A DNA stretch of 64,000 bases. Source: an uncultured virus (IMG/VR IMGVR_UViG_3300000928_001655) (lineage: Duplodnaviria; Heunggongvirae; Uroviricota; Caudoviricetes). A program made the position numbers and the translations under genes. Numbering within the stretch: the first letter of the stretch is position 1; each line of letters opens with the position of its first letter. Shown here piece by piece: positions 1-64,000 of the stretch. The stretch lies in the IMG/VR virus record IMGVR_UViG_3300000928_001655; one strand, 5' to 3'. The notes beneath the pieces were generated by a model that was given only the letters and a program-made list of their open reading frames with translations, was not told the DNA's origin and did no database searches.

Positions 1-333
1 GCAATGGAAAGGTCCGTCACCGATAATTCGTATATCTCTATCTGAATACACGTTATCTACGAAACCTTTCATTTCTAATGAACCTGAGTTTACCAAATAA
101 TAATGTCCATGTGGTGCTACTCCATCCCACCTAGAAACGTCTAGGTGTTTATTGACTTTACAACCCCAGTGGATTTCTTTAATTGTAACAGAAGCATCAG
201 CCGCTGTATAAGTTTCACCGTTAGATATTAGATCAGACAATGCAATATCAACAGTATCGCCAGATGAGTCTGTTACGTATACTTTGATTACTGCTTCGTT
301 ACGTGAACGTTTTAGGTAGTGTATGTTTGACAT
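1..333 (-). CDS. hypothetical protein, partial (runs off window start), possibly virion-associated
   Basis: Hand-translated open frame MSNIHYLKRSRNEAVIKVYVTDSSGDTVDIALSDL... starting at ATG 333, which overlaps the upstream stop (TAATG); not in the ORF track. Confidence 0.7.
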   Translation of the reverse strand, partial: MSNIHYLKRSRNEAVIKVYVTDSSGDTVDIALSDLISNGETYTAADASVTIKEIHWGCKVNKHLDVSRWDGVAPHGHYYLVNSGSLEMKGFVDNVYSDRDIRIIGDGPFHC

Positions 334-1571
334 TATTTCTGCCACCCTTTGATATACTGAGGATCAAAGTTTGCCTTACTAAAGGCAAGGCGATCTACGA
401 GTTTAAGAGAGTTCTTACCCAAGCGATCCATTGCAACAAATCCTTCTGGATTAGTAACTTCATATCCCTTATTTGTTTTAAGGAATGTTTTTAAACTATC
501 TACTTTATTGAGTTTGTCAAGAACCAACAACTTAGTGTCAACCAATAAGTTATAGAGTTCGAATACCTTTTCGATCTCTTTGGTGTTCTTGTCACTGAAC
601 ATTATTAACGCTTTAGACATCTTATCTGTCTGCGTTTTCTTACCACGTTCAGTTTTCTTCTTATCTGCTTCTTTATTGTAATAGTCTTGAATGTATTTCA
701 CAAGATCTTTAACGAATGATCTAGGATTACCAATACGTTGACCTTCACGAACCTTCACGTTAATGAACGTGTTGATACGTAGGTTCAATTCAGCATTGTT
801 ACCCATCTCATTTAGAATATCTTTTTTGATTGTTCTGAAGATCTTACCTGCGGCAGACAGTTTCTTATTCACTGCATCGGTTTCTTTTGCAGTCATGGTT
901 ACACTACCAGACTTATCTTCGAATACGGCATCAACTGCCCAGACAGATTTTACTTCTTTGAGATTAGATGCAATCTTCTCTCCAAAACTTGCAGACATTG
1001 TCTCAAGAGATTCTCCTCTGTAGACTGTATGCCAGACCACACCGATCTTGGATCTTGATATTTTTTTAGCGAGTTCGCTTTTCTTTGGTATCGCATAAAC
1101 AATCGTATTAGGATGGAAAGTAACATACGATTCTCCATCAATAGTATCTGTCGATAAATCTTCTGTAGTGTAGAGAAAATCACCTTGTATCACTCCTTCA
1201 ATTCCCAACTTTGCGAATTCTGAAAGTGCTACTTTGAACTTAGAGTTGAGGTCACCTTTAATAGAACTGTCATTATCAATTTCTTGGGCTGTCTTATAAA
1301 CTTTTGGATTTTTGTTGAACACACCTTTCTTCGCAATGAAGAACTTACCATCTGATGGATCAATGCCTGCAAAGATTGCAGGTGCACCATCCCATTTGAC
1401 TGATAAGTTTACGGCAGATTTAGAATTACCACCTAACATGTCTCTGATTGCACGAAGGTAATTAATTACGTTACGTGTGCCTGTTACTCCACCATCGATC
1501 ACTGCATCTTCTGCATGTGTCATGTGAAGGTTTTTTTCTTCGGATAGGACGAATTGACTAAAACGTTGCAT
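333..1571 (-). CDS. conserved T4-like phage protein (DUF6267-like), probable internal head protein
   Basis: 412 aa; KNLHMTHAED and KWDGAPAIFAG motifs recalled from a marine T4-like family; N-terminus MQRFSQFVLSE resembles a capsid-targeting sequence. Confidence 0.6.
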   Translation of the reverse strand: MQRFSQFVLSEEKNLHMTHAEDAVIDGGVTGTRNVINYLRAIRDMLGGNSKSAVNLSVKWDGAPAIFAGIDPSDGKFFIAKKGVFNKNPKVYKTAQEIDNDSSIKGDLNSKFKVALSEFAKLGIEGVIQGDFLYTTEDLSTDTIDGESYVTFHPNTIVYAIPKKSELAKKISRSKIGVVWHTVYRGESLETMSASFGEKIASNLKEVKSVWAVDAVFEDKSGSVTMTAKETDAVNKKLSAAGKIFRTIKKDILNEMGNNAELNLRINTFINVKVREGQRIGNPRSFVKDLVKYIQDYYNKEADKKKTERGKKTQTDKMSKALIMFSDKNTKEIEKVFELYNLLVDTKLLVLDKLNKVDSLKTFLKTNKGYEVTNPEGFVAMDRLGKNSLKLVDRLAFSKANFDPQYIKGWQK

Positions 1572-2632
1572 TAGAATCTGATGTCCTTGTTAACTGTGAT
1601 GTCTGGTTGGAGTCCAAAGAACTTCAACACATTTGACATTTTACCACGAACATACTGAGTAGCTTTGCTGATGTAACCACCAACTTTACCCTTGACTGTC
1701 TGCAACATACGTCTGAATGAATTCTCGTCCAATTGTTCAGTTTCTTCTTTAAGGTTCGCATCCACAATAAGAGAAATTACAGACCAGAAATTATACTCAC
1801 CTGTCTTCTTACCTTTAAGTTTACGTGAAGATGTTTTGAAACGTGCCTGTAGTTTCATTTGATCTGCAATCATTTTGCAGTACGCATCGTCATTTACAGA
1901 TGTAATTTTTGTTGAAGACCCACTATGATCTGATACTACCATAAACTCTGCCGCAGAATTACTGCCTGTTCCATACTTCATGAACCCAGACATTGCCTCA
2001 CGTGCAAATTCTATTTTGAATTGTTCATTTGTTTGGAATAGTACGCCTAGTTCATTCATAATCGTCTTGTGTGCCGCCTCTCCTTGGTTGACAAGAGGGT
2101 TCTCACGAGATTTGATGAGAGGACGTAGTTGAGTTGGTGCCAGAGATGTGGTCACAAAATCCTCAAAAATCCCCACAACCTTTTTCAATTGTGCGGATTC
2201 TTCGATTTTAGATTTTTCCATCGCTGCATAAAATGTTGCAACTGATTCTGATTTACCACCAGACATTAACTGAGCCATTCCAATTTTCAGTGATAAACGT
2301 TTATTACCAATCAGAATGTCACACTTAGGTGTAGTGTCTGTTGCACCATAAGTCTTCCAGAAACCAGTCAGTTTAGATTTAGCACGTCCGTACTGTTCTG
2401 CCTTAACATTATTACCCAACTTAAAATGGTCTTTAATGTCTTGTGCAATACGTTTACCCGCTTCGATGTACTCAGGATTCTGTAGAAGTAAGGTGTGTAC
2501 TTTATCAGTAATACCTGCAGTTGAGGCATCGAAGGGTTGGTTAGTAATTGCATACCAACCCATAACGATTGCAGCCTCGAAATCTTCTGCTTTGATTTTA
2601 GATTCCGTGATGTAAGATTTGTAGGATTTCAT
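1571..2632 (-). CDS. hypothetical protein, possible PD-(D/E)xK-fold internal head protein
   Basis: Likely start MKSYKSYITE at 2632; TPKCDI...LSLK motif; late-promoter-like GATAAATA upstream. Confidence 0.5.
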   Translation of the reverse strand: MKSYKSYITESKIKAEDFEAAIVMGWYAITNQPFDASTAGITDKVHTLLLQNPEYIEAGKRIAQDIKDHFKLGNNVKAEQYGRAKSKLTGFWKTYGATDTTPKCDILIGNKRLSLKIGMAQLMSGGKSESVATFYAAMEKSKIEESAQLKKVVGIFEDFVTTSLAPTQLRPLIKSRENPLVNQGEAAHKTIMNELGVLFQTNEQFKIEFAREAMSGFMKYGTGSNSAAEFMVVSDHSGSSTKITSVNDDAYCKMIADQMKLQARFKTSSRKLKGKKTGEYNFWSVISLIVDANLKEETEQLDENSFRRMLQTVKGKVGGYISKATQYVRGKMSNVLKFFGLQPDITVNKDIRF

Positions 2633-2664
2633 GTTCGAACTCAAATTATTTGTTGCTTTCGAAC

Positions 2665-2672
2665 TATTTATC
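2665..2672 (-). promoter_or_regulatory. T4-type late promoter variant (GATAAATA)
   Basis: One mismatch to TATAAATA, about 30 nt upstream of ATG 2632. Confidence 0.45.
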
Positions 2673-4077
2673 ATTGCAAACCACTCACGTCATCAAAGAT
2701 ATTCTTCTTTGTTTTCTTGAGTGCAGGTAGTTCACTAGGGAGTGCAGGTTTGGTAACCTGACTGTTATTGTCCATAGACTGACCAATATTATCCTGCGCA
2801 CTTGGTTCGAGGTCATAGATCTTCATCTTGGATCGATCAATACCTACGAGGAACCTACGGTAATATCCAGTATCACCCCAACGGTTCTTCAACTGTTTCA
2901 ACATAAGTTGTCCTAGTTCATCTAGTTCTTCTGTAGTCACCAGTCCTAGAATGCAGTCGGCAGTGTGCGTAATTCCCATACTCTCAGAAGTATTAGTAAG
3001 GTCAACGTCACTATTCCCATAGCCGTCACGATTGAACTGAGACGAAGTAACCACAGCACAATTAAATTCCATTGCAAGTCCACGTACCTCTTCTGCTATT
3101 GATTTTACAAGTGTGTAACTATTTGCTGCGGCGGCACCTTTAACACGTGCGGATGCACAGATATTCAAATAGTCTACGAAGATAAGATCAGGTACAAACC
3201 CTTTCTTCATTCGCAATTCATTCAACAGGTGTCTGAAGTGACCAGTATGTGCTGATCCTGTAGGATATTCTTTTACAATCAGTTTACCTGTCGTCTTAGA
3301 TTTGTATCGTCCCATACGTTTCTCAAACACATGACGTGGTGTAGTGGATACTTCATCCAACGTCACATCCATGATGTTCGCATCAATACGACGACCAATC
3401 TCTTCCTCTGCCATCTCCATAGTAATATAGAGGACATTGTTACCGTACATCAGTGCATTCGCCGCCATGTGACATTTAAGTAATGACTTACCACCACCAG
3501 TCGTGGCGAGTAGTACAGTCATAGACTTACGAGGCAAACCACCTTTGGTGATCTTATTCAGAATATCAATGTCAAAGGGAATGCGTTCTTCTTTTCGGTG
3601 ATAGTACTCGTACCGATCTTCGCTCTCTTCTAAGAAGTCGTGTCCAACACTTGTGTCGAAACTGATACTGAGAGAGTCAGATAGGAGTTGGGGGATAGAA
3701 CCTTTATCAAGTCCTTCACCTTCACCTTCAAGAATGTTGATTGACGAACGAATAGAGTTGTACAGATCACGATCTTGACAGAACCTTTCAGTCTCATCAA
3801 TAAGAAACTGCATGTCTGTTGTGTCATCACGAGAGATACTGGATACTTCAGACTGAGCGTCTTTGTATTGATCCTCGTTCAAGTCTTTACGTTTGTCAAT
3901 GGAAAGCTTGAGAGCCTCCACGGATGGAGGCTCCTTGTATTGTTCGACATACGTTACAAATGTTTGGAACACTTTACGTAGCGTGATGTCTTCGAAGTAA
4001 TCTTCCTTCAGATATGGGTATACCTTGCGGTAGTATTCATCATTAAGAAGTAGATTCGATAAGATCGTCTGTTCTAT
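2671..4077 (-). CDS. 41: DnaB-like replicative helicase (T4 gp41)
   Basis: Walker A ATTGGGKS, YITMEMAEE, FVDYLNIC, QLKNRWGD; start could be at 4092. Confidence 0.95.
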   Translation of the reverse strand: MEQTILSNLLLNDEYYRKVYPYLKEDYFEDITLRKVFQTFVTYVEQYKEPPSVEALKLSIDKRKDLNEDQYKDAQSEVSSISRDDTTDMQFLIDETERFCQDRDLYNSIRSSINILEGEGEGLDKGSIPQLLSDSLSISFDTSVGHDFLEESEDRYEYYHRKEERIPFDIDILNKITKGGLPRKSMTVLLATTGGGKSLLKCHMAANALMYGNNVLYITMEMAEEEIGRRIDANIMDVTLDEVSTTPRHVFEKRMGRYKSKTTGKLIVKEYPTGSAHTGHFRHLLNELRMKKGFVPDLIFVDYLNICASARVKGAAAANSYTLVKSIAEEVRGLAMEFNCAVVTSSQFNRDGYGNSDVDLTNTSESMGITHTADCILGLVTTEELDELGQLMLKQLKNRWGDTGYYRRFLVGIDRSKMKIYDLEPSAQDNIGQSMDNNSQVTKPALPSELPALKKTKKNIFDDVSGLQ

Positions 4078-5101
4078 CATTGTGGTGCTCACTGTTTAAT
4101 TTGTACTTGCGCTCAATATACACGTTAAATGCATCGTTGTCAAGTAGTTTTTCAAAGAATGCATCATCTTTTTCGATATCTTTCAATCGACGACGAGGTT
4201 CAATGATTTCTCCTGTGTCTAAGTCTACAAGGTTATACCAACCCTGCGTGGACTTAGCAATGAAACCAGCTTCCAATGCGAGGTCAAACAATGCCGACCA
4301 CTTCTGGATGCCGCTATCATATAGGACAGTGAATGGAAGTTTAGATTTCTCTTTGACAAATCGTGACTTCTCAATATTGATAGTGAACTTAAATCCTGCG
4401 AGATCTGTACCATCCTTCTCTTGCGATTTGGTAATGATAAAGATCTGGTTTGCAGAATAGTAGATCCCTGTACCACCAGACACGATGGCTTTTGGGAACA
4501 TACCGATCTCTTGGTACACGTGGTTGATTGCAAGTAACGGAATGTTTCTCGCAGTTAACTTAGGCGTAACAATACGGAAGAGAGATTTGAGTGCTTTGGC
4601 ACGAGACATATCGGCAACTGCCTTCTCGTTCATTGCATCGTCAACTTCTTTCTTCGATGCGAGGTTACCAACCGAATCGATCATGACGAACACATTGTCA
4701 TCTTTCTCAATCTGATCTAACCTCTTAGTAATATCGAACTTAAGTTCTTCGACATTCTCTACTGGGATATGGATCACACGATCCGTATCGATGTTGTAAC
4801 TTTCTAGATATTCTGGTGTGATACCATATTCAGAGTCATACAATAGTGCAACTCCGTCTGCGAATTTATCTAGATAGGCTTTCATGCAGTACAAAGACAG
4901 TAAAGTCTTAAATGACTTTGATTGTCCTGCAACCACAGTTAAGCCTGGGATTAGTCCACCCTTCAATGACCCACTAAATGCAATGTTAACGATGGGAAGT
5001 TCCGTTTGAATAGGATTCTTCTCTTCGAAAAAACTGGACTTACTGAGGATTGACGAGGACTTCACTGCTCCTGATTTGAGCATCTTGTCTAAAAGACTCA
5101 T
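4043..5101 (-). CDS. uvsX: RecA-like recombinase UvsX
   Basis: AGQSKSFKT, YDSEYG, IDSVGNLAS, ADMSRAK, SGGTG motifs; adjacent to gp41. Confidence 0.95.
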   Translation of the reverse strand: MSLLDKMLKSGAVKSSSILSKSSFFEEKNPIQTELPIVNIAFSGSLKGGLIPGLTVVAGQSKSFKTLLSLYCMKAYLDKFADGVALLYDSEYGITPEYLESYNIDTDRVIHIPVENVEELKFDITKRLDQIEKDDNVFVMIDSVGNLASKKEVDDAMNEKAVADMSRAKALKSLFRIVTPKLTARNIPLLAINHVYQEIGMFPKAIVSGGTGIYYSANQIFIITKSQEKDGTDLAGFKFTINIEKSRFVKEKSKLPFTVLYDSGIQKWSALFDLALEAGFIAKSTQGWYNLVDLDTGEIIEPRRRLKDIEKDDAFFEKLLDNDAFNVYIERKYKLNSEHHNDRTDDLIESTS

Positions 5102-5104
5102 TAT

Positions 5105-5416
5105 TTAATTTCCCTCTGCGATTTGCGCCAACTTTGCTTTGTAACTTTCGATCTTTTCTACACGATCAGGCCAGAAGATTGTACTCTTCTCTGGTGATTT
5201 GCATAGGTTGTCAAGGAAAGGAACAACTGATTGATACAGTTTCTCCAAACTTGCTTCCAATGCGATCTTCTCATTAGTGAGATCACTGAGTTGCCCTTCG
5301 AGATCGTCTGCGGCAGCTTTAGTAGCTACCGCAGTTTCTTTTACTGCTTCAATCTCATCATCGATGAAACTGAAACCAAAGTCGAAATCGATTATATCAG
5401 ATGTCGATTTGTTCAT
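5105..5416 (-). CDS. hypothetical coiled-coil protein
   Basis: 103 aa; DFDFGFS and IFWPDR; packed between gp32 and uvsX. Confidence 0.7.
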   Translation of the reverse strand: MNKSTSDIIDFDFGFSFIDDEIEAVKETAVATKAAADDLEGQLSDLTNEKIALEASLEKLYQSVVPFLDNLCKSPEKSTIFWPDRVEKIESYKAKLAQIAEGN

Positions 5417-5422
5417 ACCGTC

Positions 5423-6364
5423 TTAACCTTTTGCAAGTTCCTTGAAGATTGATAGATCGTCGTCATCATCTACATCAGAAGTCGGTGCAGGGGCGGATTT
5501 AAAAGGTATGTCATCCGACTGTACCTGTGCCGCTACTGGCGCTTTTGGTGTATAAGACGTGCTCAAGTCTAAACCATCGTCGTCATCGTCATACGAACTA
5601 GACGCTGTTGGACCTGCATCTTCACCAAGATCTAACACTCTATATAGTTTTGTTTTCAAATCTGAATAAGACTTGAAGTTCTTGGCATCAAGAAGTTCTT
5701 GTAAAGAATGTTGTTGGTTGTAGATGGTTTCCAACTCATCATCATCTGTGGCCATTGCTGATGGCGCATCAAATTCTGACTTGTCGTAGTTTGGATAACC
5801 TTCGAACTGACGGATCTTCAGACGGAAGTTTGCACCTTCCCAGAAGTCGAATGGGTTCACTGGTGATTCGTCTTCGAACGTTGGGTTCATCAAGTCATTC
5901 AACTTGTCGAAGATCTTCTTACCGTATTGGTACATGAACACCTTACCTTCGTTCTCAGGATTTGCACCATCCTTGATCACTAAGATATTTGAAATGTACT
6001 TCAGTCGACGTTTCTGTTTACGTGCTTGCTCTTTATCAGAGTCGATACCTGAGTTCCAGAGTTTGGAATTGTACTCTGACACTGGATCATCTTGATTCAA
6101 TGTAGTCAGAGAGTTTTCGATATACCATTGACCTGATGGTCCTTGGAAACCGTGATCCCAGATGCGTACAAATGGCATCTCTTCACCTGCAGGTTCAGGC
6201 AAGAAGCGAATGATTGCAAAACCATTACCCGCTTTGTCACGAGTTGGTTTCCAAAACTTTCCTTCATTAGGATCTGAATATGATTTTGTGGAAATTTTAT
6301 CTAGCTGGGCATTCAACTTATCAAGTGATGACGTGCGAGATTTCTTAAGTGCTGCGAATGACAT
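5423..6364 (-). CDS. 32: single-stranded DNA-binding protein (T4 gp32)
   Basis: GNGFAIIRFLP, WYIENSLTT, YGKKIFDK, FWEGANF, YDKSEF; acidic tail; AAGGAG RBS. Confidence 0.95.
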   Translation of the reverse strand: MSFAALKKSRTSSLDKLNAQLDKISTKSYSDPNEGKFWKPTRDKAGNGFAIIRFLPEPAGEEMPFVRIWDHGFQGPSGQWYIENSLTTLNQDDPVSEYNSKLWNSGIDSDKEQARKQKRRLKYISNILVIKDGANPENEGKVFMYQYGKKIFDKLNDLMNPTFEDESPVNPFDFWEGANFRLKIRQFEGYPNYDKSEFDAPSAMATDDDELETIYNQQHSLQELLDAKNFKSYSDLKTKLYRVLDLGEDAGPTASSSYDDDDDGLDLSTSYTPKAPVAAQVQSDDIPFKSAPAPTSDVDDDDDLSIFKELAKG

Positions 6365-6411
6365 ATATTGTCTCCTTTGTATAGCAGTGTATTACGTTAT
6401 ATTGCGATGTA

Positions 6412-7011
6412 TTAGATGTCAAAGTGATTCTTGACAATAGTCTTGAACCGTTTCATATCTAACATCAAGAAAGGAAAATACTTCCTTGAATGATGTATTA
6501 TATCAGATGCCACGAATTTGTCAAGCAAATTCTGCTCCCAATACGAAAAAATATTTGCAATGTGTACTAGTATTGCAAATGTTTCCAGTGTTATCTTCTT
6601 CTGTAAGTACAGAGTCAATACGACTGGGTGTTGACCATCGGTTACGAAGTTGGATTTCCAGTCATCTTCGAGATGCTTTAAGTCCGACTTGAAAGTGTAA
6701 CCTAACGAATCAATTCTTTTCTTCCATTCGACGTACAAGATGTCGTCCTCTGCGATATCTCGAATCCATGCATTTGGGTTCTTGACTAAGTTTGCCAGAA
6801 GGACGTTCTCGTAATCGTCTTGTTTATATAGTTTTGCAAAGTAAAATGCATCAGGGCGACTTTTAAATGTGTCGAATGAGGCTCTTACTTTACCGTTATA
6901 TTTATGAAAATCATAACTTGGAGATGTGAAATGTTTCTTCATTGCAAGGTACTTTATGTACGCCGCATATGACTGATCATTCACATAACTCGGTAATGTC
7001 CTGTTGTTCAT
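6412..7011 (-). CDS. 59: helicase loader (T4 gp59)
   Basis: YLAMKKHF..YDFHKYNGK, HP...LYLQKKITLET; lies between gp33 and gp32. Confidence 0.88.
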   Translation of the reverse strand: MNNRTLPSYVNDQSYAAYIKYLAMKKHFTSPSYDFHKYNGKVRASFDTFKSRPDAFYFAKLYKQDDYENVLLANLVKNPNAWIRDIAEDDILYVEWKKRIDSLGYTFKSDLKHLEDDWKSNFVTDGQHPVVLTLYLQKKITLETFAILVHIANIFSYWEQNLLDKFVASDIIHHSRKYFPFLMLDMKRFKTIVKNHFDI

Positions 7012-7228
7012 CGTTGCGTTTTACCATTCTCAAAACTACAGCTTCTGATCTGATCTTCTCTTTTAGAATAGAGGATTTTTTGATCACATCTGCAACTGAT
7101 TCAATTTCTAGGTTATGCATCTGGGCATAATCTACTAGTGCATCTATGTAAGGAACCCCATTTGCGACAGCGTCTGCAATTGCGAGGTGTATTTTTTCTG
7201 GTGTCAGCGACACCACTGTTTCATTCAT
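6977..7228 (-). CDS. 33: late transcription coactivator (T4 gp33)
   Basis: YIDALVDYA...EIESVA...LKEKIRSEA; upstream of gp59. Confidence 0.85.
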   Translation of the reverse strand: MNETVVSLTPEKIHLAIADAVANGVPYIDALVDYAQMHNLEIESVADVIKKSSILKEKIRSEAVVLRMVKRNDEQQDITELCE

Positions 7229-7908
7229 TAATCTGAGATCTCCTGAAATAATATGTTATTGATATAATAATCTTTGTCCTCATCGGAGATACCCATGGCA
7301 CGAATACTATTATGTAACTGATCGTTCTTCTTTTGGTTGATACAGTAGTTGTTAAGGAGAGGTCTTGTTGGCATCCCCATCTCTACTGATTCGTCGTTCA
7401 TCTTATCTAGATAATAACATATTAATTCGGTGGTGGCAAGCAAAAACTGATCTGTTTCTTCTGCCCTTACGTTACCAACAGCCATCATGTGGTCACTGAA
7501 GATTGCTTCTGCCCACTCTGGGAGTTGACGAGGTTTCTTCCAAGTAAATTTATCTGCCTCTTTGTTAAAGTGTTGACACATTACGTGATCTTCTGTACAC
7601 ACTGGTGAGAAGTCAAAGAACGCACCACTGATCTTGTTAGGACCTGCAATGATGTCGCACCCAAGTATAGGCATATCAAAACCATTCTTTGGGAAGATGT
7701 TCAGATGTAGTAACCAGAGTTTACGTGAGTCGAGAATGTCAATCGTCTTGAGGTGACACTTCTCTACAACTTCACCAGTCCAGAACCTATCTGACCACCC
7801 AGTGAACTCTTGTACGTGTAATGGATTGTGATACGGATCAAGGTACTTGGTGAACAAGTCTGCAATCGTGTCAGAAAACTGTATGAGTTTTTCAGTGTTC
7901 TCAGTCAT
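7228..7908 (-). CDS. pcyX: ferredoxin-dependent bilin reductase, PcyX/PcyA type
   Basis: LWLLHLNIFP...PILGCDII...GAFFDFSP, RQLPEWAEAIFS, YCINQKKN; follows heme oxygenase. Confidence 0.85.
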   Translation of the reverse strand: MTENTEKLIQFSDTIADLFTKYLDPYHNPLHVQEFTGWSDRFWTGEVVEKCHLKTIDILDSRKLWLLHLNIFPKNGFDMPILGCDIIAGPNKISGAFFDFSPVCTEDHVMCQHFNKEADKFTWKKPRQLPEWAEAIFSDHMMAVGNVRAEETDQFLLATTELICYYLDKMNDESVEMGMPTRPLLNNYCINQKKNDQLHNSIRAMGISDEDKDYYINNILFQEISD

Positions 7909-8437
7909 TTTTACTCAATTCTTCGAATGAACGAAATGCGAAATCAAAACAAATTCTTCCTTCATCTGCCATAGAATCATCAAGTAGTGTACGCATACCT
8001 TGAATGAGATCGTAACGATCATCAAAGTCGTAGTACTTACCACTGCCTGGAACTTTCTTCTTAATCATCTGACCACCATGTAGATCACCAAAGTGTCTTA
8101 CATATACGTGCGCAAGAAGCTTGTGATTGTCATGTTTAATAGTATCGATGTAGTTCACGTATTCGACAGTTGTATCCAGTGCATTTTCAATTGCACTCAG
8201 GTTTTCTAGTTCCATCAATTCATGCATGTCTTCAAAGATTGCGTTCGCACGAAAGATGGAGTGAAACTTTGGATCAAGATCTACCACACCTTCTAGCGCA
8301 CCGTAACAAATCATCTGATTGAACAGATACAGTTGATAATCTTTCGGTTCAATATTTCCCGACATAAGTGCTGTTGCAAATGCAGATGTTTCTGCACGTT
8401 CATGATGTTCCCAAGTGAGTTTTTTCAAATTACTCAT
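7901..8437 (-). CDS. hemO: heme oxygenase (HemO-like)
   Basis: LKKLTWEHHERAE, AHVYVRHFGDLHGGQMI. Confidence 0.9.
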   Translation of the reverse strand: MSNLKKLTWEHHERAETSAFATALMSGNIEPKDYQLYLFNQMICYGALEGVVDLDPKFHSIFRANAIFEDMHELMELENLSAIENALDTTVEYVNYIDTIKHDNHKLLAHVYVRHFGDLHGGQMIKKKVPGSGKYYDFDDRYDLIQGMRTLLDDSMADEGRICFDFAFRSFEELSKND

Positions 8438-9144
8438 TTACTATCCTCTCCAAAAGTGTACCTTGTTGTGCCGTCTTTTTTCTTTTCTACTTGCAGTTCG
8501 ATCTGACCAAACAAAAAATATCTAACTCCACGTTCTTCAGGTATCTCTTTCTCTATTATAATTTGGTTTCTCGCAGGCAAATGCGATTTAAATTCTTCTA
8601 ATGAATGTACACAGTTAATGTGACCTTCGATGTCTGTCATATTGTTTGACTGAACTGCGAAATATATATCTCTGCGTTTCTTCGTCCAATGACTTTGAAA
8701 CTTTATCAACTCGTGCATCTTCATCTCTATATGTTCGGAAGACGTATTGATTATCAGTAGGTCTACCTCTTCACCAAAGACTGGATGCTTTTCCTTTGTC
8801 AAGTCTGCCGATCTAAACTGCACGTTATCGTATTCATTTATTATAGATGCAATGTGATTCGCTTCTTTATCGATATCAAAACAAAACATCTCCTTTACAA
8901 GTGGTGCAAGTACTGGAACTAATATCGATCCGTACCAAGAACCAATGACTATTACTTTCATTTCTTTGTGTATTATACCACTTGTTAAGACACTTGTCAA
9001 GAGTTCTTTTTTCGAAATGAATTGATTTTTACTAATCGAATCGAAAATGTCCACAGTTTTCTCTGGAAACCTTCTACTCACCTCAAAAATATTTTGTGCA
9101 TATCCTATATCGAATTTATTATCAAACAGATCTATTTTTTGCAT
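8434..9144 (-). CDS. class I SAM-dependent methyltransferase-like protein
   Basis: VIVIGSWYG, CFDIDKEA, IINTSSEH. Confidence 0.6.
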   Translation of the reverse strand: MQKIDLFDNKFDIGYAQNIFEVSRRFPEKTVDIFDSISKNQFISKKELLTSVLTSGIIHKEMKVIVIGSWYGSILVPVLAPLVKEMFCFDIDKEANHIASIINEYDNVQFRSADLTKEKHPVFGEEVDLLIINTSSEHIEMKMHELIKFQSHWTKKRRDIYFAVQSNNMTDIEGHINCVHSLEEFKSHLPARNQIIIEKEIPEERGVRYFLFGQIELQVEKKKDGTTRYTFGEDSK

Positions 9145-10715
9145 ACCCAATCCTCAATCACCAAATAATGTAGTCCAGTTCTCTTGAATGTATCTACAGC
9201 ATTCTGTGGTGTCTCGACAATAGGTTCCTGACAATTGAAACTCGTATTCAACAACATAGGAACGCCAGTCTCTTCCTTAAACGCACTAATCAGCTTCCAG
9301 TACTTCTCGTTAAAAGACTTGTCTACCGTTTGTATACGTGCAGTACCGTCGACGTGAACGATGCCTGGCACTACAGATTTCTTCTCTTCTTTGACAGGCA
9401 TGATGCGTGACATGTAAGGAGAGGGTTGATTCGTATCAAAGTATTCCTGATAGTCTTCGATCAATACAGATGGAGCGAATGGACGGAAGTCCTCTCGCTT
9501 CTTGATATCTCTATTGATGATGTTCTTAATCTCAGGGTTACGAGGATCTGCGAGGATGGATCGATTACCCAGTGCACGATTACCACTCTCTGATCTACCT
9601 TGATACCAACCTACAATCGCTCCGTTTGCAATTTCCTTCGCAATAAATGGATATATGTCATCCATATTCATTCGTTCATAATTCATATCACCAAAAATCT
9701 CTTCTTTTATTTCATGTTCAACGCCAGCATATACGGGCGGAATATGTGTATTGTTATTTAGGACATAGTCTGCCATCATATACATGCCCAAAGACTGTCC
9801 TTCATCACCAAGTGCAGGTGGAATGTACACGTTCTTGTATATCTTTGAGATCATTTCATTCATGTAACCGTTGTACGCCACACCACCACTCAGTGCCACA
9901 CTGTCAGATGTTTTATGTTCTTTTATCAAGTCCATTATACGGTCATAAGTTAACTGTTGCATCGTTGCAGCGAGATCTCTGCCAGGGATCTGTTTCTTGT
10001 TACAGAAAGAGAGAATTTCAGACTCGTGCATGGGAAGAAATTTATTAGAACCCCCATCCCTAGAAATTTCATCTAATACTGGATATAGTTGTTGATCCAC
10101 CTTACCGAATGCCGCTAAACCCATTACTTTACCAACTTCGTGATCTAACCAGATACGTCTATCCATTAATTTACCAACTATCGAAGTGGTTGCAATCCAT
10201 GTTCTACCAAGATTGAAAGTATTGCTTAGGTTCGTAACGTTCTGATCTTTGTCGGCAATGAAACTTGTAAACCTGTTACCCCCACCATCAATCGCAAATA
10301 CATCACATTCGTCAAATCCACTTTGGATGTATGAATACGCCGCATGAGCCTGATGATGATCCGCATAGAATAGGTTATCTTTATAATAGTGTTCGAAAAG
10401 AGTCTTTGGATTGTAGTCTAATAACGCCTCTTTGTGAGGAATGAGATCTGACCAGAATCTAAAAAAAGCATTATTTCTAGGTATAGACATCGCCATGACA
10501 TCATATTCATTCCACTGTGGAGTGATTACATTTTCATAGTGGAGCATCATCCCATAATCATTTGGATGACAGGATTTGAGATCTCTTGGTGTTGGATCTG
10601 CTCTTGTTCCAATTCTGTTACCTTTGACACGTGAATATCTTTCGGCAACCCAATGAGTTTTACCATCATACCATGTTTGATCATGTGATGTTAATGCAGA
10701 TCCAATTAATTTCAT
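9132..10715 (-). CDS. carbamoyltransferase, NodU/CmcH/TobZ family, full length
   Basis: HHQAHA, IDGGG, GKVMGLA, LSGGVAYN, GRSESGNRALGNRSILADP, REDFRPFAP, HVDGTARIQ, LLNTSFN. Confidence 0.93.
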   Translation of the reverse strand: MKLIGSALTSHDQTWYDGKTHWVAERYSRVKGNRIGTRADPTPRDLKSCHPNDYGMMLHYENVITPQWNEYDVMAMSIPRNNAFFRFWSDLIPHKEALLDYNPKTLFEHYYKDNLFYADHHQAHAAYSYIQSGFDECDVFAIDGGGNRFTSFIADKDQNVTNLSNTFNLGRTWIATTSIVGKLMDRRIWLDHEVGKVMGLAAFGKVDQQLYPVLDEISRDGGSNKFLPMHESEILSFCNKKQIPGRDLAATMQQLTYDRIMDLIKEHKTSDSVALSGGVAYNGYMNEMISKIYKNVYIPPALGDEGQSLGMYMMADYVLNNNTHIPPVYAGVEHEIKEEIFGDMNYERMNMDDIYPFIAKEIANGAIVGWYQGRSESGNRALGNRSILADPRNPEIKNIINRDIKKREDFRPFAPSVLIEDYQEYFDTNQPSPYMSRIMPVKEEKKSVVPGIVHVDGTARIQTVDKSFNEKYWKLISAFKEETGVPMLLNTSFNCQEPIVETPQNAVDTFKRTGLHYLVIEDWVCKK

Positions 10716-11773
10716 TTGAATATATCTTCTGTTACCTCATGAACTTTTCCTGCAAATGGTTCTGGAATATCTTTCCTACCATTCAGAACATAGTTACAAT
10801 GCATGTAAAGACCCATAGACTGACCTTCGTCACCAGGCGCATTTGGTACAAAAACATTTTCCCAATGTTTGGTATATTTTTCGTTGAGATATCCATTGTA
10901 AGATACACCCCCTGCAACACACAGATTGTTTGATGTCTTATGTGGTAGGATTGTGTCTAGTACAATTTCATTTGTAAACTTCTGAAGAGTGAATGCCATG
11001 TCTTCTTTCCACATCGCATCATTAGTGTAAGGATCGAAGAACTTTTCTTCTGGCCAATACTTACCGTCTTTCACTTTGAACTCTTCGAACATCAGATAGA
11101 AAATATCTTCCCATCTTGGTGAATACTTACCGAACCCTGCAAGTCCCATTAACTTACCTTCGTTAAGAACACCAAATCCACCAAGTCGTGTCATGACATT
11201 CCACAACCAACCAACTGGAAGATCGTTACTTAGATTGATTATCTCTTGTGTATCTGATGGAATAAAAATAGCTCTGAATGTATTACCTTGTCCATCAATG
11301 ATAAAGATATCTGATTCTTCATAACCAGAGGATAGGAACGTGTGTGCGGCATGACACTGATGATGATCTGCGTAATAGACATTGTCTTTCGTCAGATGAT
11401 CCCAAAGATGTTCTGGTACATACTCGTCTGTTTCTTTGGCGAAGTCATTACCAAGTTTATGGAAGTACGCATCTCTACCATAGAGTTTCACTCCATTGAC
11501 TGTTATATTAGTCGCAAAGATTTCGTCACTGTCAACGTGACTATCCCAAAGGTTATTATACATGTTTTGAAAAGGAATTTGTTCATTGATAACTTTGTTA
11601 TCTAGATCCTTATACCATCTGCGTTGTTGTTCGACACTCGCACCGTATTTTAGTTTCCAGTAACAATGTTTACGACGAGAAGAATCATCATACCTTTCAT
11701 ATTGTATGTGATATTCTCCATCGTATGTGTTGTGATCATGTAAGTTTAGAGGTTGGGCAAAGATCTTTTTCAT
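10712..11773 (-). CDS. carbamoyltransferase, N-terminal (Kae1-like) domain only
   Basis: HHQCHA, IDGQG, EGKLMGLAGFG, AGGVSYNG, PGDEGQSMG; lacks the C-terminal GNRSIL/RPFAP domain. Confidence 0.85.
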   Translation of the reverse strand: MKKIFAQPLNLHDHNTYDGEYHIQYERYDDSSRRKHCYWKLKYGASVEQQRRWYKDLDNKVINEQIPFQNMYNNLWDSHVDSDEIFATNITVNGVKLYGRDAYFHKLGNDFAKETDEYVPEHLWDHLTKDNVYYADHHQCHAAHTFLSSGYEESDIFIIDGQGNTFRAIFIPSDTQEIINLSNDLPVGWLWNVMTRLGGFGVLNEGKLMGLAGFGKYSPRWEDIFYLMFEEFKVKDGKYWPEEKFFDPYTNDAMWKEDMAFTLQKFTNEIVLDTILPHKTSNNLCVAGGVSYNGYLNEKYTKHWENVFVPNAPGDEGQSMGLYMHCNYVLNGRKDIPEPFAGKVHEVTEDIFK

Positions 11774-12582
11774 TATCCAACCATCTTATCAAGTATCTTT
11801 TCCATCATTAAAGCTTCGACTCCACTGTCTCGTCTGGACAATTTCTCTGTACAGTTCTGACAATACTTCTCGAACTCGAATAATTCAAAGTTCATCATCT
11901 TATCAATATTTTCTTGTGTCACGTCAAAGTGCCGTGAACCATTGATCACCTTCTTACTACAGTGCCTAATCTTTTTCAATTCGAAATCAATTACTGGAAC
12001 ACGAGGGAACAAAGAACACATTCGTCTTGTCATCTCTGGTTCCTGATCGAACTTATCATAGGTGGGTGATCGTGAGTTGTATTCTTTGAACTGTGTGTTC
12101 TTGTGGTATAGATGCATAAGACCATGCTTCTTTCTATACTCTTCAAAGTTCGGTGTCATAATAATCAGATTATAATTGTTGTTATCATTCACTGTTAAGA
12201 AGTCATAGTTACCTAACTTTTCAATACGGTCTTCATAGAAGTCCAACACTAAGTGTTCCACATAATGGACTGCAGGATCATCTAAGATGTGAGGATAGAA
12301 TTTCCGAATCAAACTGTTAGACAGAACAACTGGCGTGAGATTAGGATATTTCTTAATCTCATCGATGACTTCATCTAAGTTGTTAGTAAGTGCAGGTTCA
12401 CCACCAAGTAGGTTGATCCTCGCTTTGTATGGACTTAACCATTTGAGTAACGGTGATATGAAATCCATGTCCACATCTAAGTTACGCATCTCAGTTGTCC
12501 ACGCAGTACAATAGTGGCAAGATTTGTTACAAGACTTTGTAAGATAAAAGTCTATACCAAATCCAAAGGCTTCTGATGACAT
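11773..12582 (-). CDS. radical SAM protein
   Basis: CNKSCHYC, LLGGEP; further C-terminal Cys (CQNC). Confidence 0.9.
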   Translation of the reverse strand: MSSEAFGFGIDFYLTKSCNKSCHYCTAWTTEMRNLDVDMDFISPLLKWLSPYKARINLLGGEPALTNNLDEVIDEIKKYPNLTPVVLSNSLIRKFYPHILDDPAVHYVEHLVLDFYEDRIEKLGNYDFLTVNDNNNYNLIIMTPNFEEYRKKHGLMHLYHKNTQFKEYNSRSPTYDKFDQEPEMTRRMCSLFPRVPVIDFELKKIRHCSKKVINGSRHFDVTQENIDKMMNFELFEFEKYCQNCTEKLSRRDSGVEALMMEKILDKMVG

Positions 12583-13679
12583 TATAAAATTCCTGTGATT
12601 GACTCTATGACTGTATTTATTTCATCGTCCGTAAGGAAAGGATTGATAGGAAGTGACATAACTGTCCTTGATGCGTTCACTGAGTTGGGTGTATCACAGT
12701 TATATCCATTCAATACTGGATTTTCTGTAAGTGAACAATCATAGTGGACTTTAGGACTCCACTTCTTTGACATCTTGATAGACTGTATTACGAAGTCTCT
12801 CGTCTCTTGATCATCGAACCGTACCACGTATTTGTGGTAATTGTGTTGCAACGTACTACGAGGTTTCTGTGCTTGCGTGATGAGTTTTCTCTTAAACGCT
12901 GCATCATACTTCTTTGCAATCTCTTGTCGTTTGGATTGCCAGACTGTTAAGTGTTGTAATCTCCAATTGATGACCTCTGCATTTGGTACATATAGTTTAG
13001 AGTTCATAGACCCAGGCACTACGAACAACTCTCCCTGTTTACCGTGTCGACGCATTGACATAACTCTTTGTGCCATGTCTTTATCGTTAGTCATAAACAT
13101 ACCACCGCCTGCAAGACCTGCGATAACCTTGTTTGAATTGAAACTTAAAACACTGCAGTCACCAATAGTTCCTGCTTTACGACCATCAAGACTTGACCCA
13201 AGACCTTGTGCGGCATCCTCTACGAAAAGAATACCTTTGTCTTTACACCAATCTTCAATCTCTCTAGTGTCATTCATAGATCCATACAAGTGAGTATAAA
13301 TGAGTGCCTTGGTATTGTCAGTGTAGTTGTCTTTGATAGACTGGAAGTCTAGGTGATAGGTGTCGATATCGATGTCTGCGAATACAGGTGTTGCACCTAC
13401 ACGTGTGATGCACGTTGCAGAGGATATCCATGAGAAGTTTGTCACAATAACTTCGTCACCTGCACCAATACCATTCGATGCTAGTGCGAAGTATAGTCCA
13501 TCTGTTGCGTTTGCGACACCAACGGCATAATAACGACCTGTAAATCGTTCAATGTTCTTCTCTAGGAATTCAACACTACCATCATATTCTTTTCTCATCG
13601 CTTTGTCAAGTAGGGTATGGTAGTGAGACTGGTTATAGTCCCACTCACGATCCCATGCATCATAAGGTATCAATTTCAA
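12582..13679 (-). CDS. DegT/DnrJ/EryC1/StrS PLP-dependent sugar aminotransferase
   Basis: ANATDGL, GAGDEVI, EDAAQGLG, SFNSNKVIAG..GG, SLPINP; TTG start with AGGAG RBS. Confidence 0.93.
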   Translation of the reverse strand: MKLIPYDAWDREWDYNQSHYHTLLDKAMRKEYDGSVEFLEKNIERFTGRYYAVGVANATDGLYFALASNGIGAGDEVIVTNFSWISSATCITRVGATPVFADIDIDTYHLDFQSIKDNYTDNTKALIYTHLYGSMNDTREIEDWCKDKGILFVEDAAQGLGSSLDGRKAGTIGDCSVLSFNSNKVIAGLAGGGMFMTNDKDMAQRVMSMRRHGKQGELFVVPGSMNSKLYVPNAEVINWRLQHLTVWQSKRQEIAKKYDAAFKRKLITQAQKPRSTLQHNYHKYVVRFDDQETRDFVIQSIKMSKKWSPKVHYDCSLTENPVLNGYNCDTPNSVNASRTVMSLPINPFLTDDEINTVIESITGIL

Positions 13680-13701
13680 ACTCCTGTACGTATTTTAGTG
13701 T

Positions 13702-13730
13702 ATTATACCATTAAAGATTCGATTTGTCAA
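13702..13730 (-). promoter_or_regulatory. sigma70-type promoter driving the degT-to-gp32 run
   Basis: TTGACA-17 nt-TATAAT with TG extension. Confidence 0.75.
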
Positions 13731-16047
13731 GTTCATATGACCCATCATCGTGTTCTTTTTCTGTCATTTTTGCAGTTTTTCCCCAAGACTCTATAAGAGC
13801 TTTTCTTTCTTCTGTCATGGGTCTGGGTTCATAGAACTCTTCAAGTTCTGGGAAGACATCAAACAAATGCATCTCCCATCTTGTTCCCTCATAGTATTTA
13901 TCTTGAAGTAACAAGTACTCAAAAATGTCTTGAAGATCTACGTGTTTTTCTGCAGGACGACTTAATGCCGCTTGAATATCTGGCCATTCTGCATATTTTG
14001 GTATCAGATCTTTTTTGATCTTCTCTGGTAGATTGTTAGTTCTCAACGCAGGAGGGTTCTCTAACATCGCCCAGTTCAACTGATCAATAACAGGATTTTG
14101 TTTACACCAATCAACCACTTCATAGAACCTCATTGCACTCAAGAAAGATACTAGTCCGTTAAAGTCCACAACTGCGTTGTCAAATGCACCACAGAGTTCA
14201 ACGTTCTTCTCAACCTTTGCCCAGTCAGTTCTTCTACGCATGTATTCGATTACTGGACCGACACCGTCAACTGATGCAACAACTGCAACATGATTGAAGT
14301 AAGGAATATAGGTAAGAAGATTGTGTTTACCTGCCTTGGTTTCTGTCAAGTTAGTTTGGTACTTCAGAGAAATTTTCTTTGAGTGTCCACGATCAATCAG
14401 TGCGTCCAACATTTCATATTGTTTTTTCATAATCAAAGGTTCACCACCAATGATTTTGATACTCTTAATATAAGGTGCAAGTTCAACAATCTGATCGACA
14501 GATCCCTGTGTCTTATCTCTTAAAACACTTTGTACAAGTCTTCCATTTGGATTAGAGTTCTCACCGTGTGTGTAAGATGACCACACTCCTTTAGTAACCA
14601 CACCAGCTTTCAAACTTTTCATTCGTGTAGTAGAATTAATGAAGTCACACATGTAACAATCAATATTACATTCTGATCCATAGATCTTTAACTGGACTTC
14701 GAATATTCTTTCACTTGGTGTATTGAACTCTTCTTTATAGTAGTGAGAGTTCTTAATCTTAAACTGACCAGTTTTTCTAAACTTGTCTACCTTCGACTCA
14801 ATCTTATTCCAGAAAGGTGGATCATTCGTATGGATCTTCAAACAGTTGGTACGTCTTGAACGACCATACTTCTCTTCATCTGTATAACATCGGTTGCAGA
14901 TCTTTTTAACGTTCCTCAGATCAGATCCAGGCGTTGTCATCTCACGTCTGATAGAGTTCATGTATTCACTATCTTCCATCCACTCAACAAGACTTACATC
15001 TTCTACTGACACACCACTTGATGCACCGAAACAACATGCCTGATACATACCGTCAAGTTCTGCATAGATCTGAGTAAATGGAATAGTACAGAAAAAGATA
15101 TCTTTTGCCTTTGCGAGTTGAACAATTGAATTGTCCAACGCAGTTGTCATCTCACCTTTTTCGTCCATGTTCTGCCACCATGCGGCAGTACTGATATGGC
15201 CTGGAGTGTTCTTATCGCCAGGTCCGCCTTTAGTAAGATGGATGGGGTGATCTTTCCATACAACTGGTAGATCTCCAACTGGCCAGTCAAACGCCCATGC
15301 TTTTTCCTCACACCAGAAACACATTCTACATTCTGTTGTACCATCACAGGTTAAGTATGGAGATGTCCCAACGCAAGATCTACATATAGGAAACAAATCT
15401 GACATCAAACCATTTTCAATGAAAACACCTGCGACAAACTTCTTATCTACATTACAATAAGGTTGATAGATGTTGAATGGTGGCCATTTAGTACTCAGTC
15501 TCCACTCTTCTATTGTGTCGAGTTCTTGATCTCTGCGTCTTTCGCCCTTCTCAAAGAAATCTAGTTTGCGCATTTCTTCTGAAGGTGGGTTGCGTGTCAT
15601 ACCATCAAGACGAATCGCATTAGGATCGACTTTCTGTGCCTTTTCCATCATTGCCCAAGAAATTCTATCTACTTGAATAATCTTCGAGACTTGTCTTCGT
15701 CTCGGCATAGCTGCAAATGTTTCATTCTGTGCAGTGATCTCATCTACCTCTGCGTGAGTAATGAAGGTTTCATCCTTGTCATTGAAGTCATGGATCTCAA
15801 TAGGTGGAATATTATTGTCTGGGAATTTGTTTTGCATCCACTCAACAATCAAACGTGCCGCAACCGCATCTTTCGGTGCGTTTTGATCTCGACATGTATA
15901 TGGTACAAGTTGTACTTGTGGAAAATGTTTTGAAACCAAATACATGAGACTACAAGAGTCAAGTCCACCCGACATAGAGATAGGACATAATTTTGGAATT
16001 GTGTCTGGAAACAAGTTTATTGTTTGATCACCGTGTGTAATTTTCAT
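13711..16047 (-). CDS. fusion of QueC-like PP-loop ATPase, N-terminal twitch domain and radical SAM core
   Basis: SMSGGLDS, RSC..CRMCFWC; then CTIPF..ACC..CNRC; then CNIDCYMC and GGEPL. Confidence 0.85.
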   Translation of the reverse strand: MKITHGDQTINLFPDTIPKLCPISMSGGLDSCSLMYLVSKHFPQVQLVPYTCRDQNAPKDAVAARLIVEWMQNKFPDNNIPPIEIHDFNDKDETFITHAEVDEITAQNETFAAMPRRRQVSKIIQVDRISWAMMEKAQKVDPNAIRLDGMTRNPPSEEMRKLDFFEKGERRRDQELDTIEEWRLSTKWPPFNIYQPYCNVDKKFVAGVFIENGLMSDLFPICRSCVGTSPYLTCDGTTECRMCFWCEEKAWAFDWPVGDLPVVWKDHPIHLTKGGPGDKNTPGHISTAAWWQNMDEKGEMTTALDNSIVQLAKAKDIFFCTIPFTQIYAELDGMYQACCFGASSGVSVEDVSLVEWMEDSEYMNSIRREMTTPGSDLRNVKKICNRCYTDEEKYGRSRRTNCLKIHTNDPPFWNKIESKVDKFRKTGQFKIKNSHYYKEEFNTPSERIFEVQLKIYGSECNIDCYMCDFINSTTRMKSLKAGVVTKGVWSSYTHGENSNPNGRLVQSVLRDKTQGSVDQIVELAPYIKSIKIIGGEPLIMKKQYEMLDALIDRGHSKKISLKYQTNLTETKAGKHNLLTYIPYFNHVAVVASVDGVGPVIEYMRRRTDWAKVEKNVELCGAFDNAVVDFNGLVSFLSAMRFYEVVDWCKQNPVIDQLNWAMLENPPALRTNNLPEKIKKDLIPKYAEWPDIQAALSRPAEKHVDLQDIFEYLLLQDKYYEGTRWEMHLFDVFPELEEFYEPRPMTEERKALIESWGKTAKMTEKEHDDGSYELDKSNL

Positions 16048-16056
16048 TTGTTTGCC

Positions 16057-16626
16057 CTAACTATCTTTCATTCGTTCTAGTTCTGCGATAAAATCTATCG
16101 ACTGTACAACACCTGCTTCTTTTGATTTACGCCAGAAGTCTGCAAATGCAACTATGTTTCTTTCTTTTTGATCTCTACCTGCGGCTTGGTACTCAATACA
16201 CATTGGTAAATAGACTTTCACATCGTGACCTTCTTTTGCCCATGGAATTGCAGAATACGGTGTTTGATCTAATACACACCCTTTTGTATTTGTACCACCA
16301 AAGATAACTCTTCGAGGAATTACACCTTTATCAAACAACATAGTTTCGATGCTATGTATTGTGGGATATCTCACAGGATCTATTTGAACCCACCTGTGGA
16401 AGTCGTCAGCCTCTACCTGTTTGCGCAATTCGTTCATTTTAAACTCAGATTCTCTTTTATGATCTGACAAGATTATGAATTTCTTATGTCTACCAAAGAG
16501 CAAACCTCTCAGAGTACTCCAACGAAGTTCTTCAGACGCTTCATCTGTTGACAGGGGATGTCCTTCGAAATGAATAAGGACAATAACATCTCTTAAATGA
16601 GCTTGTTTCTTTTTATTCTTTGCCAC
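16057..16626 (-). CDS. isochorismatase/cysteine hydrolase-like protein
   Basis: VIVLIHFE and VIFGGTNTKGCV resemble the GxxTxxCV motif. Confidence 0.5.
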   Translation of the reverse strand: MAKNKKKQAHLRDVIVLIHFEGHPLSTDEASEELRWSTLRGLLFGRHKKFIILSDHKRESEFKMNELRKQVEADDFHRWVQIDPVRYPTIHSIETMLFDKGVIPRRVIFGGTNTKGCVLDQTPYSAIPWAKEGHDVKVYLPMCIEYQAAGRDQKERNIVAFADFWRKSKEAGVVQSIDFIAELERMKDS

Positions 16627-18043
16627 GTTCTAACACTCCACTATCGTACATTTTCTCGTGTAAGTCCTTACCCATCCAGTAAGGTTTCAATTCTGGATAT
16701 AGATCCCATAGACTACCTTTAAAATCAGAGTTTCTATATCTTAGATCCATCCTCAACAAATAATCAAACGTGTCTTGATAACTCAGACCACCGTTATCTT
16801 CTCTTAGTACCTGTTGAATGTCTGGGAAGTTATCATACTTAGGTATCAACTCCTGTTTAAGATCGTAAGGTAATACGTTTGCAGCTAACAGTTTGGGGTT
16901 TCTGATTTCCGACCAGTTCATCATAGACAACCAGTCATCATTTGCTTCTGCCCATTCAATTAATTCGTAGAACCTAATAACACTCAGGAAGTTGATAACT
17001 CCATTAATATTAATTCTAACATTAGGGAACTCAAGAACTGTTTTAATATTCGCCTGGATTGTTTCCCAATTTGATTTACGTCTCATGTAATCGTTATATT
17101 TACCAACACCATCAAGAGATATTGTGAATTCAAATATATCGAAATGAGGAATGTAATCAAGAATATTCTTCTTACCGTTTGGACCATCTAATTCAAGAGA
17201 TGCCATGTTAGTTTGGTACTTAACCATTATTTCTTTAGAATGTCCAGATTCTACGATACCATCAAAGACATCGTAGAATGATTTCATTACAAGTGGTTCA
17301 CCGCCAATAAATTTTAGATTACGTATATACGGTGCAAGCCTTACAATGTTATCAGCAAACTTTGATTGCACCTGTCTCTTTGGATTATCGTTTGGCAACA
17401 GTGATCTTGCAGCGAAAACTTTTTGTCCCTGCATCGATTGCGATTGCATAGTCTGTGATCGTGTCGACGAATCAAATGGCATACACATAAAACAATCAAG
17501 ATTACATGTGTTACCAAAAGTCTTGATTTGCATTTCGAAAACTCTGGATTGCATTCTTGCCTTACCAGTGTCTCTGAAAACCTGAACTGCTTCTGCAATC
17601 ATTGGCCAAATACCAACATCATTTGTTTGGATTTTTAGAGATGCCTGTCTACGTGATCTTCCATATTCTTTTTCTTGTCTAATACAGTGCTCGCAGACAT
17701 GTTTACAAGTCTCCAAAGGATCGTTTGGAGTTGTCATCTCTTTGCGCATCTTATTGAGAGTTTTATCATGGACAAAATAGTCTTCGATACTTTTCTCTCT
17801 GATGTTTGGTGGTTCATCATCTGGTGCTTCCATTGCCCAAGAACAAGGTAGGAATCGTCCCTTCACATCCGTATAGAGTAATTGAAACGGCGCAGAACAA
17901 AACCAGATGTCACCATCTCTGATTTGATCTTCGAAGAGTTTAAACTCTTGAAACCAAGAACTCATGTCAACAGTACCATCACCAAGGTACATGTCGCCAG
18001 GACCACCCTTCCAGAGGTGTGATTGGTTACTGTTGTTACTCAT
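16613..18043 (-). CDS. twitch-domain radical SAM protein, paralog of the C-terminal part of 13711..16047
   Basis: CSAPF..LPCS..CEHC, CNLDCFMC, GGEPL, KYQTN. Confidence 0.9.
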   Translation of the reverse strand: MSNNSNQSHLWKGGPGDMYLGDGTVDMSSWFQEFKLFEDQIRDGDIWFCSAPFQLLYTDVKGRFLPCSWAMEAPDDEPPNIREKSIEDYFVHDKTLNKMRKEMTTPNDPLETCKHVCEHCIRQEKEYGRSRRQASLKIQTNDVGIWPMIAEAVQVFRDTGKARMQSRVFEMQIKTFGNTCNLDCFMCMPFDSSTRSQTMQSQSMQGQKVFAARSLLPNDNPKRQVQSKFADNIVRLAPYIRNLKFIGGEPLVMKSFYDVFDGIVESGHSKEIMVKYQTNMASLELDGPNGKKNILDYIPHFDIFEFTISLDGVGKYNDYMRRKSNWETIQANIKTVLEFPNVRININGVINFLSVIRFYELIEWAEANDDWLSMMNWSEIRNPKLLAANVLPYDLKQELIPKYDNFPDIQQVLREDNGGLSYQDTFDYLLRMDLRYRNSDFKGSLWDLYPELKPYWMGKDLHEKMYDSGVLERGKE

Positions 18044-18977
18044 CTTTTAATGATCCTTTAAGTGGGTTCTCATTAATAGGTTGTTGCCAAGATATCTTTT
18101 CAACACCCTGATCTGTTTTACCATCTGGCGCAATTCTCAATCCAAAATCAAAATCTTCGTCTGACATCACTTTCCAAGGTGCTCTGTTTTCTTGTTGTTG
18201 TAAAACGGTTTGTTCTGGCGGGGGTGGAGGGTTTTCTTCCAACCAACGTCTTCTTGGAATGTTATGCCAACTCTCTAGTTGTTTGGTTCTGTGTGCCCAG
18301 TACTCTTTCTTTACTCTTGCTTCTCTATGCTTTGCATCAGGTGCGCCTAATTTAAAGTCAACGTTATCTCTGAGTAACGGATTGTCTGTACGGAAACCTC
18401 TATTAGTATTCACCACAAGTAGTGCAAAGTCTTCCTCTTTGGCGATCTCAATTGCACGTTCTAGTTCATGTTCGTTGTAACCAAAGACGATATACTGCCA
18501 TACAATACAGTGTCCTAAATCACGACCTTGTTTCATACGCTTCCATACGTCATCAAAATTAGAACCAATACGATAGAGTTCACTCTTCTTGTCAATACCA
18601 TCTACACCAAAGTACCAAGCGTTCTCACCTACACCATAACTATATGCTTCGTCCCACCACTTATCTGGTTTACCACTACCGACTGTTGCAATACGAACTG
18701 CTTTCTTCTTACCATCACATATCTTTAGAAGGCTTAAGAAGTCTTTGTGGTAGATTGGATCTGAGATTTGACCACAGAAAGTAATGCCGTAATCATAGTA
18801 GTCCAATATCTTTTTAAATTGTTCTGGTTCCAAGTCAAAAGATCTACGAATTTGCGTTTGACTCGTAGTCTTCTGTCTAATGCACTGAGGGCATTTGAAA
18901 ATACATCTATGCGAAGTGTCAATGTTCGGACGACTTCGTCTCTGATTTTTTACGTACAGATCAGTTATTCGACTCAT
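18036..18977 (-). CDS. radical SAM protein
   Basis: CIFKCPQC, CGQISDP, FGVDG, WQYIVFGYNEHE. Confidence 0.88.
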   Translation of the reverse strand: MSRITDLYVKNQRRSRPNIDTSHRCIFKCPQCIRQKTTSQTQIRRSFDLEPEQFKKILDYYDYGITFCGQISDPIYHKDFLSLLKICDGKKKAVRIATVGSGKPDKWWDEAYSYGVGENAWYFGVDGIDKKSELYRIGSNFDDVWKRMKQGRDLGHCIVWQYIVFGYNEHELERAIEIAKEEDFALLVVNTNRGFRTDNPLLRDNVDFKLGAPDAKHREARVKKEYWAHRTKQLESWHNIPRRRWLEENPPPPPEQTVLQQQENRAPWKVMSDEDFDFGLRIAPDGKTDQGVEKISWQQPINENPLKGSLKDE

Positions 18978-20181
18978 TGAACTGCCACTCCACTTCTCTT
19001 CGTTCTTCTTTTTTTAATTTTTCAGAACTTATATTAACTCCACATTTCTTTTTACACATGTATGGTGCACTCTCAGGGCTCCATAAAAGTGTTTGGAAAA
19101 AGTTTTCCCATTCGTCAGATGTATAGATGTCCTCTAGCTTTTCATTATTTGAAACAGCGAGGTGTTCATCTTTCAACCCATGCGCAGTAATCCACCTATG
19201 AACAGGCGGATCATCTAACCAACAGCAAGGTAGCATAAACCCATCTGAAGTATATGCTGCCCCTTTACTATTGTCACCATGTTTAGGACCTTTATTAAAT
19301 AAAAATGCGAGACACCTTGGTTGTATTTTCATGAGATTTTTAAACGCTTTTATAATTGGTTGAATATCAGGTTTGGTATTACCCTCTTTTAATCTATTCC
19401 AGTACACATAACCACCGTCTCTGAGAGATTTATCTCTTTTGTAAATCATCTCCTTGCCGTAGTATTTGCATTCCTGAATAATGCGTGGTGCAGGATCAAA
19501 GTGATCTTTTGTATAAACGTATGTATTGAAAATACCCAGAAAGTTTTCTACTGGGACAAATATATTATTGAATGCAGGATTTACCCAGTGTTCATCATAT
19601 GTGATGATACCGTGATCGAAATATTTGGGGAGTTCTCTTGCCGCTACAGTATAGTATATCATATTCGTACCCAAGAAAAGGTATTCGAACTGAACATCAT
19701 CTTTGTGTTCTTTGTAGATTTTAAAGTTAATATGTTTTTCGAAGTGTTCACCAACACCTTCAGGATACACATCTGTATCACACAAGTCTTCTACTTGTTC
19801 TGGGTTAAAGAACTCTATAGCTTTGGGATATTCGGTTGGATGGTTTGATGAATATACACTGATCAGTCTTCTAGAGAAAAGTTCTCTTAAGTTTTTCTTT
19901 GATCTATTGTCATAACCATCAAAGTTTTTGTACGCTTGGGTAACCATACTTCTACCCATTACCATCGTTATGGGGTATTGGACATTATATTTAAAGTAAA
20001 GATATTTGGAATGAACGTATTTACTATTAATCGTATCGATATAATCTTGTTGATCATATAAACGATGTGGTACAACAACTACACGTGCACGAACACCACT
20101 TTCATTTAAGAGAGTACAATATTCATAACTGTACAACAATAAACCATCTACTGGTTTTGATGTAACCACAATGTTAATCAT
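18961..20181 (-). CDS. unknown (possibly glycosyltransferase-like) domain fused to a C-terminal SPASM/twitch-like domain
   Basis: C-terminal QPRC...DGFMLPCCWLD...CKKKC; no CxxxCxxC motif. Confidence 0.6.
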   Translation of the reverse strand: MINIVVTSKPVDGLLLYSYEYCTLLNESGVRARVVVVPHRLYDQQDYIDTINSKYVHSKYLYFKYNVQYPITMVMGRSMVTQAYKNFDGYDNRSKKNLRELFSRRLISVYSSNHPTEYPKAIEFFNPEQVEDLCDTDVYPEGVGEHFEKHINFKIYKEHKDDVQFEYLFLGTNMIYYTVAARELPKYFDHGIITYDEHWVNPAFNNIFVPVENFLGIFNTYVYTKDHFDPAPRIIQECKYYGKEMIYKRDKSLRDGGYVYWNRLKEGNTKPDIQPIIKAFKNLMKIQPRCLAFLFNKGPKHGDNSKGAAYTSDGFMLPCCWLDDPPVHRWITAHGLKDEHLAVSNNEKLEDIYTSDEWENFFQTLLWSPESAPYMCKKKCGVNISSEKLKKEERREVEWQFNESNN

Positions 20182-20184
20182 CGT

Positions 20185-20763
20185 CTATTCACTTTCTAAT
20201 AGGTACTTGGAGAACCAAGCCTGTTCACGTTTCATCTCTTTATATCTTTGGTTGAACAGATATATTGGAGCGTCTGTTTCATCTAATACAGTTCGAAAGG
20301 ATACGTATCCATCTTCCTCTGTGTACCGTTTTGGTATTGTATGTTCATAGAGGTATTGATCCATGCCTCGTCTGTAGTACAACAAACAGTACTCCTCGTC
20401 TTTATGAAAACGTTCAGTTACGTAAGATGCATCGCCTGCCCAAGATATGATAGAAGAGTTGAATGGAGTGTGAAACTCTTCACGCCAGTGCGCATGACAC
20501 ACTGTAAAATCTTTTCTTATAAAATGATTGCAGTCACCTTTGATGATTACATCTAAGTCGAAGTATATGTTTTGTCCGTCTTTGTATTTATCAAACATTT
20601 GAAGTTTATTGAACACACCATAATCGTCATCGTACAGATCTTCATCTATGCAAACGAACTCATCATAGTCTAATCCTGAGTAAGTGTCAACCATATGTTT
20701 AAGATTGTCTTCATACCACTTATCGTATTTGGTGCCTGTTCGGACACAAATCACTCTTAACAT
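20185..20763 (-). CDS. GT-A fold glycosyltransferase
   Basis: CVRTGTKY, FNKLQMF, YFDLDVII, NSSIISW, GMDQYL. Confidence 0.75.
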   Translation of the reverse strand: MLRVICVRTGTKYDKWYEDNLKHMVDTYSGLDYDEFVCIDEDLYDDDYGVFNKLQMFDKYKDGQNIYFDLDVIIKGDCNHFIRKDFTVCHAHWREEFHTPFNSSIISWAGDASYVTERFHKDEEYCLLYYRRGMDQYLYEHTIPKRYTEEDGYVSFRTVLDETDAPIYLFNQRYKEMKREQAWFSKYLLESE

Positions 20764-21470
20764 TACTTAACCCTTGTATATTGATCGAAGTATTTCCATG
20801 TATGGGGTAGATTGTCTTCATGGGTGAAGTGAACGAGTTTGATCTCTTCATTAAAGTCACCAAACCACGCATACTCTAAACCAGTAGCGTGGGCATATTT
20901 TGCGTTGAAATGTTTTTGCCATTGAGTGTATACTATAGGTGACATATTATCATCACTCAACCATCTTGTTTGCCATGCGTTAGGAAGTGTAATAAGTTCA
21001 AGTTGTTCCTTAACTGCATCTTCAACAAAATACTGTTCACCATTAACTGGGCCACTTGTAATTCCTGCACGGATATACAGACTTTGGAAATGCTGTGGAT
21101 CTGACATAAACTTTTCGTAGATGTAGTTACAGTCTTTAGGATAGTATTTGTAGAACCCACCGTTAATAGAATAGTCTGGATGTAGAGTATCTCTCCACCA
21201 GGCTCTCATTGCAAGAAACTGACCACGTTCAACTGGGTAATCGAATACTTTCTTAAAATCGTTGATGAGTAGAAGATCAATATCCATCACGCACACTGGT
21301 TCTTCATCTGCAAGGTTCATCACAGACATTTTATTCCACTGTAGTTTTACTGAGGGATCGTATGCTTCTCGAATCCAAACGAGTTCGTAATCATCTCCAA
21401 GTTTGGATTCTAAATAATCTTCGTATTCGGGACCATACTTATTCCCGATTCTCACAACAAATATTTTCAT
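20763..21470 (-). CDS. GT-A fold glycosyltransferase
   Basis: RIGNKY, WNKM, MDIDLL, INGGFY, GEQYFV, VHFT. Confidence 0.75.
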   Translation of the reverse strand: MKIFVVRIGNKYGPEYEDYLESKLGDDYELVWIREAYDPSVKLQWNKMSVMNLADEEPVCVMDIDLLLINDFKKVFDYPVERGQFLAMRAWWRDTLHPDYSINGGFYKYYPKDCNYIYEKFMSDPQHFQSLYIRAGITSGPVNGEQYFVEDAVKEQLELITLPNAWQTRWLSDDNMSPIVYTQWQKHFNAKYAHATGLEYAWFGDFNEEIKLVHFTHEDNLPHTWKYFDQYTRVK

Positions 21471-21478
21471 GGTATAGT

Positions 21479-21985
21479 TTATTCACTTTCAGGTGCAGGT
21501 GTCTCTTCTACTGGTGTTTCAATTGCAGTAACAATGTCTAAAACTTCTTTGTAAGTTTTTGCCTGTCGGATTTTTCTTTTGAGATCACTGTCTTCACAGT
21601 TTACAACAACCTCTTGATCAAAAGCTTCGATCTTGAATTTGAATAGTTCTTCTGCAGTAATATCATCTTCAGTCATTGCCAGAAGACCGTAGATTTTCTT
21701 GAAACCAAGTTCTGTACTGTCAATAATACCTTCACGTTCGGCAATTAACATAACTTCTTTCTCGAAACCTTTACGGGCACGACGACGATACTCACGTGTC
21801 GCTTCTTCGATTTTATCTTCATCCCAACCCTCTGCAACGAGGTCACGATAGTTCGCATCCTTCTCGTCCACAGGACAGAAGAACCTACGGATTTTGTCAT
21901 CTCCGCCACGCCATTCAATGTTAATAATTGTTTTCTCTTGGTCAAAATAGAAAACATCAATGATGTTGTTACTAAATTCCGCCAT
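21479..21985 (-). CDS. hypothetical protein, possible assembly chaperone
   Basis: 168 aa with AAGGAG RBS; follows two virion-like genes. Confidence 0.6.
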   Translation of the reverse strand: MAEFSNNIIDVFYFDQEKTIINIEWRGGDDKIRRFFCPVDEKDANYRDLVAEGWDEDKIEEATREYRRRARKGFEKEVMLIAEREGIIDSTELGFKKIYGLLAMTEDDITAEELFKFKIEAFDQEVVVNCEDSDLKRKIRQAKTYKEVLDIVTAIETPVEETPAPESE

Positions 21986-21995
21986 TTTCCACTCC

Positions 21996-22973
21996 TTAAG
22001 TTCTTGTCACATATAATCCATATGTGGATATCGTTGTTGCTACCCCATTTGGGAATTCTTGTGATCTGTAATCGTCTACGCCTACAAATCTAGTTGTATA
22101 TCCTGTTGCACTCGTACCATTCAATCTAGTGTCTGCAATTGCTGAACCACATAGTGTTCCAGATCCATCAGGTGCTTTCAAAAAGTAGGATAGTTGATAC
22201 CCTGCTTCTGACTCTGCTGCGTATTTTACAAATCCCCCAAGGAAATTGTCCCAAGTTGCGGCAGGTGGTGCTCTTAGATCTGTAACGCCACCAGTAATAT
22301 CAATAGCGAGAGGAATAATGGCACCTGCAGTTGCGTCACCATTAAACCTATGTAAGTAATAATTATTTATGTCGATTGGTTGATCTAATGATTCGGGAAT
22401 ACCTGCTGATGTGAACAGTGTTGTATCCGCACGAGTATCAATGAAGATAGGATCTGCTGATACCAGAGTTGCACCTGCCAAAGAGTTGGAAGTACTGATC
22501 GTGTAAGATCCACCCTTCTTACCAGTATCTGTCTCTCCATTACCTGATGCGATCATACCAATCGCTTCATCAACAAATGTATCAATCATATCTTGTTGCG
22601 TCATCGCTTTGATTTCACCTGCTGTGGCATCCCAATAAACTGGATAACTGAGGTTCGCATCTGAAGGATAAGCTTGTGGTCCGTTTGTTGTCTGGTTAAC
22701 GTGATCATATGTCAATGAGACTTGTGATATATCAGCAGTGGCTGCTTCAGCCACGTATGTTACGGTTCCAATTGATGCGGCACCTGCTTGCATTCTTGTG
22801 TCAGTCAACACATCTCCTGCATTTCCACCAGTCGCAACACGACTGAGAATAACAGAAGGGTCAAGAGAGTATTGATAAACCATTCGTTCGCAGACATCGG
22901 TTACCTGCGCCGTGGTCATTGATCTCATATCATTGTTTACTGTGTCCCAATATAGTGGCGAACGTACTGTCAT
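21996..22973 (-). CDS. putative virion structural protein (paralog B)
   Basis: T/A/G/D-rich; MTVRSPLYW, DTRMQAG, QQDMIDTF, SQEFPNG shared with neighbour. Confidence 0.6.
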   Translation of the reverse strand: MTVRSPLYWDTVNNDMRSMTTAQVTDVCERMVYQYSLDPSVILSRVATGGNAGDVLTDTRMQAGAASIGTVTYVAEAATADISQVSLTYDHVNQTTNGPQAYPSDANLSYPVYWDATAGEIKAMTQQDMIDTFVDEAIGMIASGNGETDTGKKGGSYTISTSNSLAGATLVSADPIFIDTRADTTLFTSAGIPESLDQPIDINNYYLHRFNGDATAGAIIPLAIDITGGVTDLRAPPAATWDNFLGGFVKYAAESEAGYQLSYFLKAPDGSGTLCGSAIADTRLNGTSATGYTTRFVGVDDYRSQEFPNGVATTISTYGLYVTRT

Positions 22974-22982
22974 ATCGTTTCC

Positions 22983-23954
22983 TTACGCTCGTTTACAAGT
23001 TAAATAGTATGTGGTCAAAACAGTCTCAACTCCATTCGGAAACTCTTGTGTAATATAAGAGTCGATGTTAAGGAGACGTTGTAAATAACCTCTGGAAGAT
23101 AGACCTGAAAGACGAGTATCAATCATCGTACCTCTTCTGTTTGATGCAGTAGAAGCTTCTTCGATTGCATAGACGATTTTATTTCCAGTTTCTGTCGCTG
23201 CATGTCTGATTGCAGGACCTAGTAACGCATCTAATTTAGTGTTATTATATTCTTGGATCATCGGATTTGTAGCATTTGTTAGATACATTGGTCTCACTGT
23301 TGGAGCAGGAGCAGTTGCAGAAATACCATATTGATAGAGGTAATATGTTTCTTCTGTACTAGGTCTGTCTCTCACGGTATCTGGTAATGCGCTTGCGGCA
23401 GGGAATGCATCTACATCGGCAATCGTGTTTATGAATATTGGATTTGCGCTTACTCTTACTAAGTCATTTGGTACTGTTGCACCTGCTTCTAAGATCTCGT
23501 AAGTACCTGCTTTTTCAGCGTTGGAAGAACCACTTGTTGTTAACTTAATAATTGCAGGTTCAATAAAAGTATCAATGAAATCTTGTTGCGTCATAGATCT
23601 GATGTTATCATTACTATCAATGTAGGTAGGATATACAATGCTATTAGTGTCTGCAGGATAGGAAGTACCACTTGCAGTTCCCTTAGATATGTGATCGTAA
23701 GTGGTTACCACCTCTTCGATGTTAGGTGTTTCATCCGCTCTAGCAAATCTATCTACTCTAGAAACGGATTCCCCAGCTTGAAATCTGGTGTCTTCCATTG
23801 CAGACAGGTTACCAGATGCAGCTACGTATGACAATGTGGCAGACGGATTCTGCCCGAACAACCAAATTGCACGTGACTGAATCTGTTCTACATGAGCAGC
23901 AGTCATCGGTTTGAAACCGTCACTTGCCCAATATAGTGGAATTCTTACTGTCAT
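22983..23954 (-). CDS. putative virion structural protein (paralog A)
   Basis: MTVRIPLYW, DTRFQAG, QQDFIDTF, TQEFPNG. Confidence 0.6.
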   Translation of the reverse strand: MTVRIPLYWASDGFKPMTAAHVEQIQSRAIWLFGQNPSATLSYVAASGNLSAMEDTRFQAGESVSRVDRFARADETPNIEEVVTTYDHISKGTASGTSYPADTNSIVYPTYIDSNDNIRSMTQQDFIDTFIEPAIIKLTTSGSSNAEKAGTYEILEAGATVPNDLVRVSANPIFINTIADVDAFPAASALPDTVRDRPSTEETYYLYQYGISATAPAPTVRPMYLTNATNPMIQEYNNTKLDALLGPAIRHAATETGNKIVYAIEEASTASNRRGTMIDTRLSGLSSRGYLQRLLNIDSYITQEFPNGVETVLTTYYLTCKRA

Positions 23955-23974
23955 TGTACTTCGCCTTCCGACTA

Positions 23975-24160
23975 TTATGCTTCAGGAGGACCAAATACAG
24001 TTTTTAATTTAGTGCCTGCAGAATTATAAATTATCAGTTTATTATCTGCCACTCTGATTGCATCTTCGATTGTCTCGTTGGAAGTTGCATCAGTACCTTC
24101 TATATTTTCTAGTTCTTTTCCGTCATCTATAACAGTTACGGTTCCAACTTTGAAAGCCAT
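23975..24160 (-). CDS. small putative virion/tail protein
   Basis: 61 aa; MAFKVGTVTVIDD resembles phage tail-fibre N-termini; first gene after a late-promoter-like motif. Confidence 0.55.
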   Translation of the reverse strand: MAFKVGTVTVIDDGKELENIEGTDATSNETIEDAIRVADNKLIIYNSAGTKLKTVFGPPEA

Positions 24161-24205
24161 GATGATGTCCCTTTAATATCTTGCGGTTATTATTCATCTC
24201 GAAAT

Positions 24206-24213
24206 TATTTATG
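24206..24213 (-). promoter_or_regulatory. T4-type late promoter (CATAAATA) heading the leftward operon
   Basis: One mismatch to TATAAATA, about 45 nt upstream of ATG 24160. Confidence 0.55.
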
Positions 24214-24221
24214 CAATATGT

Positions 24222-24490
24222 AAAATGTCCACACTTCTGTTGCTAGGCAGTGGACTCTCCCCCTGTGATTACGCCGCTAGACGTAACTCAGATGGTGCGA
24301 AATTATCATTTGCACTTGTAGTTTTTGACCGAATAACGTAGGTCAACACGATAATCTCCACTCAACTAGCCCGTCTGTCGATCCTAGTTCATCCCCATCA
24401 AAAGCACACTCAGTAAATGTGTTTATGGTGGAGATGTGGGGTACTGCCCCCCAGTCCAGTCCGTCTTCGAATCGCTTCATCGATTACATC
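24222..24490 (-). ncRNA. ssrA: circularly permuted two-piece tmRNA (alphaproteobacterial type), tag ANDNFAPSELRLAA
   Basis: Acceptor piece ends GGGGCAGTACCCCACATCTCCACCA at 24426; 29 nt spacer; coding piece starts GGGGATG at 24396; G3.U70 pair; tag frame 24313..24269; outer ends approximate. Confidence 0.93.
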
Positions 24491-24494
24491 TTTA

Positions 24495-24523
24495 CTTATA
24501 CTCTATCATACTGCATTTGTCAA
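24495..24523 (-). promoter_or_regulatory. sigma70-type promoter of ssrA
   Basis: TTGACA-17 nt-TATAAG. Confidence 0.7.
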
Positions 24524-24540
24524 TACCTAATCTATCTATT

Positions 24541-24548
24541 TATAAATA
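24541..24548 (+). promoter_or_regulatory. T4 late promoter TATAAATA
   Basis: Exact consensus upstream of ATG 24602. Confidence 0.7.
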
Positions 24549-24601
24549 GTCTCGTGAATTCTTCGGCATGATTGATCAACATTATAAATCAGGAGATATT
24601 T

Positions 24602-24924
24602 ATGTCAGAAGACAATAAAAAGACCATCGACGCATCTGCAGTAGCAGGAATGGATGTGAACGGTGATGGACACATTTCAGCAGAAGAACTGGAAATGCAT
24701 TTAGAGTTCAAACGCAAAGCGCTTGAAGATCAAGATGCACAAAGAGATGCCATGAGAAACATGACATGGTTTGCTCTNNNNNNNNNNNNNNNNNNNNNNN
24801 NNNNNNNNNNNNNNNNNNNNNNNNNNNNNNNNNTATTGTTGGTGATATCGCACCTACGTACTTTGTTGCAATTTCAGCTTTGGTTGCTGCATTCTTTGGT
24901 GCAGATGCGATCCGCAAGAAATAA
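24602..24924 (+). CDS. small membrane protein with EF-hand-like motif, possible holin (spans N gap)
   Basis: DVNGDGHISAEE; after the gap a hydrophobic frame IVGDIAPTYFVAISALVAAFFGADAIRKK*; AGGAG RBS. Confidence 0.55.
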
Positions 24925-24925
24925 C

Positions 24926-24954
24926 AAAAAAGGGGAGACCTTAAAGATCTCCCC
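24926..24954 (-). terminator. intrinsic terminator (minus strand)
   Basis: GGGGAGA/TCTCCCC stem followed by T6 on the minus strand. Confidence 0.75.
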
Positions 24955-25244
24955 CTCATAATATAATGTGTGGGGTGGATTTACTTANNNNNNNNNNNNN
25001 NNNNNNNNNNNNNNNNNNNNNNNNNNNNNNNNNNNNNNNNNNNNNNNNNNNNNNNNNNNNNNNNNNNNNNNNNNNNNNNNNNNNNNNNCACTCCGTCGAG
25101 TGAAGAAAACTGTGTACCATCGGGCAAATCTATTAATAGTCCCGATGGTAAATGTTCGGCTGTAAGTCAAGAGAAAGAATCTCACCTCAACACTATTGGC
25201 GTACCGACATTTTTAAGATCGTTGAGTCGTTATTAACAACTCAT
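24955..25244 (-). ncRNA. unidentified structured non-coding RNA (partly in N gap)
   Basis: Lies between promoter 25251-25279 and terminator 24926-24954; several hairpins; no credible ORF. Confidence 0.55.
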
Positions 25245-25250
25245 ATAAAC

Positions 25251-25279
25251 ATAATATAGTATTCTTTCACATTTGTCAA
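25251..25279 (-). promoter_or_regulatory. sigma70-type promoter of putative ncRNA
   Basis: TTGACA-17 nt-TATTAT. Confidence 0.65.
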
Positions 25280-25312
25280 GCTCTAATTTACGTTTTTTTA
25301 AACTTTTTTTTA

Positions 25313-25809
25313 TTATCCTTCCCAACGGTAATAAATGTGTGCACCCAAACGTCCAACTTGTTGTAACGTACGTGCCCAACTAGGGTTCACATAGGTTGCG
25401 TGGTAATGGGTTGCACCCTCAGTGATACCACGGTAACGATTAAACTCAAGCATTTGATATGCGATCAACTGCGATTCGTTCCACAGATCATCGTCTTGTG
25501 GATTGTCTGCTTTACCGTCACAGTACCAAGAGAACTGACACTTGTTACGTTTCATTTGACCATTACTATGTTGTTGTCCCTGTTTGACAACTTCACATAT
25601 TGTATTGGGGTAACGTGTATCGAGCATACGATTGATAACTACGTCTGCAACACCAGCTTTATCTGCTAGGTTACTACTACGTGCTTCATAGTATATGTTC
25701 AAAGATAGACATACATGTTCTTCTTGTTCAAAGATNNNNNNNNNNNNNNNNNNNNNNNNNNNNNNNNNNNNNNNNNNNNNNNNNNNNNNNNNNNNNNNNN
25801 NNNNAACAT
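25313..25809 (-). CDS. cell wall hydrolase, SleB/Hydrolase_2 family (spans N gap)
   Basis: CLSLNIYYEAR, VADVVINR, YPNTICEVV, CQFSWYCDG, GATHYHA, GAHIYY; start inferred upstream of the gap. Confidence 0.9.
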
Positions 25810-25851
25810 TATTTTAACCTGCTCAATTTGATTCGTTTCTTTTGTACAATC

Positions 25852-25880
25852 AATGTACCATACTACTAAACACTTGTCAA
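25852..25880 (-). promoter_or_regulatory. sigma70-type promoter
   Basis: TTGACA-17 nt-TACATT, with a GAATCA leader. Confidence 0.6.
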
Positions 25881-25890
25881 CCCCTTTTCG

Positions 25891-25898
25891 CATAAATA
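25891..25898 (+). promoter_or_regulatory. T4-type late promoter (CATAAATA) heading the rightward operon
   Basis: 25 nt upstream of ATG 25923, which has an AAGGAG RBS. Confidence 0.55.
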
Positions 25899-25922
25899 TA
25901 ACGAATGTAAGGAGACATATCA

Positions 25923-26219
25923 ATGCCACATGAACTCAGATTCACAACAGATCCTAGTCTTGCAACGCACGATGACATCCCAGAAGAGGATGATGTTACA
26001 CCTGCGGCACACGCAATCTTCGAAGCTTATTTGGCGGATGGAAGAATAACTAGCTCTGTGAGAGAGAACGAAGATGCAATCGCAAACACATACGATAGTA
26101 TCATCACTTTTGTAGACGAGGCAACCTGTGACGCATACCTAGCCGAAATGGAAGGTATAAACGAATTCGATAAGAGTGGTGCGTCAAGAACCAATCTTTC
26201 AAGAGGTGATGTAGATTAA
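25923..26219 (+). CDS. small acidic hypothetical protein
   Basis: 98 aa, strong RBS, coupled (TAATG) to the nitroreductase gene. Confidence 0.75.
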   Translation: MPHELRFTTDPSLATHDDIPEEDDVTPAAHAIFEAYLADGRITSSVRENEDAIANTYDSIITFVDEATCDAYLAEMEGINEFDKSGASRTNLSRGDVD

Positions 26220-26935
26220 TGAATAAAGATGAATTATTGAGTGCCATACAAGGCACAAACCCCTGTCAAAGAAACTGGGATCATTCCCAGACTATTCCTA
26301 CAGAAGATGTCAATTTGTTATTGGAGTCTGTCAAACAGGCACCAACAAAACAGAATGAAACCAATTACAAGATATATTGGACAACTGACAGAACGAAGAT
26401 CCAAGAGATCTACGAGAGAACACCGTACTTTGCAGTATACGATACTGATGGATCAACACCTATCAACGAGAGAGGTGAGACTCCACCAGAGTATAATGTA
26501 ACTAACCCACAAGTAAATGCCAATATGATCATTGCCATATGTGATGATTGGGATCAAGAACTCGCACGAGGACGCACACATATGGTTGTTGATGATGATA
26601 CAATCGAAGAACATCTCTACACGCATATTGTCAAGAACAGAATTATGGATATTGGTGTTGGTATTGCATTAGGACAAATTTGTCTTACCGCTAACTTACT
26701 AGGATATAAGACAGGAATGTGTTCAGCGTTCAACGAAGACGAAGTTCTAGGAATTCCAGATACATTCTGCAAATCAATCATTGGAATAGGATATCCTCAA
26801 GATGGTGTCAACAGAAGAATGCATCCAGATGTACTCAATAGTGACATCGTTGAAGAAAATATGAGAACTGGTGCACTTACTGATAACTGGATTTTTCCTT
26901 CATTCGTGAAAATGCCAGATGTAACGGAGATATGA
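26219..26935 (+). CDS. nitroreductase family protein
   Basis: CQRNWD, QAPTKQN, DIGVGIALGQICLTANLLGYKTGMC, IGIGY. Confidence 0.8.
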   Translation: MNKDELLSAIQGTNPCQRNWDHSQTIPTEDVNLLLESVKQAPTKQNETNYKIYWTTDRTKIQEIYERTPYFAVYDTDGSTPINERGETPPEYNVTNPQVNANMIIAICDDWDQELARGRTHMVVDDDTIEEHLYTHIVKNRIMDIGVGIALGQICLTANLLGYKTGMCSAFNEDEVLGIPDTFCKSIIGIGYPQDGVNRRMHPDVLNSDIVEENMRTGALTDNWIFPSFVKMPDVTEI

Positions 26936-26936
26936 C

Positions 26937-27368
26937 ATGGGATTTTATATCACTGGTACACGGAGAGGATTGGGTAAAGTACTTGCATGGAAGTTCGGTA
27001 ATACGGGATCGATGAGACACTGTGATGTGTTCATCAATTGCAAACATAACGACTTCGATCAAGTTGATATGCTCTATCAAGCGCACGAGGCGGGTGTAAA
27101 GAGAATTATTAACATTGGTTCTAACTCACCAGATGAGACCAAGAGAGACCCCCACATCTATGCCGTTCAAAAAGCAGCACTTGATGCAGCTAATGATCAA
27201 TTGTTTTACCAAGGTGTCAACACGACTAACATAAGGTTTGGTTGGTTTGACAGTGAAAGAGTTGCACACGTAGATGCAAAGAAATTAGACATGGACTATT
27301 GTGCAGAAGTTGTTCAATGGGTTGTGGATCAACCACATCGAATAAAGGATATTACAGTATGCATATAG
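26937..27368 (+). CDS. minimal short-chain dehydrogenase/reductase
   Basis: ITGTRRGLG, IINIGS, YAVQK (YxxxK). Confidence 0.8.
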   Translation: MGFYITGTRRGLGKVLAWKFGNTGSMRHCDVFINCKHNDFDQVDMLYQAHEAGVKRIINIGSNSPDETKRDPHIYAVQKAALDAANDQLFYQGVNTTNIRFGWFDSERVAHVDAKKLDMDYCAEVVQWVVDQPHRIKDITVCI

Positions 27369-27859
27369 ATGTACTTAGAATTGTAGAAGAGATTGCGCCT
27401 TTGATGTACCAGATGTCAGAGGAACAAGACTGTCGCCATCAGATTATGCTTCAAGGTTGTAAAAATCAGAGGCCAGAAGAAGAAGACTTCGACCCCTACT
27501 TGGGAACTCAAGGTTTCAAATGGTTAAGTGAGGAAGGATACATAGAGTATGAGTTCAGAAACCCCATTTATGATTATCTAGAATATACGAATAAGGTCAT
27601 TGCGGATCTCAAGATACACCGAACTAGACTCATCTGTTTGAGACCCCAAACATGTTACACTTACCACAAGGACTTCTCACAGAGGATACACATCCCTCTT
27701 ATTACGAACCCGAACTGTTTCTTGATCGTTGATGATGAACTTAATAGGTATCCTGCAGATGGTAGTTCATATCTCATAAATACTACGAAGCACCACACAG
27801 CAGTCAATGCGTCCAAAAGAGACAGATGGCACATTGTAGGGTGTACTTCACAAAGATAA
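27359..27859 (+). CDS. aspartyl/asparaginyl beta-hydroxylase-like 2OG-Fe(II) oxygenase
   Basis: RTRL...YHKD..RIHIPLITN...HTAVN...RWHIV. Confidence 0.8.
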   Translation: MHIDVLRIVEEIAPLMYQMSEEQDCRHQIMLQGCKNQRPEEEDFDPYLGTQGFKWLSEEGYIEYEFRNPIYDYLEYTNKVIADLKIHRTRLICLRPQTCYTYHKDFSQRIHIPLITNPNCFLIVDDELNRYPADGSSYLINTTKHHTAVNASKRDRWHIVGCTSQR

Positions 27860-27867
27860 AATAATGC

Positions 27868-27896
27868 TTGACAAGTTTGTAAGACGGTGGTATAAT
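27868..27896 (+). promoter_or_regulatory. sigma70-type promoter
   Basis: TTGACA-17 nt-TATAAT with TG extension. Confidence 0.8.
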
Positions 27897-27927
27897 CGTT
27901 TTACGCTTTTAATACAATGAGGCTGTT

Positions 27928-28440
27928 ATGAAAGAAGTTATTGAATACTTTAAAAATAGTTGGCAACAAGACTTCTCTAAATTCACATTCAGTGGATGGG
28001 AACTTCTTAACCGAATAGACGCAAATGAGTCAATACTTGACGTTGGTTGCGGATACAATCCTTTTAAAAAACATTTTAAAAACGTTTATGGTATCGATCC
28101 TGCGATTGATGCGGCAGATGAACTGACATCTATTGATGACTTTGTGTCTGATAAAAAGTGGGATGTTGTCCTAGTACTTGGAAGTCTCAACTTCGGAACG
28201 AAGGATCTAGTCAAATCTCAAGTCGAGAAAGCTGTTCATTATTGTAAACCTGGCGGGCGGATCTATTGGAGACAAAATCCAGGCGATAATGATCATCCCT
28301 ATGATGGGATCGACACTATCACGTTTTTTGGTTGGACGTTTGAGGACAACTATGAATGGGCGAAAGAGTTTGGATGTAAGATTGTCGAAGTTAGGTGGGA
28401 TACTGGAAATCGTATCTACGCAGAATGGAAAAAGTTATGA
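27928..28440 (+). CDS. class I SAM-dependent methyltransferase
   Basis: ILDVGCG, GIDP, KPGGRI. Confidence 0.85.
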   Translation: MKEVIEYFKNSWQQDFSKFTFSGWELLNRIDANESILDVGCGYNPFKKHFKNVYGIDPAIDAADELTSIDDFVSDKKWDVVLVLGSLNFGTKDLVKSQVEKAVHYCKPGGRIYWRQNPGDNDHPYDGIDTITFFGWTFEDNYEWAKEFGCKIVEVRWDTGNRIYAEWKKL

Positions 28441-29324
28441 CAACTCTTATTGTAGGTGGATGTAGTTACACAGATAAAGACTATAAACCATATCACGATC
28501 ATAATATAAAGACATGGCCATCGTTTCTTCAAGAACATTATGGTTATGAAAACATGGTGAACACTGCAAGTGGTGGTTATGGTAATAGAAATATTGTTAA
28601 TAGTGTCATAGATTCTATCCTAGATCACGAGATGAAAGACGAAGTTGTTGTATGCGTTGCGTGGTCAGAACCTTATAGATTATCTTTTATAGACGATCCA
28701 GATCTAGATCATCCTGTGTTTCTCTTTAGTGATGAAGAGTATGAACGTAGACTTACCTTCTCTGATAAACTTGCAGGATACTTTAAGTTCATCGAAGATG
28801 GTAGAAAAGAATTAATTAAGTATATTGTAAGAAGACAAAAGAAGATTGGTAGTTCAGATCCTCTTCAAAAGATGATTGATCTTAACAGTAAAGTAATCAT
28901 TCAATCATATAGGAACAAGTTTTACCTTCAAGACTTCTGTTACAATAGAGATATACCTTTATTTCACATGAACACGTTCGATCCGTTTGCATTTGACAGA
29001 CAATTGAGTTCTGAACTGTACATGCCGAACAATAAAGAAGCACAACAGAAAGCTGCAGATGCCGCAATAGAGATTATACGAGAGTCTCAGTACTTCAAGA
29101 AAGTCGAAAAAGACATTGGGTACATGGGGCATAAATATAATTTATATAATGATCTTTCGTCTCATGGATATTTCATAGACGACAATGGTAAAATAAACAG
29201 ACATCCAAACCAAGAGGGACACAAGTTCATCTCTGAAAGGTTTAGAGAGTTTATTGATCTTGGAGATCGACTATATAACCACACGGAATCCTCGTACAGA
29301 GACGTTTTATATTTATGGGAGTAA
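28437..29324 (+). CDS. SGNH/GDSL-like hydrolase or acyltransferase
   Basis: GGCSYT, N.A.GGYGN, HPNQEGH. Confidence 0.7.
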   Translation: MTTLIVGGCSYTDKDYKPYHDHNIKTWPSFLQEHYGYENMVNTASGGYGNRNIVNSVIDSILDHEMKDEVVVCVAWSEPYRLSFIDDPDLDHPVFLFSDEEYERRLTFSDKLAGYFKFIEDGRKELIKYIVRRQKKIGSSDPLQKMIDLNSKVIIQSYRNKFYLQDFCYNRDIPLFHMNTFDPFAFDRQLSSELYMPNNKEAQQKAADAAIEIIRESQYFKKVEKDIGYMGHKYNLYNDLSSHGYFIDDNGKINRHPNQEGHKFISERFREFIDLGDRLYNHTESSYRDVLYLWE

Positions 29325-29327
29325 TTG

Positions 29328-30816
29328 ATGAATCCGTTTTACACAATAGTACCAGATGATAATATCGCACTTAGCGACATCGATGGTTCAATCACCTACA
29401 GAGAATTAATAGATGCCGCCATTGTAAAGCGGGATCATTTAGTGAGCCTTGGTTACAAACACGGTCACCGTTTTGGTATCTCAGGAAAAAATGATATCAG
29501 AACATATATTTGGTTTCTTGCAGGACAAATGTTGAGTAGTGTGGTTGGTCTTCGTAATGACTATAGAGAGAATGATTGGGGTTTCAAAGTCCCCTCTGCA
29601 AATCTCAACGTAACAATTGATCTTGGTCAAAACGATGACGAGATTAAAATTGAACACAGACATTTTGATAAAGTAACAGAATGTTATAAAGAATACGCCG
29701 TATATTTTAGTAGTGGAACCACATCGAATACTTGGGGACAGTCTCAGGCTACACCAATGGTATGGGATGTGGATGATTACAACTGGGGTATGGGTATTGA
29801 TATCGTAAACTATAATCGTAGCGTTATTAATCCGTATTATCGTGAAAACAATATGATTAGACGAAGTGACGACAATATTCAGATCCAACCAATGTCTTCT
29901 TGGATTGGATGGGGACAAGAGTGTACAACTCTTAACCTTATCAAACATGGACACACAGTACTAGTAGATGACCCAGAAGATTGGGACACACTGGTAGAAC
30001 GACACAAACCAACATGGACAGTAATGTTTCCTATGATTGGTTTCAAACTTATGGATGTCAACAAAGGTACAGATCATAAGATTGGATGTGTTGAATTTTC
30101 TGGTGCACGTGTTACTGATAAACAACTTCAACAATTTAAAGACTTCTTTAACTGTGATCTTTTCGTAAGTCATTACGGAACAAGTCAGTCTGGTAACTTT
30201 ATGCACAATGCAGGAGATGGTAGTAACCTTCAAAACATTGGTAAACCATGTGAAGGATTTACACATGCATATGGTAAAGACTTTGTACGCATTGGTAATA
30301 AAGGAACNNNNNNNNNNNNNNNNNNNNNNNNNNNNNNNNNNNNNNNNNNNNNNNNNNGATGTTGTTGAAATGGGAGACGATGGAAACTACGTCTTCAAAG
30401 GACGTGCCAATGAAATGTTGATGATCCGTGGTGGGAGTAAATTACTTGCACCTACGATTGAAGACAGAGTACTAGAGAATTTTGGTGTGAAGGAAGCATA
30501 TGTCTTCCCAGTACCAGAGAGTGATGTAGAAGGTAAACATGATATTAGTCGAGAAGAAATCGACGATGGTATTCTTTATCAAATCCCTGGCTTGGTTTAC
30601 TATGGAGACATTAGTATAGAAGAACTACAGGTACATCTAGATCAAAATCTGCCGCCCTATCAGATGCCAGTGTGTATCTATAGGTTAAGCGATACATTAT
30701 CTTCCTTTACGGACACTGCCATATGGAAAGTCCGTAGGTTGGCAATGCATGACACACTAAGAAAAAATCACAATGAATGGTGTATTGAAACTAAAACAGA
30801 ATTGAAAGGCAATTAA
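29328..30816 (+). CDS. adenylate-forming (AMP-binding) acyl-CoA ligase-like enzyme (spans N gap)
   Basis: FSSGTTS, HYGTSQ, IGKP, DVV...FKGRANE; two ORF-track pieces separated only by Ns. Confidence 0.8.
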
Positions 30817-30817
30817 T

Positions 30818-32277
30818 ATGGAAAATCTATTTCCCCTTTTTGAACCAAGTACAGGGTTCATTATTTTATTGGTGTATGGTGCATTTGCATTGTATATGAC
30901 ACATCGTTATGCCCGTGGGTACAACGATAACAAAGAAAGTTTTCTCGTCGCACGTAGAGAACTAAACACATGGCAAGGAAGTATGAGTGTCGCCGCCGCA
31001 TGGTTATGGGCTCCTGGCTTNNNNNNNNNNNNNNNNNNNNNNNNNNNNNNNNNNNNNNNNNNNNNNNNNNNNNNNNNNNNNNNNNNNNNNNNNNNNNNNT
31101 AACACTGGGTGCTTTTGCGTATTTCGCAAAACTAGTACGTACTAGGGAACCATCAGGTTTCACATTTAGTGGATATCTACGTGATCGTCTCAGTCCAAGA
31201 GTACAATGGTTATTCGTAACTGAAATGATTATTCTTGCAACCTGTGCATTCGCAATCAACCTGATTGCAGGATCTAGTACAGTATCGTTGTTGACTGGGA
31301 TTAATTATGGGACTGCAACACTTCTAATGGCACTTATTGCTATTTTGTATAGTTTCCGTAGTGGATTGAAAGCAACAGTTGTAACAGAAATCATTAAGAT
31401 TATTGTTGTATGGACTGGTGTTCTTATTCTTGTACCATGGGCAGTAACTGCCGCAGGTGGTTGGGATACAGTCGTCGCAGGTCTAGGTGGACGAGGTGGC
31501 GAAGGTGCACAAATCTTCGGAACTCCATTCGCATGGGGTATCTTTACAGGTTTTGGTGCCGCTGCATTCTTGGGTCACATGGGCGGACCGTGGGGAGACA
31601 ATAGTTTCTACCAACGTGCATTCAGTATCAAAGAGAAGTCTATCGTTCCTGCATATATCATTGCATCGTTTGTGTTCATCGTAATTCCAATTATGATGGG
31701 TCTACTAGGTTTTGTCGCCGCAGGTGCAGGACTTGATATCGCCGCAGGTGATGTAGGTGTTACAAACGCAATCGTGATTGGTACATACTTGCCAGGCTTT
31801 GCCGCAATCCTATTTGCATTCATGATCTTCGCAGGTCTTGTTGCAATCTTGGATAGTCAGTTCGCATCAATTGCAAACATGACAGGTCACGACATCTTCA
31901 ACCAATTTAAAGGTGGAAGTGAAATCACATATGCACGTGTAGGTATGGTATTACTTGCAATTGCAGGATTGACTGTTGCGAACCTGCCTGGAATGCAGAT
32001 GGTTTACTTGTTCTTGTTCTTTGCGATCTTGAGAACTGCAGTATGGTTACCTAGTATGATTGCACTGTTACGTCCTAACTGGGTAACAGAAGCAGGAATG
32101 TTCTGGGGTATTCTACTTGCCGCAATTCCAGGCGAGACATTGTTCGTATATGGTAAGTTGTTCGATGGTGGTAACACTGCGACATTTACAGGAACAATGA
32201 TCACAACACTGGGTGCACCTGTCGCAGTACTATTGATTAGTGCAATGACAAAGGGACGCAAGTCAGTTGAAGCCTAA
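30818..32277 (+). CDS. sodium:solute symporter (SSS) family transporter (spans N gap)
   Basis: FLVARR, SVAAAWLWAP, GLKATVVT, DNSFYQRAF; many hydrophobic helices. Confidence 0.85.
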
Positions 32278-32875
32278 ACTTCTAATAATTACTGGACCCC
32301 AAGGGTCTGGTAACCACCTCTTCAGTAAGATTTTATCTCATCATCCTAAAGTATTTGGTTGGAAGATGAAAACTTACTGGGAAGGACACCATGACGAACC
32401 GTTTAATGGTGCATGGTCTGACCCATCCGAGCTACATCAGTTCGGGTGGGATCAGCATGAATACATATTTACAAGTGTCTCTTGTCCATACATTAAGAAC
32501 AAGACACCTTATAAACCACGATATAAAACCTTTATAGAAACTGCATCTCAATATGCAGATATAAAGATAGGAATTATCGGAAGAGACCAGAACATATTAA
32601 GATATCAACAAACTCGTGTACGAGGTCAAAGTACCGTCGATCACTTTCAGAGTTCATTGCCATATCTAATGCAGTTTAATCCTTTGTTTCTTAGTCAAGA
32701 ACTATATCAACTATATGGTAACGACTATCTACAAAGTGTGAGTAAACTTCTGGATTTTCCAATCTCACATCAATCGATCTATGTTGATGCAAATAAAAAA
32801 TACATTCAAGACATTGGTGCGCAACCATTGGATTTAGAAGTAAAGAGAGTTATAGATGAGCAACGAAGTAAGTAA
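32267..32875 (+). CDS. P-loop sulfotransferase-like protein
   Basis: IITGPQGSGNHLFSKILS.HP. Confidence 0.5.
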   Translation: MKPKLLIITGPQGSGNHLFSKILSHHPKVFGWKMKTYWEGHHDEPFNGAWSDPSELHQFGWDQHEYIFTSVSCPYIKNKTPYKPRYKTFIETASQYADIKIGIIGRDQNILRYQQTRVRGQSTVDHFQSSLPYLMQFNPLFLSQELYQLYGNDYLQSVSKLLDFPISHQSIYVDANKKYIQDIGAQPLDLEVKRVIDEQRSK

Positions 32876-33467
32876 TCATTGGGATCGTTTAGTAGATCAG
32901 ATCATCGGTAAATATGATGATGAAGTAACCATTGCTGATCTAGGATCTGGTAGAGGTGAAGTCGGAGAGTTGTTGCATGAAGCTGGGTATTGGAAGGTTG
33001 ACGCATATGACATTAATATTACAAAACTAGAAAAACGAAAACCTTTATATCGTAATACGTACTGGCATAACCTAGCAAAAAAACAATTATTTGGACAATA
33101 CGACATCCTCACTGCAGCAGGTTTTTTTGACTGGGCATTCAACACTGCAAGTCGAGGTTGGTCAACTAACATTCAAGATGCTGATTTTAAACGATATCCA
33201 GATGATTGGGATAAACTCATGAGTAATCTCTACAATGGTCTCAAAGACTCTGGTGTGATGATTATGACAGTACCAATTGGAAGATATTGGGTTGAGACAA
33301 ATTTTATCAATTCACCGTTGTGGGAAGATGTAACGGGCGATCACATAAAACATCCAGAAGACTACTTAGGTAGAGTGGAAAAATGGAAAAACTGGCAAGG
33401 TCAAGATACCAGTGCAGAATATGAATATACGGTAAAGGTAATGAGAAAGAAGATACATGTTAAGTAA
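32856..33467 (+). CDS. class I SAM-dependent methyltransferase
   Basis: IADLGSGRG, DAYDI. Confidence 0.8.
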   Translation: MSNEVSNHWDRLVDQIIGKYDDEVTIADLGSGRGEVGELLHEAGYWKVDAYDINITKLEKRKPLYRNTYWHNLAKKQLFGQYDILTAAGFFDWAFNTASRGWSTNIQDADFKRYPDDWDKLMSNLYNGLKDSGVMIMTVPIGRYWVETNFINSPLWEDVTGDHIKHPEDYLGRVEKWKNWQGQDTSAEYEYTVKVMRKKIHVK

Positions 33468-34104
33468 CTGGAAATCAGGTCAAGAACAAAGTAACTTTCA
33501 TTTTGATTGGCATCGTAAAGAACTTGCAGGACATGACTATAGATGGTTGGGGAGAATAGATCACGACTGGTCTGAAGAACTTGAGAAGATAAAGTTGGAA
33601 GCCGAACCTAAGAGTTGGGGAACCAGAGGAAAAAAGTATCATCCTGATCATGCACCTAAAGAAGCAGAAGAGAATGATCTAATCAACGCAGGGATGGACA
33701 AAGATCACATTATATTTCGTAAACACTTTGTTTTCGAAGGTATCTGGAAATCTGTTATAGATAGTATAGGACTGATCAATACCAAACAAGCATTTCATAT
33801 TCAGTATCCAGGCGAGATGTTAAACTTACATGTCGACAAACAACATGAGATGAATAAAGACACTTCTAAGATTGCAAGAGTTTTCATATTCTTAGAAGAT
33901 TGGAAGCCTGGACACTTTCTTCAAATGGGAACAAGTTTTGTTCAGTGGAGAAAGGGAGATGTAATCCACTTCGACTGGAAAGATATACCACACTGTAGTG
34001 CAAACGCAGGGTGGGAACCAAGATGTCTTATACAATTGACAGGCACTATGACTGATAGAACATTAGAGATCATGTCAGGTCAACACAGAACAATAGGAAT
34101 CTAG
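33457..34104 (+). CDS. 2OG-Fe(II) oxygenase/cupin-fold protein
   Basis: LHVD...FLEDWKPG...WRKGD...PHCSAN...R. Confidence 0.7.
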   Translation: MLSNWKSGQEQSNFHFDWHRKELAGHDYRWLGRIDHDWSEELEKIKLEAEPKSWGTRGKKYHPDHAPKEAEENDLINAGMDKDHIIFRKHFVFEGIWKSVIDSIGLINTKQAFHIQYPGEMLNLHVDKQHEMNKDTSKIARVFIFLEDWKPGHFLQMGTSFVQWRKGDVIHFDWKDIPHCSANAGWEPRCLIQLTGTMTDRTLEIMSGQHRTIGI

Positions 34105-34105
34105 A

Positions 34106-34414
34106 ATGAAACTAACTATCGCTGCAGATGCAAAAAAGTATCTTACAGAAATGGCATCCACTAAGGATACCAAATATATTTCTCTGAACGTCGAAGGCGG
34201 TGGTTGTTCAGGGTTTCAATATAAGTGGGACTTTACAGATGATATATCTTCAGGTAATATTATTGACGACATCCTTGTTATAGATGTTATGTCCGAAATG
34301 TTTTTGTTTGGATGTGAAGTACAATACGTTCAAGAACTAGGTGGTAGTTATCTCAAAGTTGTCAATCCAAATGCGACTGCATCATGTGGTTGTGGAGAAA
34401 GTTTCGCAGTATGA
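34106..34414 (+). CDS. HesB/IscA/ErpA A-type Fe-S carrier
   Basis: GGGCSGFQY, NPNATASCGCGESF. Confidence 0.95.
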   Translation: MKLTIAADAKKYLTEMASTKDTKYISLNVEGGGCSGFQYKWDFTDDISSGNIIDDILVIDVMSEMFLFGCEVQYVQELGGSYLKVVNPNATASCGCGESFAV

Positions 34415-34551
34415 CCGACGAAGAAATTGTCATGTTTCTACATTACTACAATAGTAGAGGCGTTACTGTACCAAATCCAGAGAATTACCCAAAGACATTT
34501 ATGTGGTATGTAAAAACATATAAATACATGCAGAGTCAAAAAGTTAAATAA
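34411..34551 (+). CDS. small hypothetical protein (46 aa)
   Basis: Hand-translated MTDEEIVMFLHYY...PNPENYPKTF; ATGA overlap with the IscA-like gene. Confidence 0.55.
   Translation: MTDEEIVMFLHYYNSRGVTVPNPENYPKTFMWYVKTYKYMQSQKVK
34519..34526 (+). promoter_or_regulatory. T4 late promoter TATAAATA (internal)
   Basis: Exact consensus 34 nt upstream of ATG 34560. Confidence 0.5.
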
Positions 34552-34559
34552 TTAAGGAG

Positions 34560-34871
34560 ATGACCATGTCTAACAATTTCAAAGAAATCCTCACATGGAA
34601 TTCAAAACACCTTGCAGAAGCAGAGGTGGTTAAATCTCGTGCACTGAAAAACGAAAAAGGTGGTTATTGGTGGCACGCTAAACTCGCATTCAAAGAAGCA
34701 GGTTTCTCTCTTCTCATGGCTATTGGTTGGTTCCTTCACGGATTACTACCATGGTTGTTTGATTTTAAACTGTTGGAAGCACAAGTAGATAGACTCAGAA
34801 TGATTTCTAGAATTCTACCAGATCTACCATTGTTTAAAAGAGTGAAGTTTACGAAACCTAAAAAAGAGTAA
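34560..34871 (+). CDS. small membrane protein (DUF6356-like)
   Basis: HL...YWWH..LA...LHGLLP pattern, shared with 36870..37091. Confidence 0.5.
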   Translation: MTMSNNFKEILTWNSKHLAEAEVVKSRALKNEKGGYWWHAKLAFKEAGFSLLMAIGWFLHGLLPWLFDFKLLEAQVDRLRMISRILPDLPLFKRVKFTKPKKE

Positions 34872-34873
34872 TA

Positions 34874-35548
34874 ATGAATAAAGTTCGTGATGGGAGAGTT
34901 ACATTCTCCACTGGTTCCACTGGAACACCCAAAAAAATATGGCACTCTGCAGATAAACTCAATTTGTCATCAGAAGTTTACAGAAGATCTCATAACCTTA
35001 CTATAACGTCTTCTATCTTAAACTTTTTACCTCTCACCCACATTGGTGGTCTCGCTTTGACTCTGGCTGGAGACTACGTTGGGTGTGAGGTAACACAAAC
35101 AAAATTCAACCCCTACAGTTTTTTAGATCAATTACGTGAACATAGTCATACTATGGTTACTGATACTACTATTACTGTATTGCGAAAAACAAAACGGTTT
35201 CAGGATTATAGTTTTGAAAACAAGTTTATTCACAACGGTACAGAACCTCACAATGTAGACAACGTTATTGCATTGGTAGAAAGAGGTGCAACTGTACTTT
35301 GTAATTGGGGAATGACCGAATGTGGTCCTCTGTGTATTAATACAACATTCGAACCTTATGATGTAGATCGTGTCAAGGAAATGTTTGCGCCAGGCGCATT
35401 ACTTGGGGACAACTTTGAAGTAGAATGGAAAATAAATGATGGAGAGTTGGTTATCAGGAGTGATATGTCGATCTATAAAGATTGGTACTATACTGGTGAT
35501 ATCGTAAAATACGAAAATGAATCCTTATACTATATCAGACGAACATAA
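34874..35548 (+). CDS. truncated adenylate-forming (AMP-binding) enzyme
   Basis: FSTGSTGTPKK, LPLTHIGG, WGMTECGP, YTGDI. Confidence 0.85.
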   Translation: MNKVRDGRVTFSTGSTGTPKKIWHSADKLNLSSEVYRRSHNLTITSSILNFLPLTHIGGLALTLAGDYVGCEVTQTKFNPYSFLDQLREHSHTMVTDTTITVLRKTKRFQDYSFENKFIHNGTEPHNVDNVIALVERGATVLCNWGMTECGPLCINTTFEPYDVDRVKEMFAPGALLGDNFEVEWKINDGELVIRSDMSIYKDWYYTGDIVKYENESLYYIRRT

Positions 35549-36329
35549 ATTAATAATCATATCTGCAAACTCAGGTGGACGTGGATGGAAGATGGCACGT
35601 CTCACAACGTGTTATGAATACGTGTACTGGTACAAGAGTAAAAGTAACGGAGAATATCCATGGACTTTACCAGATAACTTTGAGTGTGACGAACGCAGAT
35701 TAGCAAAGATGCACTTCGATAGAAAAATGCCTTGTGGAAACATCGCACCACTTTTCGGATATCGTGTTTCAAGATTTTGGGATGATGATGGGTGGAAAGC
35801 TAGGTGGAGAGAACTGTACGACAAACTACAGAAACCCACAATGGACGAGGGACAGTGTTTAGTTTACGTCTCTCATGAAGATCCAAAGACTTTAAGAGAA
35901 TGGTTTCCCAACGCTTGTATATTCTGTGTATATGACAAGGATAGTAGTGTGAGTGCATACTGGCATTTACAGACTTCTGCAGAGTACAGGATTGATCACC
36001 ACTTCAGTGGTATGAAACCAGATTATAGAAACAATTACCAAAAGACACTTGACTGGATCATAGAGATCCGAGGTGATGAGGCAAAGTTTAAAGACATTTG
36101 GATGTACGAAACTCATGACAAACTTGAGTGGAATGAAGAACTAATTGCAGAATACACTCAGCATGAACTGAAAACTATCGATGCAGAGAACACACTCAGA
36201 TACGAGAACCGTGAACATGCAGATCTAACAACAACGTGGGACGACTTTCACGTAGACCTTTTAAAACCATTCCTTGGTGACATAGATGCAAACCATACCA
36301 AAATACTCAGTCCACCACAGTATTACTGA
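35517..36329 (+). CDS. hypothetical protein
   Basis: 270 aa in operon; weak P-loop-like IIISANSGGRG. Confidence 0.65.
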   Translation: MNPYTISDEHKLIIISANSGGRGWKMARLTTCYEYVYWYKSKSNGEYPWTLPDNFECDERRLAKMHFDRKMPCGNIAPLFGYRVSRFWDDDGWKARWRELYDKLQKPTMDEGQCLVYVSHEDPKTLREWFPNACIFCVYDKDSSVSAYWHLQTSAEYRIDHHFSGMKPDYRNNYQKTLDWIIEIRGDEAKFKDIWMYETHDKLEWNEELIAEYTQHELKTIDAENTLRYENREHADLTTTWDDFHVDLLKPFLGDIDANHTKILSPPQYY

Positions 36330-36876
36330 TTACGATCTTGAACTGTTCATGAAAAAGTGTGCAGATCTGGGATACAAAAACAACTCATCAAAAAAAGAGA
36401 TGAGATGGGATTGGGTCACAGAAAATATGGGATCGTTCTGGGCTTTCATGAAAGATGATGAAATCATTTCATTGTCTGGTTGTCATCCTTTCCCAGAGAT
36501 GGAAGACACTTATAGAATAGGTTATAGATCAGTAGTCCTGCCTGGTACAGATCCTTTTAAAGGAATATCCAGATACGGTTACAATGCAATACCAAATAGA
36601 ATATTGTTTCAATACCAAATTAGGTTCTGTCAAAAGATGGGTGTCAATAACTTTATTCTCACAACAAATTCTGAGAGAGACGGTCACTTAGACATGTCAC
36701 ACAGAATGGAAGTGCAGATACACAAGTACACAAACTTGTCAGAGTATTTGGGAGATCGTTTGATTTTCAATCACATGCAATCATTGTGGAAGTACGATGT
36801 GAACGTATACATAGAAAGCCTGTCAAAACTGAAACCAGAACCTTATTACATAATAGATGAGTTACAAAAATGTTAG
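36286..36876 (+). CDS. GNAT-like hypothetical protein
   Basis: IISLSGCH...YRIGYR; FILTTN. Confidence 0.45.
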   Translation: MQTIPKYSVHHSITDYDLELFMKKCADLGYKNNSSKKEMRWDWVTENMGSFWAFMKDDEIISLSGCHPFPEMEDTYRIGYRSVVLPGTDPFKGISRYGYNAIPNRILFQYQIRFCQKMGVNNFILTTNSERDGHLDMSHRMEVQIHKYTNLSEYLGDRLIFNHMQSLWKYDVNVYIESLSKLKPEPYYIIDELQKC

Positions 36877-37091
36877 ACTTCGATTTTAAACACCTAAGAA
36901 AGATTAAGACCAATTACTTTCGACACTTATTCATCGCAATGAAATTTAACTTCATTGCCTTACTCGTGTTCATTACTGGGACAATACACGCATTCTTTCC
37001 GTTTGTATTCGCATTCACACCATACAACTTGGCAAAGAAGATTACTGACGGTACTGAGAAACACTTTAAAAAGGAATCGGATGATCCTTGA
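36870..37091 (+). CDS. small membrane protein (DUF6356-like)
   Basis: HL...YFRH..IA...IHAFFP. Confidence 0.55.
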   Translation: MLDFDFKHLRKIKTNYFRHLFIAMKFNFIALLVFITGTIHAFFPFVFAFTPYNLAKKITDGTEKHFKKESDDP

Positions 37092-38004
37092 ACACTAATT
37101 TTATGTTCTGCATTGTCATGTCATCTAGTTTTGGAATGTGGTCTAAGTTCTCTTTGAGTTGAGACACATTCGTTACTCCCAATATCATAGCTTCTAATAA
37201 AGGTTGACGTAATACCCATGCCATAGACATCTGTGTCAATGTCATGCCTGCGTCTTCTGCAATCTCTTTGTACCTTCTAATAGGTTCCCAAACATTCTTA
37301 TTGTCTCTAGGACCTAAACCACCATACGTTCTTCTACTGTACTCTGGTGCGTCAATATAAGTGTACTTACCAGTTAACAACCCACCTGCGAGTGGTGTCC
37401 ATGCGAGAAGTTTTACATCGTGATGATGACATGCTTCTGCAACATCTAATTCAAATATCCTGTGCAATAAACTATATTCGTTTTGAATACATTTAAGTGG
37501 AAGTCTTTGTGCCCACTGAGTAACACCCCATGCGGTTTCATTACTCATACAGATATTATCGATCTTACCTTCATCTACTAGATCATTTAAAACCTCACTA
37601 CATCTATCAAAGTATTCCATGTTAGTGTCTGTGGGTTTGTAATTCCACATCTGTCTGAAATGATAATGATCTCTACGAGGCCAATGGAAATGCAGGTAAT
37701 CTATACGTTCAACATTCAGACGTTGTAGACTTTCATCTACTAAAGTTCTCACATCTCTCACTTCTACAGGACTTTTGAGTTTGGTACTGACACGTAGTTT
37801 GTTGGGGTTCTTTGCAATGAAGTCACCTAATATGCGTTCACTGAGTCCATAAGTCTTTTCTGTATATGGGAATGTGGGATAGATCTGCGCCGTATCAAAG
37901 AAGTCAACTCCATATTCTAAAGCTTCTTCTATTATTGCGTGTGCTTGGTGTTCATTAGTCTTAGATCCCCACAACATCGTACCAATACAAATATTTTTAT
38001 TCAT
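37066..38004 (-). CDS. aldo/keto reductase (Tas-like)
   Basis: GTMLWG, DTAQIY, HWP, SNETAWG, QNEYSLL, PLAGGLLTGKY. Confidence 0.93.
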   Translation of the reverse strand: MNKNICIGTMLWGSKTNEHQAHAIIEEALEYGVDFFDTAQIYPTFPYTEKTYGLSERILGDFIAKNPNKLRVSTKLKSPVEVRDVRTLVDESLQRLNVERIDYLHFHWPRRDHYHFRQMWNYKPTDTNMEYFDRCSEVLNDLVDEGKIDNICMSNETAWGVTQWAQRLPLKCIQNEYSLLHRIFELDVAEACHHHDVKLLAWTPLAGGLLTGKYTYIDAPEYSRRTYGGLGPRDNKNVWEPIRRYKEIAEDAGMTLTQMSMAWVLRQPLLEAMILGVTNVSQLKENLDHIPKLDDMTMQNIKLVFKDHPIPF

Positions 38005-38570
38005 TTCTTAATTCTTTCTAATACACTCACTTGATAATAAAACTCTACGCCGCCATCAACACGACCCAAGAAAGTGGGAGACGTATCGACAAAACGAAAT
38101 TCATTGAGATCCAACCAACCGTGTATTTTTAAATATTCATCTGCAGGATGTGTGGGATGTGTGATTACAAGTCGACCATTTACATCTAAACTCTTGGTTA
38201 TATTCCCAAGAGGTGATGAACTTAAACATCCATGGTTGAAGAGTCCACTCACAACAATAACGTCATAGACCTCTGGTAGACGAGTTTCTATTATATTACA
38301 ATATTCAGATTTTCTATAGAAGTCTTTTGATATATTGATATAGTTTGGAATGATGTCATAACCATCTACACGTGCAAACCCTGCATACATTAAAAGTAAT
38401 CCGAGTTCACCTGTACCACAACCAATATCTGCGACTTTAGTTTCTTTATTGCAAATAGAAATTACAGTTTCTGCAGCCTTGACATATCCTACCCAATTCT
38501 GACCAACGATAACTTCGTTTGTGTAGTCAAGATCTTTGTAAATATCAATCTGTTTAGCTAAATTGTCCAT
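38001..38570 (-). CDS. class I SAM-dependent methyltransferase
   Basis: VADIGCGTG, DGYDI. Confidence 0.85.
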   Translation of the reverse strand: MDNLAKQIDIYKDLDYTNEVIVGQNWVGYVKAAETVISICNKETKVADIGCGTGELGLLLMYAGFARVDGYDIIPNYINISKDFYRKSEYCNIIETRLPEVYDVIVVSGLFNHGCLSSSPLGNITKSLDVNGRLVITHPTHPADEYLKIHGWLDLNEFRFVDTSPTFLGRVDGGVEFYYQVSVLERIKK

Positions 38571-38571
38571 G

Positions 38572-39423
38572 TCACTTGGTGTTCTGAATAACCCTATCCA
38601 ATATGATTGCAAGACCCACAATTGCAGTACCTGCGATAAGTCCACTACCTATATATTGGTTTTGAACTGCTTGTAACACTGGGACACCTAAACCCTGTAC
38701 ACCAATCATACTCGCAATGACTACCATTGATATGGACATCATCGTAGTTTGGTTCGCACCTGCAAGGATTGATTTCTTCGAAAGAGGAAGTTCTATTGTC
38801 CATAGTATCTGCCATGGTTTCATACCCATACTCATCGCCGCTTCGATCATACCGATACCAACTTGACGTAGTCCTAAGTTCGTAAGTCGAATGATAGGTG
38901 GGACTGCATAGATTGTCATTGCAATAACGCCTGGAATTTTACCCAGACCAAATAACATAACAACTGGTATCAGGTAAACAAATATAGGGATTGTCTGCAT
39001 CACGTCAAGAATAGGATTAATTGCATTCTGAACACGTATAGTTCTCGACATCCATATACCAATAGGAATGCCTATAGCGACACTCAACAGTCCAGATGCA
39101 ATCACAAGACTGAGAGTATACATCGTATCTTCCCACAGACCAAATACCCCAATAAACAACATGTACAGTATTGAACCTGCACAGAGTATTTTGTCTCTAG
39201 TAAAATAAAAAATGACCCCGACGAATAATAACATCGTCAAGGGCCAAGGTGCACTTACTAGTGCGAACTCCACCCAGTTCATAAAGAACTTAAGTGGATA
39301 GAATATTACCTCAATAGAGTCCCCATAACTGCGAGAGAATTCTCTGAAAGATGTATCAATGGACTTTTTAATCGCCCTGATAACACCTTTACTCAGTTCT
39401 GGGAACTCTAAGAAGTAGTTCAT
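38572..39423 (-). CDS. proW: glycine betaine/proline ABC transporter permease (ProW-like)
   Basis: LDVMQTIP.FVYLIP, EAAMSMG, ELPL..IL.G.NQT.M. Confidence 0.92.
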   Translation of the reverse strand: MNYFLEFPELSKGVIRAIKKSIDTSFREFSRSYGDSIEVIFYPLKFFMNWVEFALVSAPWPLTMLLFVGVIFYFTRDKILCAGSILYMLFIGVFGLWEDTMYTLSLVIASGLLSVAIGIPIGIWMSRTIRVQNAINPILDVMQTIPIFVYLIPVVMLFGLGKIPGVIAMTIYAVPPIIRLTNLGLRQVGIGMIEAAMSMGMKPWQILWTIELPLSKKSILAGANQTTMMSISMVVIASMIGVQGLGVPVLQAVQNQYIGSGLIAGTAIVGLAIILDRVIQNTK

Positions 39424-39426
39424 GGG

Positions 39427-40422
39427 TTAGTTCAGTTTCGCAGCAACGTCTTCTGAAACCCATGCTTTCCACATGTCGTAGTTTTCTACAAAGTATTCTG
39501 CTACTTCATCTGGAGCGGCTTGGTTGTCATCCATGTAACCCAATAGTGAATTCATCACTGGGCCTGGGATAACACGTGCGGCAAAATAACTTTGCGCTTC
39601 TGCACTACCTGTTGCGGCAAATTCATCTGTGAATACAGTACGCACGAATGAACCTGTCCAGCTTGATGGTTGTGGGTTCGGACAATCTGGTTTTGTAATA
39701 CAATTCCAGTTCTCTTGACCACCGAATTCTACACCCCAATCAAGGACACGTAGATCGTATTTGCCAACGAAGGCAGTTGGTGCGGAGTAATATCCGAACC
39801 ATGCTTCTCCACGATCATGGGCACGACTAATAGTGGCATCTTCTGCCGCATATGAGCCAGGTTCGATCATTTTCCAACCTTTTGCTTCCATGTCAAACGC
39901 ATTGAACAAGTTCGCATTTGAAATCTGACAACCTGAGCCTGGAGGACATGTTACAAATCCACCTTTACTCGCATCATCAGGATGTGGAAATAGATCTGGA
40001 CGTGCAAGAACTGCTTCCAGTGTAGTTAGTTCTGGATGTGCTTCCAGAATATTTGGGTGAACGTACCATCCCTCTGCAACACCACCGATTGGTGATTGTC
40101 CTGCAGATTCTGTCATACGACCATCCTCTAGTGCGGCATTGTACAAGTCAATACCCGCTGCGTTTGGCCACAACTCACCCATAACGTCTGGTTGGGATTG
40201 TTCAACCATAGACGTAAATGAAGGAACAGTACCGCCTGGGATCATAGTTACTGAACATCCCATACCCTCTTCGAGTACAAGTTTGTCAATTTCTCCCAAG
40301 ATGCTTGCGGAACCCCATCCGAGTCCTGCCATTGTGACATCGCCACAATCATCTGCACTTGCGGTGCTAACAAACCCCAAGGTGACTGCCGCTGCAGCAA
40401 AAGTTACCAAAGTTTTTTTCAT
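39427..40422 (-). CDS. proX: glycine betaine-type ABC substrate-binding protein (ProX-like)
   Basis: Signal peptide, CG.VTMA..GW.S, CPPGSGC, WFGYYSAP. Confidence 0.88.
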   Translation of the reverse strand: MKKTLVTFAAAAVTLGFVSTASADDCGDVTMAGLGWGSASILGEIDKLVLEEGMGCSVTMIPGGTVPSFTSMVEQSQPDVMGELWPNAAGIDLYNAALEDGRMTESAGQSPIGGVAEGWYVHPNILEAHPELTTLEAVLARPDLFPHPDDASKGGFVTCPPGSGCQISNANLFNAFDMEAKGWKMIEPGSYAAEDATISRAHDRGEAWFGYYSAPTAFVGKYDLRVLDWGVEFGGQENWNCITKPDCPNPQPSSWTGSFVRTVFTDEFAATGSAEAQSYFAARVIPGPVMNSLLGYMDDNQAAPDEVAEYFVENYDMWKAWVSEDVAAKLN

Positions 40423-40456
40423 GTATGTTTTTCCTTTCATGATTATTCAACATAAC

Positions 40457-41080
40457 TTAATTATTATAACATTGTTCTACTAGATTGTCAACATCTTTTT
40501 TTGACAATGTTGGTTTCCAAGGATCTTTTTGATCCCATCTCTCAGAATAGTTTACTACGAAACGTATTCCATTTTTATTTGCGAGGTTATATGCATCCCC
40601 GACTTGATGTTGGTTGTGCTTCAGTACTGGAAAACTCCACGTAACATTTGCACCCATTAATGCGCCAAGACGCATTGCATTAAAGGACTGATCAAAAATC
40701 AATCCTTTTCTATAAGTCCCTGCAGTGTCTTGGAGACCGTCTACATCAAAGTGAAATCTATCATCTTTGTTTGTACAAACGGCGAATATGTATTCCCACC
40801 ACTTTTCATTATATCCAGAACCAACAGTATATAGTGACATTGGTATAGAACTCTTCTCAATCATTTCCACGATCTCAGGGAACTTGGAATGATAGATTGG
40901 ATCTCCTAGATTACCACACAATACTATTCTATCTGGTCTGTTATTTATAACAGTCTGCACATGTTCCATTTTGATATCTGTCTCAGCATATAATCCTTTA
41001 AGTAAGGTTCTGGGACATTTAGAACAAGCTTGAAAACACCTAGACGTGAGTTCAATCTTTATATTTTTCCGTGCATTCAT
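40457..41080 (-). CDS. radical SAM protein (core only)
   Basis: CFQACSKC, CGNLGDP, DVDG, KHNQHQ. Confidence 0.88.
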   Translation of the reverse strand: MNARKNIKIELTSRCFQACSKCPRTLLKGLYAETDIKMEHVQTVINNRPDRIVLCGNLGDPIYHSKFPEIVEMIEKSSIPMSLYTVGSGYNEKWWEYIFAVCTNKDDRFHFDVDGLQDTAGTYRKGLIFDQSFNAMRLGALMGANVTWSFPVLKHNQHQVGDAYNLANKNGIRFVVNYSERWDQKDPWKPTLSKKDVDNLVEQCYNN

Positions 41081-41330
41081 AAAAACAAACCTTTAAACCG
41101 TTGAAAGGATTTTCTTTAACGTCTTCTACGAACTTTTTGAGATGTATATTTACTATATCATCCATAGAAGTTTTGTCTAAGTTCCAATCATCCGATTCAT
41201 CAAATATTTTCTTCTCTTCACTGGCTTCACTAATCCAATAGCAAGGACGGACTGTACCCCTTGAAGATACAAAGAGTTGACAACCGCCCTCACATTTTGG
41301 TGTGATGTCCATGTTCCATTGTTTCATCAT
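41052..41330 (-). CDS. stand-alone SPASM/twitch-like Fe-S domain protein
   Basis: ITPKC...GTVRPCYW...CFYEC. Confidence 0.7.
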   Translation of the reverse strand: MMKQWNMDITPKCEGGCQLFVSSRGTVRPCYWISEASEEKKIFDESDDWNLDKTSMDDIVNIHLKKFVEDVKENPFNGLKVCFYECTEKYKD

Positions 41331-41345
41331 AATGAAGAAATACTT

Positions 41346-42227
41346 TTAGTTAAACATTAACTCGAAAGTTGCAGGACCAGCTACCCCATCAGGTACGAGA
41401 TCATTTTCACGTTGGAATTCCATCAATACCTTTTCTGTACCTCTACCAAAGATACCGTCTGCAGGATCGATGCCCAATGCAGTTTGCATTGCTTCTACAC
41501 CTTCACCACGTGAACCTTTACGAAGTACACCGATATCATCTAATACATCCATGATATCTTCATCGTCTTCAACTGCACCGACAGAAACACCGTCACCACC
41601 AAGGATCTTGATGGCATGGTTATAACGGAATAGACGATCATCAAGACCGATTGCGCCACCGTTAATTTTCTTCGTCATTTTTTTGACATCATCGGTATCT
41701 GCGATTTTGTTTAGTTTGTTTGCATTCCAGAACCAACAGGCACTTTCAATTGCCCCTGCAGGTGTTGCAACGTAATCTGCCGCTTCTTCTGCAGTCATGT
41801 CGACTGACTTACCAAAGCGTGTGTAGTTTTCACGGCCTGTCAATTGCTTGAGGCCACGGCCACGGAACAACCATCCGTCACCGTCTTGAGTATTGCCCAT
41901 TTTGTATTTACGGAACTCGTCCATATACACATAGTTTGCAATCAGTTCTGGTTTACGGTGATATTCATCTGCATCACGTTTCGGGGAGTCACCAAAGTAA
42001 CGTCCGAATACTGCACGTAGTGCTTTTGCAGAATAGTTTAAGTTTTCTTCTAAACGTCTAAATCCGCCACTCTCGTGAGCGCATTGACTCAAAAAGTGGG
42101 CAACTCTACGTTCTGTGGTGATACCGTATTTTGGTAGTAGTTCACATAGTGCGTCATACCAGTTGTCGGCATCATCTTCGATAATTTCATTTAATTGATC
42201 TTTAGTGAATTCGAAATCAAACGACAT
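41346..42227 (-). CDS. endolysin: GH19 domain plus peptidoglycan-binding domain
   Basis: FLSQCAHESGG, ENLNYS, FRGRGLKQLTG, INGG; C-terminal DGIFG..T..FQ...DGVAGPAT. Confidence 0.9.
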   Translation of the reverse strand: MSFDFEFTKDQLNEIIEDDADNWYDALCELLPKYGITTERRVAHFLSQCAHESGGFRRLEENLNYSAKALRAVFGRYFGDSPKRDADEYHRKPELIANYVYMDEFRKYKMGNTQDGDGWLFRGRGLKQLTGRENYTRFGKSVDMTAEEAADYVATPAGAIESACWFWNANKLNKIADTDDVKKMTKKINGGAIGLDDRLFRYNHAIKILGGDGVSVGAVEDDEDIMDVLDDIGVLRKGSRGEGVEAMQTALGIDPADGIFGRGTEKVLMEFQRENDLVPDGVAGPATFELMFN

Positions 42228-42246
42228 GATGTCTCCCTTATGTTGT

Positions 42247-42324
42247 TGGCCTCCCCTGCACGACTCGAACGTGCGACCTAGTGCTTAGAAGGCACTTGCT
42301 CTAATCCAACTGAGCTAAGGAGAG
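42247..42324 (-). tRNA. tRNA-Arg(UCU)
   Basis: Cloverleaf, anticodon loop CT-TCT-AA, TTCGA T-loop, encoded CCA. Confidence 0.92.
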
Positions 42325-42481
42325 TGTATTATTAATAATGTTATGATGATTAGTACTGCGAGTATTAGGAATGAGTTACGCCACGACCATGCAACAAATC
42401 CGATAAAGAATTTTATCAAACAGAAGATGGCAATGATTCCCACAAACAGTGAGAAAAGGACTATAACCCATTCCATAATAT

Positions 42482-42694
42482 TTAGTCGAAGTCTAGATTG
42501 CCAGTTGCAAAGGCCATGGAGTCGAGACCATAGTCTTCTAGACTAGTTTCTCTCCAACCTTTCGCTCCCTCACCTAGATCGTAGTAAAGGTGAAAGTCAC
42601 CATTCTTTGTCAATCGATCAACTCCTGCAGAGTCATCCATTGCGTCTAGTGTTTCATCATCAAACATATCTTCGATTCTCATTGATTTAGGCAT
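42482..42694 (-). CDS. small acidic hypothetical protein
   Basis: 70 aa in an early gene run with GGAG RBS. Confidence 0.6.
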   Translation of the reverse strand: MPKSMRIEDMFDDETLDAMDDSAGVDRLTKNGDFHLYYDLGEGAKGWRETSLEDYGLDSMAFATGNLDFD

Positions 42695-42857
42695 TCACAT
42701 TCTCCATTTCATATTCAAAATTTATCAAGGCATCTTTCTTCTCTATGAGAAGTTTTTCGACGTTCCATAACGCCATACGTTTTTCGTCACTCGCACCTTC
42801 ATTCATTGCGATGACTAAGTTTTCAAGCACTGCGATATCGTGGGCAATCTGATTCAT
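42687..42857 (-). CDS. small hypothetical protein (56 aa)
   Basis: Hand-translated MNQIAHDIAVLENLV...; AGGAG RBS; downstream of a promoter. Confidence 0.6.
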   Translation of the reverse strand: MNQIAHDIAVLENLVIAMNEGASDEKRMALWNVEKLLIEKKDALINFEYEMENVNA

Positions 42858-42882
42858 AATATATCTCCTAAATCACTTAGAT

Positions 42883-42911
42883 ACTATACAACAAACAATC
42901 TCGTTTGTCAA
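42883..42911 (-). promoter_or_regulatory. early sigma70-type promoter
   Basis: TTGACA-17 nt-TATAGT. Confidence 0.7.
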
Positions 42912-42919
42912 GCTCTTTT

Positions 42920-43519
42920 TTACTTTTTTTTCAACTTTTTTACATAAATGTGTTTTGGTGGACGTTCTTGATAAAAGGCATCGCCAGTCTCAAGTGCATC
43001 CTTAACACGTTGCGCAAAGGGTTTCAGATTTTTAACACCGTCTTTATTAGTGTAATATGTTCTAATCGCCTTGTCGTGGTATTCTCTTTCACCAAATTTG
43101 ATGATCCTTGATTTCGCAGTCATACCACGATGTTCAAAGTTAGTCGCCTTATAGATTGTACCCTCGTGTCCATAATGCGCATCCGCATAGGAAACTACAA
43201 TCTTATGTGGTGAGTTCTTTTTCAACCATCTCAGTGTGTGACCAATGAAAAAGGACTCAGTATTTTTCGGGGTGTCGTCAATGCAACAAAGTCTACGGAG
43301 TTCAATAACGTCTTGTTCAGTCTCTCCATATTTCTTCCATGCATTCGCCATCCCAAGTGCACCGTAGATCATACCACCAATAAGTTCTTTATCGTTGTAC
43401 ATTGCAAAACATTGTCCAACTCTCAAACCATTGACGTTTCCACTATAGTGCCACTTCTCAACGAAATCTCTGATGACAGAGATCTCGCAGGGTTCGACTA
43501 TGAAGTCACGTACTTTCAT
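42920..43519 (-). CDS. Mom-like GNAT-fold DNA modification protein
   Basis: WHYS, ELRRL...KNTESFFI, VSYAD..GHEGTIYKATNF. Confidence 0.75.
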   Translation of the reverse strand: MKVRDFIVEPCEISVIRDFVEKWHYSGNVNGLRVGQCFAMYNDKELIGGMIYGALGMANAWKKYGETEQDVIELRRLCCIDDTPKNTESFFIGHTLRWLKKNSPHKIVVSYADAHYGHEGTIYKATNFEHRGMTAKSRIIKFGEREYHDKAIRTYYTNKDGVKNLKPFAQRVKDALETGDAFYQERPPKHIYVKKLKKK

Positions 43520-43944
43520 TAAGCTTCCAGTACGTAATCTTTGTTCCACTTACCAATATTGATATCAGTGTAATATGCAATGTCAAAGTAGTCAGTCATG
43601 ATATCAGAATTGTTGTACCAACCTGTACCTTTCATTGCTTTGATGAGTTCACCATAGAACTTTGAGATCTTGGTTTCACCAATCTCTTCCATCCACTGTT
43701 CACACCAGCTAGTGTTCACTTGAAGATAACCACCAACTTTGTGGGGCATGTCTCCACGCCACTCTGCACGATGATCATTGTACTTCTGAGACGCACCTAG
43801 AAAATCCAGAACACCAGATTTGATATTTACAACCAAAGAACTGTGATGGTTAATTGCGATAGAACCTTTCACACCGTATTTTTTCAATACTGCTTTGATT
43901 GCAGGTGCGAGAGCTTTTTTGTCTTCTTGTGAAATATATGCCAT
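43519..43944 (-). CDS. conserved phage hypothetical protein
   Basis: MAYISQEDKK...NNSDIMTDYFD..YY..INIGKW. Confidence 0.75.
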   Translation of the reverse strand: MAYISQEDKKALAPAIKAVLKKYGVKGSIAINHHSSLVVNIKSGVLDFLGASQKYNDHRAEWRGDMPHKVGGYLQVNTSWCEQWMEEIGETKISKFYGELIKAMKGTGWYNNSDIMTDYFDIAYYTDINIGKWNKDYVLEA

Positions 43945-43945
43945 G

Positions 43946-44224
43946 TTATGCAGCCTCTCCAAATAATTGACTCATACCTTCGTGAACAACGTTATAAGCG
44001 TTACACTCAGTACCGTAGTGATCGAAGAATTCTTCATCATCTTCGAAAGCGACGACTTGAACGTCACCGTTGAACAAAGCGTCTTGACTTGCGATGTATT
44101 CATCCCAAGCACGGTTCATTGCGTTCATACCTTCAAGACAGTCGCCTTGACCGTGTTGAGTCATGATTTCCCACGCTTGTGAGAATTCTAGTTCTTGTTG
44201 GTGAAAATTAGGGATTCTAAACAT
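43946..44224 (-). CDS. hypothetical early protein
   Basis: 92 aa, first gene after a promoter cassette. Confidence 0.7.
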   Translation of the reverse strand: MFRIPNFHQQELEFSQAWEIMTQHGQGDCLEGMNAMNRAWDEYIASQDALFNGDVQVVAFEDDEEFFDHYGTECNAYNVVHEGMSQLFGEAA

Positions 44225-44292
44225 ATTGATTCTTTCTTTCTACTGATTCTTAACTTACTCTTATAATATACACTATTTTTGGGAAATGTCAA
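44225..44292 (-). promoter_or_regulatory. early promoter cassette (CTTGACA...TATATT...AAGTTAAGA...GAATCA-ATG)
   Basis: Same layout as the cassettes at 46232, 47403 and 48536. Confidence 0.7.
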
Positions 44293-44305
44293 GCCCTAAA
44301 ATGAA

Positions 44306-44515
44306 TTATTTTAAGTTTTCTTTAAGAACCCAGTCAACACCATCAATACCACACCAAACATATCCATTATGCATTTTATAAGCTTCATATGCTTGTGTAA
44401 CAGTCATGTTTTCATCAAAACCATTATCCATAGATTCGATAATCCAATCAAAAGTCTTACCGTAGTAATCTTCTGCTCTTTTAGTCAGGATAGTCTTTGC
44501 ACGTTCATATTTCAT
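44306..44515 (-). CDS. hypothetical early protein
   Basis: 69 aa, downstream of a promoter. Confidence 0.6.
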   Translation of the reverse strand: MKYERAKTILTKRAEDYYGKTFDWIIESMDNGFDENMTVTQAYEAYKMHNGYVWCGIDGVDWVLKENLK

Positions 44516-44551
44516 TATATTTCACTTTCGTTTCTCTGATTCGTCTTACTC

Positions 44552-44584
44552 TATAAATATAGCACACTTTACAACGAGAGTCAA
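44552..44584. promoter_or_regulatory. overlapping divergent promoters: late TATAAATA (+) and sigma70 TTGACT-17-TATATT (-)
   Basis: TATAAATA at 44552-44559 overlaps the minus-strand -10 at 44556-44561. Confidence 0.6.
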
Positions 44585-44592
44585 TATGTTTT

Positions 44593-45120
44593 ATGAAATT
44601 ATTACGAATTATTTGCCTACTAGTGGCAGGAAATGTCCTTCTTGCATGTGAAACTGTAGGATCTTTTAAGATCCCCAACAGACCCACTAATCCCCAATAC
44701 GAATATGTTAAGACTGCACATAGTTTCTATGGTATGCACGAGATCAGAGATAGACAAACTCTCAAAGAGTTCACTGGTGTAGATCCATCAAAAACTCAGT
44801 GGTGCGCCGCATTTGTGAATGCAGTTCTAAAAGAGAACAACACTCTAGGATCTGGAAGTGTCACTGAAGTACCTTTAATGGCAAGAAGTTTTTTATTCTG
44901 GGGGGAAAGAGTTGATGAACCCAAGATTGGTGACGTAGTTGTCTTCCCTAGAGGTAATCAGGGTTGGCAAGGACACGTTGGTTTCTATATTGAAACGAGG
45001 GTTATAAAGGATATTGACTATTATGTCATCCTTGGTGGAAATCAGGAAAACGGTGTTACCTATGATACTTACCCTGCATATAAAGCTTTGACTATACGCA
45101 GAGGATTTCCTCAAGATTAA
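44593..45120 (+). CDS. TIGR02594-like NlpC/P60-CHAP peptidoglycan hydrolase with signal/lipoprotein-like N-terminus
   Basis: WCAAFVN, ARSFL.WG, GDVVVF.RG, GHVGF, LGGNQ. Confidence 0.85.
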   Translation: MKLLRIICLLVAGNVLLACETVGSFKIPNRPTNPQYEYVKTAHSFYGMHEIRDRQTLKEFTGVDPSKTQWCAAFVNAVLKENNTLGSGSVTEVPLMARSFLFWGERVDEPKIGDVVVFPRGNQGWQGHVGFYIETRVIKDIDYYVILGGNQENGVTYDTYPAYKALTIRRGFPQD

Positions 45121-45121
45121 T

Positions 45122-45196
45122 TGGCTGGGAAGGTAGGACTCGAACCTACAACCTTTTGTACCAAAAACAAGTGATCTACCATTGATCTACTTCCCA
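45122..45196 (-). tRNA. tRNA-Gln(UUG)
   Basis: TGGGAAG/CTTCCCA stem, anticodon TTG, encoded CCA. Confidence 0.88.
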
Positions 45197-45200
45197 GTAA

Positions 45201-45275
45201 TGGCAGTCCCTACGAGAATCGAACTCGTCTTTCTAGGTTGAAAACCTAGCGTCCTAACCGATAGACGAAGGGACC
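45201..45275 (-). tRNA. tRNA-Glu(UUC)
   Basis: CTAGG-TT-TTC-AA-CCTAG anticodon arm, encoded CCA. Confidence 0.92.
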
Positions 45276-45278
45276 ATT

Positions 45279-45380
45279 TGGTCGGAAATGTAGGATTCGA
45301 ACCTACGNNNNNNNNNNNNNNNNNNNNNNNNNNNNNNNNNNNNNNNNNNNNNNNNNNNNNNNNNACTGCGCCAATTTCCG
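45279..45380 (-). tRNA. tRNA, probably Pro (anticodon in N gap)
   Basis: CGGAAAT/ATTTCCG-A-CCA acceptor stem (C1-G72, A73), GGTTCGAATCC T arm. Confidence 0.7.
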
Positions 45381-45383
45381 AAT

Positions 45384-45457
45384 TGGCAAGGGCACTAGGA
45401 GTCGAACCCAGGCTTAAGGATTTGGAATCCCACGTGCTACCGTAACACTTTACCCCT
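45384..45457 (-). tRNA. tRNA-Trp(CCA)
   Basis: AGGGGTA start, anticodon CCA, GTTCGA T-loop, GCCA end. Confidence 0.88.
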
Positions 45458-46010
45458 GTATTGGTGTGAACCAGTTGGGCATTTCCCTCACTGACCACGC
45501 CATTTTAAATCGTTCTTGTTTCGTGTGATAAAACGCACGATAAGATTTCACTACATCTTCAAACATACATTCTGGATTTGATTGCATTGCCAACGGTTGT
45601 TGTGTCAAATGTCCAACATGAATGTTTCGTGGTGTACTACTTAGTATGTCACGTAAGAGTGCATCTGTTTTATGCACCTTACCATACCGATGAGTATATT
45701 CATCACAAAGTGCGCAGAAGTGAACGTAATGCCAGTTATAGTTATTGTTAGATAACATTGACCAGATTGTATCTGGATGTTTTACGTGCACTGCCTTGTA
45801 CAGAGTGTTCTCCATATTGGAGTTCGGATGTACCCAGTAATCTACCATTGTCTTTCCAGACACGGATTTTCTTTTCTCTTTTGTACCATCTAATAGACGA
45901 TGCGCAGACGAGAGCATTTGTGCACTCTCGACAATCATCTTAACCACGTGTTTATCGCACTGCATTTGTGCGGCAACAACTGGGTCTCTATCTAGTACGA
46001 ATATGTTCAT
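45450..46010 (-). CDS. pyrimidine dimer DNA glycosylase/endonuclease V-like family protein
   Basis: MNIFVLD.DP, DKHVVKMIVESAQMLS, HP..IW, EYTHRYGKVH. Confidence 0.75.
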   Translation of the reverse strand: MNIFVLDRDPVVAAQMQCDKHVVKMIVESAQMLSSAHRLLDGTKEKRKSVSGKTMVDYWVHPNSNMENTLYKAVHVKHPDTIWSMLSNNNYNWHYVHFCALCDEYTHRYGKVHKTDALLRDILSSTPRNIHVGHLTQQPLAMQSNPECMFEDVVKSYRAFYHTKQERFKMAWSVREMPNWFTPIQG

Positions 46011-46231
46011 ACGTTTGCTGCGTTCAATTCAACTGCTTTTGCAAATGCGTGTGACTGAAGTTCAAACATACCGTGATCATACATCATACCAGTACTTTCT
46101 TTGAACTCACCAACTGCATATCCACCAAACATACAAACTTGTACATAGATGTCAGGGTTTGCATTCAAAGTGTACTGATCATCTGTCAATTGGGGATCTT
46201 CAGACAACTCATAGGTAAATAGGTCTCTCAT
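46007..46231 (-). CDS. hypothetical early protein
   Basis: 74 aa after a promoter cassette. Confidence 0.65.
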   Translation of the reverse strand: MRDLFTYELSEDPQLTDDQYTLNANPDIYVQVCMFGGYAVGEFKESTGMMYDHGMFELQSHAFAKAVELNAANV

Positions 46232-46291
46232 AGTGATTCTCTCTTTCTTAACTTACCCTAGTATAATCGCATACTTTACAGAGAATGTCAA
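46232..46291 (-). promoter_or_regulatory. early promoter cassette
   Basis: CTTGACA...TGCGATTAT...GTAAGTTAAGAAAGAGAGAATCACT-ATG. Confidence 0.7.
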
Positions 46292-46452
46292 GCTTTATTT
46301 GTTATCATTTGCAAAATAATTGTTAATTCGTAAATCGACTTGTCGAGGATAAGGTGTGCAGTCTTATCCTCATTCTTCTTTCTTTCTTCGTGTAAGAACT
46401 CTAGACGTACACGAACGTACTGTTCAACAGTTGCAGGTTTCCCTCTCCTCAT
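46288..46452 (-). CDS. small hypothetical protein (54 aa)
   Basis: Hand-translated MRRGKPATVEQYVRVRLEFL...; TAATG coupling. Confidence 0.55.
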   Translation of the reverse strand: MRRGKPATVEQYVRVRLEFLHEERKKNEDKTAHLILDKSIYELTIILQMITNKA

Positions 46453-46778
46453 TACTCTTGACGATCATGCACTGGGAGAATGTTATATTCGAAACGACTG
46501 TCTGATGTACCACCGTAGTTTCCACCAAACATAAACCAACCTTTTGTGCGTTCCCACTCTTCAGTCAGGGCATTCCAAACTGCAGGTACTAACTTCGGGT
46601 ATGATTTGTTGCATGGAAAATCATCAACGATCATAACTGCAGGTGCAGTATCTGTTGGATCAAATGGCCCATCTGCATTGACAACGTTCAAAGAAGTGTT
46701 TGCAGAGGTGATCCCACCATTGGTACAATCGTACCCTGCGAATTCTGAATTGCGATATACTGATACATTAAGTCCCAT
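46452..46778 (-). CDS. conserved phage hypothetical protein
   Basis: DCTNGGIT, MFGGNY..TSDSRF, PVHDR. Confidence 0.7.
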   Translation of the reverse strand: MGLNVSVYRNSEFAGYDCTNGGITSANTSLNVVNADGPFDPTDTAPAVMIVDDFPCNKSYPKLVPAVWNALTEEWERTKGWFMFGGNYGGTSDSRFEYNILPVHDRQE

Positions 46779-46780
46779 GA

Positions 46781-47017
46781 TTAAGCTCCAATCGTGTTAT
46801 AGTAACCATCTGCATAGACGACGATGTCGCCTTCAAATGTTTCAACTTGTTTTTCGAGAATAGATCCTGTGAAGTATGCACAGGCATCTGATGCCCACTG
46901 GAAATCTTCAGACTTGATTGTCGTCTTAATAGGCATCTTCCAGTTATTCATGCCCTCTACTAGAAGATCGAAACCTTCTGCGATTTTTTCTTGTGTGTAA
47001 TTCTTATATACGATCAT
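46781..47017 (-). CDS. hypothetical protein
   Basis: NWKMPI, ACAYFTGS, ADGYY. Confidence 0.65.
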   Translation of the reverse strand: MIVYKNYTQEKIAEGFDLLVEGMNNWKMPIKTTIKSEDFQWASDACAYFTGSILEKQVETFEGDIVVYADGYYNTIGA

Positions 47018-47205
47018 GATGACCACTCCATTTTAGTTTTAAACATATCGAAGGCAGAAACGAAGTCGATTTCTCCATCGGACTTTTCAATAGTGAATTG
47101 AATATCTGGTTGACTTCCCCATTTAACACGTCGAGCGATTACAGATTCACCTGCAATTGTTTTTGCGCTCCAAACGTCATTCATAAATTTCTTATCAACT
47201 ACCAT
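47014..47205 (-). CDS. hypothetical protein
   Basis: 63 aa, overlapping gene chain. Confidence 0.55.
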   Translation of the reverse strand: MVVDKKFMNDVWSAKTIAGESVIARRVKWGSQPDIQFTIEKSDGEIDFVSAFDMFKTKMEWSS

Positions 47206-47402
47206 ATTACTTCCTCTGTTACGATCATGCGTTTTCCAAGATTGGACATCACGCAGTTCTCAGTGTATGTTTTCACCGCTCCATCTGTGTACAACACAGA
47301 GATCAGTGTCTCGTCATCCGCATCTGTAGAGATCGATGTGATCTCACCTGTCGCAGTGTAATCACGATACTGACGCAAAAATCCCATACCAACTTCGAAC
47401 AT
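47199..47402 (-). CDS. hypothetical early protein
   Basis: Start MFEVGMGF directly after a promoter cassette. Confidence 0.6.
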   Translation of the reverse strand: MFEVGMGFLRQYRDYTATGEITSISTDADDETLISVLYTDGAVKTYTENCVMSNLGKRMIVTEEVIW

Positions 47403-47462
47403 GTCTGATTCCTTTTCTTTCTGACTACACCTTAATATCGCATATCTGACACCAAATGTCAA
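47403..47462 (-). promoter_or_regulatory. early promoter cassette
   Basis: CTTGACA-17-GATATT...AGAAAGAAAAGGAATCAGAC-ATG. Confidence 0.7.
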
Positions 47463-47465
47463 GCT

Positions 47466-47894
47466 TTATTTGTTATTATTTTGAATTTTCTTTTTGTTTG
47501 TTTTCAATGACATAAACTTTTTCTTCAAACTTTTTTCAAAATCTCTTGCTTCGACTTCGTACCAAAGATCCATATACTCATCATAAGTCGAATGGTCAGA
47601 CTGATTCGTTATGTCTAGTTTCTTACGTGCATATTGCATCACGTGAACCATCTCATGACAGATCGTTTCGACCATTTGAGATAGAGAGAGGTTTGCGTTT
47701 ACTTCAAGTTCGAACTCACGAGTATCGATTGCGCAACAGTAACCGTACTGATGTGCATCCAGTTTGTTATTCAAGATCACATCAATCTCTAACGTGCGCA
47801 TACGAGGCATCAGTTCATCAATACAGAACCTAACAACCTGTTCTGCAATCGAACGTTTTACTTTCGTTGAACCTTCTGCGTAAACATAATTCAT
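47466..47894 (-). CDS. HExxH metallopeptidase-like protein
   Basis: ICHEMVHVMQY...WYEVEA. Confidence 0.7.
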   Translation of the reverse strand: MNYVYAEGSTKVKRSIAEQVVRFCIDELMPRMRTLEIDVILNNKLDAHQYGYCCAIDTREFELEVNANLSLSQMVETICHEMVHVMQYARKKLDITNQSDHSTYDEYMDLWYEVEARDFEKSLKKKFMSLKTNKKKIQNNNK

Positions 47895-48535
47895 TATTGT
47901 GCATTCCTCATTTTAGTCATACGTTCTTTAGCTTCGACCCATTTCTCGAAAGACAAAGGTTTACGTTGTTCACCACACGCAAGTTTCTTTTCTTTGAACT
48001 TCGACTTCAAGATCTTTGCCGCATCAGTTCCTATGAAACGTGAAACCAGTTTCAATAGATCACGACGAAACTGACGACCATGATGCCAATTGCCTAAACA
48101 GTGTGTCATCTCGTGGATCAGAGTGTATTCGTCAAGACCAACGATCAGGTCAAGAGTAATCGTGTTACCACGTGCCCAACCTGCAGTGTGACGACCAGTG
48201 TTACGTTGTTTCGAATTTACTGAAACAGGCATTATGTTACGACCTTTTTCTTCACGCAACTTTGCCCACAATGCAGACTTAGTGATCTGGTCACAACGTT
48301 TCTGCGCTTGACGGATAGTGTCAAACTCTTTTACTTCATATGCACGTTGGAACGCCCACTCGCATTTGTAGGTTTTAGTCTTTTCGGAATCTTTACCGTA
48401 ACTACCTTTGTTCTGAGACATTTTCTGTTTTGACAGATAGTCCACATAACCTTGGATAGTTGGGATTGGATATCCCGCTTCACGCCACTGGGCGATATCT
48501 TTTGACATTGATGTTGGGTACGCAAGTCCTACCAT
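47894..48535 (-). CDS. HExxH (SprT-like) protein
   Basis: LIHEMTH...HHGRQF. Confidence 0.65.
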   Translation of the reverse strand: MVGLAYPTSMSKDIAQWREAGYPIPTIQGYVDYLSKQKMSQNKGSYGKDSEKTKTYKCEWAFQRAYEVKEFDTIRQAQKRCDQITKSALWAKLREEKGRNIMPVSVNSKQRNTGRHTAGWARGNTITLDLIVGLDEYTLIHEMTHCLGNWHHGRQFRRDLLKLVSRFIGTDAAKILKSKFKEKKLACGEQRKPLSFEKWVEAKERMTKMRNAQ

Positions 48536-48595
48536 AGTGATTCTCTTTCTCTTAACTTATACTTTAATATACCACTAAAATGACCTAAATGTCAA
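48536..48595 (-). promoter_or_regulatory. early promoter cassette
   Basis: CTTGACA-18-TATATT...AAGTTAAGAGAAAGAGAATCACT-ATG. Confidence 0.7.
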
Positions 48596-48709
48596 GCCTC
48601 AGAGGGAAAAAAGAATCTAAGGAAAACAGTCACTTATAAAATAATTTTAAAACACCTAAATAATACGATCCATGCGACGACATGGAATTAATTAAATTTG
48701 GAGTTTATT

Positions 48710-49651
48710 ATGTTAAAAACTGGTACAACATTAGCGCTGATTCTATCAGCAAGTGTAGCTTACGCAGGTGGACACGAAGCACACGAAGAAAAGAATGGTC
48801 CTTTTATGAACGGAACATTCGAAGTCTACATCGATGATACAAACACTGAAGGTACAGTAGATACCAGATTAGAAGTAATGGGTGGTTACGAGACAGATCT
48901 CGAAACACCGATTCTCAACTGGGCAGGTTTTGGTGCAAGGTTCGATACGAACTATGCGTTAAATCGAAGTCTCGACAATACTATCACGGAAAAACAGGCA
49001 GGAATTGGTATCGGCGGTGCACGTCTATACTTTGGTGAGACAGATGCGCAGAGACTTGGGTTCGCAAAGACCTCGAAGATTGGTGCACCAGTAATCATCA
49101 CAAAACCAAGTTCACGTATCGATCATAACGAAAAGATCGTACTTGCGTTTGGTGGATGGGATCACAACGACGAATTCGAATTCAATTCATATCGTCTGAA
49201 ACGTGAAATGCCATTTGGTGGTGTTATCGGTTGGAACCCAGAAGATGATTCATTGTACTATGGTTCAACAGTACGTGTTGCGATTGTTGATGCATCAGTA
49301 ATGCAGATCAAGAAAGATGATGAGACACAGACAGGTGCGTCAATCGGTGCATCATTCCACAGACTAGGATTGCCTGTTGGAGTTGGTTACGAACAATGGA
49401 CAGACGACGAGAACACTCGTAGAGATGTTGGTATCATGTATAATCATTCCAAGAAATTGATGTTGACTGCACACAGAGTTATGGATGATGATCTAGGATT
49501 TACATACAACTATCTAGCTGCGATCCACACAGAAGGTCCAATTGAACTTGGGTTGTATCTACACCAAGGTAAGACACAGGACAATCCATGGACTGGTCAG
49601 ACTGTAAGTTCAGATGACTCAATAAAAGCGACATTTAAATACAAATTCTAA
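48710..49651 (+). CDS. outer-membrane beta-barrel (porin-like) protein
   Basis: Signal peptide ending AYA, alternating beta-strand pattern, C-terminal ATFKYKF. Confidence 0.75.
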   Translation: MLKTGTTLALILSASVAYAGGHEAHEEKNGPFMNGTFEVYIDDTNTEGTVDTRLEVMGGYETDLETPILNWAGFGARFDTNYALNRSLDNTITEKQAGIGIGGARLYFGETDAQRLGFAKTSKIGAPVIITKPSSRIDHNEKIVLAFGGWDHNDEFEFNSYRLKREMPFGGVIGWNPEDDSLYYGSTVRVAIVDASVMQIKKDDETQTGASIGASFHRLGLPVGVGYEQWTDDENTRRDVGIMYNHSKKLMLTAHRVMDDDLGFTYNYLAAIHTEGPIELGLYLHQGKTQDNPWTGQTVSSDDSIKATFKYKF

Positions 49652-49779
49652 CATGTTTGTTGCTCAATTACCACACCCTATAATTCATTTCGTAGAAGTC
49701 TTTACTTTGGGTTTACTAAACCTAACTAGTATGGTATAACTCGTACATTGATTTGTACAACAATAAAGGAAGATACAAA

Positions 49780-50550
49780 ATGAACAAATTTTTAGCAGTC
49801 GTAGTAGCGACAATGGTAGCAACAAGTGCCAGCGCAGACGACATGGTTTCTGGTGCAGTTAACTTAGATTTCGCAGAGAATGCGGCAGGTGACTGGGCAG
49901 GAGCAATGGGTGTGGAATTGGATGTCAATTCAGCCGCAGGTGATGTTGCATTGGGTTTCGTTACTGAAGACGGTAGCGCACTCGATCTAGACACATGGAC
50001 AGTTGGTACAACTGTTGCAGGTGTTGGCGTTGCAATTGGTGACGACAACGGTGTATTCGTCGACGCAGAAGGTAACCATACTTTGGCTGCTCCTGCAATG
50101 ACAGAATCAGTTGCAGTAAGTTTCGGTGGTGCGGCATTCGCAGTAGGTTTCACAGACTGGACATCAGACATCACAGACATCAGCAACGTACAAGGTGCAT
50201 ACACTTTGGGCGTAGGTACAATGGGTCTAGATGTAACTGCATCAGCAGACTATAACTTGGACAGTGAAAACACTGTACTGGGTGCAGGTATCGGTGGTGT
50301 AGATCTAGGTCTTGTTGCAGTAGGTGGTGCAATGACATATGATGTAGACGCATCAAACTTTGCAGGTGAGTTGGTTGTAGAAACTAACGGTATCACTGCA
50401 TATGTTAACGGTGACCAAGATGAGATTGCACAAAACTTTGGTGCAGAATACACTTACACATTGGGTGGTGCAGAAATCACTGGTGGTGGTAACTACGATG
50501 TAACTGCAGAAGAGTTCAAACCAAAAGTAGGTTTGTCGTTCAACTTCTAA
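49780..50550 (+). CDS. outer-membrane porin-like protein
   Basis: Signal peptide ending ASA, G/A/D-rich beta strands, C-terminal VGLSFNF; RBS and terminator. Confidence 0.8.
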   Translation: MNKFLAVVVATMVATSASADDMVSGAVNLDFAENAAGDWAGAMGVELDVNSAAGDVALGFVTEDGSALDLDTWTVGTTVAGVGVAIGDDNGVFVDAEGNHTLAAPAMTESVAVSFGGAAFAVGFTDWTSDITDISNVQGAYTLGVGTMGLDVTASADYNLDSENTVLGAGIGGVDLGLVAVGGAMTYDVDASNFAGELVVETNGITAYVNGDQDEIAQNFGAEYTYTLGGAEITGGGNYDVTAEEFKPKVGLSFNF

Positions 50551-50574
50551 GTAAAACGATAAATAGTAATATCG

Positions 50575-50600
50575 AAGGGGACATTCGTGTCCCCTTTTTT
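50575..50600 (+). terminator. intrinsic terminator
   Basis: AAGGGGACA-TTCG-TGTCCCCTT followed by a T-run. Confidence 0.85.
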
Positions 50601-50607
50601 ATTGGAG

Positions 50608-51318
50608 ATGAAAGTGAAAAAATATCTAGATTATAATATGAGAACAGATGGTCTTGGATTACTAGACGTAAATCAGATGTTCTATGAACTTTTCCAAAGA
50701 AAAGACTATGAGTGGTGGGGTGAAGTAAAACAAGATGACGTGGTTGTAGACCTCGGTGCTTGTGTTGGGTTCTTTACATGTCACGCAATTGATCAAGGCG
50801 CAAAGAAGATATATTCTGTAGAAGCCAATAGAGATCATCTTCGGACACTGTGTTACAATGTATCCGATCATTGGATCGATCACGAAACATCACCAGTCGT
50901 TCCTATACATGCCGCAATAGGTAAAGACGATAGATATTCGCTCAATTATTTTGGGGAGAATGTCCAGGCACCTCGTATGAGTTTCAAAGAACTAATAGAC
51001 AAGTATCAGATCCCTTGGATTGACTATTTAAAAATAGACATAGAAGGTGCGGAGTTTGATATATTCCAACCAGAGAACTTACAATACCTAAAACATCACG
51101 TGGGACATATTGCCTGCGAGTTTCATCTGGATGCATTTAGAGAATCACCCTACGAGTGGATACACTTTAGAGACAACATGTGTCAAGAATTCGATTTATC
51201 TAAAATCCATTTCTTGAGACACGAAGATCATAACCTTGCTCATGATGATGAAAAGATATTATCAGAGTGGCCATTGGGATGGGGTGGTTCGTTTATGTTG
51301 TATATTACCAATTCGTAA
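50608..51318 (+). CDS. FkbM family methyltransferase
   Basis: VVVDLGACVG, YLKIDIEGAE. Confidence 0.88.
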   Translation: MKVKKYLDYNMRTDGLGLLDVNQMFYELFQRKDYEWWGEVKQDDVVVDLGACVGFFTCHAIDQGAKKIYSVEANRDHLRTLCYNVSDHWIDHETSPVVPIHAAIGKDDRYSLNYFGENVQAPRMSFKELIDKYQIPWIDYLKIDIEGAEFDIFQPENLQYLKHHVGHIACEFHLDAFRESPYEWIHFRDNMCQEFDLSKIHFLRHEDHNLAHDDEKILSEWPLGWGGSFMLYITNS

Positions 51319-52015
51319 TGTAGACCATAAACTCTGCAGGAACTTTAGTAAAGTCTCTCTGCATAATAGACCAGTCTTCATTTACAGCGTCTGCAACATA
51401 TTTACTTTGATAACGAACTTTTCCCTGTAATGCAAAGTGTTGAAGAAAACTATCTCTCCACTGAATAAACTTTGTAGGACCATCGTCTTGTGCACGTAAG
51501 TGTACTTCAATCGCCATGTGACGAACATTGTTCTCAAAGAAGTCAATCATCTGAGGCTTTAGAATATTATATTCTGCCCCTTCACAATCTACTTTCAAAA
51601 AATCAATATTCTTTACATCATGTTTCTCTAAGAACTCTGAGAAAGTGAATGTAGGGTATTCCTCATGTTCACCAAACACGTGTAATGTGTCAGAAAGATC
51701 ATCAGACATTGCACCATGGATTGGAACAAATCTAGTAGGATCATCGATGATATGATCAGAAACATTTCTAATCGCAGTCTTTACTAGATTACGATTGGGT
51801 TCGATCATATAAACCTTTTCTGCACCTTTGTCTAATGCCAATGCAGAAAAGAAACCAACACACCCACCAATATCCACAACAACATCGTCTGGCAGTACTT
51901 CGTACCACCAGTTATATTCGCATGTGTTAAAGAATTCTTGGTATAGGTGCGCTGCTTGAGATAGATCAATACCTTCTGTACTGACCTTATAAGCATCTAA
52001 TGTTTTATGATTCAT
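51305..52015 (-). CDS. FkbM family methyltransferase (paralog, convergent)
   Basis: VVVDIGGCVG, FLKVDCEGAE. Confidence 0.88.
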   Translation of the reverse strand: MNHKTLDAYKVSTEGIDLSQAAHLYQEFFNTCEYNWWYEVLPDDVVVDIGGCVGFFSALALDKGAEKVYMIEPNRNLVKTAIRNVSDHIIDDPTRFVPIHGAMSDDLSDTLHVFGEHEEYPTFTFSEFLEKHDVKNIDFLKVDCEGAEYNILKPQMIDFFENNVRHMAIEVHLRAQDDGPTKFIQWRDSFLQHFALQGKVRYQSKYVADAVNEDWSIMQRDFTKVPAEFMVYITNW

Positions 52016-52218
52016 GGTTTGTCGAAGTACTTTTCGAGCATTGCAAGTACATCGTCGTACTTTGCGATTTCCATTAGTTCGGCTTCCATCGCTTCTACGA
52101 TGTCTGGGTGTTCACCGATACCTGTTGTTGAGTGCAAATAGACCTCAACGTTAGCACGGTGTTTCTCAACATGACCTTCTGCATGTTTCTTCAGGGCATT
52201 AAGTAAAATATCACGCAT
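52012..52218 (-). CDS. conserved T4-like small protein
   Basis: ANVEVYL...GIGEHPDIVEA; GGAG RBS before MRDILL. Confidence 0.7.
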   Translation of the reverse strand: MRDILLNALKKHAEGHVEKHRANVEVYLHSTTGIGEHPDIVEAMEAELMEIAKYDDVLAMLEKYFDKP

Positions 52219-52229
52219 TGTGTACTCCA

Positions 52230-52237
52230 TATAAATA
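52230..52237 (+). promoter_or_regulatory. T4 late promoter TATAAATA
   Basis: Exact consensus upstream of ATG 52271. Confidence 0.75.
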
Positions 52238-52270
52238 GTTGTAGTATTAAAATTGAAAAGGTAATCTTCA

Positions 52271-52756
52271 ATGATCACTAACTATTTATCTCCATCGTCA
52301 TTCATCATTTCTATCGAAAGACTTCCTAACGTGGAATTTTTCACGCAGAAAGTTAATATTCCTGATGTCTCTGGAAGTCCACAACAGTTGAACACACCAC
52401 TTGGTTTGATCTACGACTCACCAAGCCAGTTGCAGTATTCTGATTTGGACGTAACTTTCATTGTTGATGAAGACATGAAAAACTATCTAGAAATTTTAAA
52501 CTGGTTAGAAGGGATGGGATCACCCAACTCTACAGATCAATACAAAAAATTGAAGGCATCAGACGAGGGTGTTCAATCAGATATTACTATCGTGATCAAT
52601 AACAATCACAAGAACCCAAACAAACAATTCATATTCAAAGATTGTTTCCCTGTTGCACTCTCATCTATCAATTTGGATATTACATCAACAGATACAATCT
52701 ATTCAGAATGTAATGCAACTTTTAGATATACAAACTTTACTGTTGCCAACGCTTAA
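52271..52756 (+). CDS. 3: tail completion/tube terminator protein (T4 gp3-like)
   Basis: NYLSP, FFTQKVNIP, FIVDEDMKNY.EI.NW, FPVALS; upstream of uvsY/uvsW. Confidence 0.8.
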   Translation: MITNYLSPSSFIISIERLPNVEFFTQKVNIPDVSGSPQQLNTPLGLIYDSPSQLQYSDLDVTFIVDEDMKNYLEILNWLEGMGSPNSTDQYKKLKASDEGVQSDITIVINNNHKNPNKQFIFKDCFPVALSSINLDITSTDTIYSECNATFRYTNFTVANA

Positions 52757-52771
52757 AAAGTATGGTATAAT
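52743..52771 (+). promoter_or_regulatory. sigma70-type promoter
   Basis: TTGCCA-17 nt-TATAAT with TG extension. Confidence 0.6.
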
Positions 52772-52799
52772 ATGATGAAATTATTTGGGATGATGATAA

Positions 52800-53402
52800 A
52801 TGGCGAAAATAGAAGCGCTCAATCCTTTCCTACTGACATTCTACAAAGTGTCGATAGAAAATTGGAGTGTAAAGAAAAAACAACTTATGGATCTCATAGA
52901 CTGGGATGATAAGGAGTGTTGGACAGATGAATGTTTTACTGACTACTATAAGAACATTCGCAAAAATGACAAACGTGCACCTTACACGGATCAGTTCATA
53001 GATATCCTCAAACCAGAGCTAAATGGGTTTGTACATAAGGTTCAACATACACCAATCAATAGATACAACTTTGACTTAGGTATGAAGATCAATAACCTTT
53101 GGGCACAAAGATATTCTACACAACATTTCATGCCACCTCACACTCACGAACCAAGTGGGTTCTCTGCAGTTCTATATGCGGAGTTTGATCAGAGGGAACA
53201 CCAGGCGACAAAGTTCTGGGCACCATTCAAGAATACTGTTGATGCAATGGATTACAGATATGATCCACAGGTAAGTGAAGGAGATATTCTTTTCTTCCCC
53301 AGTTTTTTGATACATTATGCGGAACCAAACAAATCTAAAAAACAGAGAACGATCTTTTCGTTCAATAGTATTTTAAGACCAACAGGGGCGATTGACATAT
53401 GA
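52800..53402 (+). CDS. 2OG-Fe(II) oxygenase, phage type
   Basis: PHTH..SAVLY, EGDILFFPSFLIH, RTIFSFN. Confidence 0.8.
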   Translation: MAKIEALNPFLLTFYKVSIENWSVKKKQLMDLIDWDDKECWTDECFTDYYKNIRKNDKRAPYTDQFIDILKPELNGFVHKVQHTPINRYNFDLGMKINNLWAQRYSTQHFMPPHTHEPSGFSAVLYAEFDQREHQATKFWAPFKNTVDAMDYRYDPQVSEGDILFFPSFLIHYAEPNKSKKQRTIFSFNSILRPTGAIDI

Positions 53403-53611
53403 GTAAAATCCAAGCAAAAATAAAGATTATCATGGACGAGATACAGGAACTTATGGAAAGTCATCCAAGAGCGCATCTCAAAGAAGGTTCTAACATTCAC
53501 GCACTCATGGCATCGGCAGGTTTATACTTTCAACATATGGACGACGAGAATAAAGATTACTACCAGTTCGTATCGATGGCGATTGAAGAAGAAGCGGAGT
53601 GGAACGTATGA
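53399..53611 (+). CDS. hypothetical protein
   Basis: 70 aa, ATGA overlaps. Confidence 0.65.
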   Translation: MSKIQAKIKIIMDEIQELMESHPRAHLKEGSNIHALMASAGLYFQHMDDENKDYYQFVSMAIEEEAEWNV

Positions 53612-53760
53612 AGAGAATTCCCATGAAGGGTGGAGATGAACACGATGGTTTATCAAAAAAATCCCGTAATCTGTTTGTGTGGCCAAGAGGTTATCTGAAA
53701 AAGATTAAACGTAGTTATAATAAACGCTTTCGTAAAGCAGGAAAGAAAATAGATGAGTGA
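53608..53760 (+). CDS. small basic hypothetical protein (50 aa)
   Basis: Hand-translated MKRIPMKGGDEHDGL...KKIKRSYNKRFRK. Confidence 0.6.
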   Translation: MKRIPMKGGDEHDGLSKKSRNLFVWPRGYLKKIKRSYNKRFRKAGKKIDE

Positions 53761-54187
53761 TGATATTAATGAGATGTGGGCAAAAGACGCTCCCATCGAT
53801 GAGACTAACCTCATAGGTGAAAGTAAACGTATTCCCTCATTGCACAGTAAATACTATTCAAAGTATTATGAAGAAGCTTTACGTGTCAAGAAACTACGTG
53901 CAGATCTTGCGCAGATGAAACGTGACAAGATGGAATACTACGGTGGTTCCATGGCAGAGGAAGACCTCAAAGAACGAGGTTGGAAACCTTTCCAGTTAAA
54001 AGTACTTCGGAACGATTTAGATAAATATATCATAAGCGATAAAGATATTATCAAACTGAGTCTGAAGATAGATTACCACTCAATTCGTGCGAACTATCTG
54101 GAAGACATCATCAAGTCAATCCATTCTCGTAACTTCGTTATCAAATCTATGATCGATGTTATGAAGTTCCAATCAGGTGATTATTAA
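53753..54187 (+). CDS. uvsY: recombination mediator UvsY
   Basis: IPSLHSKY, EYYGG, SRNFVIK; upstream of uvsW. Confidence 0.88.
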   Translation: MSDDINEMWAKDAPIDETNLIGESKRIPSLHSKYYSKYYEEALRVKKLRADLAQMKRDKMEYYGGSMAEEDLKERGWKPFQLKVLRNDLDKYIISDKDIIKLSLKIDYHSIRANYLEDIIKSIHSRNFVIKSMIDVMKFQSGDY

Positions 54188-54189
54188 TT

Positions 54190-54408
54190 ATGTCAGAGTC
54201 TATCCCACCTATTCTCCCAACACAAATTGTAAGTAACTATACTCGTACCGCATACGTGGGCGATGACTTAGTTACAACTCACGTCGAACACCAAGTGGTG
54301 AACGGCGCAATACGTGTTGCAGAAGTGGGATATACTCTCTATAATGGTATGGGACAATTGGTTGACTCTCCAAAACCGCAAGGTACAAACGTGAGTATTG
54401 ATGTATGA
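54190..54408 (+). CDS. hypothetical protein
   Basis: 72 aa between uvsY and uvsW. Confidence 0.6.
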   Translation: MSESIPPILPTQIVSNYTRTAYVGDDLVTTHVEHQVVNGAIRVAEVGYTLYNGMGQLVDSPKPQGTNVSIDV

Positions 54409-55895
54409 CTGATATAGTAACAGTTGAATTCATCGATCATGTTCACATGCGTGTGACAGCAGATCCATCAGTGCGTCAAGAGATCAGTGACTTCTTTTCT
54501 TTTAGACCAGAGGGATGGCAGTACAATCCAAAGGTGAAGGCAAAGATGTGGGATGGGATCATTCGGATCTATTCTCCTATGCGTCCTAAACTATATGTTG
54601 GATTACTTTCAAAGCTTGCAGAGTTCTGTAAAGTACGTGAATACATTCTTAATATAGAGACTGATGAATATGTTTCAGATATATGTGAAGAAGATTATCC
54701 AGAACAACTCGCAGAAGAAATCAATTGTAAATACAAACCACGTGATTATCAGTCTGAATATGTTCGTAATGCAATTATCAATAGTAGATCACTCAGTGTA
54801 TCTCCGACATCATCTGGTAAATCTCTGATCATCTATCTACTCCAACAACATTACAATCTTGCGTTTGGACATAGGACACTTATCATCGTACCGACGATTG
54901 GTCTTGTACATCAGATGGCAGGAGATTTTGAAGACTACGGATGTAAACAAGAGATCTATAGAATTCAAGGTGGAGTGGATAAACATTCGGATGCACCTAT
55001 TGTTGTATCTACATGGCAGTCATTGGTGAAGATGCCCAAGGCATGGTTCGATCAGTTCAATGTAGTACTAGGTGACGAAGCACATTTGTTCCAAGCGAAG
55101 TCTCTCACAACTATTATGGAAAAGTTAAACGACTGTAAGTTTAGACATGGGTTCACAGGAACTCTCAAGTCATCTGAGTCGAAAACACATAGAATGGTTC
55201 TGGAAGGTTGTTTCGGTCAAGTCAAACGTGCAGTTACCACAAAGAACTTAATTGATGCAGGTACAGTTGCAGACTTTAATGTCAAAGCAATTGTATTGAC
55301 GTACGATGCACAAACAAAGAAATCATTTAGAGATGCATTCAGAAAGATTGATGCCCCTCAGAAAAAGTATCCTGCAGAACGAGAGTTCTTGACGAACCAT
55401 GAGAAGAGAAATATGTTTATTCGTAATCTCGTCTGGTCACTGGAAGGACAGAACAATCTGATCCTCTTTGATCTGGTTGAGAAACACGGAAAGATCCTAG
55501 AGCCTTTGCTTCGCAAAGAAGATAGACAATTACATTTCATTTACGGTGGAACGAAAGGGGATGAACGTGAAGAGATCCGTCATCTCGTTGAGAACGATCC
55601 TATCAAACAACATAACATCCTCGCATCCTATGGTGTCTTCTCGACAGGTGTGAACTTGAAGAAACTCGACAACGTGATCTTCGCCTCTGGTTCTAAGTCT
55701 GAGATTAAGGTATTGCAGTCAATCGGACGTACATTGCGTAAAGGTAATGATGCAGATACTGCGACACTCTATGACATCTCTGATGATCTGACGAGTGGAT
55801 CATTCACGAACTACACGATCCAACATTTCAGGAAACGTATTGAGATCTACTCTGATCAACAGTTTCCATTTAAGATTTACAACATTGATATCTAG
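54405..55895 (+). CDS. uvsW: SF2 RNA-DNA/DNA helicase UvsW
   Basis: PRDYQ, SPTSSGKS, GDEAH, GFTGT, QSIGRTLR. Confidence 0.95.
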   Translation: MTDIVTVEFIDHVHMRVTADPSVRQEISDFFSFRPEGWQYNPKVKAKMWDGIIRIYSPMRPKLYVGLLSKLAEFCKVREYILNIETDEYVSDICEEDYPEQLAEEINCKYKPRDYQSEYVRNAIINSRSLSVSPTSSGKSLIIYLLQQHYNLAFGHRTLIIVPTIGLVHQMAGDFEDYGCKQEIYRIQGGVDKHSDAPIVVSTWQSLVKMPKAWFDQFNVVLGDEAHLFQAKSLTTIMEKLNDCKFRHGFTGTLKSSESKTHRMVLEGCFGQVKRAVTTKNLIDAGTVADFNVKAIVLTYDAQTKKSFRDAFRKIDAPQKKYPAEREFLTNHEKRNMFIRNLVWSLEGQNNLILFDLVEKHGKILEPLLRKEDRQLHFIYGGTKGDEREEIRHLVENDPIKQHNILASYGVFSTGVNLKKLDNVIFASGSKSEIKVLQSIGRTLRKGNDADTATLYDISDDLTSGSFTNYTIQHFRKRIEIYSDQQFPFKIYNIDI

Positions 55896-55930
55896 CAGCT
55901 ATAGAATCATTATTTAAAAGCGATAAATCG

Positions 55931-55959
55931 ATTATAACAAACATCCAAACAGGAGTCAA
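55931..55959 (-). promoter_or_regulatory. sigma70-type promoter pointing antisense into uvsW
   Basis: TTGACT-17 nt-TATAAT with TG extension. Confidence 0.6.
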
Positions 55960-55984
55960 GCTTTATTTTTAATTAATTTACCGC

Positions 55985-56013
55985 TTGACATCTGATTCAA
56001 CATAGAGTATAAT
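55985..56013 (+). promoter_or_regulatory. sigma70-type promoter of gp55
   Basis: TTGACA-17 nt-TATAAT. Confidence 0.8.
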
Positions 56014-56047
56014 GTACAGGACTTGATACCACAGAAGGAGGGGTCAT

Positions 56048-56551
56048 ATGGCAAAAAGAGCCAAGAAGAATTATGTAAACAATAAAGACCTACTCGAATC
56101 ACTCATCCAATACAAGGAAGCGTGTAGAGAGGCAGAAGATGCTGGCGAGGATTTACCACGAGTACCAAACTATATCGGTGAGTGTATTTTTAAGATTGCG
56201 AATCGTCTTGCGACGAAACCGAACTTCTCTGGGTATTCTTACAAAGACGATATGATTTCAGATGGAATTGAGAACTGTCTACAATACATTCACAATTTTG
56301 ATCCAGAGAAATCCAAGAACCCATTTGCTTATTTCACGCAAATTATATGGTACGCATTCCTACGCAGGATTCAAAAAGAAAAGAAACAACTATACATCAG
56401 ATTTAAATCTTCGCAGAAGATGATCTCAGACATGCAGGTTGTTGACGGTGCAGAAGGATTGGTATCCATGGCAGAACCGCCAGAATATATCAATGACTTC
56501 ATCAGTGACTTTGAAGAAAAACTTACTAAGAAAAAGAACGAGGGAAAGTAA
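56048..56551 (+). CDS. 55: late transcription sigma factor (T4 gp55)
   Basis: YVNNK, PNFSGY, MISDGIENC, NPFAYFTQI..AF.RRI.KEK. Confidence 0.95.
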   Translation: MAKRAKKNYVNNKDLLESLIQYKEACREAEDAGEDLPRVPNYIGECIFKIANRLATKPNFSGYSYKDDMISDGIENCLQYIHNFDPEKSKNPFAYFTQIIWYAFLRRIQKEKKQLYIRFKSSQKMISDMQVVDGAEGLVSMAEPPEYINDFISDFEEKLTKKKNEGK

Positions 56552-56552
56552 G

Positions 56553-57188
56553 ATGCAATATTATAAAATGGAACCGACTTACAAAAAGTCAGTAGTTGAA
56601 AACAGTACGTTTATGAAAGCAATCGATGGTGGACATAAAGTAGAAGGTGGTAACACACTATGGGCAACTCTTGAAGTTGGTTGGCGTTGGGGATCATGGG
56701 TAGTCAGTGTCCCAGAGTCTGAAGAAGAAATCATGGACTTTGCCAATAACAAAGTCGGTAGTCTTACAGAAGGTGACAGTCGTTACTACAAAACTATTAG
56801 AGAAGTATACGATGATTATGTGAGTGGCGATGCAACTTTGTTACAACAACAAATTATTGAACTACAATCTGCATTTCTTCCAGACGTTAGTGAAGCGTGT
56901 ACATTCCATGAAGTCGATGACTACGATGCGGAGATGGAGGAAACTTGGGATGGTTGTTGGGAAGACTGGACAATCAATCAGTTCTGTCAACCAGATGCGC
57001 CTGGATATCTTAATGAAGAAGAATTACAAGCATACTTGGAAAACGTAGAAGAAGCTTGGCAATTCGACGCATGGTCTGGACTCGAAAACTTGGACTTCTT
57101 AGAAGAAGGTAATGAATTCGAAATTCACAGTGCTATCACACTGAAACCTTGTGACGAAAACGGACGGGTGGCTGGCGAAGAGGAATAA
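56553..57188 (+). CDS. acidic hypothetical protein
   Basis: Start MQYYKMEP; GWRWGSW, WDGCWEDW. Confidence 0.7.
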   Translation: MQYYKMEPTYKKSVVENSTFMKAIDGGHKVEGGNTLWATLEVGWRWGSWVVSVPESEEEIMDFANNKVGSLTEGDSRYYKTIREVYDDYVSGDATLLQQQIIELQSAFLPDVSEACTFHEVDDYDAEMEETWDGCWEDWTINQFCQPDAPGYLNEEELQAYLENVEEAWQFDAWSGLENLDFLEEGNEFEIHSAITLKPCDENGRVAGEEE

Positions 57189-57191
57189 AGA

Positions 57192-57659
57192 ATGCGAATT
57201 CTAATTTATGGATTGCCAGGATCTGGTAAGTCCACTCTTGCGGCACCGTTGGCGAGACTTGTTAACGGTGTCCACTTAAATGCAGATAGAATACGTGAAG
57301 AATACAACGACTGGGACTTCACCACAGAAGGACGTATGCGTCAAGCGGCACGTATGAAGTATCTTGCTGATGGAGTTGTCAAGGCGGGTAAGACTGTAAT
57401 CGCAGACTTTATCTGTCCTACAGTCGAATCACGTATGTTGTTCAATGCAGATTTCGCAGTGTGGATGGATACTATTCAAGAGGGTAGGTTCGAAGACACT
57501 AATAAGATATTCGAAGTTCCACACATTGATGAGTATGATTACCACGTCTCTAAGTGGTTCAATGATACACATGCTCAACTTGCCCCAGTCCTAGAGAAAT
57601 GGCTCGACTGCAATGCCGAGGGATCTCGTGGGTTGAATTGGGAAATGAATAGGAGATAA
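57192..57659 (+). CDS. adenylyl-sulfate (APS) kinase-like P-loop kinase
   Basis: GLPGSGKST, NADRIR, DWDF..EGR.RQ, ADFICP. Confidence 0.7.
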   Translation: MRILIYGLPGSGKSTLAAPLARLVNGVHLNADRIREEYNDWDFTTEGRMRQAARMKYLADGVVKAGKTVIADFICPTVESRMLFNADFAVWMDTIQEGRFEDTNKIFEVPHIDEYDYHVSKWFNDTHAQLAPVLEKWLDCNAEGSRGLNWEMNRR

Positions 57660-57660
57660 C

Positions 57661-58074
57661 ATGCCTGGCATTTTTAATAAATTCATTCCAACTGTACAAA
57701 TGCTTGGAAGATGGCAACCTTGGCATCCTGGCCATACTGCACTCTTCAAGAAAGCGGTATCGATCACTGGTCAAGTCTGCATTCAGATCCGAACAGTACC
57801 ACGAGACATTGATGCCAGTGGTGGTAGAACCATGATACAGAATGATAATCCATTCAACGCAATGGATGTTGAAAACAACATAATTAAGGAACTTGAAAAA
57901 GAGGGCTTTACATACGGTGAAAAGTATGTTATAATGCAGGTTCCTAACATTGTTGATATTAGTTATGGTCGTGGAGTGGGTTACACATTCACTGAACACG
58001 ATCTTGGTGAAGAAGTTCACGACATCAGTGCAACAAAGATTCGGAAGCAAATGAGAGATGACGGAGAACTATGA
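57661..58074 (+). CDS. HIGH-type nucleotidyltransferase (cytidylyltransferase-like)
   Basis: GRWQPWHPGH, ISATKIR. Confidence 0.75.
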   Translation: MPGIFNKFIPTVQMLGRWQPWHPGHTALFKKAVSITGQVCIQIRTVPRDIDASGGRTMIQNDNPFNAMDVENNIIKELEKEGFTYGEKYVIMQVPNIVDISYGRGVGYTFTEHDLGEEVHDISATKIRKQMRDDGEL

Positions 58075-59139
58075 ATGAAGATTGCTTTAATAACAGATAT
58101 GCACATAGGAGTGCGTGGAGACAGTAAAGTATTTCTGGATAACCAAGAACGGTTCTTCTCAAATGTATTCTTTCCATACTTGGATGAGAACAAGATCGAC
58201 ACTGTGTTCGACTTGGGGGATACCTTTGATAGAAGAAAGTTTATCAACTACAATACATTAAAACGTGGTAAGGAGTTCTATTTTGATGAACTTCAGAAAC
58301 GTAATATAGAATATCATGCACTGGTGGGGAATCACTCAGTGTATTATACAAATACAAATGACATCAACAGTATGGATCTGTTGCTGCGAGAGTACACGAA
58401 CTTTACCCTTTATGAACATGAAGCTGTTGAAGTTACGAAAGGCTCTACCAAATTTCTAATGACACCATGGATCACTAAAGACAACCGTGACACAATCCTT
58501 TCAAAGGTTTCGATGTCGAATGCGGATGTCTTGTTAGGTCACCTTGAAGTAAAAGGTTTTGAGATGATGAGAGGACAAACATGTTCTCATGGTCTTGACA
58601 TGGATATATTTAAATCTTTTGAAAACGTTTATTCTGGACACTTCCACCACCCATCACGGTACTCCAATATTGAATATCTTGGTGCACCTTATGAGATGAC
58701 TTGGTCGGACTATGAAGGTAAACGTGGTTTCCATATCTTTGATACTGAAACAAAAGACTTGACATTCATTGCAAATCCGTATAGAATGTTTCATAAGATC
58801 GATTATGACGACGAAGATATGAGTATCGATGATATTAATAATCTCGACTTGTCTATGTTAGAAGATGCGTACATTAAGGTTATCGTGAAGAATCGCACGA
58901 ATGCGTACATGTATGACTTGTTCATGAACAAACTAGCTGACAGTGGCGCAACAGATATCAAGTCAATTGATGATTCGTTGAACCTCGAAAACGTTGGTGC
59001 AGAAGAGATCTTAGACGAAACTAAAGATACAAAAGAAATATTGTATCAGTACATTGATGGGTTAGACACTCAGGTTGATAAAGTAAAGGTGAAGAGTTTG
59101 ATTAATGAATTATATTTTGAGGCGTTGAATCTTGGATGA
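58075..59139 (+). CDS. 47: recombination nuclease, Mre11/SbcD-like (T4 gp47)
   Basis: TDMHIG, LGDTFD, GNH, SGHFH. Confidence 0.95.
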   Translation: MKIALITDMHIGVRGDSKVFLDNQERFFSNVFFPYLDENKIDTVFDLGDTFDRRKFINYNTLKRGKEFYFDELQKRNIEYHALVGNHSVYYTNTNDINSMDLLLREYTNFTLYEHEAVEVTKGSTKFLMTPWITKDNRDTILSKVSMSNADVLLGHLEVKGFEMMRGQTCSHGLDMDIFKSFENVYSGHFHHPSRYSNIEYLGAPYEMTWSDYEGKRGFHIFDTETKDLTFIANPYRMFHKIDYDDEDMSIDDINNLDLSMLEDAYIKVIVKNRTNAYMYDLFMNKLADSGATDIKSIDDSLNLENVGAEEILDETKDTKEILYQYIDGLDTQVDKVKVKSLINELYFEALNLG

Positions 59140-60848
59140 GAATACAATTTAAGCAGGTTCGCTATAAGAACATACTATCCACTGGTAATGTCTTCACTAA
59201 ACTTGAGTTAGACAGAAATACATCCACTCTGATTAGTGGTACTAATGGTGCAGGTAAGTCTACACTATTAGATGCTATCACGTTTGGACTGTATGGTAAA
59301 CCATTCCGTAAGATCAACAAGGGACAGTTGATGAACTCTATTAACAAGAAAGAATTGTTAGTAGAGATTGACTTTTCTGTTGGTGGGGCGGAGTACACTG
59401 TTCGCAGAGGTATGAAACCAAACCTATTTGAAATCATCAAGAATGGTAAACTCGTTGATCAAGATGCAGCGGTAAAGGATTACCAATCATACTTGGAATC
59501 ATCCATTCTTGGTATCAACTATAAATCGTTCAACCAGATTGTTGTACTTGGTAGTGCAACGTATGTTCCGTTTATGGAACTACCTGCGAGTACTCGTCGT
59601 GATATCATCGAAGATCTACTTGATATCCAAGTGTTCAGTACTATGAACCTTCTTGCGAAGGATCGTATTGTTGAAAACCGTACAGGTCTCACAGAGAACT
59701 CATACCAAACAGAACTGGTAGAACAACGCATTGATAGTGCGAAAGATCATAACGAATCAATTCGAAAGATCCGCAAGGTAGAAGTAGAAAAGATCCGTGA
59801 GAAGATGCAGGTTCATATCGAAAAGATTGAAAGCTGTAAAGATATAATCGAAGGGATTGAAGTACAGATCGATGAGTTGTACGTACAAATCTCTGATAAG
59901 GCAGATGTAGATAAGAAGATTAAAGAAGCAACAGATATACGTAGAGACCTTGGTCAAAACCTACGTAACTTTGTGAAAGACTTGAACTTCTATCACGACA
60001 ACGATAATTGTCCTGTCTGTAAACAAGGGATTGAACATGACTTTAAAGAGACAGTTGTTAAAGAAAAAGAAGACAAGAAAATCAAAATTGAAAGCGGTAT
60101 GGTTGAAATCGATAAACGAATCGAAGAGTACCAAAGAAGATTTGCTGACATCACAGAAGTAGAAAGTCAAGTTCAGAATAAGAACTTGGAAATCAAAGAG
60201 AACCGTAGTGAGATCAGAATTGCAAAGAATGCATTACTATCTTATAAAGGTGATCTTGATAAAGCTGAACAACAGGTTGAGGAAGTAGATACATCTAAAC
60301 TAAAAGGTTTTCAAAACGAATTAAATGGTTTGGTTACAGAACGTACAGATATGTTAGATCATCAGTCAGTACTAGGTGTCCTTTCGAATATATTAAAAGA
60401 CGGTGGTATCAAGGCGAGGATTATCGCACAGTACATTCCTGTAATGAACAAACTTATCAATAAATACTTGGGTGCGTTTGATCTGTTCGTAGACTTCCGA
60501 TTAGATGAGAACTTCAATGAAGTGATCAAGTCTCGTTTCCGTGACACGTTTTCATATGCATCATTCTCAGAAGGTGAGAAACTTCGTATTACATTGTCTA
60601 TCATGCTTGCGTGGCGATCAGTTGCCAAACTGCGTAATAGTGTGAGTACGAACCTACTTCTACTAGATGAGACACTTGACGGTGCAATGGACGGTGCAGG
60701 TATCGATAGTTTGATCGAAACACTGCATAACTTGAATGCAGATGACAATATCTTTGTGATATCTCACAGAGGTGATCAGTTTGGTGATAAGTTTACATCA
60801 CACGTCAAGTTTAACAAAGTCAAGAACTTTAGTGAAATTGCAGCTTGA
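59136..60848 (+). CDS. 46: recombination ATPase, Rad50/SbcC-like (T4 gp46)
   Basis: GTNGAGKS, CPVC zinc hook, FSEGE, LLDE. Confidence 0.95.
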   Translation: MRIQFKQVRYKNILSTGNVFTKLELDRNTSTLISGTNGAGKSTLLDAITFGLYGKPFRKINKGQLMNSINKKELLVEIDFSVGGAEYTVRRGMKPNLFEIIKNGKLVDQDAAVKDYQSYLESSILGINYKSFNQIVVLGSATYVPFMELPASTRRDIIEDLLDIQVFSTMNLLAKDRIVENRTGLTENSYQTELVEQRIDSAKDHNESIRKIRKVEVEKIREKMQVHIEKIESCKDIIEGIEVQIDELYVQISDKADVDKKIKEATDIRRDLGQNLRNFVKDLNFYHDNDNCPVCKQGIEHDFKETVVKEKEDKKIKIESGMVEIDKRIEEYQRRFADITEVESQVQNKNLEIKENRSEIRIAKNALLSYKGDLDKAEQQVEEVDTSKLKGFQNELNGLVTERTDMLDHQSVLGVLSNILKDGGIKARIIAQYIPVMNKLINKYLGAFDLFVDFRLDENFNEVIKSRFRDTFSYASFSEGEKLRITLSIMLAWRSVAKLRNSVSTNLLLLDETLDGAMDGAGIDSLIETLHNLNADDNIFVISHRGDQFGDKFTSHVKFNKVKNFSEIAA

Positions 60849-60871
60849 CAATCTAAGGAGAATGTAGTACA

Positions 60872-61060
60872 ATGTGGGCATTGGTGTTTATATACTTTTA
60901 CGATACCGTTCCATATGTGGAGTTGGTGACTAAACATGACGATATGATTGAGTGCTTCCATGCACGAGAAAAACTCGCTGTTGATGTTGGTAAAGGTGAT
61001 GGACACTTTAAAACAGGACAACAAGCCCTCTGTATAAACCTAGGCGGAACTGAAACCTAA
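60872..61060 (+). CDS. small hypothetical protein
   Basis: 62 aa with AAGGAG RBS. Confidence 0.55.
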   Translation: MWALVFIYFYDTVPYVELVTKHDDMIECFHAREKLAVDVGKGDGHFKTGQQALCINLGGTET

Positions 61061-61072
61061 AGGACGTGCATC

Positions 61073-61357
61073 ATGCAATACTCCGATATATCCTTCAAAC
61101 CAACAAAAGTTCCACGAGGAATACAGGCAAGAATCTCATACGATAGTTATGAACTATCTATCGTACAGAACGAGTGTTCCTATGGAAACGAATTGGGTCT
61201 TTTTGAGATTGCGGTCTACAAAGATAAACAACAAACACCTCTAGAAGGTGTGACAGAAGATGGGGATACTGTAAAAGGGTTCTTGACACAAGACATGATT
61301 TCTGGTATACTTACTAAGATGACAGAGATCACACAAGAATCAGGAGTACAGTTATAG
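61073..61357 (+). CDS. conserved phage hypothetical protein
   Basis: YELSIV..SYG..GLFEIAV, VKGFLT. Confidence 0.7.
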   Translation: MQYSDISFKPTKVPRGIQARISYDSYELSIVQNECSYGNELGLFEIAVYKDKQQTPLEGVTEDGDTVKGFLTQDMISGILTKMTEITQESGVQL

Positions 61358-63894
61358 TGGTAAACTTCTACACAAGCGTAGAACGGTTTGGTCAAAAGAT
61401 ATTGACCAGAGGTTACGAGAACGGTAAACGTTTCTCTCGTAAGGTTCCGTTCAAACCATCTCTATATCTGCAGTCTGCCAAAGGTGAAGGGGACTTCCGT
61501 TCCTTGGAAGGTAACTTCCCTCTCAAGAAGATGACCTTTGACTCCATGCAGGAAGCGAAGACTTTTGTAGAAGATTACAAAGATGTGACCAACTTCAAAG
61601 TCTGTGGTACAACTAACTACGTTGCACAGTACATCCAAGAAACATATCCAGGCGACATTCAGTTCAACGTCGAAGACATCAACATCTTCTCGTTTGATAT
61701 TGAGGTTGACATCAGTGATGGTTATGCAGATATCAATACTGCAGACAAAGAGATCACGTCGATTGCAATCAAGTCTTCTAAGTCTGATACCTACCACTTG
61801 TTGGGACGTAAAGACTACGACAAAGATGCAACGATCACTGGGATCGATCCTGATGACATCCAGTTCATGAAGTTTGATACTGAGAAAGCTTTACTTCTAC
61901 GGTTCATTCAGATCTGGAAGAATGATTTCCCTGATATCGTTACTGGTTGGAACGTTGAGTACTTTGACGTTCAATACATTGTGACACGCATCATTCGTTT
62001 GATGGGTGAGAACACTGCGAAGTCACTTTCACCTTGGGGTAACATCCGTCAATCTTCACGTGAGATGTACGGTAAACCTCAGAGTACTTGGACTATCTCA
62101 GGTGTCTCAGTTGTCGACTACATGGACGCATTCAAAAAGTTCGGATACAAGTACGGTACACAAGAGACGTACAAGTTGGATCACATCGCACACGTTGTGT
62201 TGGGTGAGAAGAAACTTGACTACTCTGAGTATGGTAACCTTACTGGATTGTACGAACAGAACCCCCAACTCTACTTGGACTATAACCTCAAAGACACACA
62301 ACTTATCCAACGCATGGAAGACGAGACTGGACTGATGTCCCTCGTTATGACTATGGCGTATGGTGGTGGTGTTAACTTGCGTGATGCGTTCGGTACTGTG
62401 GGTATCTGGGAGACAACGATCTATCGTCGTCTTCTGAATGACGGTATTGCGCCACCTCTTAAAGATGGTGCAGGTCAACGTGGTGATGAACTGGTTGGTG
62501 GTTACGTGAAAGATCCTAAAGTTGGGATGCACCCTTGGGTGGTGTCCTTTGACTTGAACTCTCTGTATCCACACTTGATGTTGCAGTACAATATGTCACC
62601 AGAGACTTTGGTGAAACAACGGTTGGAGTCTGTGTCTCAGGACATGGTGTTGGAAGGTAATTACCAGAACCCCGATCCATCTGTATCAGTTGCGGCAAAC
62701 GGTGTTTGTTTTTCTAATGAGAAGATTGGTATCATTCCTCAGATCATTGATGAGTACTATGGTCGTCGTTCTGAGATTAAGAAAGAGATGTTGAAGGTCG
62801 AACAGACACTTGAAGATGCGACAGATCCTGCAATGATCAAGAAACTCAAGTCTCAAGTGACGCAACTTCACAACTCGCAGATGTCTATTAAGATCTCTAT
62901 GAACTCGTTGTATGGTGCGACTGCAAACGTTTACTTCCTCTACTACATTATGGAATTCGCAGAAGCGATCACTGTCTCAGGTCAGTTGTCCATTCGTTGG
63001 GCGCAGAAGTCTGTGAACGAGTACTTGAACAAACTGTTGAAGACAGAAGGTGAAGACTACATCGTCTACATCGATACTGACTCTATCTACGTAAACTTCG
63101 GTCCTCTGATTGAAGAGGTGTTCGGTACGGTTGACATCAGTCGTAAACAAGGTGAAGAGTTCCTCGACAAGATCTGTGGAACAAAGATCGAAGCGATCCT
63201 AGACAAGGGTTACCAAGAACTATCTGAGATCATGGGATCTTACCGTCAAGCTATGTTCATGAAACGTGAGAAGATCACTGACAAGTCTGTGTTCATTGCG
63301 AAGAAACGTTACATCATGAATGCACTCAACTCTGAAGGTGTTCACTACGAGACACCTAAGATATCTGTTACTGGTCTCGAATCAGTACGTTCTTCTACTC
63401 CCCAGATTTGTCGTGACAAACTCAAAGATACTTTCAAGGTTATTATGGAAGGTACTGAAGAGAACGTGCAGGACTTCATCGCAGAGTTCAAGGATAAGTT
63501 CTACAAGTTACCACCAGAAGATATTGCGAAGAACTCTGGTACGAATAGTATCGAGTCTTATATGCATCAAGGTGGATATAAGAAGGGTTGTCCTATGCAC
63601 GTGCGTGGATGTATCCTCTTCAATCAATTCCTCAAGTCGAAAGATCTCGACAAGAGATACGAATCGATCCAATCAGGTGACAAGATTAAGTTTGTCTATC
63701 TGAAACAACCGAACCCAGTGAAAGAGAATATGATCTCATTCCCAGGCGTTCTACCACCAGAGTTCGAACTGCAACAGTACATAGATTACGAGAAACAGTT
63801 CGAGAAAGTTTTCCTTGGCCCGATTGAACCAATCCTAGAAGCGATTGGTTGGGTTCCAGAGAAGATAAACACACTAGAAGATTTCTTTGTATAG
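61357..63894 (+). CDS. 43: family B DNA polymerase (T4 gp43)
   Basis: FDIEV, GWNVEYFD, SFDLNSLYP, KISMNSLYG, YIDTDS, KKRY. Confidence 0.97.
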   Translation: MVNFYTSVERFGQKILTRGYENGKRFSRKVPFKPSLYLQSAKGEGDFRSLEGNFPLKKMTFDSMQEAKTFVEDYKDVTNFKVCGTTNYVAQYIQETYPGDIQFNVEDINIFSFDIEVDISDGYADINTADKEITSIAIKSSKSDTYHLLGRKDYDKDATITGIDPDDIQFMKFDTEKALLLRFIQIWKNDFPDIVTGWNVEYFDVQYIVTRIIRLMGENTAKSLSPWGNIRQSSREMYGKPQSTWTISGVSVVDYMDAFKKFGYKYGTQETYKLDHIAHVVLGEKKLDYSEYGNLTGLYEQNPQLYLDYNLKDTQLIQRMEDETGLMSLVMTMAYGGGVNLRDAFGTVGIWETTIYRRLLNDGIAPPLKDGAGQRGDELVGGYVKDPKVGMHPWVVSFDLNSLYPHLMLQYNMSPETLVKQRLESVSQDMVLEGNYQNPDPSVSVAANGVCFSNEKIGIIPQIIDEYYGRRSEIKKEMLKVEQTLEDATDPAMIKKLKSQVTQLHNSQMSIKISMNSLYGATANVYFLYYIMEFAEAITVSGQLSIRWAQKSVNEYLNKLLKTEGEDYIVYIDTDSIYVNFGPLIEEVFGTVDISRKQGEEFLDKICGTKIEAILDKGYQELSEIMGSYRQAMFMKREKITDKSVFIAKKRYIMNALNSEGVHYETPKISVTGLESVRSSTPQICRDKLKDTFKVIMEGTEENVQDFIAEFKDKFYKLPPEDIAKNSGTNSIESYMHQGGYKKGCPMHVRGCILFNQFLKSKDLDKRYESIQSGDKIKFVYLKQPNPVKENMISFPGVLPPEFELQQYIDYEKQFEKVFLGPIEPILEAIGWVPEKINTLEDFFV

Positions 63895-63903
63895 GAGGCA
63901 ACT

Positions 63904-64000
63904 GTGGAAAAGATTGAACGCAGACTAAAACATCTGGAAGATAGTCACTCGCACCAACACAACATAGTAGAAACATTGATTGCTGAGAAAGCACCAGAAT
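63904..64000 (+). CDS. small hypothetical protein, partial (DUF465-like coiled coil?)
   Basis: AGGAGG RBS, GTG start, MEKIERRLKHLEDSH...; runs off the window end. Confidence 0.5.
   Translation, partial: MEKIERRLKHLEDSHSHQHNIVETLIAEKAPE

What the first reader, a model, noticed from the sequence alone, without database searches (positions are those of the whole stretch)
8434..41330. ~33 kb phage-encoded biosynthetic/modification island linked to virion-like late genes
Seen: more than 20 small-molecule tailoring enzymes in three gene runs. They include 5 radical SAM cores, a QueC-like ATPase fusion, 2 carbamoyltransferases, DegT, 2 GT-A glycosyltransferases, 4 class I methyltransferases, 2 adenylation enzymes, 2 2OG-Fe(II)-type oxygenases, nitroreductase, SDR, AKR, and SGNH-, GNAT- and sulfotransferase-like proteins. 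An Fe-S carrier and two uptake systems sit among them. Both divergent arms start at T4 late-promoter-like CATAAATA sites (24206-24213 minus, 25891-25898 plus) followed by non-enzymatic proteins. Inference: a dedicated pathway that builds an unusual chemical group, most plausibly to decorate virion proteins or remodel the host surface. I know of no characterised phage pathway with this composition.
Basis: partly seen in the sequence, partly recalled or inferred. Interest (0 to 1): 0.9.

Follow-up and report, generated by a model that had tools for sequence, protein, structure and literature searches.

The report
Relocated glycan-tailoring island of a pelagimyophage
A marine T4-like phage, probably of SAR11-type bacteria, carries a 33-kb patchwork of sugar-modifying and radical-SAM enzymes packed directly behind two tail-region proteins, so it most likely decorates the virion or the host surface with an unusual sugar; the kind of island is already described, but its chemistry is untested.

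Summary
The enzyme-rich island is real and not an assembly artefact. Of about 27 claimed enzymes, 16 have solid family or fold support, 7 are weak leads, and 4 stay unverified (GNAT-like, sulfotransferase-like, one 2OG-like, w35517).

It is not one dedicated pathway. It is a set of nested modules with their own promoters.
- **Module 1** is a late-promoter block: p61, two paralogs of a large unnamed family (FIB), then three predicted glycosyltransferases. In relatives FIB follows gp8-VrlC, with a GT within 10 kb downstream in 26 of 30 lineages.
- **Module 2** moves on its own: two N-twitch radical SAMs (one fused to a QueC-like PP-loop domain), a cysteine-hydrolase-fold protein and a nitroreductase.
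- **Module 3** is DegT, a small rSAM, carbamoyltransferase and a methyltransferase behind a perfect sigma-70 promoter. Among isolates only Pelagibacter phage Mosig shares it.
- **Module 4** (27.9-41.3 kb) holds lineage-specific extras, including the uptake genes.

This is a relocated, enlarged variant of the published pelagimyophage host recognition cluster.

My best reading is cytoplasmic synthesis of a decorated glycan attached to the FIB proteins (0.45). The main rival is host-envelope remodelling (0.27).

The parts
8434..9150 (-). Class-I-methyltransferase-like protein (M090 family)
   Evidence: Weak Pfam methyltransferase hits, E 0.04-0.08. It is 38% identical to Mosig_00090, annotated 'putative methyltransferase'. 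The family lies within 10 kb downstream of FIB in 31 of 42 loci.
9132..10715 (-). NodU/CmcH-type carbamoyltransferase, full length
   Evidence: Carbam_trans_C 231 bits and Carbam_trans_N 70 bits. PHROG 1601, E 4e-108.
10712..11773 (-). Carbamoyltransferase paralog with the N domain only
   Evidence: Carbam_trans_N 67 bits and no C domain.
11773..12582 (-). Small radical SAM enzyme (269 aa)
   Evidence: Radical_SAM E 4e-6. It is 58% identical to Mosig_00088, the only hit among 50,697 phage records.
12582..13679 (-). DegT/DnrJ/EryC1-type PLP sugar aminotransferase
   Evidence: PF01041 256 bits. It resembles ArnB, PseC, LegC and DesI but scores below each equivalog cut-off.
13702..13730 (-). Perfect sigma-70 consensus promoter (TTGACA-17-TGnTATAAT), 23 nt before the DegT start
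   Evidence: The window has 6 perfect sites against 0.07 expected in 30 shuffles.
13711..16047 (-). Fusion of a QueC-like PP-loop ATPase with an N-twitch radical SAM (TwiB)
   Evidence: NF033640 261 bits over residues 318-739. The N part has invariant SGGxDS and C225..C240xxC243xxC246. The N domain is a separate ORF in L014, L017, L022 and L025.
16057..16626 (-). Protein with an isochorismatase-like / cysteine-hydrolase fold (189 aa)
   Evidence: AF2 pLDDT 89. Foldseek gives 26 PDB hits at E<=1e-3; all those shown, down to rank 38, are of that superfamily. Cys117 is invariant. Found in 18 of 22 TwiA loci.
16613..18043 (-). N-twitch radical SAM (TwiA)
   Evidence: NF033640 269 bits. Invariant C180xxxC184xxC187 and four invariant N-terminal Cys.
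18036..18977 (-). Radical SAM enzyme (313 aa)
   Evidence: Radical_SAM 31.5 bits. PHROG 21308, E 4e-15.
18961..20181 (-). GT-B-like glycosyltransferase domain (residues 1-287) plus a Cys-rich SPASM-like tail
   Evidence: Atlas structure search gives TM 0.61-0.71 to GT4/GT1 clusters, though the Atlas model has pLDDT of only 0.57. Weak SPASM hit, E 0.13. The two parts are separate ORFs in L014 and L016-L018.
20185..21470 (-). Two GT-A-like paralogs, GTa (20185-20763) and GTb (20763-21470)
   Evidence: Atlas score 0.95-0.96 to viral clusters with GT8 or Nucleotid_trans on 11-16% of members. The two are 25% identical, E 2e-8, with aligned DxD. 2 of 10 GTa homologs give weak GT8 hits.
21479..21985 (-). 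Acidic 168-aa protein of unknown function (M095-like)
   Evidence: No family hit. It follows FIB in 12-15 loci.
21996..23954 (-). Two paralogs of the FIB / Mosig_00097 family (FIB1 21996-22973, FIB2 22983-23954)
   Evidence: FIB1 is 43% identical to Mosig_00097. VrlC lies upstream in 32 of 36 loci. AF2 pLDDT 85 with no clear fold match. Threefold internal repeat.
23975..24160 (-). 61-aa protein at the head of the left arm
   Evidence: Conserved at 78-100% identity in L006, L008, L037 and L040. No similarity to Mosig_00099.
24206..24213 (-). CATAAATA late-promoter-like site, 46 nt before p61
24226..24527 (-). Two-piece (permuted) alphaproteobacterial-type tmRNA
   Evidence: RF01849 110 bits and RF04321 114 bits. 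ARAGORN also calls it. It is 70% identical over 39% of the query to the Melnitz SsrA.
25891..25898 (+). CATAAATA late-promoter-like site, 25 nt before 25923
25923..27859 (+). Acidic 98-aa protein, nitroreductase (26219-26935), SDR-like fragment (26937-27368), Asp/Arg-hydroxylase-like oxygenase (27299-27859)
   Evidence: A nitroreductase-family gene sits inside the minimal rSAM module of other contigs.
27868..27896 (+). Perfect sigma-70 consensus promoter, 32 nt before 27928
27928..34414 (+). Methyltransferase-like, SGNH-like, AMP-binding enzyme (29325-30816, split by an N mask), SSF symporter (30818-32277, split by an N mask), P-loop protein, methyltransferase-like, cupin-like protein, ErpA/IscA carrier (34106-34414)
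   Evidence: In L037 the AMP-binding gene is one 503-aa ORF.
34560..37091 (+). Two small membrane proteins (DUF6356-like), a short AMP-binding-like protein, and two unknown proteins
   Evidence: TATAAATA at 34519-34526 lies 34 nt before 34560.
37066..40440 (-). OpuAC binding protein, ProW-like permease, methyltransferase, aldo-keto reductase
   Evidence: A perfect sigma-70 promoter at 40463-40491 lies 23 nt before the OpuAC start.
40457..41330 (-). Radical SAM enzyme (207 aa) with a separate 92-aa SPASM-like ORF

Best explanation
The island is a relocated, enlarged version of the accessory cassette of the pelagimyophage host recognition cluster. It is built from nested modules rather than one pathway.

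**Proposed mechanism (inferred)**
1. Early in infection, sigma-70-type promoters switch on module 3. DegT aminates a keto-sugar nucleotide. The small radical SAM, the carbamoyltransferases and the methyltransferase then tailor it.
2. The uptake genes and the Fe-S carrier are switched on as well, and supply the many iron-sulfur enzymes.
3. Late in infection, a T4-type late promoter drives one tightly packed block: p61, two FIB proteins, p168, two GT-A-like transferases and one GT-B-like transferase. Transcription then runs on into the radical-SAM module.
4. All of these enzymes are soluble and cytoplasmic. The transferases therefore most likely put the tailored sugar directly onto the co-transcribed FIB proteins before virion assembly.
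5. FIB proteins are pseudo-threefold proteins of the tail or baseplate region, so the change would alter how the virion meets the host surface.

**The radical-SAM module**
The N-twitch radical-SAM module moves independently between phages: two paralogs, the PP-loop domain, the nitroreductase-type flavoenzyme and the cysteine-hydrolase-fold protein. It probably adds a further redox or amide-forming tailoring step. Its substrate is unknown.

**Shown versus inferred**
- Shown: gene families, folds, synteny, promoter motifs, contiguity.
- Inferred: the substrate, the order of steps and the acceptor.
For: **Synteny with virion-module genes**
- Of 36 related viral loci with at least 8 kb upstream of FIB, 32 have VrlC and 30 have baseplate gp8 upstream.
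- Of 42 loci with at least 8 kb downstream, 38 have a GTa/GTb-family gene within 10 kb. 31 have the methyltransferase, 21 a radical SAM, 12 a carbamoyltransferase and 12 the SGNH-like gene.
- After merging loci at 95% identity, the figures for 30 lineages are 26, 21, 14, 11 and 11.

**Co-translocation**
- In the window's clade (L006, L037-L040) the p61-FIB2-FIB1-p168-GTb unit sits beside the tmRNA and hydrolase with no VrlC nearby. In L006 and L037-L039 GTa, p406, rS313 and TwiA follow in the window's order. One search found no VrlC in the 117.8-kb contig that holds L040.

**Transcription signals**
- CATAAATA lies 46 nt before p61.
- From 24160 down to 13711 no intergenic gap exceeds 20 nt, and no minus-strand terminator is predicted.
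- In relatives ATAAATA precedes gp8 in 23 of 29 cases and M098 in 22 of 35. It precedes carbamoyltransferase in 0 of 21, methyltransferase in 0 of 38, TwiA in 0 of 20 and SGNH in 0 of 22.
- gp33 and a gp55-like sigma factor are in the window.

**Glycan chemistry**
- DegT 256 bits and carbamoyltransferase.
- GT-B-like fold, TM 0.61-0.71, and GT-A leads.
- No membrane segment in any of the 17 left-arm proteins except one weak call inside the methyltransferase. No flippase, polymerase or priming-transferase family was found.

**A cultured relative**
- Pelagibacter phage Mosig has the same arrangement directly after VrlC.

**Contiguity and presence in RNA libraries**
- A 100% identical 29.6-kb contig exists.
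- 14 DNA runs hold at least 0.99 of the sampled words of 14501-24500.
- One DNA run tiles all of 7000-24700.
- Contigs from three RNA libraries lie on 26, 18 and 20 of 30 bins.
Against: **No direct evidence for the acceptor**
- Nothing shows that FIB is in the virion or that it is glycosylated. Its fold matches nothing clearly: best Z 6.8 to beta-prism domains, and nothing at E<=0.001 in PDB or BFVD by Foldseek.

**Weak glycosyltransferase calls**
- The GT-A and GT-B assignments are leads, not family memberships. GTb gave 0 of 10 Pfam hits, and the Atlas model has low confidence.

**Missing pathway steps**
- No sugar nucleotidyltransferase or 4,6-dehydratase was found in the island, so the sugar precursor would have to come from the host.

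**FIB without enzymes**
- In nine fetched loci (L075-L077, L081, L088, L095-L098) FIB lies just before gp8, with no enzymes directly behind it. The enzymes are therefore not obligatory partners.

**The rSAM module without FIB or GTs**
- The minimal radical-SAM module occurs alone next to uvsY in L010. It need not serve glycosylation.

**Competing signals**
- Perfect sigma-70 promoters inside the island fit early auxiliary metabolic genes as well as the proposed model.
- The published view favours modification of the host O-chain (PMC7029224).

**Limits of the RNA and locus data**
- RNA-library contigs may come from contaminating DNA, and they show neither strand nor level.
- Loci fetched with FIB or TwiA as the query are biased toward those genes.
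Confidence: 0.45

Rival explanations
1. The enzymes remodel the host envelope (lipopolysaccharide O-chain or capsule) during infection. This would block superinfection, or stop progeny from sticking to debris. The linkage to FIB would then be mere adjacency within a hypervariable region.
For: - The authors who described the host recognition cluster proposed this. They found 63 of 162 LPS-related proteins inside it and GT8 as the commonest family (PMC7029224, passages).
- DegT scores best against ArnB, PseC, LegC and WecE-type surface-sugar aminotransferases.
- Sigma-70 promoters before DegT, 27928 and OpuAC fit early host takeover.
- The Asp/Arg-hydroxylase family also includes lipid A hydroxylase LpxO (recalled).
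Against: - No membrane-embedded or periplasmic step is encoded: no flippase, polymerase, ligase or priming transferase.
- The three GTs share a tight late-type block with FIB rather than sitting with the early module.
- FIB and the enzymes moved together in the window's clade.
Confidence: 0.27
2. The island makes a diffusible small molecule, such as an aminocyclitol, aminoglycoside-like or nucleoside-like compound. The molecule would act on competitors or on host metabolism.
For: - The set of twitch-type radical SAM, DegT-family aminotransferase and carbamoyltransferase resembles 2-deoxystreptamine aminoglycoside logic (BtrN, BtrS, TobZ; recalled).
- A cyanomyovirus paper calls a DegT-family plus radical-SAM pair 'antibiotic synthesis genes' (PMC12801897, passages).
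- Two adenylating enzymes and two uptake systems are present.
Against: - No scaffold-forming enzyme (cyclase, synthase) and no exporter was found.
- It does not explain three glycosyltransferases co-transcribed with tail-region proteins, nor the 26 of 30 FIB-GT linkage.
Confidence: 0.1
3. There is no shared product. The region is a hypervariable dump of unrelated auxiliary metabolic genes, kept together only by tolerance of insertions at this site.
For: - The modules have different distributions.
- None of the window's ORFs from 27.9 to 41.3 kb was found in the 21 kb fetched from L040.
- Several independent promoters are present.
- The uptake genes, AKR and Fe-S carrier have plausible stand-alone roles.
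Against: - The left-arm order is kept at 56-88% protein identity in L037 and at 51-83% in L008.
- The core set recurs in 22 loci fetched with TwiA.
- The same families recur beside FIB in 26 of 30 lineages and in the isolate Mosig.
Confidence: 0.1
4. The enzymes hypermodify phage DNA, by base glycosylation or by deazapurine- or amide-type groups, to evade host nucleases.
For: - T4 glucosyltransferases are GT-B enzymes (recalled).
- The island has a QueC-like PP-loop domain.
- PLP, radical SAM and flavoenzyme sets occur in thymidine hypermodification pathways (recalled).
- A Mom-family protein lies 1.6 kb beyond the island at 42920-43549 (113 bits).
Against: - No TGT/DpdA was found in 0 of 5 related records, including the complete Mosig genome, while all 14 control genomes scored.
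- No hydroxymethylase, DNA kinase or glycosylase-fold transferase was seen in the island.
- The usual position behind VrlC and the baseplate genes argues for a virion role.
Confidence: 0.06

Closest known systems
Host recognition cluster (HRC) of pelagimyophages (Zaragoza-Solas et al. 2020, PMC7029224; passages read)
   Same: Both are large non-syntenic islands of T4-like marine phages that hold tail-region genes, glycosyltransferases, LPS-type sugar enzymes and radical-SAM cassettes. The window's FIB genes are the ones that follow VrlC in 32 of 36 relatives.
   Different: The published cluster lies between VrlC and neck gene gp14. Here the cassette sits in the replication module, between gp33/heme oxygenase and endolysin/uvsY, and no VrlC, gp8 or gp14 is in the 64 kb. 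It also carries a right arm and an OpuAC run that were not found in the fetched part of L040. The paper's supplements were not read and may list some of these families.
Pelagibacter phage Mosig EXVC030M, genes Mosig_00082 to 00099 (MT647606; annotation read)
   Same: Homologs are present for FIB (43%), GTa (51%), GTb (22%), methyltransferase (38%), carbamoyltransferase (45%), small rSAM (58%), DegT (48%), the p406 N part (48%), rS313 (32%), the SGNH-like protein and nitroreductase. Mosig is a cultured phage on HTCC1062, so the idea can be tested.
   Different: Mosig has no N-twitch radical SAM, no PP-loop fusion and no cysteine-hydrolase-fold gene. Its cassette lies directly after VrlC. The genome announcement does not mention these genes: 0 hits for six terms.
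Virion glycosylation in mycobacteriophages (Freeman et al. 2023; seen only as a reference entry, content recalled)
   Same: Phage-encoded glycosyltransferases near structural genes decorate virion proteins in the cytoplasm.
   Different: Those phages use two or so glycosyltransferases on capsid and tail-tube proteins. They have no radical-SAM, DegT or carbamoyl tailoring set, and the proteins are unrelated.
LPS gene clusters of T4-like cyanomyophages such as P-SSM2 (recalled), and the 'antibiotic synthesis genes' of S-SCSM2R (PMC12801897, passages)
   Same: Marine T4-like phages carry sugar aminotransferase, radical-SAM and transferase genes in plastic regions.
   Different: No cyanophage record matched FIB, GTb, the small rSAM or the N-twitch rSAMs.
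QueC (7-cyano-7-deazaguanine synthase) and other PP-loop amidating ATPases
   Same: The SGGxDS PP-loop and a C-terminal Cys..CxxCxxC pattern are invariant in 8 of 8 homologs.
   Different: The Pfam QueC score is 16 bits against a cut-off of 22. No QueD, QueE or TGT partners were found. The domain is fused to an N-twitch radical SAM.

Membership tests
Pelagimyophage host recognition cluster | Lies between VrlC and neck gene gp14 in the structural module | tested here: not met
   No VrlC, gp8 or gp14 family was found in any ORF of the 64-kb window. The flanks are gp33/heme oxygenase and endolysin/uvsY. No VrlC was found in the 117.8-kb contig of clade relative L040 either.
Pelagimyophage host recognition cluster | Holds the tail-region genes that follow VrlC | tested here: met
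   FIB1 and FIB2 belong to the Mosig_00097 family. VrlC lies upstream in 32 of 36 loci.
Pelagimyophage host recognition cluster | Holds glycosyltransferases, LPS-type enzymes and radical-SAM cassettes, and varies between relatives | tested here: met
   for gene content. for variation between the window, L037, L040 and Mosig.
NF033640 N_Twi_rSAM | Score over the curated cut-off of 170 bits | tested here: met
   269 bits for 16613-18043 and 261 bits for 13711-16047.
NF033640 N_Twi_rSAM | CxxxCxxC radical-SAM motif and an N-terminal Cys cluster | tested here: met
   C180, C184 and C187, plus C49, C67, C117 and C120, are invariant in 14 of 14 sequences.
QueC (PF06508) | Family score over the gathering cut-off | tested here: not met
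   16 bits against 22. Only the PP-loop and Cys motifs are shared.
Isochorismatase-like cysteine hydrolases | Fold | tested here: met
   26 PDB matches at E<=1e-3; all those shown, down to rank 38, are of this superfamily. The best is PncA 6a8l, E 3e-5, TM 0.54.
Isochorismatase-like cysteine hydrolases | Asp-Lys-Cys catalytic triad | tested here: inconclusive
   Cys117 is invariant in a GGTNTxGC motif. The expected Asp is His in 4 of 10 sequences, and no invariant Lys was seen. No Pfam Isochorismatase hit at E<=1. The triad positions are recalled and were not superposed.
DegT/DnrJ/EryC1 aminotransferases | Family score over the cut-off | tested here: met
   256 bits against 19.8. No equivalog cut-off was reached, so the substrate is not named.
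NodU/CmcH carbamoyltransferases | Both N and C domains | tested here: met
   Met for 9132-10715 (70 and 231 bits). 10712-11773 has the N domain only.
GT-A glycosyltransferases (GT8-like) | Family profile match and DxD motif | tested here: inconclusive
   The window proteins give no Pfam hit. Among homologs, 2 of 10 GTa and 0 of 10 GTb give weak GT8 hits. Atlas score 0.95-0.96 to clusters with GT8 on 11-12% of members. Aligned DLD/DID motifs.
T4-type late promoter | TATAAATA about 10 nt before the transcript start, with gp55 and gp33 present | tested here: inconclusive
   Both arms have CATAAATA, not TATAAATA, 25 and 46 nt before the ORFs. gp33 (48 bits) and a gp55-like sigma factor (25 bits) are present. 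The motif precedes gp8 in 23 of 29 relatives. Transcript starts were not measured.

The most novel reading that the evidence does not exclude
Phages of the SAR11 type run a cytoplasmic, radical-SAM-assisted pathway. It builds a previously unknown amino-, carbamoyl- and methyl-decorated sugar and attaches it to a pseudo-threefold tail-tip protein of a new fold. The virion's own receptor-binding surface would then be glycan-coded and could be swapped by exchanging modules. The separately mobile module (two N-twitch radical SAMs, PP-loop ATPase, flavoenzyme, cysteine hydrolase) would carry out chemistry with no characterised counterpart.
Probability: 0.25. Interest if true: 0.8.

Novelty: new variant of a known kind. 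Interest (0 to 1): 0.58.

Why it matters
Pelagimyophages and their relatives infect some of the most abundant bacteria in the sea. Their large variable island has been described only at the level of gene lists. This window adds four points.
- The enzymes are tied to one particular tail-region protein family with at least 993 unnamed members. A GT lies within 10 kb downstream in 26 of 30 lineages.
- That unit can move as a block.
- Part of the radical-SAM content is a self-contained module of unknown chemistry that is essentially confined to viral contigs.
- A cultured phage, Mosig, carries the simpler version.

Together these turn the open question of what the variable island does into a direct experiment on virions and infected cells. 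If the virion is the target, phage glycosylation would matter for host range in the ocean's dominant phage-host pairs.

Tried and rejected
**Searches for close relatives**
- A megablast of 8434-33000 against 50,697 phage records found nothing. The window's own assembly is not held.

**Cellular homologs of the N-twitch rSAMs**
- A pattern-limited scan of species-representative genomes gave 7 loci. Only one was a close relative, a 1.7-kb contig at 55% identity. The rest were at most 27% identical generic rSAMs.
- This scan is limited by its patterns and does not prove absence.
- The family search found 203 proteins at E<=1e-10; the 120 listed all come from metagenomes and carry no informative name.

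**Fold of FIB1**
- Foldseek against PDB and BFVD gave no match at E<=0.001.
- The exhaustive aligner gave Z 6.8, 6.6 and 5.4 to beta-prism domains. By the tool's own note these are too weak to name a fold.

**Profiles against PDB sequences**
- The N-twitch rSAM profile gave no hit at E<=1.
- The PP-loop domain profile gave only E 0.24-0.28.
- The hydrolase profile gave E 0.2-0.5, with two isochorismatase-family chains among six hits.

**Unverified annotations**
- 32267-32875 (sulfotransferase-like) and 36286-36876 (GNAT-like) gave nothing useful in Pfam at E<=1 or in PDB sequences.

**p61 versus Mosig_00099**
- No similarity was found, so the two are not equated.

**7-deazaguanine DNA modification**
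- No TGT was found in 5 related records.

**RiPP reading**
- I considered the small ORFs at the arm heads as precursor peptides. I dropped this because p61 and 25923 are absent from most loci that carry the rSAM module, and the 189-aa protein between the rSAMs is an enzyme fold.

**Literature**
- 'twitch domain' + 'radical SAM' + 'phage' gave 2 papers, neither on this cassette.
- 'radical SAM' + 'pelagiphage' gave 2 papers.
- 'pelagimyophage' gave 29 papers.

**RNA evidence**
- Parts of 7000-24700 without cover in the RNA-library contigs say nothing.

**Not run**
- No complex prediction was run.

Full report
**What the window is**

Pfam finds a T4-type replication set on the flanks.
- On the left flank (333-7228, minus strand): gp41-like helicase, UvsX, gp32, gp59 and the gp33 coactivator.
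- On the right flank (53.7-63.9 kb): UvsY, UvsW, a gp55-like sigma factor, gp47, gp46 and DNA polymerase.
- gp32 is only 49-61% identical to that of Melnitz, HTVC008M and cyanomyophages.
- No near-identical record exists among 50,697 phage records.

Three observations point to the pelagimyophage/Melnitz group and an alphaproteobacterial, SAR11-like host.
- A two-piece alphaproteobacterial-type tmRNA lies at 24226-24527 on the minus strand (RF01849 110 bits, RF04321 114 bits; ARAGORN). It is partly alignable to the Melnitz SsrA. That feature is published for this phage group (PMC9004378, passages).
- A PcyA/PebS-type bilin reductase and a heme oxygenase lie at 7228-8437.
- The only isolate with homologs of several island genes is Pelagibacter phage Mosig.

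The host assignment is an inference.

**Is the sequence sound?**

- A 29.6-kb IMG/VR contig is 100% identical over the parts of 8434-28000 that are not N-masked.
- L037 (56-91% protein identity) keeps the gene order from 11.8 to 32 kb across the junction of the two arms.
- L109 (37-92%) keeps the order from 32.3 to 45 kb.
- 14 DNA runs hold at least 0.99 of the sampled words of 14501-24500.
- The contigs of one DNA run tile all of 7000-24700.

A chimeric scaffold is therefore excluded.

Six stretches of the window are masked as N. Two of them split the AMP-binding and SSF genes. In L037 the AMP-binding gene is one 503-aa ORF.

**Checking the enzyme list**

Solid support covers 16 items:
- five radical SAMs
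- the PP-loop fusion
- two carbamoyltransferases
- DegT
- nitroreductase
- an Asp/Arg-hydroxylase-type oxygenase
- two AMP-binding proteins
- AKR
- one methyltransferase
- the 189-aa protein, which was new to the list and folds as an isochorismatase-like cysteine hydrolase

Leads cover 7 items:
- two GT-A-like paralogs
- a GT-B-like domain in 18961-20181
- three weak methyltransferases
- an SDR-like fragment
- an SGNH-like protein (5 of 10 homologs with sub-threshold GDSL hits)

Unverified:
- the GNAT-like protein and the sulfotransferase-like protein
- the second 2OG-like protein
- w35517

The Fe-S carrier, the SSF symporter and the OpuAC/ProW pair are confirmed. The ABC system has no ATPase gene in the window.

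**Nested modules, not one pathway**

I fetched 22 viral loci other than the window's own with the N-twitch rSAM as query. These showed the following.
- The smallest recurring set is two N-twitch rSAM paralogs, a nitroreductase-family protein and the 189-aa hydrolase-fold protein.
- In L010 this set stands alone next to uvsY.
- In the window the nitroreductase sits on the other arm (26219-26935). This ties the start of the right arm to the left arm.
- The PP-loop domain is fused to TwiB here, but it is a separate ORF in L014, L017, L022 and L025.
- Related contigs carry up to five family members above the cut-off.

The set of DegT, small rSAM, carbamoyltransferase and methyltransferase recurs in 11-15 of those 22 loci. 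It also occurs in Mosig.

Genes from 27.9 to 41.3 kb are shared with L037 and L109 and partly with L111 and L112. None was found in the 21 kb fetched from L040, where the endolysin lies about 2 kb from the nitroreductases.

**The link to virion genes**

The two 'non-enzymatic' 325-aa proteins (FIB1, FIB2) are paralogs of Mosig_00097, with FIB1 43% identical. In Mosig the order is as follows.
1. gp8
2. VrlC
3. Mosig_00099, 00098 and 00097
4. A short reversed stretch
5. The enzymes

I then examined 73 viral loci fetched with FIB1.
- VrlC lies upstream in 32 of the 36 loci with at least 8 kb upstream, and gp8 in 30.
- Among the 42 loci with at least 8 kb downstream, the genes found within 10 kb are a GTa/GTb-family gene in 38, the methyltransferase in 31, a radical SAM in 21, an N-twitch rSAM in 19, and carbamoyltransferase and SGNH in 12 each.
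- After merging at 95% identity (30 lineages) the figures are 26, 21, 14, 12, 11 and 11.
- In nine loci FIB lies just before gp8, with no enzymes directly behind it.
- The loci were fetched with FIB as the query, so the linkage is conditional on FIB.

This is the host recognition cluster described by Zaragoza-Solas et al.. In the window's clade the p61-FIB2-FIB1-p168-GTb unit has left that place (with GTa, p406, rS313 and TwiA behind it in L006 and L037-L039) and sits in the replication module.

**What FIB is**

- The AF2 model is confident (pLDDT 84.9, pTM 0.83).
- It has no clear match. Foldseek finds nothing at E<=0.001. The best exhaustive Z values, 6.8, 6.6 and 5.4, are to beta-prism domains.
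- Profile comparison of its thirds shows a threefold internal repeat:
  - 1-104 against 220-325: probability 93.6%, E 3e-8
  - 105-219 against 220-325: E 2e-4
  - 1-104 against 105-219: E 2.5e-3
- Each repeat has a P-[LV]-Y-x-D motif and a DTR motif.
- The family has at least 993 members at E<=1e-5. None of the 120 listed has a Pfam domain or an informative name.
- That it is a virion protein rests on synteny and promoter motifs only.

**Transcription signals**

Late-type motif:
- ATAAATA is not enriched overall (22 sites against 15.5 +/- 4).
- About 9 of the 22 sites lie 22-46 nt before same-strand ORF starts, including both arm heads.
- In relatives it precedes gp8 in 23 of 29 cases, M098 in 22 of 35, M097 in 15 of 69 and GTb in 7 of 36.
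- It never precedes carbamoyltransferase (0 of 21), methyltransferase (0 of 38), TwiA (0 of 20) or SGNH (0 of 22).

Packing of the left arm:
- From 24160 to 13711 the largest gap between ORFs is 20 nt.
- No minus-strand terminator is predicted there.

Early-type promoters:
- The window has 6 perfect sigma-70 consensus promoters against 0.07 expected. It has 23 sites with at least 11 of 12 matches against 2.6 expected.
- All are oriented with the local genes.
- Perfect sites lie 23 nt before DegT, 32 nt before 27928 and 23 nt before OpuAC. Another lies inside 8434-9150.

So the FIB-GT-rSAM block looks late. The DegT module, most of the right arm and the OpuAC run look early. This is inferred from motifs alone.

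Contigs from three RNA libraries lie on 26, 18 and 20 of 30 bins of 7000-24700. That is compatible with transcription but does not prove it.

**Reading**

- The enzymes are soluble, and no membrane step of envelope-glycan assembly is encoded.
- Three predicted transferases share a late block with FIB.
- The unit moved as a whole.

I therefore favour direct cytoplasmic decoration of FIB with a tailored amino- and carbamoyl-sugar (0.45). The rivals are:
- host-envelope remodelling (0.27), the published suggestion
- a small-molecule product (0.10)
- unrelated auxiliary genes (0.10)
- DNA modification (0.06); no TGT was found in 0 of 5 related records

**Novelty**

- New here are the relocation, the quantified FIB-GT linkage, the self-contained N-twitch module with its PP-loop and hydrolase-fold partners, the promoter mosaic and the threefold FIB architecture.
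- The papers' supplements were not read and may bear on gene lists.

Noticed in passing
window 24226-24527 (-), promoters at 24537-24544 and 24581-24608: A two-piece alphaproteobacterial-type tmRNA sits between the two arms. TATAAATA lies about 10 nt upstream, and an 11-of-12 sigma-70-like site lies further upstream. The TATAAATA is part of a palindrome that also faces the EF-hand ORF at 24572.
   Followed up: partly
window 21996-23954 (-); alignment A3: The FIB family is a single chain built of three roughly 105-aa repeats, each with P-[LV]-Y-x-D and DTR motifs. Its confident model has no clear fold match, and the family has at least 993 unnamed members. A pseudo-threefold monomer could cap a trimeric fibre, but that is speculation.
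   Followed up: partly
window 42920-43549 (-): A Mom-family protein (PF25680, 113 bits) lies just outside the island. It suggests an adenine DNA modification in this phage that is separate from the island.
   Followed up: no
window 7228-8437 (-): A heme oxygenase and a PcyA/PebS-type bilin reductase abut the island on the same strand. A perfect sigma-70 promoter at 8972-9000 lies inside the upstream methyltransferase-like gene, 535 nt before the heme oxygenase start.
   Followed up: no
window 24929-25279 (-): A sigma-70-like promoter (11 of 12 matches, 25251-25279) and a strong 13-bp-stem terminator (24929-24957) bracket a roughly 320-nt minus-strand unit. The unit is partly N-masked and could be a small RNA or a small ORF.
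   Followed up: no
window 38572-40440 (-): A phage-encoded OpuAC binding protein and a ProW-like permease have no ATPase gene in the window. They would have to borrow the host's ATPase.
   Followed up: no
window 40457-41330 (-) and 18036-20181 (-): Radical-SAM cores and their SPASM-like Cys-rich parts are encoded as separate or differently fused ORFs. One case is a 207-aa core plus a 92-aa ORF. In the other, the Cys-rich tail is fused to a GT-B-like domain here but stands free in L014 and L016-L018.
   Followed up: partly
window 42247-42324, 45122-45457 (-): Four tRNA genes are present: Arg-TCT, Gln-TTG, Glu-TTC and Trp-CCA. One N-masked stretch (45308-45364) lies among them.
   Followed up: no
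window 50587-52015: Two convergent FkbM-family methyltransferases and a 2OG-Fe(II) oxygenase (52800-53402) lie just before uvsY. In L009, L010 and L012 the minimal rSAM module occupies this same site.
   Followed up: partly
window 14501-24500: 14 marine or seawater DNA runs, dated 2011 to 2024 and drawn from 13 named studies plus one run that names no study, hold at least 0.99 of the sampled words. This points to a widespread and very conserved phage population. Some of these runs may be the source of the window itself.
   Followed up: partly

Follow-up and report, generated by a model that had tools for sequence, protein, structure and literature searches.

Class III carbamoyltransferases (CTs), which include TobZ, GdmN, NovN, VtdB, NodU/NolO and CmcH, combine a Kae1-like domain bearing an H/H/D/D metal site with a YrdC-like domain; they are regarded as obligate two-domain enzymes in which carbamoyl-AMP travels through a closed chamber. 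The same two folds occur as separate proteins in the t6A system, where an adenylate, threonylcarbamoyl-AMP, is handed over between TsaC/Sua5 and TsaD/Kae1 and the acceptor is A37 of tRNA. CTs also appear in aminocyclitol tailoring (BtrS/BtrN, SpeY, TobZ), the logic of which draws on a DegT-family aminotransferase, a twitch radical SAM enzyme, a CT and a methyltransferase. Within the excerpts of PMC9633730 used here, the characterised class III CTs all have both domains in one chain and the GdmN chamber is described as solvent-inaccessible, so that release of carbamoyl-AMP to another protein would, as far as those excerpts go, be unprecedented in the class. Phage-borne CTs have also been described. 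The metagenomic phage 5-hydroxymethylcytosine (5hmC) carbamoyltransferase (Yang et al., eLife 2021, PMC8670742) is, in the available part of that paper, a two-domain enzyme of the same Pfam families. The ‘Nol-like carbamoyltransferase’ of cyanomyophages (P-SSM2, S-SSM7, P-RSM4 and others) and the CT of Pelagibacter phage Mosig belong to the same family as the CT studied here; no functional characterisation of the cyanomyophage or Mosig enzymes was found in the literature searched.

The locus described herein departs from the class III arrangement in that one transfer domain is separate, and conserved. A stand-alone ‘N-only’ CT precedes a full CT; both share the Kae1-like domain and the metal site with the class III enzymes, and the full CT also shares the YrdC-like domain, but some relatives of this locus have two N-only genes per YrdC-like domain. 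Set against the t6A proteins, the N-only CT resembles CTs far more closely than it does TsaD, and the YrdC-like domain has stayed joined to a Kae1-like domain, that of the full CT. Mosig, the closest isolate, infects SAR11 and carries its DegT, radical SAM (rSAM), CT and methyltransferase-like (MT) genes in the same order. Mosig and P-RSM4 have a single full-length CT, whereas here it is split, and the P-RSM4 CT has 2OG oxygenase genes around it and lacks DegT and radical SAM neighbours. The C domain of our full CT matches 136 phage records, with Mosig closest at 70.6%; the cyanophage C domains among the matches listed are 45–50% identical to it.

The window, by which we mean the whole 64,000-nt stretch analysed, comes from an uncultured virus in IMG/VR (IMGVR_UViG_3300000928_001655), with coordinates counted from its first letter; its source belongs to the marine T4-like myophages of the pelagimyophage/cyanomyophage group. 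All module genes lie on the minus strand. A DegT/DnrJ/EryC1/StrS-family PLP aminotransferase of 365 aa (12582..13679; PF01041, 8e-76) is followed by a small radical SAM enzyme of 269 aa with a second, twitch-like four-cysteine cluster site (11773..12582; PF04055), the N-only CT of 353 aa (10712..11773), the full CT of 527 aa (9132..10715) and a class-I-methyltransferase-like gene (8434..9150), the likely start of which is the ATG at 9144 and the Atlas entry of which begins at residue 3. On the same strand, a heme oxygenase gene (hemO, 7901-8437; PF01126, 2.9e-18) lies directly downstream of the module, followed by that of a ferredoxin-dependent bilin reductase (7228-7908; PF05996, Fe_bilin_red, 2.1e-19). 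The gene order and coordinates given in an earlier note on this DNA, from promoter to methyltransferase-like gene, were borne out, as was its reading on through hemO and the bilin reductase into gp33, gp59 (family profiles) and gp32. Among related loci, hemO and the bilin reductase adjoin the module only in the sublineage that also holds the split CT.

Profile searches of the N-only polypeptide returned PF02543 alone (E 2.2e-18), with the YrdC-like PF16861 domain absent. Its structure model (pLDDT 89.4, pTM 0.88) describes a complete, confidently folded Kae1-like domain, with GdmN, VtdB, TobZ and NovN as best fold matches (E 3e-9 to 6e-8, TMq 0.54–0.59) and TsaD/Kae1 weaker at about 1e-5. Every family-invariant residue is kept, including the four metal ligands (H137, H141, D160 and D315 in P0001), which are invariant across 36 aligned sequences; the ligands given for GdmN in the excerpts of PMC9633730 are H133, H137, D156 and D333. 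The earlier note had named decay of the half gene as an outcome that would undo its proposal, and the protein does lack the C domain present in all characterised relatives. Nevertheless, a decaying remnant of a duplicate is highly improbable. The ORF stops cleanly in the interdomain linker, without frame disruption, on all seven contigs that carry it, and the catalytic residues are retained. Its dN/dS is about 0.10 (0.10–0.11 against three orthologues), under the 0.18–0.19 of the full CT's own N domain and beside values of 0.10–0.14 for DegT and 0.12–0.14 for hemO, all of these being rough since dS is saturated at 1.4–2.5. As the orthologues share 68–79% identity, they cannot be assembly copies of one sequence; between the window and the near-identical contig L035, dN is 0 and dS 0.015. 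These results support an intact Kae1-like transfer domain under selection, not a decaying duplicate.

A protein maintained in this way could instead be non-catalytic and dimerise with the full CT as a scaffold or specificity subunit, the part that TsaB/YeaZ plays for TsaD. The N-only model also resembles TsaD in TsaD–TsaB heterodimer entries (E about 1e-5), and its gene is translationally coupled to that of the full CT, as is common for subunits: it overlaps the full CT start by 4 nt (ATGA) in the window, and the two genes also overlap, by 7–11 nt, in L006 and L007. TsaB-type partners, however, have lost the metal site, whereas several N-only lineages retain without variation all four ligands as well as the GGVxxN and GDEG motifs, and CT folds match the model far better than TsaD/TsaB entries do; we consider a non-catalytic role quite unlikely.

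In the full CT, a Kae1-like N domain (residues 1–345, 9681..10715; PF02543, 3.8e-19) is joined to a YrdC-like C domain predicted to form carbamoyl-AMP (residues 356–527, 9132..9650; PF16861, 8.4e-69), and the metal ligands H120, H124, D143 and D304 (P0002) are invariant in its alignment. Phylogenetic analysis placed the N-only genes in a single clade (support 99/97), nested with three full-length CTs (100/99), every other relative being full-length, and placed the full CT N domain in a separate clade II (100/100). The C domain of the window's full CT groups with that of L011, a full-length sister of the N-only CT (SH-aLRT 93). The earlier note had pictured the half enzyme as borrowing carbamoyl-AMP from the full one to modify a second site; the phylogeny reverses these roles, giving the half the ancestral domain and the full CT the divergent one. 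As these trees indicate, the N-only CT is the ancestral transfer domain of the DegT-rSAM-CT-MT module; the divergent full CT N domain is also the one that recombines (see below).

This module is widespread in pelagimyophage-like contigs, and its block was matched in well over 100 marine phage contigs by our scans. The fetched IMG/VR loci yielded 112 CT ORFs that were both complete and unique, of which 106 were N+C and 6 N-only. The N-only genes occur on seven contigs, with an N+C gene directly downstream in 7/7, and two of these contigs have two N-only genes and one N+C gene; this constant pairing describes one lineage, sampled by CT similarity. Among representatives of 50%-identity clusters, the 13 nearest (E <= 1e-30) include ten of N-only length (303–358 aa). 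The nine whose sequence was examined all end at the domain boundary, and eight keep HHxxH and GDEG; P0368, of N-only length, has NDSG in place of GDEG, with the aspartate retained. In L053 and L014 the radical SAM enzyme and the CT are fused in ORFs of 945–962 aa, and L051 has a truncated ORF of this kind; such fusions speak for the pathway proposed below.

The N-only CT and the full CT N domain share 34% identity, which rises to 45–51% in core segments and falls to 16% and 11% at N-only residues 41–125 and 216–262; the latter segments are also the most variable among full-CT alleles. Within the full CT, dN/dS is higher in the N domain (see above) than in the C domain (0.044–0.05). When the window was compared with L035, 65 of 77 100-column alignment windows were at least 97% identical, whereas an allele-replacement block in the full CT N domain, with approximate limits 9870..10700 (minus strand), fell to 47–85%. 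Over the whole N domain dS reached 0.61, against 0.01–0.06 in flanking genes. Judged from these alignments, the N domain was swapped by recombination between near-identical phages.

The whole is best explained, at about an even chance in our estimation, as a split CT with a shared adenylating domain in a small-molecule tailoring operon. A single ancestral CT would have become two genes in this sublineage, the first encoding the ancestral Kae1-like transfer domain alone and the second a divergent Kae1-like domain, acquired through either duplication or import, joined to the conserved YrdC-like domain. With carbamoyl phosphate and ATP as substrates, the YrdC-like domain would form carbamoyl-AMP for both Kae1-like domains, so that the N-only protein would work in trans, comparable to TsaD/Kae1 with the adenylate that TsaC/Sua5 supplies. 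Because the N-only gene always lies directly upstream of the full CT, which holds the sole nearby YrdC-like domain, borrowing of carbamoyl-AMP is the most economical reading, and the N-only CT probably shares the activating domain of the full CT. A search of five related records, including one with the split arrangement, found no stand-alone YrdC/Sua5 gene (PF01300).

Alternatively, the N-only protein may be an independent transferase that uses another activated donor, such as a host or phage adenylate, or carbamoyl phosphate directly. Kae1-fold enzymes do accept a diffusible adenylate from a separate protein, which we count in favour of such independence, and the window encodes two AMP-binding-family ORFs (29325-30368 and 34874-35548). 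Against this, the N-only genes abut the full CT on 7/7 contigs, and the N-only clade derives from full-length CTs yet shows no acceleration following loss of the C domain (branch 0.17), which argues for an unchanged donor; we thus regard an independent donor as unlikely.

The two transfer domains probably differ in what they modify. They diverge most in segments that line the acceptor pocket in GdmN, and this sequence pattern suggests that they carbamoylate different positions or different acceptors, with the newer, divergent domain exchanged among phages via recombination. A broader reading, possible but on balance doubtful, is a modular system in which one YrdC-like domain feeds one to three Kae1-like domains, some free-standing, and in which modules are duplicated and swapped between otherwise identical phages, retargeting carbamoylation of a glycan or metabolite. 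Such a diversity-generating tailoring device may take part in an arms race in which a structure of the cell surface or the virion is contested. A natural, selectively maintained split, if true, would mean that the transfer domain can function alone, that one adenylating domain can serve several transfer domains and that a module swap can change acceptor specificity. It would interest enzymologists engineering natural-product carbamoylation, and would aid interpretation of a sizeable, unexplained marine-phage block that combines CT genes with those of aminotransferases and radical SAM enzymes.

The remaining enzymes bear on the acceptor. In DegT, PF01041 covers residues 36–361, and among 55 PDB relatives the closest sequence is 7b0d, ‘glutamine--scyllo-inositol transaminase’ (1.2e-52), followed by WbpE and QdtB at about 1e-43. 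The radical SAM enzyme matches PF04055 at E 3.8e-6 (27.6 bits, below the 29.5 cut-off), and both its CX3CX2C motif (C18, C22, C25) and its auxiliary C-terminal 4Fe-4S site (C189, C208, C241, C244) are invariant in 29 homologues. Its model (pLDDT 81.4) gave BtrN (4.4e-5) and SpeY (1e-4, ‘twitch radical SAM dehydrogenase’) as top Foldseek matches, and VIA Z scores of 12.1 for BlsE, 11.8 for BtrN, 11.0 for SuiB, 10.7 for PqqE and 10.0 for viperin; this fold match is non-discriminating, with SPASM peptide maturases within about 1.5 Z of BtrN/BlsE. The label ‘methyltransferase’ is provisional, at profile level: a 23-sequence profile matched class I methyltransferases in the PDB (MJ0882, 2.1e-5 over ~80 residues; KsgA, 4e-5), and a separate search gave CbiT at 0.0043, but no Pfam or PHROG family matched. 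The gene directly follows the CT in most related loci.

As an analogy, the set resembles aminocyclitol or aminosugar tailoring, in which the same four enzyme types occur together, although for the radical SAM enzyme the likeness lies in the fold and is shared equally with other twitch/SPASM enzymes. In the window we recognised neither a sugar-nucleotide activation gene nor a synthase for cyclitols or sugar nucleotides. By this resemblance the label ‘aminosugar’ is plausible for the pathway, and a small molecule resembling an aminated sugar or cyclitol is the most likely acceptor. The radical SAM enzyme would oxidise an acceptor alcohol to a ketone, which DegT would then convert to an amine; carbamoylation and methylation would follow.

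The earlier note had left DNA hypermodification open. The module might, for instance, add carbamoyl groups to 5-hydroxymethyl pyrimidines in the DNA of the phage, in the manner of the metagenomic enzyme. There is precedent, since the available part of PMC8670742 documents a phage CT active on 5hmC in DNA and on 5hmdCTP. The module here is promoter-driven and sits beside replication genes, and the phage also encodes a Mom-like gene. The adjacency is real in this window, but other phages carry the module without it. Moreover, the 5hmC CT co-occurs, in the same part of PMC8670742, with a thymidylate-synthase homologue, a dCMP deaminase and a MazG-like gene, none of which was found in the window or its relatives; the CTs here adjoin DegT, radical SAM and methyltransferase-like genes. 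A thymidylate-synthase-like dNMP hydroxymethylase (PF00303) was found neither in the 80 scanned window ORFs or the 29.6-kb fragment G001 nor in five related records (the 141-kb whole genome record of Mosig, a 91%-complete 160-kb contig and three partial contigs), which makes 5hmC-type carbamoylation unlikely. TGT was likewise not found in the 80 ORFs and the five records, and a Tet_JBP search ran without a positive control. Hypermodification is thus weakened to the point of being improbable, and DNA is an unlikely acceptor. The excerpts of PMC8670742 also name discriminating residues near the carbamoyl phosphate/ADP pocket, at the positions of TobZ W408, G421 and R423.

An upstream block that recurs with the module elsewhere (13711..20181, minus strand) encodes ORFs of 778, 189, 476, 313 and 406 aa, and homologues of its genes adjoin DegT in many related loci. 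The 778-aa protein has a twitch radical SAM C-terminal part, and the 476- and 313-aa ORFs are twitch radical SAM proteins (NF033640 matches in the block, 2.5e-77 and 6e-80); the N-terminal part of the 778-aa protein is PP-loop-like solely through weak QueC and NAD_synthase matches of its relatives. According to the Atlas, the 406-aa ORF combines a GT-B-like part with a SPASM-like tail, which we take as a lead only. The window's stretch is present in at least 15 seawater metagenome runs. RNA-library contigs span parts of the module, which is no proof of transcription.

The perfect sigma-70-type promoter claimed ahead of DegT is present (TTGACA-17-TGGTATAAT with a TG extension, 13702..13730, minus strand); it falls inside the preceding gene, at its 3′ end, with 22 nt between it and the DegT start, and L007 has a perfect site at the equivalent position. 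From the promoter type, we infer ‘early’ expression of the module. A second perfect promoter lies on the minus strand within the methyltransferase-like gene (8972..9000), and also in L035. Altogether, the window holds six perfect TTGACA-N16-18-TATAAT sites against 0.07 expected, a number reached by none of 100 shuffled windows (maximum 1), and all six are oriented with the local gene strand.

The carbamoylation genes belong to a head-to-tail run of nine genes on the minus strand, from DegT to gp59, with gp32 further downstream. The DegT aminotransferase (12582-13679, −; PF01041, 8e-76) is followed by a 269-aa radical SAM protein (11773-12582, −), which scores below the Pfam cut-off (27.6 against 29.5 bits) and carries a CX3CX2C motif and four more cysteines, all invariant across 29 homologues. 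Next come a 353-aa class III carbamoyltransferase consisting of the Kae1-like N domain alone (the half enzyme; 10712-11773, −; PF02543 alone, 2.2e-18) and a full, two-domain carbamoyltransferase of 527 aa (9132-10715, −; PF02543 3.8e-19, and PF16861 8.4e-69 for the YrdC-like C domain). The 238-aa ORF behind them (8434-9150, −) has no Pfam or PHROG family; a profile from 23 homologues matches class I methyltransferases in the PDB (MJ0882 2.1e-5, KsgA 4e-5), and on these matches it is, more tentatively, assigned as a class I methyltransferase. Pfam and PHROG scans place heme oxygenase, a ferredoxin-dependent bilin reductase, gp33 and gp59 after it.

A perfect TTGACA-17-TGGTATAAT site at 13730-13702 (−) lies immediately upstream of DegT. 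The gene order and the sigma70 promoter reported in the earlier note are thus both confirmed. The window holds six perfect TTGACA-N16-18-TATAAT sites, against 0.07 expected and a maximum of one in any of 100 shuffles: 6497-6524 (−), 8972-9000 (−), 13702-13730 (−), 27868-27896 (+), 40463-40491 (−) and 55985-56013 (+), each on the local coding strand. Several are intragenic, in a 3' or 5' portion, and the one within gp59, ahead of gp32, is retained in six related contigs (L005, L007, L011, L013, L030 and L035). RNA-library contigs from three studies (X16-X18) match parts of DegT, the radical SAM gene, the half gene (11346-11696) and hemO at 99% identity or more; these are assembled contigs in which DNA carry-over is possible and no transcript ends are visible, and the absence of cover over 9640-10935 carries no weight.

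The half gene is plainly under purifying selection. Its pairwise dN/dS is 0.10-0.11, against 0.10-0.14 for DegT and 0.03-0.05 for the radical SAM gene; the N and C domains of the full enzyme give 0.18-0.19 and 0.044-0.05. These values are rough because dS is saturated. The half has all invariant residues of a 36-sequence alignment, including the metal ligands H137, H141, D160 and D315, which are also present in the full enzyme and were set from GdmN (PMC9633730). Its AlphaFold model (pLDDT 89.4, pTM 0.88) finds GdmN, VtdB, TobZ and NovN as top structural matches (E 3e-9 to 6e-8), far ahead of TsaD/Kae1. The half shares 34% identity with the neighbouring full enzyme across the whole N domain; it is 59% identical to the full-length enzyme of a sister group and 67-78% identical to its N-only orthologues. 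In all orthologues the ORF stops a few residues into the interdomain linker, and a 4-nt ATGA overlap joins it to the next start. A decaying duplicate, the reading under which the earlier note would have been wrong, would show relaxed selection and be absent from relatives; it is contradicted by the low dN/dS, the invariant residues and the orthologues.

To place the module, IMG/VR was scanned with the two carbamoyltransferases and their relatives, and more than 230 stretches matched in each of two scans (231 and 238); 231 loci were fetched, many overlapping on the same contigs. Among the first 50 distinct records, made up of 49 IMG/VR contigs and the Pelagibacter phage Mosig, DegT, the 269-aa radical SAM gene, a full carbamoyltransferase and the methyltransferase-like gene form the recurrent core. 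Many of these records have the last three side by side, and others have one or two ORFs in between. Mosig (Kyanoviridae), the only DNA-level match to the window among 50,697 phage records, shares this gene order, running from DegT through the radical SAM gene and a carbamoyltransferase to a ‘putative methyltransferase’. Unlike the window, it has a single carbamoyltransferase and no half gene.

The split form is rare among the fetched IMG/VR loci, where both domains are present in 106 of 112 complete unique carbamoyltransferase ORFs and the N domain alone in 6. N-only genes occur on seven contigs, all of the sublineage with hemO and bilin reductase downstream, and lie directly upstream of a full enzyme on every one; five contigs carry one N-only gene and two (L005 and L007) carry two. 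The sister group (L011-L013) has one full-length enzyme at that position. Among the closest 50%-identity cluster representatives (E ≤ 1e-30), however, 10 of 13 are 303-358 aa long. All nine N-only-length sequences that were read end at the same domain boundary as the half, and eight keep the HHxxH and GDEG motifs; the ninth (P0368) has NDSG, with the aspartate kept. This makes the split form more than a one-off.

Viral contigs scanned for two other N-only lineages (P0122 and P0193) gave no useful context, and the only match in one metagenome scan was a full-length relative with 42% identity (L232). Short YrdC-like proteins with PF16861 only, putative C-only genes, are numerous, a few of them on long contigs (P0241, P0256, P0294); no C-only gene was found in the 80 IMG/VR loci nearest P0256, all of which carry complete or contig-cut two-domain genes. 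Fusions were also seen. Single ORFs of 945-962 aa join a radical SAM domain (~460 aa) to a full carbamoyltransferase (L053:6615-9500, L014:1292-4126 and L051:2552-5056, the last truncated by the contig end), and these predicted proteins link the two chemistries. In some relatives (L108:7520-9325 and L138:7506-9131) an ordinary Methyltransf_25 domain precedes the methyltransferase-like protein in a single fused ORF of 541-601 aa.

The split was traced in a careful tree of 28 N domains. The N-only halves form one clade (99/97), nested within a group that holds three full-length enzymes (100/99). The full-enzyme N domains of the split genomes and the second N-only genes in L005 and L007 make up another clade, separate and on a long branch (100/100). 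The C domains of the split-genome full enzymes group with that of the half's full-length sister (SH-aLRT 93). These N-domain clades and this C-domain grouping make the half the ancestral transfer domain, with the conserved C domain now placed behind another one, which reverses the roles of the two enzymes in the earlier note. An AU test rejected a recent in-place duplication after the sister-group split (p 0.0002). This sublineage remains the closest to the divergent clade (support 80), and the second transfer domain would derive either from an older duplication or from another phage.

This second transfer domain is mobile. In 65 of 77 100-column windows the related contig L035 matches the window at 97% identity or more, and identity drops to 47-85% from ~10700 to 9870, the first ~280 codons of the full enzyme. 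Since dS is 0.61 in the N domain that contains this block, against 0.01-0.06 in the flanking genes, and the half protein is identical in the two, the block is an allele replacement by recombination rather than local fast evolution. Between the half and the full N domain, three core segments are 45-51% identical, and identity falls to 16% at half-residues 41-125 and 11% at 216-262; the full enzyme carries a 9-residue insert after about residue 205. The same two segments are the most different between the two full-enzyme alleles. By a rough offset from the shared metal ligands, they would map onto helix 1, loop 3 and loop 4' in the GdmN substrate pocket (PMC9633730). Such divergence fits different acceptor specificities. 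Seven N-domain and two C-domain residues are fixed exclusively in full enzymes with an N-only partner, but the five partner sequences belong to a single clade, which makes this pattern uninformative.

Two intact Kae1-like domains are thus encoded beside one YrdC-like domain in tightly coupled genes, and no stand-alone YrdC/Sua5 gene was found across five related records, one of which carries the split. In the proposed mechanism, the YrdC-like domain of the full enzyme would make carbamoyl-AMP, which the free half would use in trans, handed over by docking-based channelling or as a diffusible intermediate. The t6A pathway is a precedent in which one protein makes the adenylate and another, of Kae1 fold, uses it. 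Against trans use, every characterised class III enzyme is a fusion, and in GdmN the reaction takes place in an enclosed chamber (PMC9633730). The window shows a naturally split class III carbamoyltransferase with exchangeable transfer modules and a probably shared adenylating domain, which ordinary enzymology could test. The interpretation in the earlier note is partly supported. Literature searches found no paper linking a pelagimyophage with a carbamoyltransferase, or joining carbamoyltransferase, cyanophage and radical SAM; ‘Carbam_trans_N’ returned one irrelevant paper only, and the PDB codes 9DFN and 7B0D nothing useful. The Mosig genome announcement makes no mention of the DegT, radical SAM, carbamoyltransferase or methyltransferase genes.

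As for the acceptor, the best solved relative of DegT is named a glutamine--scyllo-inositol transaminase (1.2e-52), followed by nucleotide-sugar 3-aminotransferases (~1e-43). The radical SAM model (pLDDT 81.4) has BtrN and SpeY as top Foldseek matches, and in VIA-align BlsE (Z 12.1) and BtrN (Z 11.8), with peptide maturases and viperin within ~2 Z. These matches, together with the radical SAM-carbamoyltransferase fusions in some relatives, point to a sugar- or cyclitol-like small molecule as a candidate acceptor. An alcohol would be converted to a ketone and then an amine, followed by carbamoylation and methylation, a sequence that would match the logic of aminocyclitol tailoring. A 406-aa ORF (18961-20181, −) recurs beside DegT in many loci; in an Atlas structure search its low-confidence model (pLDDT 0.57) suggests a likeness to GT-B glycosyltransferases over residues 1-287 (TM ~0.5) and to SPASM domains in the tail (283-397), and this GT-B likeness may count, as a weak lead, toward a sugar-type acceptor.

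The earlier note had left DNA hypermodification open from the linkage to replication genes. The module does adjoin gp33, gp59 and gp32 here, in a window that also encodes a gp41-like helicase, UvsX, UvsY, UvsW, a gp55-like sigma factor, gp46/47-like proteins and a family B polymerase; in other phages, however, it lies among auxiliary-type genes, away from replication genes. The documented 5-hydroxymethylcytosine carbamoyltransferase co-occurs with a thymidylate-synthase homologue, a dCMP deaminase and a MazG-like gene (PMC8670742). The 80 scanned window ORFs gave no thymidylate-synthase family match, nor did G001 (a 29.6-kb fragment, the record nearest to the window's genome and searched in its place), the 141-kb Mosig genome record, a 160-kb contig at 91% completeness or three partial contigs. 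The dNMP hydroxymethylase that the earlier note proposed to look for was thus not found in the window ORFs, G001 and five related records. No TGT/DpdA-type gene was found in the window ORFs or the five related records, and the Tet_JBP search was run without a positive control. The auxiliary surroundings elsewhere and the missing thymidylate-synthase match speak against the modification reading. A Mom-family protein is encoded at 42920-43549 (−; PF25680 2e-32; PHROG ‘Mom-like DNA modification protein’ 8.6e-57), which suggests that adenine is modified in the phage DNA, with no relation to the carbamoyltransferase module.

Other genes of the window were also noted. A 778-aa protein upstream of DegT (13711-16047, −) has a twitch radical SAM C-terminal part (NF033640 2.5e-77) and an N-terminal part of ~317 residues without a family match; separate homologues of the latter in L018 and L025 have weak PP-loop matches (QueC, NAD synthase), and the protein appears to join what are two genes elsewhere. 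On the opposite strand, a second block of tailoring-type genes (26219-37000, +) encodes a nitroreductase, an Asp/Arg hydroxylase-like protein, methyltransferases, two AMP-binding-family ORFs and an Fe-S assembly protein, with an aldo/keto reductase nearby. Host-like transport genes at 38572-40440 (−) and 30970-32277 (+) comprise a glycine-betaine-type ABC substrate-binding protein (OpuAC 9.8e-37), an ABC permease (3.3e-23) and a sodium:solute symporter (1.1e-17).

Follow-up and report, generated by a model that had tools for sequence, protein, structure and literature searches.

Between a cell-wall hydrolase gene and a two-piece tmRNA gene in the genome of an uncultured marine phage, the DNA carries the signals of a transcription unit on the minus strand, which raises the question of what kind of RNA is made there and whether it belongs to any described class. 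The window analyzed here, i.e. the whole stretch of 64,000 nucleotides of the IMG/VR record IMGVR_UViG_3300000928_001655, comes from a marine T4-like myovirus according to PHROG matches to UvsX, a gp32-like SSB, a DnaB-like helicase, gp46/47-like nuclease subunits and a gp43-type polymerase. For the polymerase, identity to its counterparts in deposited phages does not exceed 44.6%, the best matches being Phage C48C1 and T4-like cyanophages. For positions 24926-25279 the first-pass annotation had proposed a possibly undescribed phage RNA, with several hairpins and an N gap. The reading that we prefer, with a probability of about 0.7, is that the unit represents a real, self-contained and stand-alone non-coding RNA gene of this phage, the product of which belongs to the manA class and possibly self-assembles.

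The transcription unit and its neighbors

The unit starts from a sigma-70-type promoter with the sequence TTGACA-17-TATTAT on the minus strand at 25279..25251 (-35 box 25279-25274, -10 box 25256-25251), which agrees with 11 of 12 consensus positions and ranks first among the 14 promoter-like sites between 23500 and 26500. Promoters of the same type, with 10-11 of 12 consensus positions, stand ahead of relatives. The stricter pattern TTGACA-N16-18-TANNAT occurs at 12 sites in the window, one of them the unit's own promoter, compared to 1.3 +/- 1.1 sites in 100 shuffles, hence the phage clearly uses such promoters. Transcription would begin near 25244. At the other end an intrinsic terminator (24919..24957, minus strand) consists of a stem of 13 pairs, six of them G-C, at 24957..24929, followed by a T run; it is formed on the minus strand only. 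Both signals had been reported in the first-pass annotation and are borne out, and together they support the view that the phage encodes a non-coding RNA here under start and stop signals of its own. The length of about 290 nt given there has to be corrected to ~320 nt when counted in the window, from about 25244 down to about 24922, and, because the N run stands for 133 nt in contigs with identical flanks, to a real length of ~350 nt.

Upstream of the unit, the stop codon of the hydrolase gene (25313..25702, minus strand; Hydrolase_2, SleB-like; PF07486 at E 3.3e-20 and an endolysin PHROG) lies 34 nt ahead of the -35 box. Downstream, a convergent gene on the plus strand (24602..24924) ends 5 nt ahead of the terminator stem. 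Its product, 111 aa long in contig L001, is probably a small EF-hand-like membrane protein, as judged from one EF-hand-like loop, which matches Pfam EF-hand_5 at E 4.6e-5 and thus below the cut-off, and a hydrophobic C-terminus. The two-piece (permuted), alpha-type tmRNA gene (24178..24527; RF04321 114.4 bits, RF01849 109.9 bits) follows ~440 nt downstream of the RNA unit on the same strand and has its own promoter-like site at 24608..24581; past it, ARAGORN and Rfam place four tRNAs.

Within 24926-25279, ARAGORN found no tRNA or tmRNA, and the Rfam search gave no family match at the gathering and E-value thresholds. The view that the RNA is not a tRNA, RNase P, SRP or 6S RNA is therefore upheld, since no such Rfam match was obtained for this region or for its gap-filled copy. 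Weak Rfam look-alikes (E 0.03-8) were discarded: sbrA and L20_leader match the terminator hairpin only, and S15, MicX, snoRNAs and 6A are likewise terminator look-alikes or noise. The region and the gap-filled unit had no blastn match among 50,697 phage records.

A probable manA-like core under the gap

Of the six N runs in the window, one (24988-25088, 101 N) falls into the unit. Contig L001, which was recovered by searching for relatives of the upstream hydrolase gene (99% identical), matches the window's two gap flanks at 100% and 99.8% identity, and two contigs from later searches, L084 and L120, match them at 100% on both sides (154 nt and 647 nt). With the last two contigs the gap was filled by 133 nt, so that the ~100 nt given in the first-pass annotation is right for the number of N in the window, but not for the sequence behind them. 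All three N runs near the locus are shorter than the real sequence (56 N for 69 nt, 101 for 133 and 69 for 88), hence N-run lengths are unreliable. The readable core in the window comprises helix P1 and the last ~23 nt (24965-24987), the remainder being hidden under the N run; the identical flanks in L084 and L120 suggest that the complete core is present in the window as well.

The gap-filled 3' part of the unit (24965..25103, minus strand; ~171 nt of real sequence, about 175, corresponding to L001 1587-1757 and L084 1501-1671) aligns with the entire Rfam model of manA RNA, RF01745. The match reaches 47.3 bits and E 3.9e-11 in L001, over model positions 1-192 of 192, and 45.2 bits and E 2.3e-12 in L084. 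In the first set of related records all five have a full-length match with 40.6-49.3 bits, and every match covers model positions 1-192 of 192, with E 2.4e-13 to 3.9e-11 per record. Only two of 50 further hydrolase-linked phage records and none of 14 control genomes matched RF01745, which indicates that the match is not a background signal. The first-pass annotation had stated that a match to a known Rfam family would speak against its interpretation. Such a match now exists in statistical terms, but the core and all its relatives score below the gathering score of 55.2 bits. The 18 distinct cores compared below, relatives included, reach 40.6-53.4 bits, whereas canonical manA copies, collected with a consensus pattern, reach 85-197 bits, with 41 of 50 records above the cut-off; these scores point to a distinct and distant branch of the manA family.

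Residue-level alignment of L001 to RF01745 places P1, GUGACUGAA, AAGGU, GGGUAG, GGUAAUAAGUAAAUCC and the closing helix in register; posterior probabilities are low in the middle hairpins, where the alignment is poor. The hairpin CACTC/GAGTG at 25089-25102, which is present on direct reading and had been listed as a feature of an unrecognized RNA, is real but equals the manA helix P1 (CACUC-GACG-GAGUG, minus strand), aligned to model positions 1-16. In common with manA are furthermore the GAYG-type loop of P1, the blocks GUGACUGAA(UAA), UAAGG and GGUAG, the last hairpin GGUAA..AAUCC, a closing long-range helix and the occurrence in marine T4-like phages. The differences concern the closing helix, which is GUGG/CCAC here and GGGAG/CUCCC in canonical manA, and the middle three-way region of canonical manA, which is replaced by two short hairpins with UAGC loops. 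As far as sequence comparison goes, the conserved 3' half probably belongs to the manA RNA class, in which it would form a divergent and at best distant branch. The label "undescribed" consequently fails for this half, the whole model being aligned once the gap is filled, and still stands for the 5' ~140 nt with the other three hairpins.

Relatives and covariation of the core

A degenerate pattern derived from the conserved 5' part of the core picked up 13 loci from viral and 33 from metagenome contigs, five of the latter being chance matches (L109, L121, L125, L134, L140). The 58 stretches reduced to 27 distinct ones and, after removal of the five chance matches, two truncated sequences (L118, L132) and two whose differences lie entirely outside the core (L110, L094), to 18 distinct cores. 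On these, RNAalifold predicted 31 pairs, 20 of which show compensatory changes on both sides. Pairing is maintained in 97.7% of the cells, and 0 of 500 shuffles reached the observed values. When the partners were slid by 1-3 columns, 3-8 such pairs were left, a comparison that favors the structure because it was derived from the same sequences. Compensatory changes occur in three of six pairs of P1; the 4-bp closing helix is invariant in the 18 cores and is neither supported nor contradicted by covariation. The homologs and the covariation by which the first-pass annotation wanted the RNA to be judged have been found for the core, while the leader in front of it has identical copies only.

The alignment of the 18 cores contains 56 invariant columns. 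The branch is marked by a pair of neighboring short hairpins with UAGC loops that never vary; these hairpins are absent from five aligned canonical copies. A GUUUU tract precedes P1 whatever stands upstream. The subfamily model R1, applied to 80 hydrolase-linked loci, gave nothing beyond L001, L002, L053 and L057; the divergent L086/L087 type scores only 15.8 bits with it, and the window gives no R1 match because of its N run.

The 5' leader and its presence in RNA libraries

The 5' leader domain covers ~140 nt (25104..25244, minus strand) and ends at its 3' side in a U-rich tract immediately ahead of P1. All four hairpins of the first-pass annotation were found at the positions given there. 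Besides P1, these are the 10-bp hairpin TACCATCGGG/CCCGATGGTA at 25115-25150, seen on direct reading, the hairpin TGAGTTGTT/AACGACTCA at 25223-25243, whose U.G pair does exist on the minus strand only, and the long-range pairing AAATGT(T)CGG/CCGACATTT of 25150-25159 with 25204-25212, which encloses the branched part. The predicted MFE structure contains all three helices of the 5' domain. On the minus strand, the 147-nt 5' part has a folding energy of -40.6 kcal/mol (z -3.86, 0 of 200 shuffles as good), compared to a z of -1.73 and 12 of 200 shuffles as good on the opposite strand. No Rfam family matched the leader in the window or in the gap-filled copy. Searches with nhmmer in 140 and then 161 more loci returned identical copies only, from three contigs; in a scan of viral contigs with the hairpin-arm pattern, L359 was the sole leader match among the matches listed, the rest being unrelated inverted repeats. 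No convincing homology to the promoter-proximal modules of L088, L093 and L116 emerged from a MAFFT alignment. The leader may be a lineage-specific module, and beyond its folding energy a function is unsupported.

The unit is present in RNA preparations. The first-pass annotation had suggested looking at metatranscriptome coverage, and contigs over leader and core were indeed found in RNA libraries; these data are assembled contigs without strand, ends or level, DNA carry-over being possible, and are read as presence only. One metatranscriptome contig of 246 nt (L001 1464-1709) bridges leader and core and agrees with the window in its allele at position 1602, and a contig from an oligo-dT library (L001 1574-1991) runs across the terminator. 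A contig of a tRNA-Gly-type relative has a depth of 48.8 in a third study, compared to 3-9 for the other contigs. The contigs of run X4 cover the EF-hand gene only, and the uncovered parts carry no meaning.

These observations bear on the question whether one or two RNAs are made. The 5' 140 nt could be an independent and undescribed functional RNA that merely shares the promoter and is cut from the manA-like RNA at the U-rich tract before P1. The leader does fold on its own and in a strand-asymmetric manner, the GUUUU tract ahead of P1 is conserved, and relatives hold other uncatalogued structured modules, without Rfam match at E <= 0.1, between promoter or tRNA and core or between core and tRNA. 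However, homologs of the leader are identical copies only, its alignment to the modules of L088, L093 and L116 is unconvincing, and leader and core are bridged in one RNA-library contig. We regard two separate RNAs as possible but rather doubtful. In the preferred reading, a single RNA gene of the manA class, leader and core would be transcribed together, and processing at the U tract before P1 may occur.

Genomic context and the question of cis-regulation

The RNA is not consistently linked to the hydrolase gene, 27 of the 29 loci L002-L030 having no tRNA or tmRNA nearby. A co-oriented tRNA is situated less than 200 nt away in 15 of the 18 distinct cores, and the gap between core and tRNA, on either side, is just 5-13 nt in L085, L094 and L114. 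Canonical manA copies also touch co-oriented tRNAs in some cases (six of 50 loci have a tRNA within 450 nt, all co-oriented); adjacency to tRNA is thus the rule in this branch and the exception in canonical manA. The arrangements are diverse. The core follows directly after tRNA-Gly in L082, stands between tRNA-Gly and tRNA-Thr upstream of a same-strand tmRNA in L085 and L094, between tRNA-Pro plus a 165-nt module and tRNA-Arg in L114, L104, L106 and L133, and after tRNA-Leu and a tRNA-like element in L091 and L119. In other relatives it has its own promoter, either ~16 nt upstream, with a 190-nt module and tRNA-Arg behind the core (L089, L113, L124, L130), or together with a leader of ~180 nt (L116). 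In L088 the hydrolase gene is followed by promoter, module, tRNA-Gly, spacer, manA-like core and tRNA-Thr. Most relatives have a tRNA or another RNA module after the core; classes B and C, L116 and L137 are four contexts with an ORF that begins 10-50 nt past it, the downstream genes being mutually unrelated. At the locus in the window the core is followed by the terminator and then by a convergent gene, hence the RNA is not a 5'-UTR element there.

Since Weinberg et al. 2010 (PMC2864571) put manA forward as a candidate riboswitch that lies in 5' UTRs in marine phages and bacteria, a regulatory role nevertheless deserves attention. The manA-like fold would then be the aptamer and the terminator at 24957-24929 the expression platform, gating read-through that runs antisense to the EF-hand gene into the tmRNA gene. 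Several features fit this idea: the terminator begins only ~8 nt past the core, judged by eye, base pairing between the C-rich 3' end of the core and the terminator's G-rich 5' arm is conceivable, an ORF is found just downstream of the core in the four contexts mentioned, and a glutamine (glnA) riboswitch is described beside the two-piece tmRNA of Melnitz and pelagimyophages by Buchholz et al. 2022 (PMC9004378). Against it, the tmRNA gene has its own promoter-like site, the immediately downstream gene is convergent, and no comparably strong alternative partner for the 13-pair terminator stem could be seen by eye. In relatives, the gaps of 5-13 nt between core and tRNA leave no room for a platform, the downstream genes have nothing in common, and no terminator was found after the core in L088, L089 and L116. 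A switch of this type would need mutually exclusive terminator and antiterminator structures and a regulated gene downstream on the same strand, of which, with alternative pairing judged by eye, only the terminator could be seen here. A riboswitch or attenuator is therefore improbable in our judgment, and the RNA of the preferred stand-alone gene is probably free from cis-regulation.

The context of L088 invites still another explanation, namely that the unit is a decayed remnant of a tRNA operon, in which the tRNAs were lost and a functionless spacer was kept. The window indeed shows the same frame as the syntenic place in L088, without the tRNAs. However, the core is kept with compensatory changes across classes that otherwise differ in their surroundings, its alignment has 56 invariant columns, and a consensus promoter was retained together with a dedicated terminator, all of which makes a passive spacer very improbable. 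Finally, a protein-coding function of the 100-aa ORF on the opposite strand of the gap-filled sequence (L001 1756..1454) or of a 56-aa ORF on the RNA strand can practically be dismissed: although the antisense frame is open over 100 codons and, counted from the sequence end, across the core in nine of 18 relatives, indels shift it between classes, the open frame of class A has 1-3 stops in classes C, D and E and vice versa, no Pfam match reached the cut-off (DUF1664, 17.3 vs 34.6 bits), the ORF would run into antisense tRNA genes in relatives, the substitutions follow the pattern of paired helices, and no reading frame on either strand is conserved across the relatives. The statement of the first-pass annotation that the unit contains no credible ORF hence also applies after gap filling.

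A possible free RNA and its relation to known systems

Taken together, the following scenario appears most plausible for the manA-class RNA gene. The host RNA polymerase would start at the sigma-70-type promoter near 25244, transcribe first the ~140-nt, lineage-specific structured leader and then the ~171-nt core, and stop at the strong intrinsic terminator near 24922, giving a product of ~350 nt. The core is predicted to adopt the helix order and the conserved unpaired blocks of RF01745 with other peripheral hairpins, i.e. the two adjacent ones with invariant UAGC loops. Since a 5'-UTR role is excluded at this locus and the core occurs in tRNA arrays or behind promoters in relatives, the RNA is most likely made as a free and stable molecule alongside the tRNA and tmRNA set of the phage. 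Canonical manA differs in this respect, since in the window the RNA comes with a promoter, a leader of 140 nt and a terminator of its own, and a gene that it might regulate is lacking.

The RNA may moreover act as a self-assembling RNA particle. According to the main findings of the recent preprint by Ren et al. 2026 (10.64898/2026.07.01.735769), manA RNAs build closed homo-oligomers in vitro, seen by cryo-EM as octamers, decamers and an icosahedral cage of 60 subunits that consist of RNA only, and assemble via kissing loops and loop-receptor contacts with a conserved core and varying peripheral helices. The same preprint (10.64898/2026.07.01.735769) still calls manA a putative 5'-UTR element, and the term "tRNA" occurs 0 times in its text. 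The unit has in common with these cages the RNA class, by homology, and the combination of a conserved core with differing peripheral helices. Assembly was, however, seen only for canonical constructs in vitro, and the peripheral loops that make the contacts differ in this branch. No loop-loop complementarity usable as kissing contacts and consistent across classes was found by eye. Homology with RNAs that form closed assemblies makes self-assembly of this branch a reasonable inference.

Other phage RNAs offer instructive parallels. ROOL and GOLLD, structured RNAs of unknown function, are phage-borne, often situated near tRNA islands and form RNA-only closed assemblies, as summarized by Kretsch et al. 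2025 (PMC12286853). GOLLD also resembles the unit in combining a conserved 3' region with a variable 5' region. However, there is no sequence or Rfam relationship, with no ROOL or GOLLD match in the window, the gap-filled copy and the relatives, and these RNAs have 500-800+ nt compared to ~350 nt of the unit and ~171 nt of its core. Like the glnA element of Melnitz described by Buchholz et al. (PMC9004378), the unit is a structured RNA of a marine myophage that lies next to a two-piece tmRNA of the alpha type and is preceded by an early sigma-70-type promoter. The glnA element belongs, though, to another RNA family, which has no match in the window at E <= 0.01, and in our case a terminator and a convergent gene separate the unit from the tmRNA. 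The stable RNAs species 1 and 2 of phage T4 (rnaC, rnaD) are small RNAs of unknown function that are encoded among the T4 tRNA genes and co-processed with them. Their resemblance to the unit is positional only.

One might go further and assume that the core represents an uncatalogued, cage-forming branch of manA with twin UAGC loops, which tmRNA-carrying marine T4-like phages would express as early RNA-only genes, that the leader would be a tethered appendage or cargo like the tRNAs in GOLLD linkers, and that the particle would act on the translation apparatus together with the phage tRNAs and tmRNA. This extended scenario is speculative, and we consider it unlikely in its full form.

Implications

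The conserved half of the unit is, on the alignments given above, a variant of the known manA class, and the leader is a structured part without Rfam match. In our literature search we found no published description of a manA branch below the threshold or of a stand-alone manA gene beside a tmRNA; the supplements of Weinberg et al. 2010 contain the seed alignment and tables on manA, without further discussion. Rfam annotation at the gathering threshold misses the whole branch, at least 18 distinct sequences of which lie below the threshold in the material collected here. The branch also provides natural variants with different peripheral loops, one of them with a 5' extension, for assembly experiments.

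Since 2010 manA has been filed as a cis-regulatory riboswitch candidate, and the 2026 preprint reports cages in vitro. In this regard, the locus represents a clean natural case of a self-contained manA-type transcript, comprising promoter, RNA, terminator and convergent gene, with the phage tmRNA alongside. Such a self-contained locus next to a tmRNA gene, together with closest relatives that reside within tRNA arrays, argues for a free and stable RNA that may be tied to the translation toolkit of the phage.

RNA modules around the manA-like core

The manA-like core, which forms the 3' ~171 nt of the RNA unit and is distantly related to Rfam manA (RF01745), is accompanied by further RNA modules in several of the collected contigs. 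A conserved module of ~190 nt, with visible paired changes, is placed between the core and tRNA-Arg on the minus strand of L089 (369-566), L110 (365-566), L113 (369-566) and L130 (366-566) and on the plus strand of L124 (861-1054); it has ...GAUAGGGCACCCCA near its 3' end and gave no match in Rfam. Another module, of ~165-180 nt, separates tRNA-Pro from the core (L114 732-904, L104 732-898 and L137 732-912, minus strand; L106 529-695, plus strand). It is kept across diverged contigs, its 3' terminus reads ...UAUAGGGCGGGCCA, and the Rfam search returned no match at E <= 0.1. Moreover, a tRNA-like element with the T-arm GGGTTCGAGTCCC occurs between tRNA-Leu and the core in L091 (about 600-690, plus strand) and at the equivalent place in L119 (minus strand), which was called neither by ARAGORN nor by Rfam.

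RNA-only operons can also be headed by promoter-proximal modules, as found in L088 (889-1048, minus strand), L093 (331-611, plus strand) and L116 (480-695, plus strand), which have GUAGCCUGNGC..ACGUUA in common. On a single strand, L088 carries in succession the hydrolase gene, the promoter, the module, tRNA-Gly, spacer hairpins, the manA-like core, tRNA-Thr and the tmRNA.

The scan of viral contigs with the arms of the 5'-leader hairpin yielded the recurrent and clearly homologous stretch GGGAGAACCATCGGGATAGAACTG.GT.CCAAACCCGATGGT in many unrelated contigs (L265, L267, L278, L281, L283, L284 and others, around 401-434). Among the matches listed, the spacer was exactly 18 nt in 54 of the 121 loci in which the pattern was found again. 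This stretch is probably a conserved gene segment unrelated to the manA-like RNA unit.

Promoters and other genes of the window

The motif TTGACA-N16-18-TANNAT occurs 12 times in the window versus 1.3 expected, frequently as TTGACAA (for example at 6497-6524, 13702-13730, 27868-27896 and 40463-40491); these sites are spread over the window and form a predicted set of early promoters close to the consensus. All three N runs compared with 100% identical contigs are shorter than the true sequence (24778-24833, 56 N vs 69 nt; 24988-25088, 101 N vs 133 nt; 25736-25804, 69 N vs 88 nt), hence reading frames across N runs are unreliable.

A small plus-strand gene (24602-24924; 111 aa in L001, a contig near-identical to the window) is convergent to the RNA unit and divergent to the tmRNA promoter. 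Its product has one EF-hand-like Ca-binding loop (DVNGDGHISAEELE), and the C-terminal half is hydrophobic; every Pfam EF-hand match falls below the cut-offs. Just downstream of the tmRNA, two tandem paralogous minus-strand ORFs both start with MTVR.PLYW, one of 325 aa (21996-22973) without a match in PHROGs and one of 323 aa (22983-23954) matching neither PHROGs nor Pfam. Finally, two carbamoyltransferase-like genes, an aminotransferase gene and three radical-SAM-like genes cluster on the minus strand at 9132-18977, in what appears to be a module for auxiliary biosynthesis.
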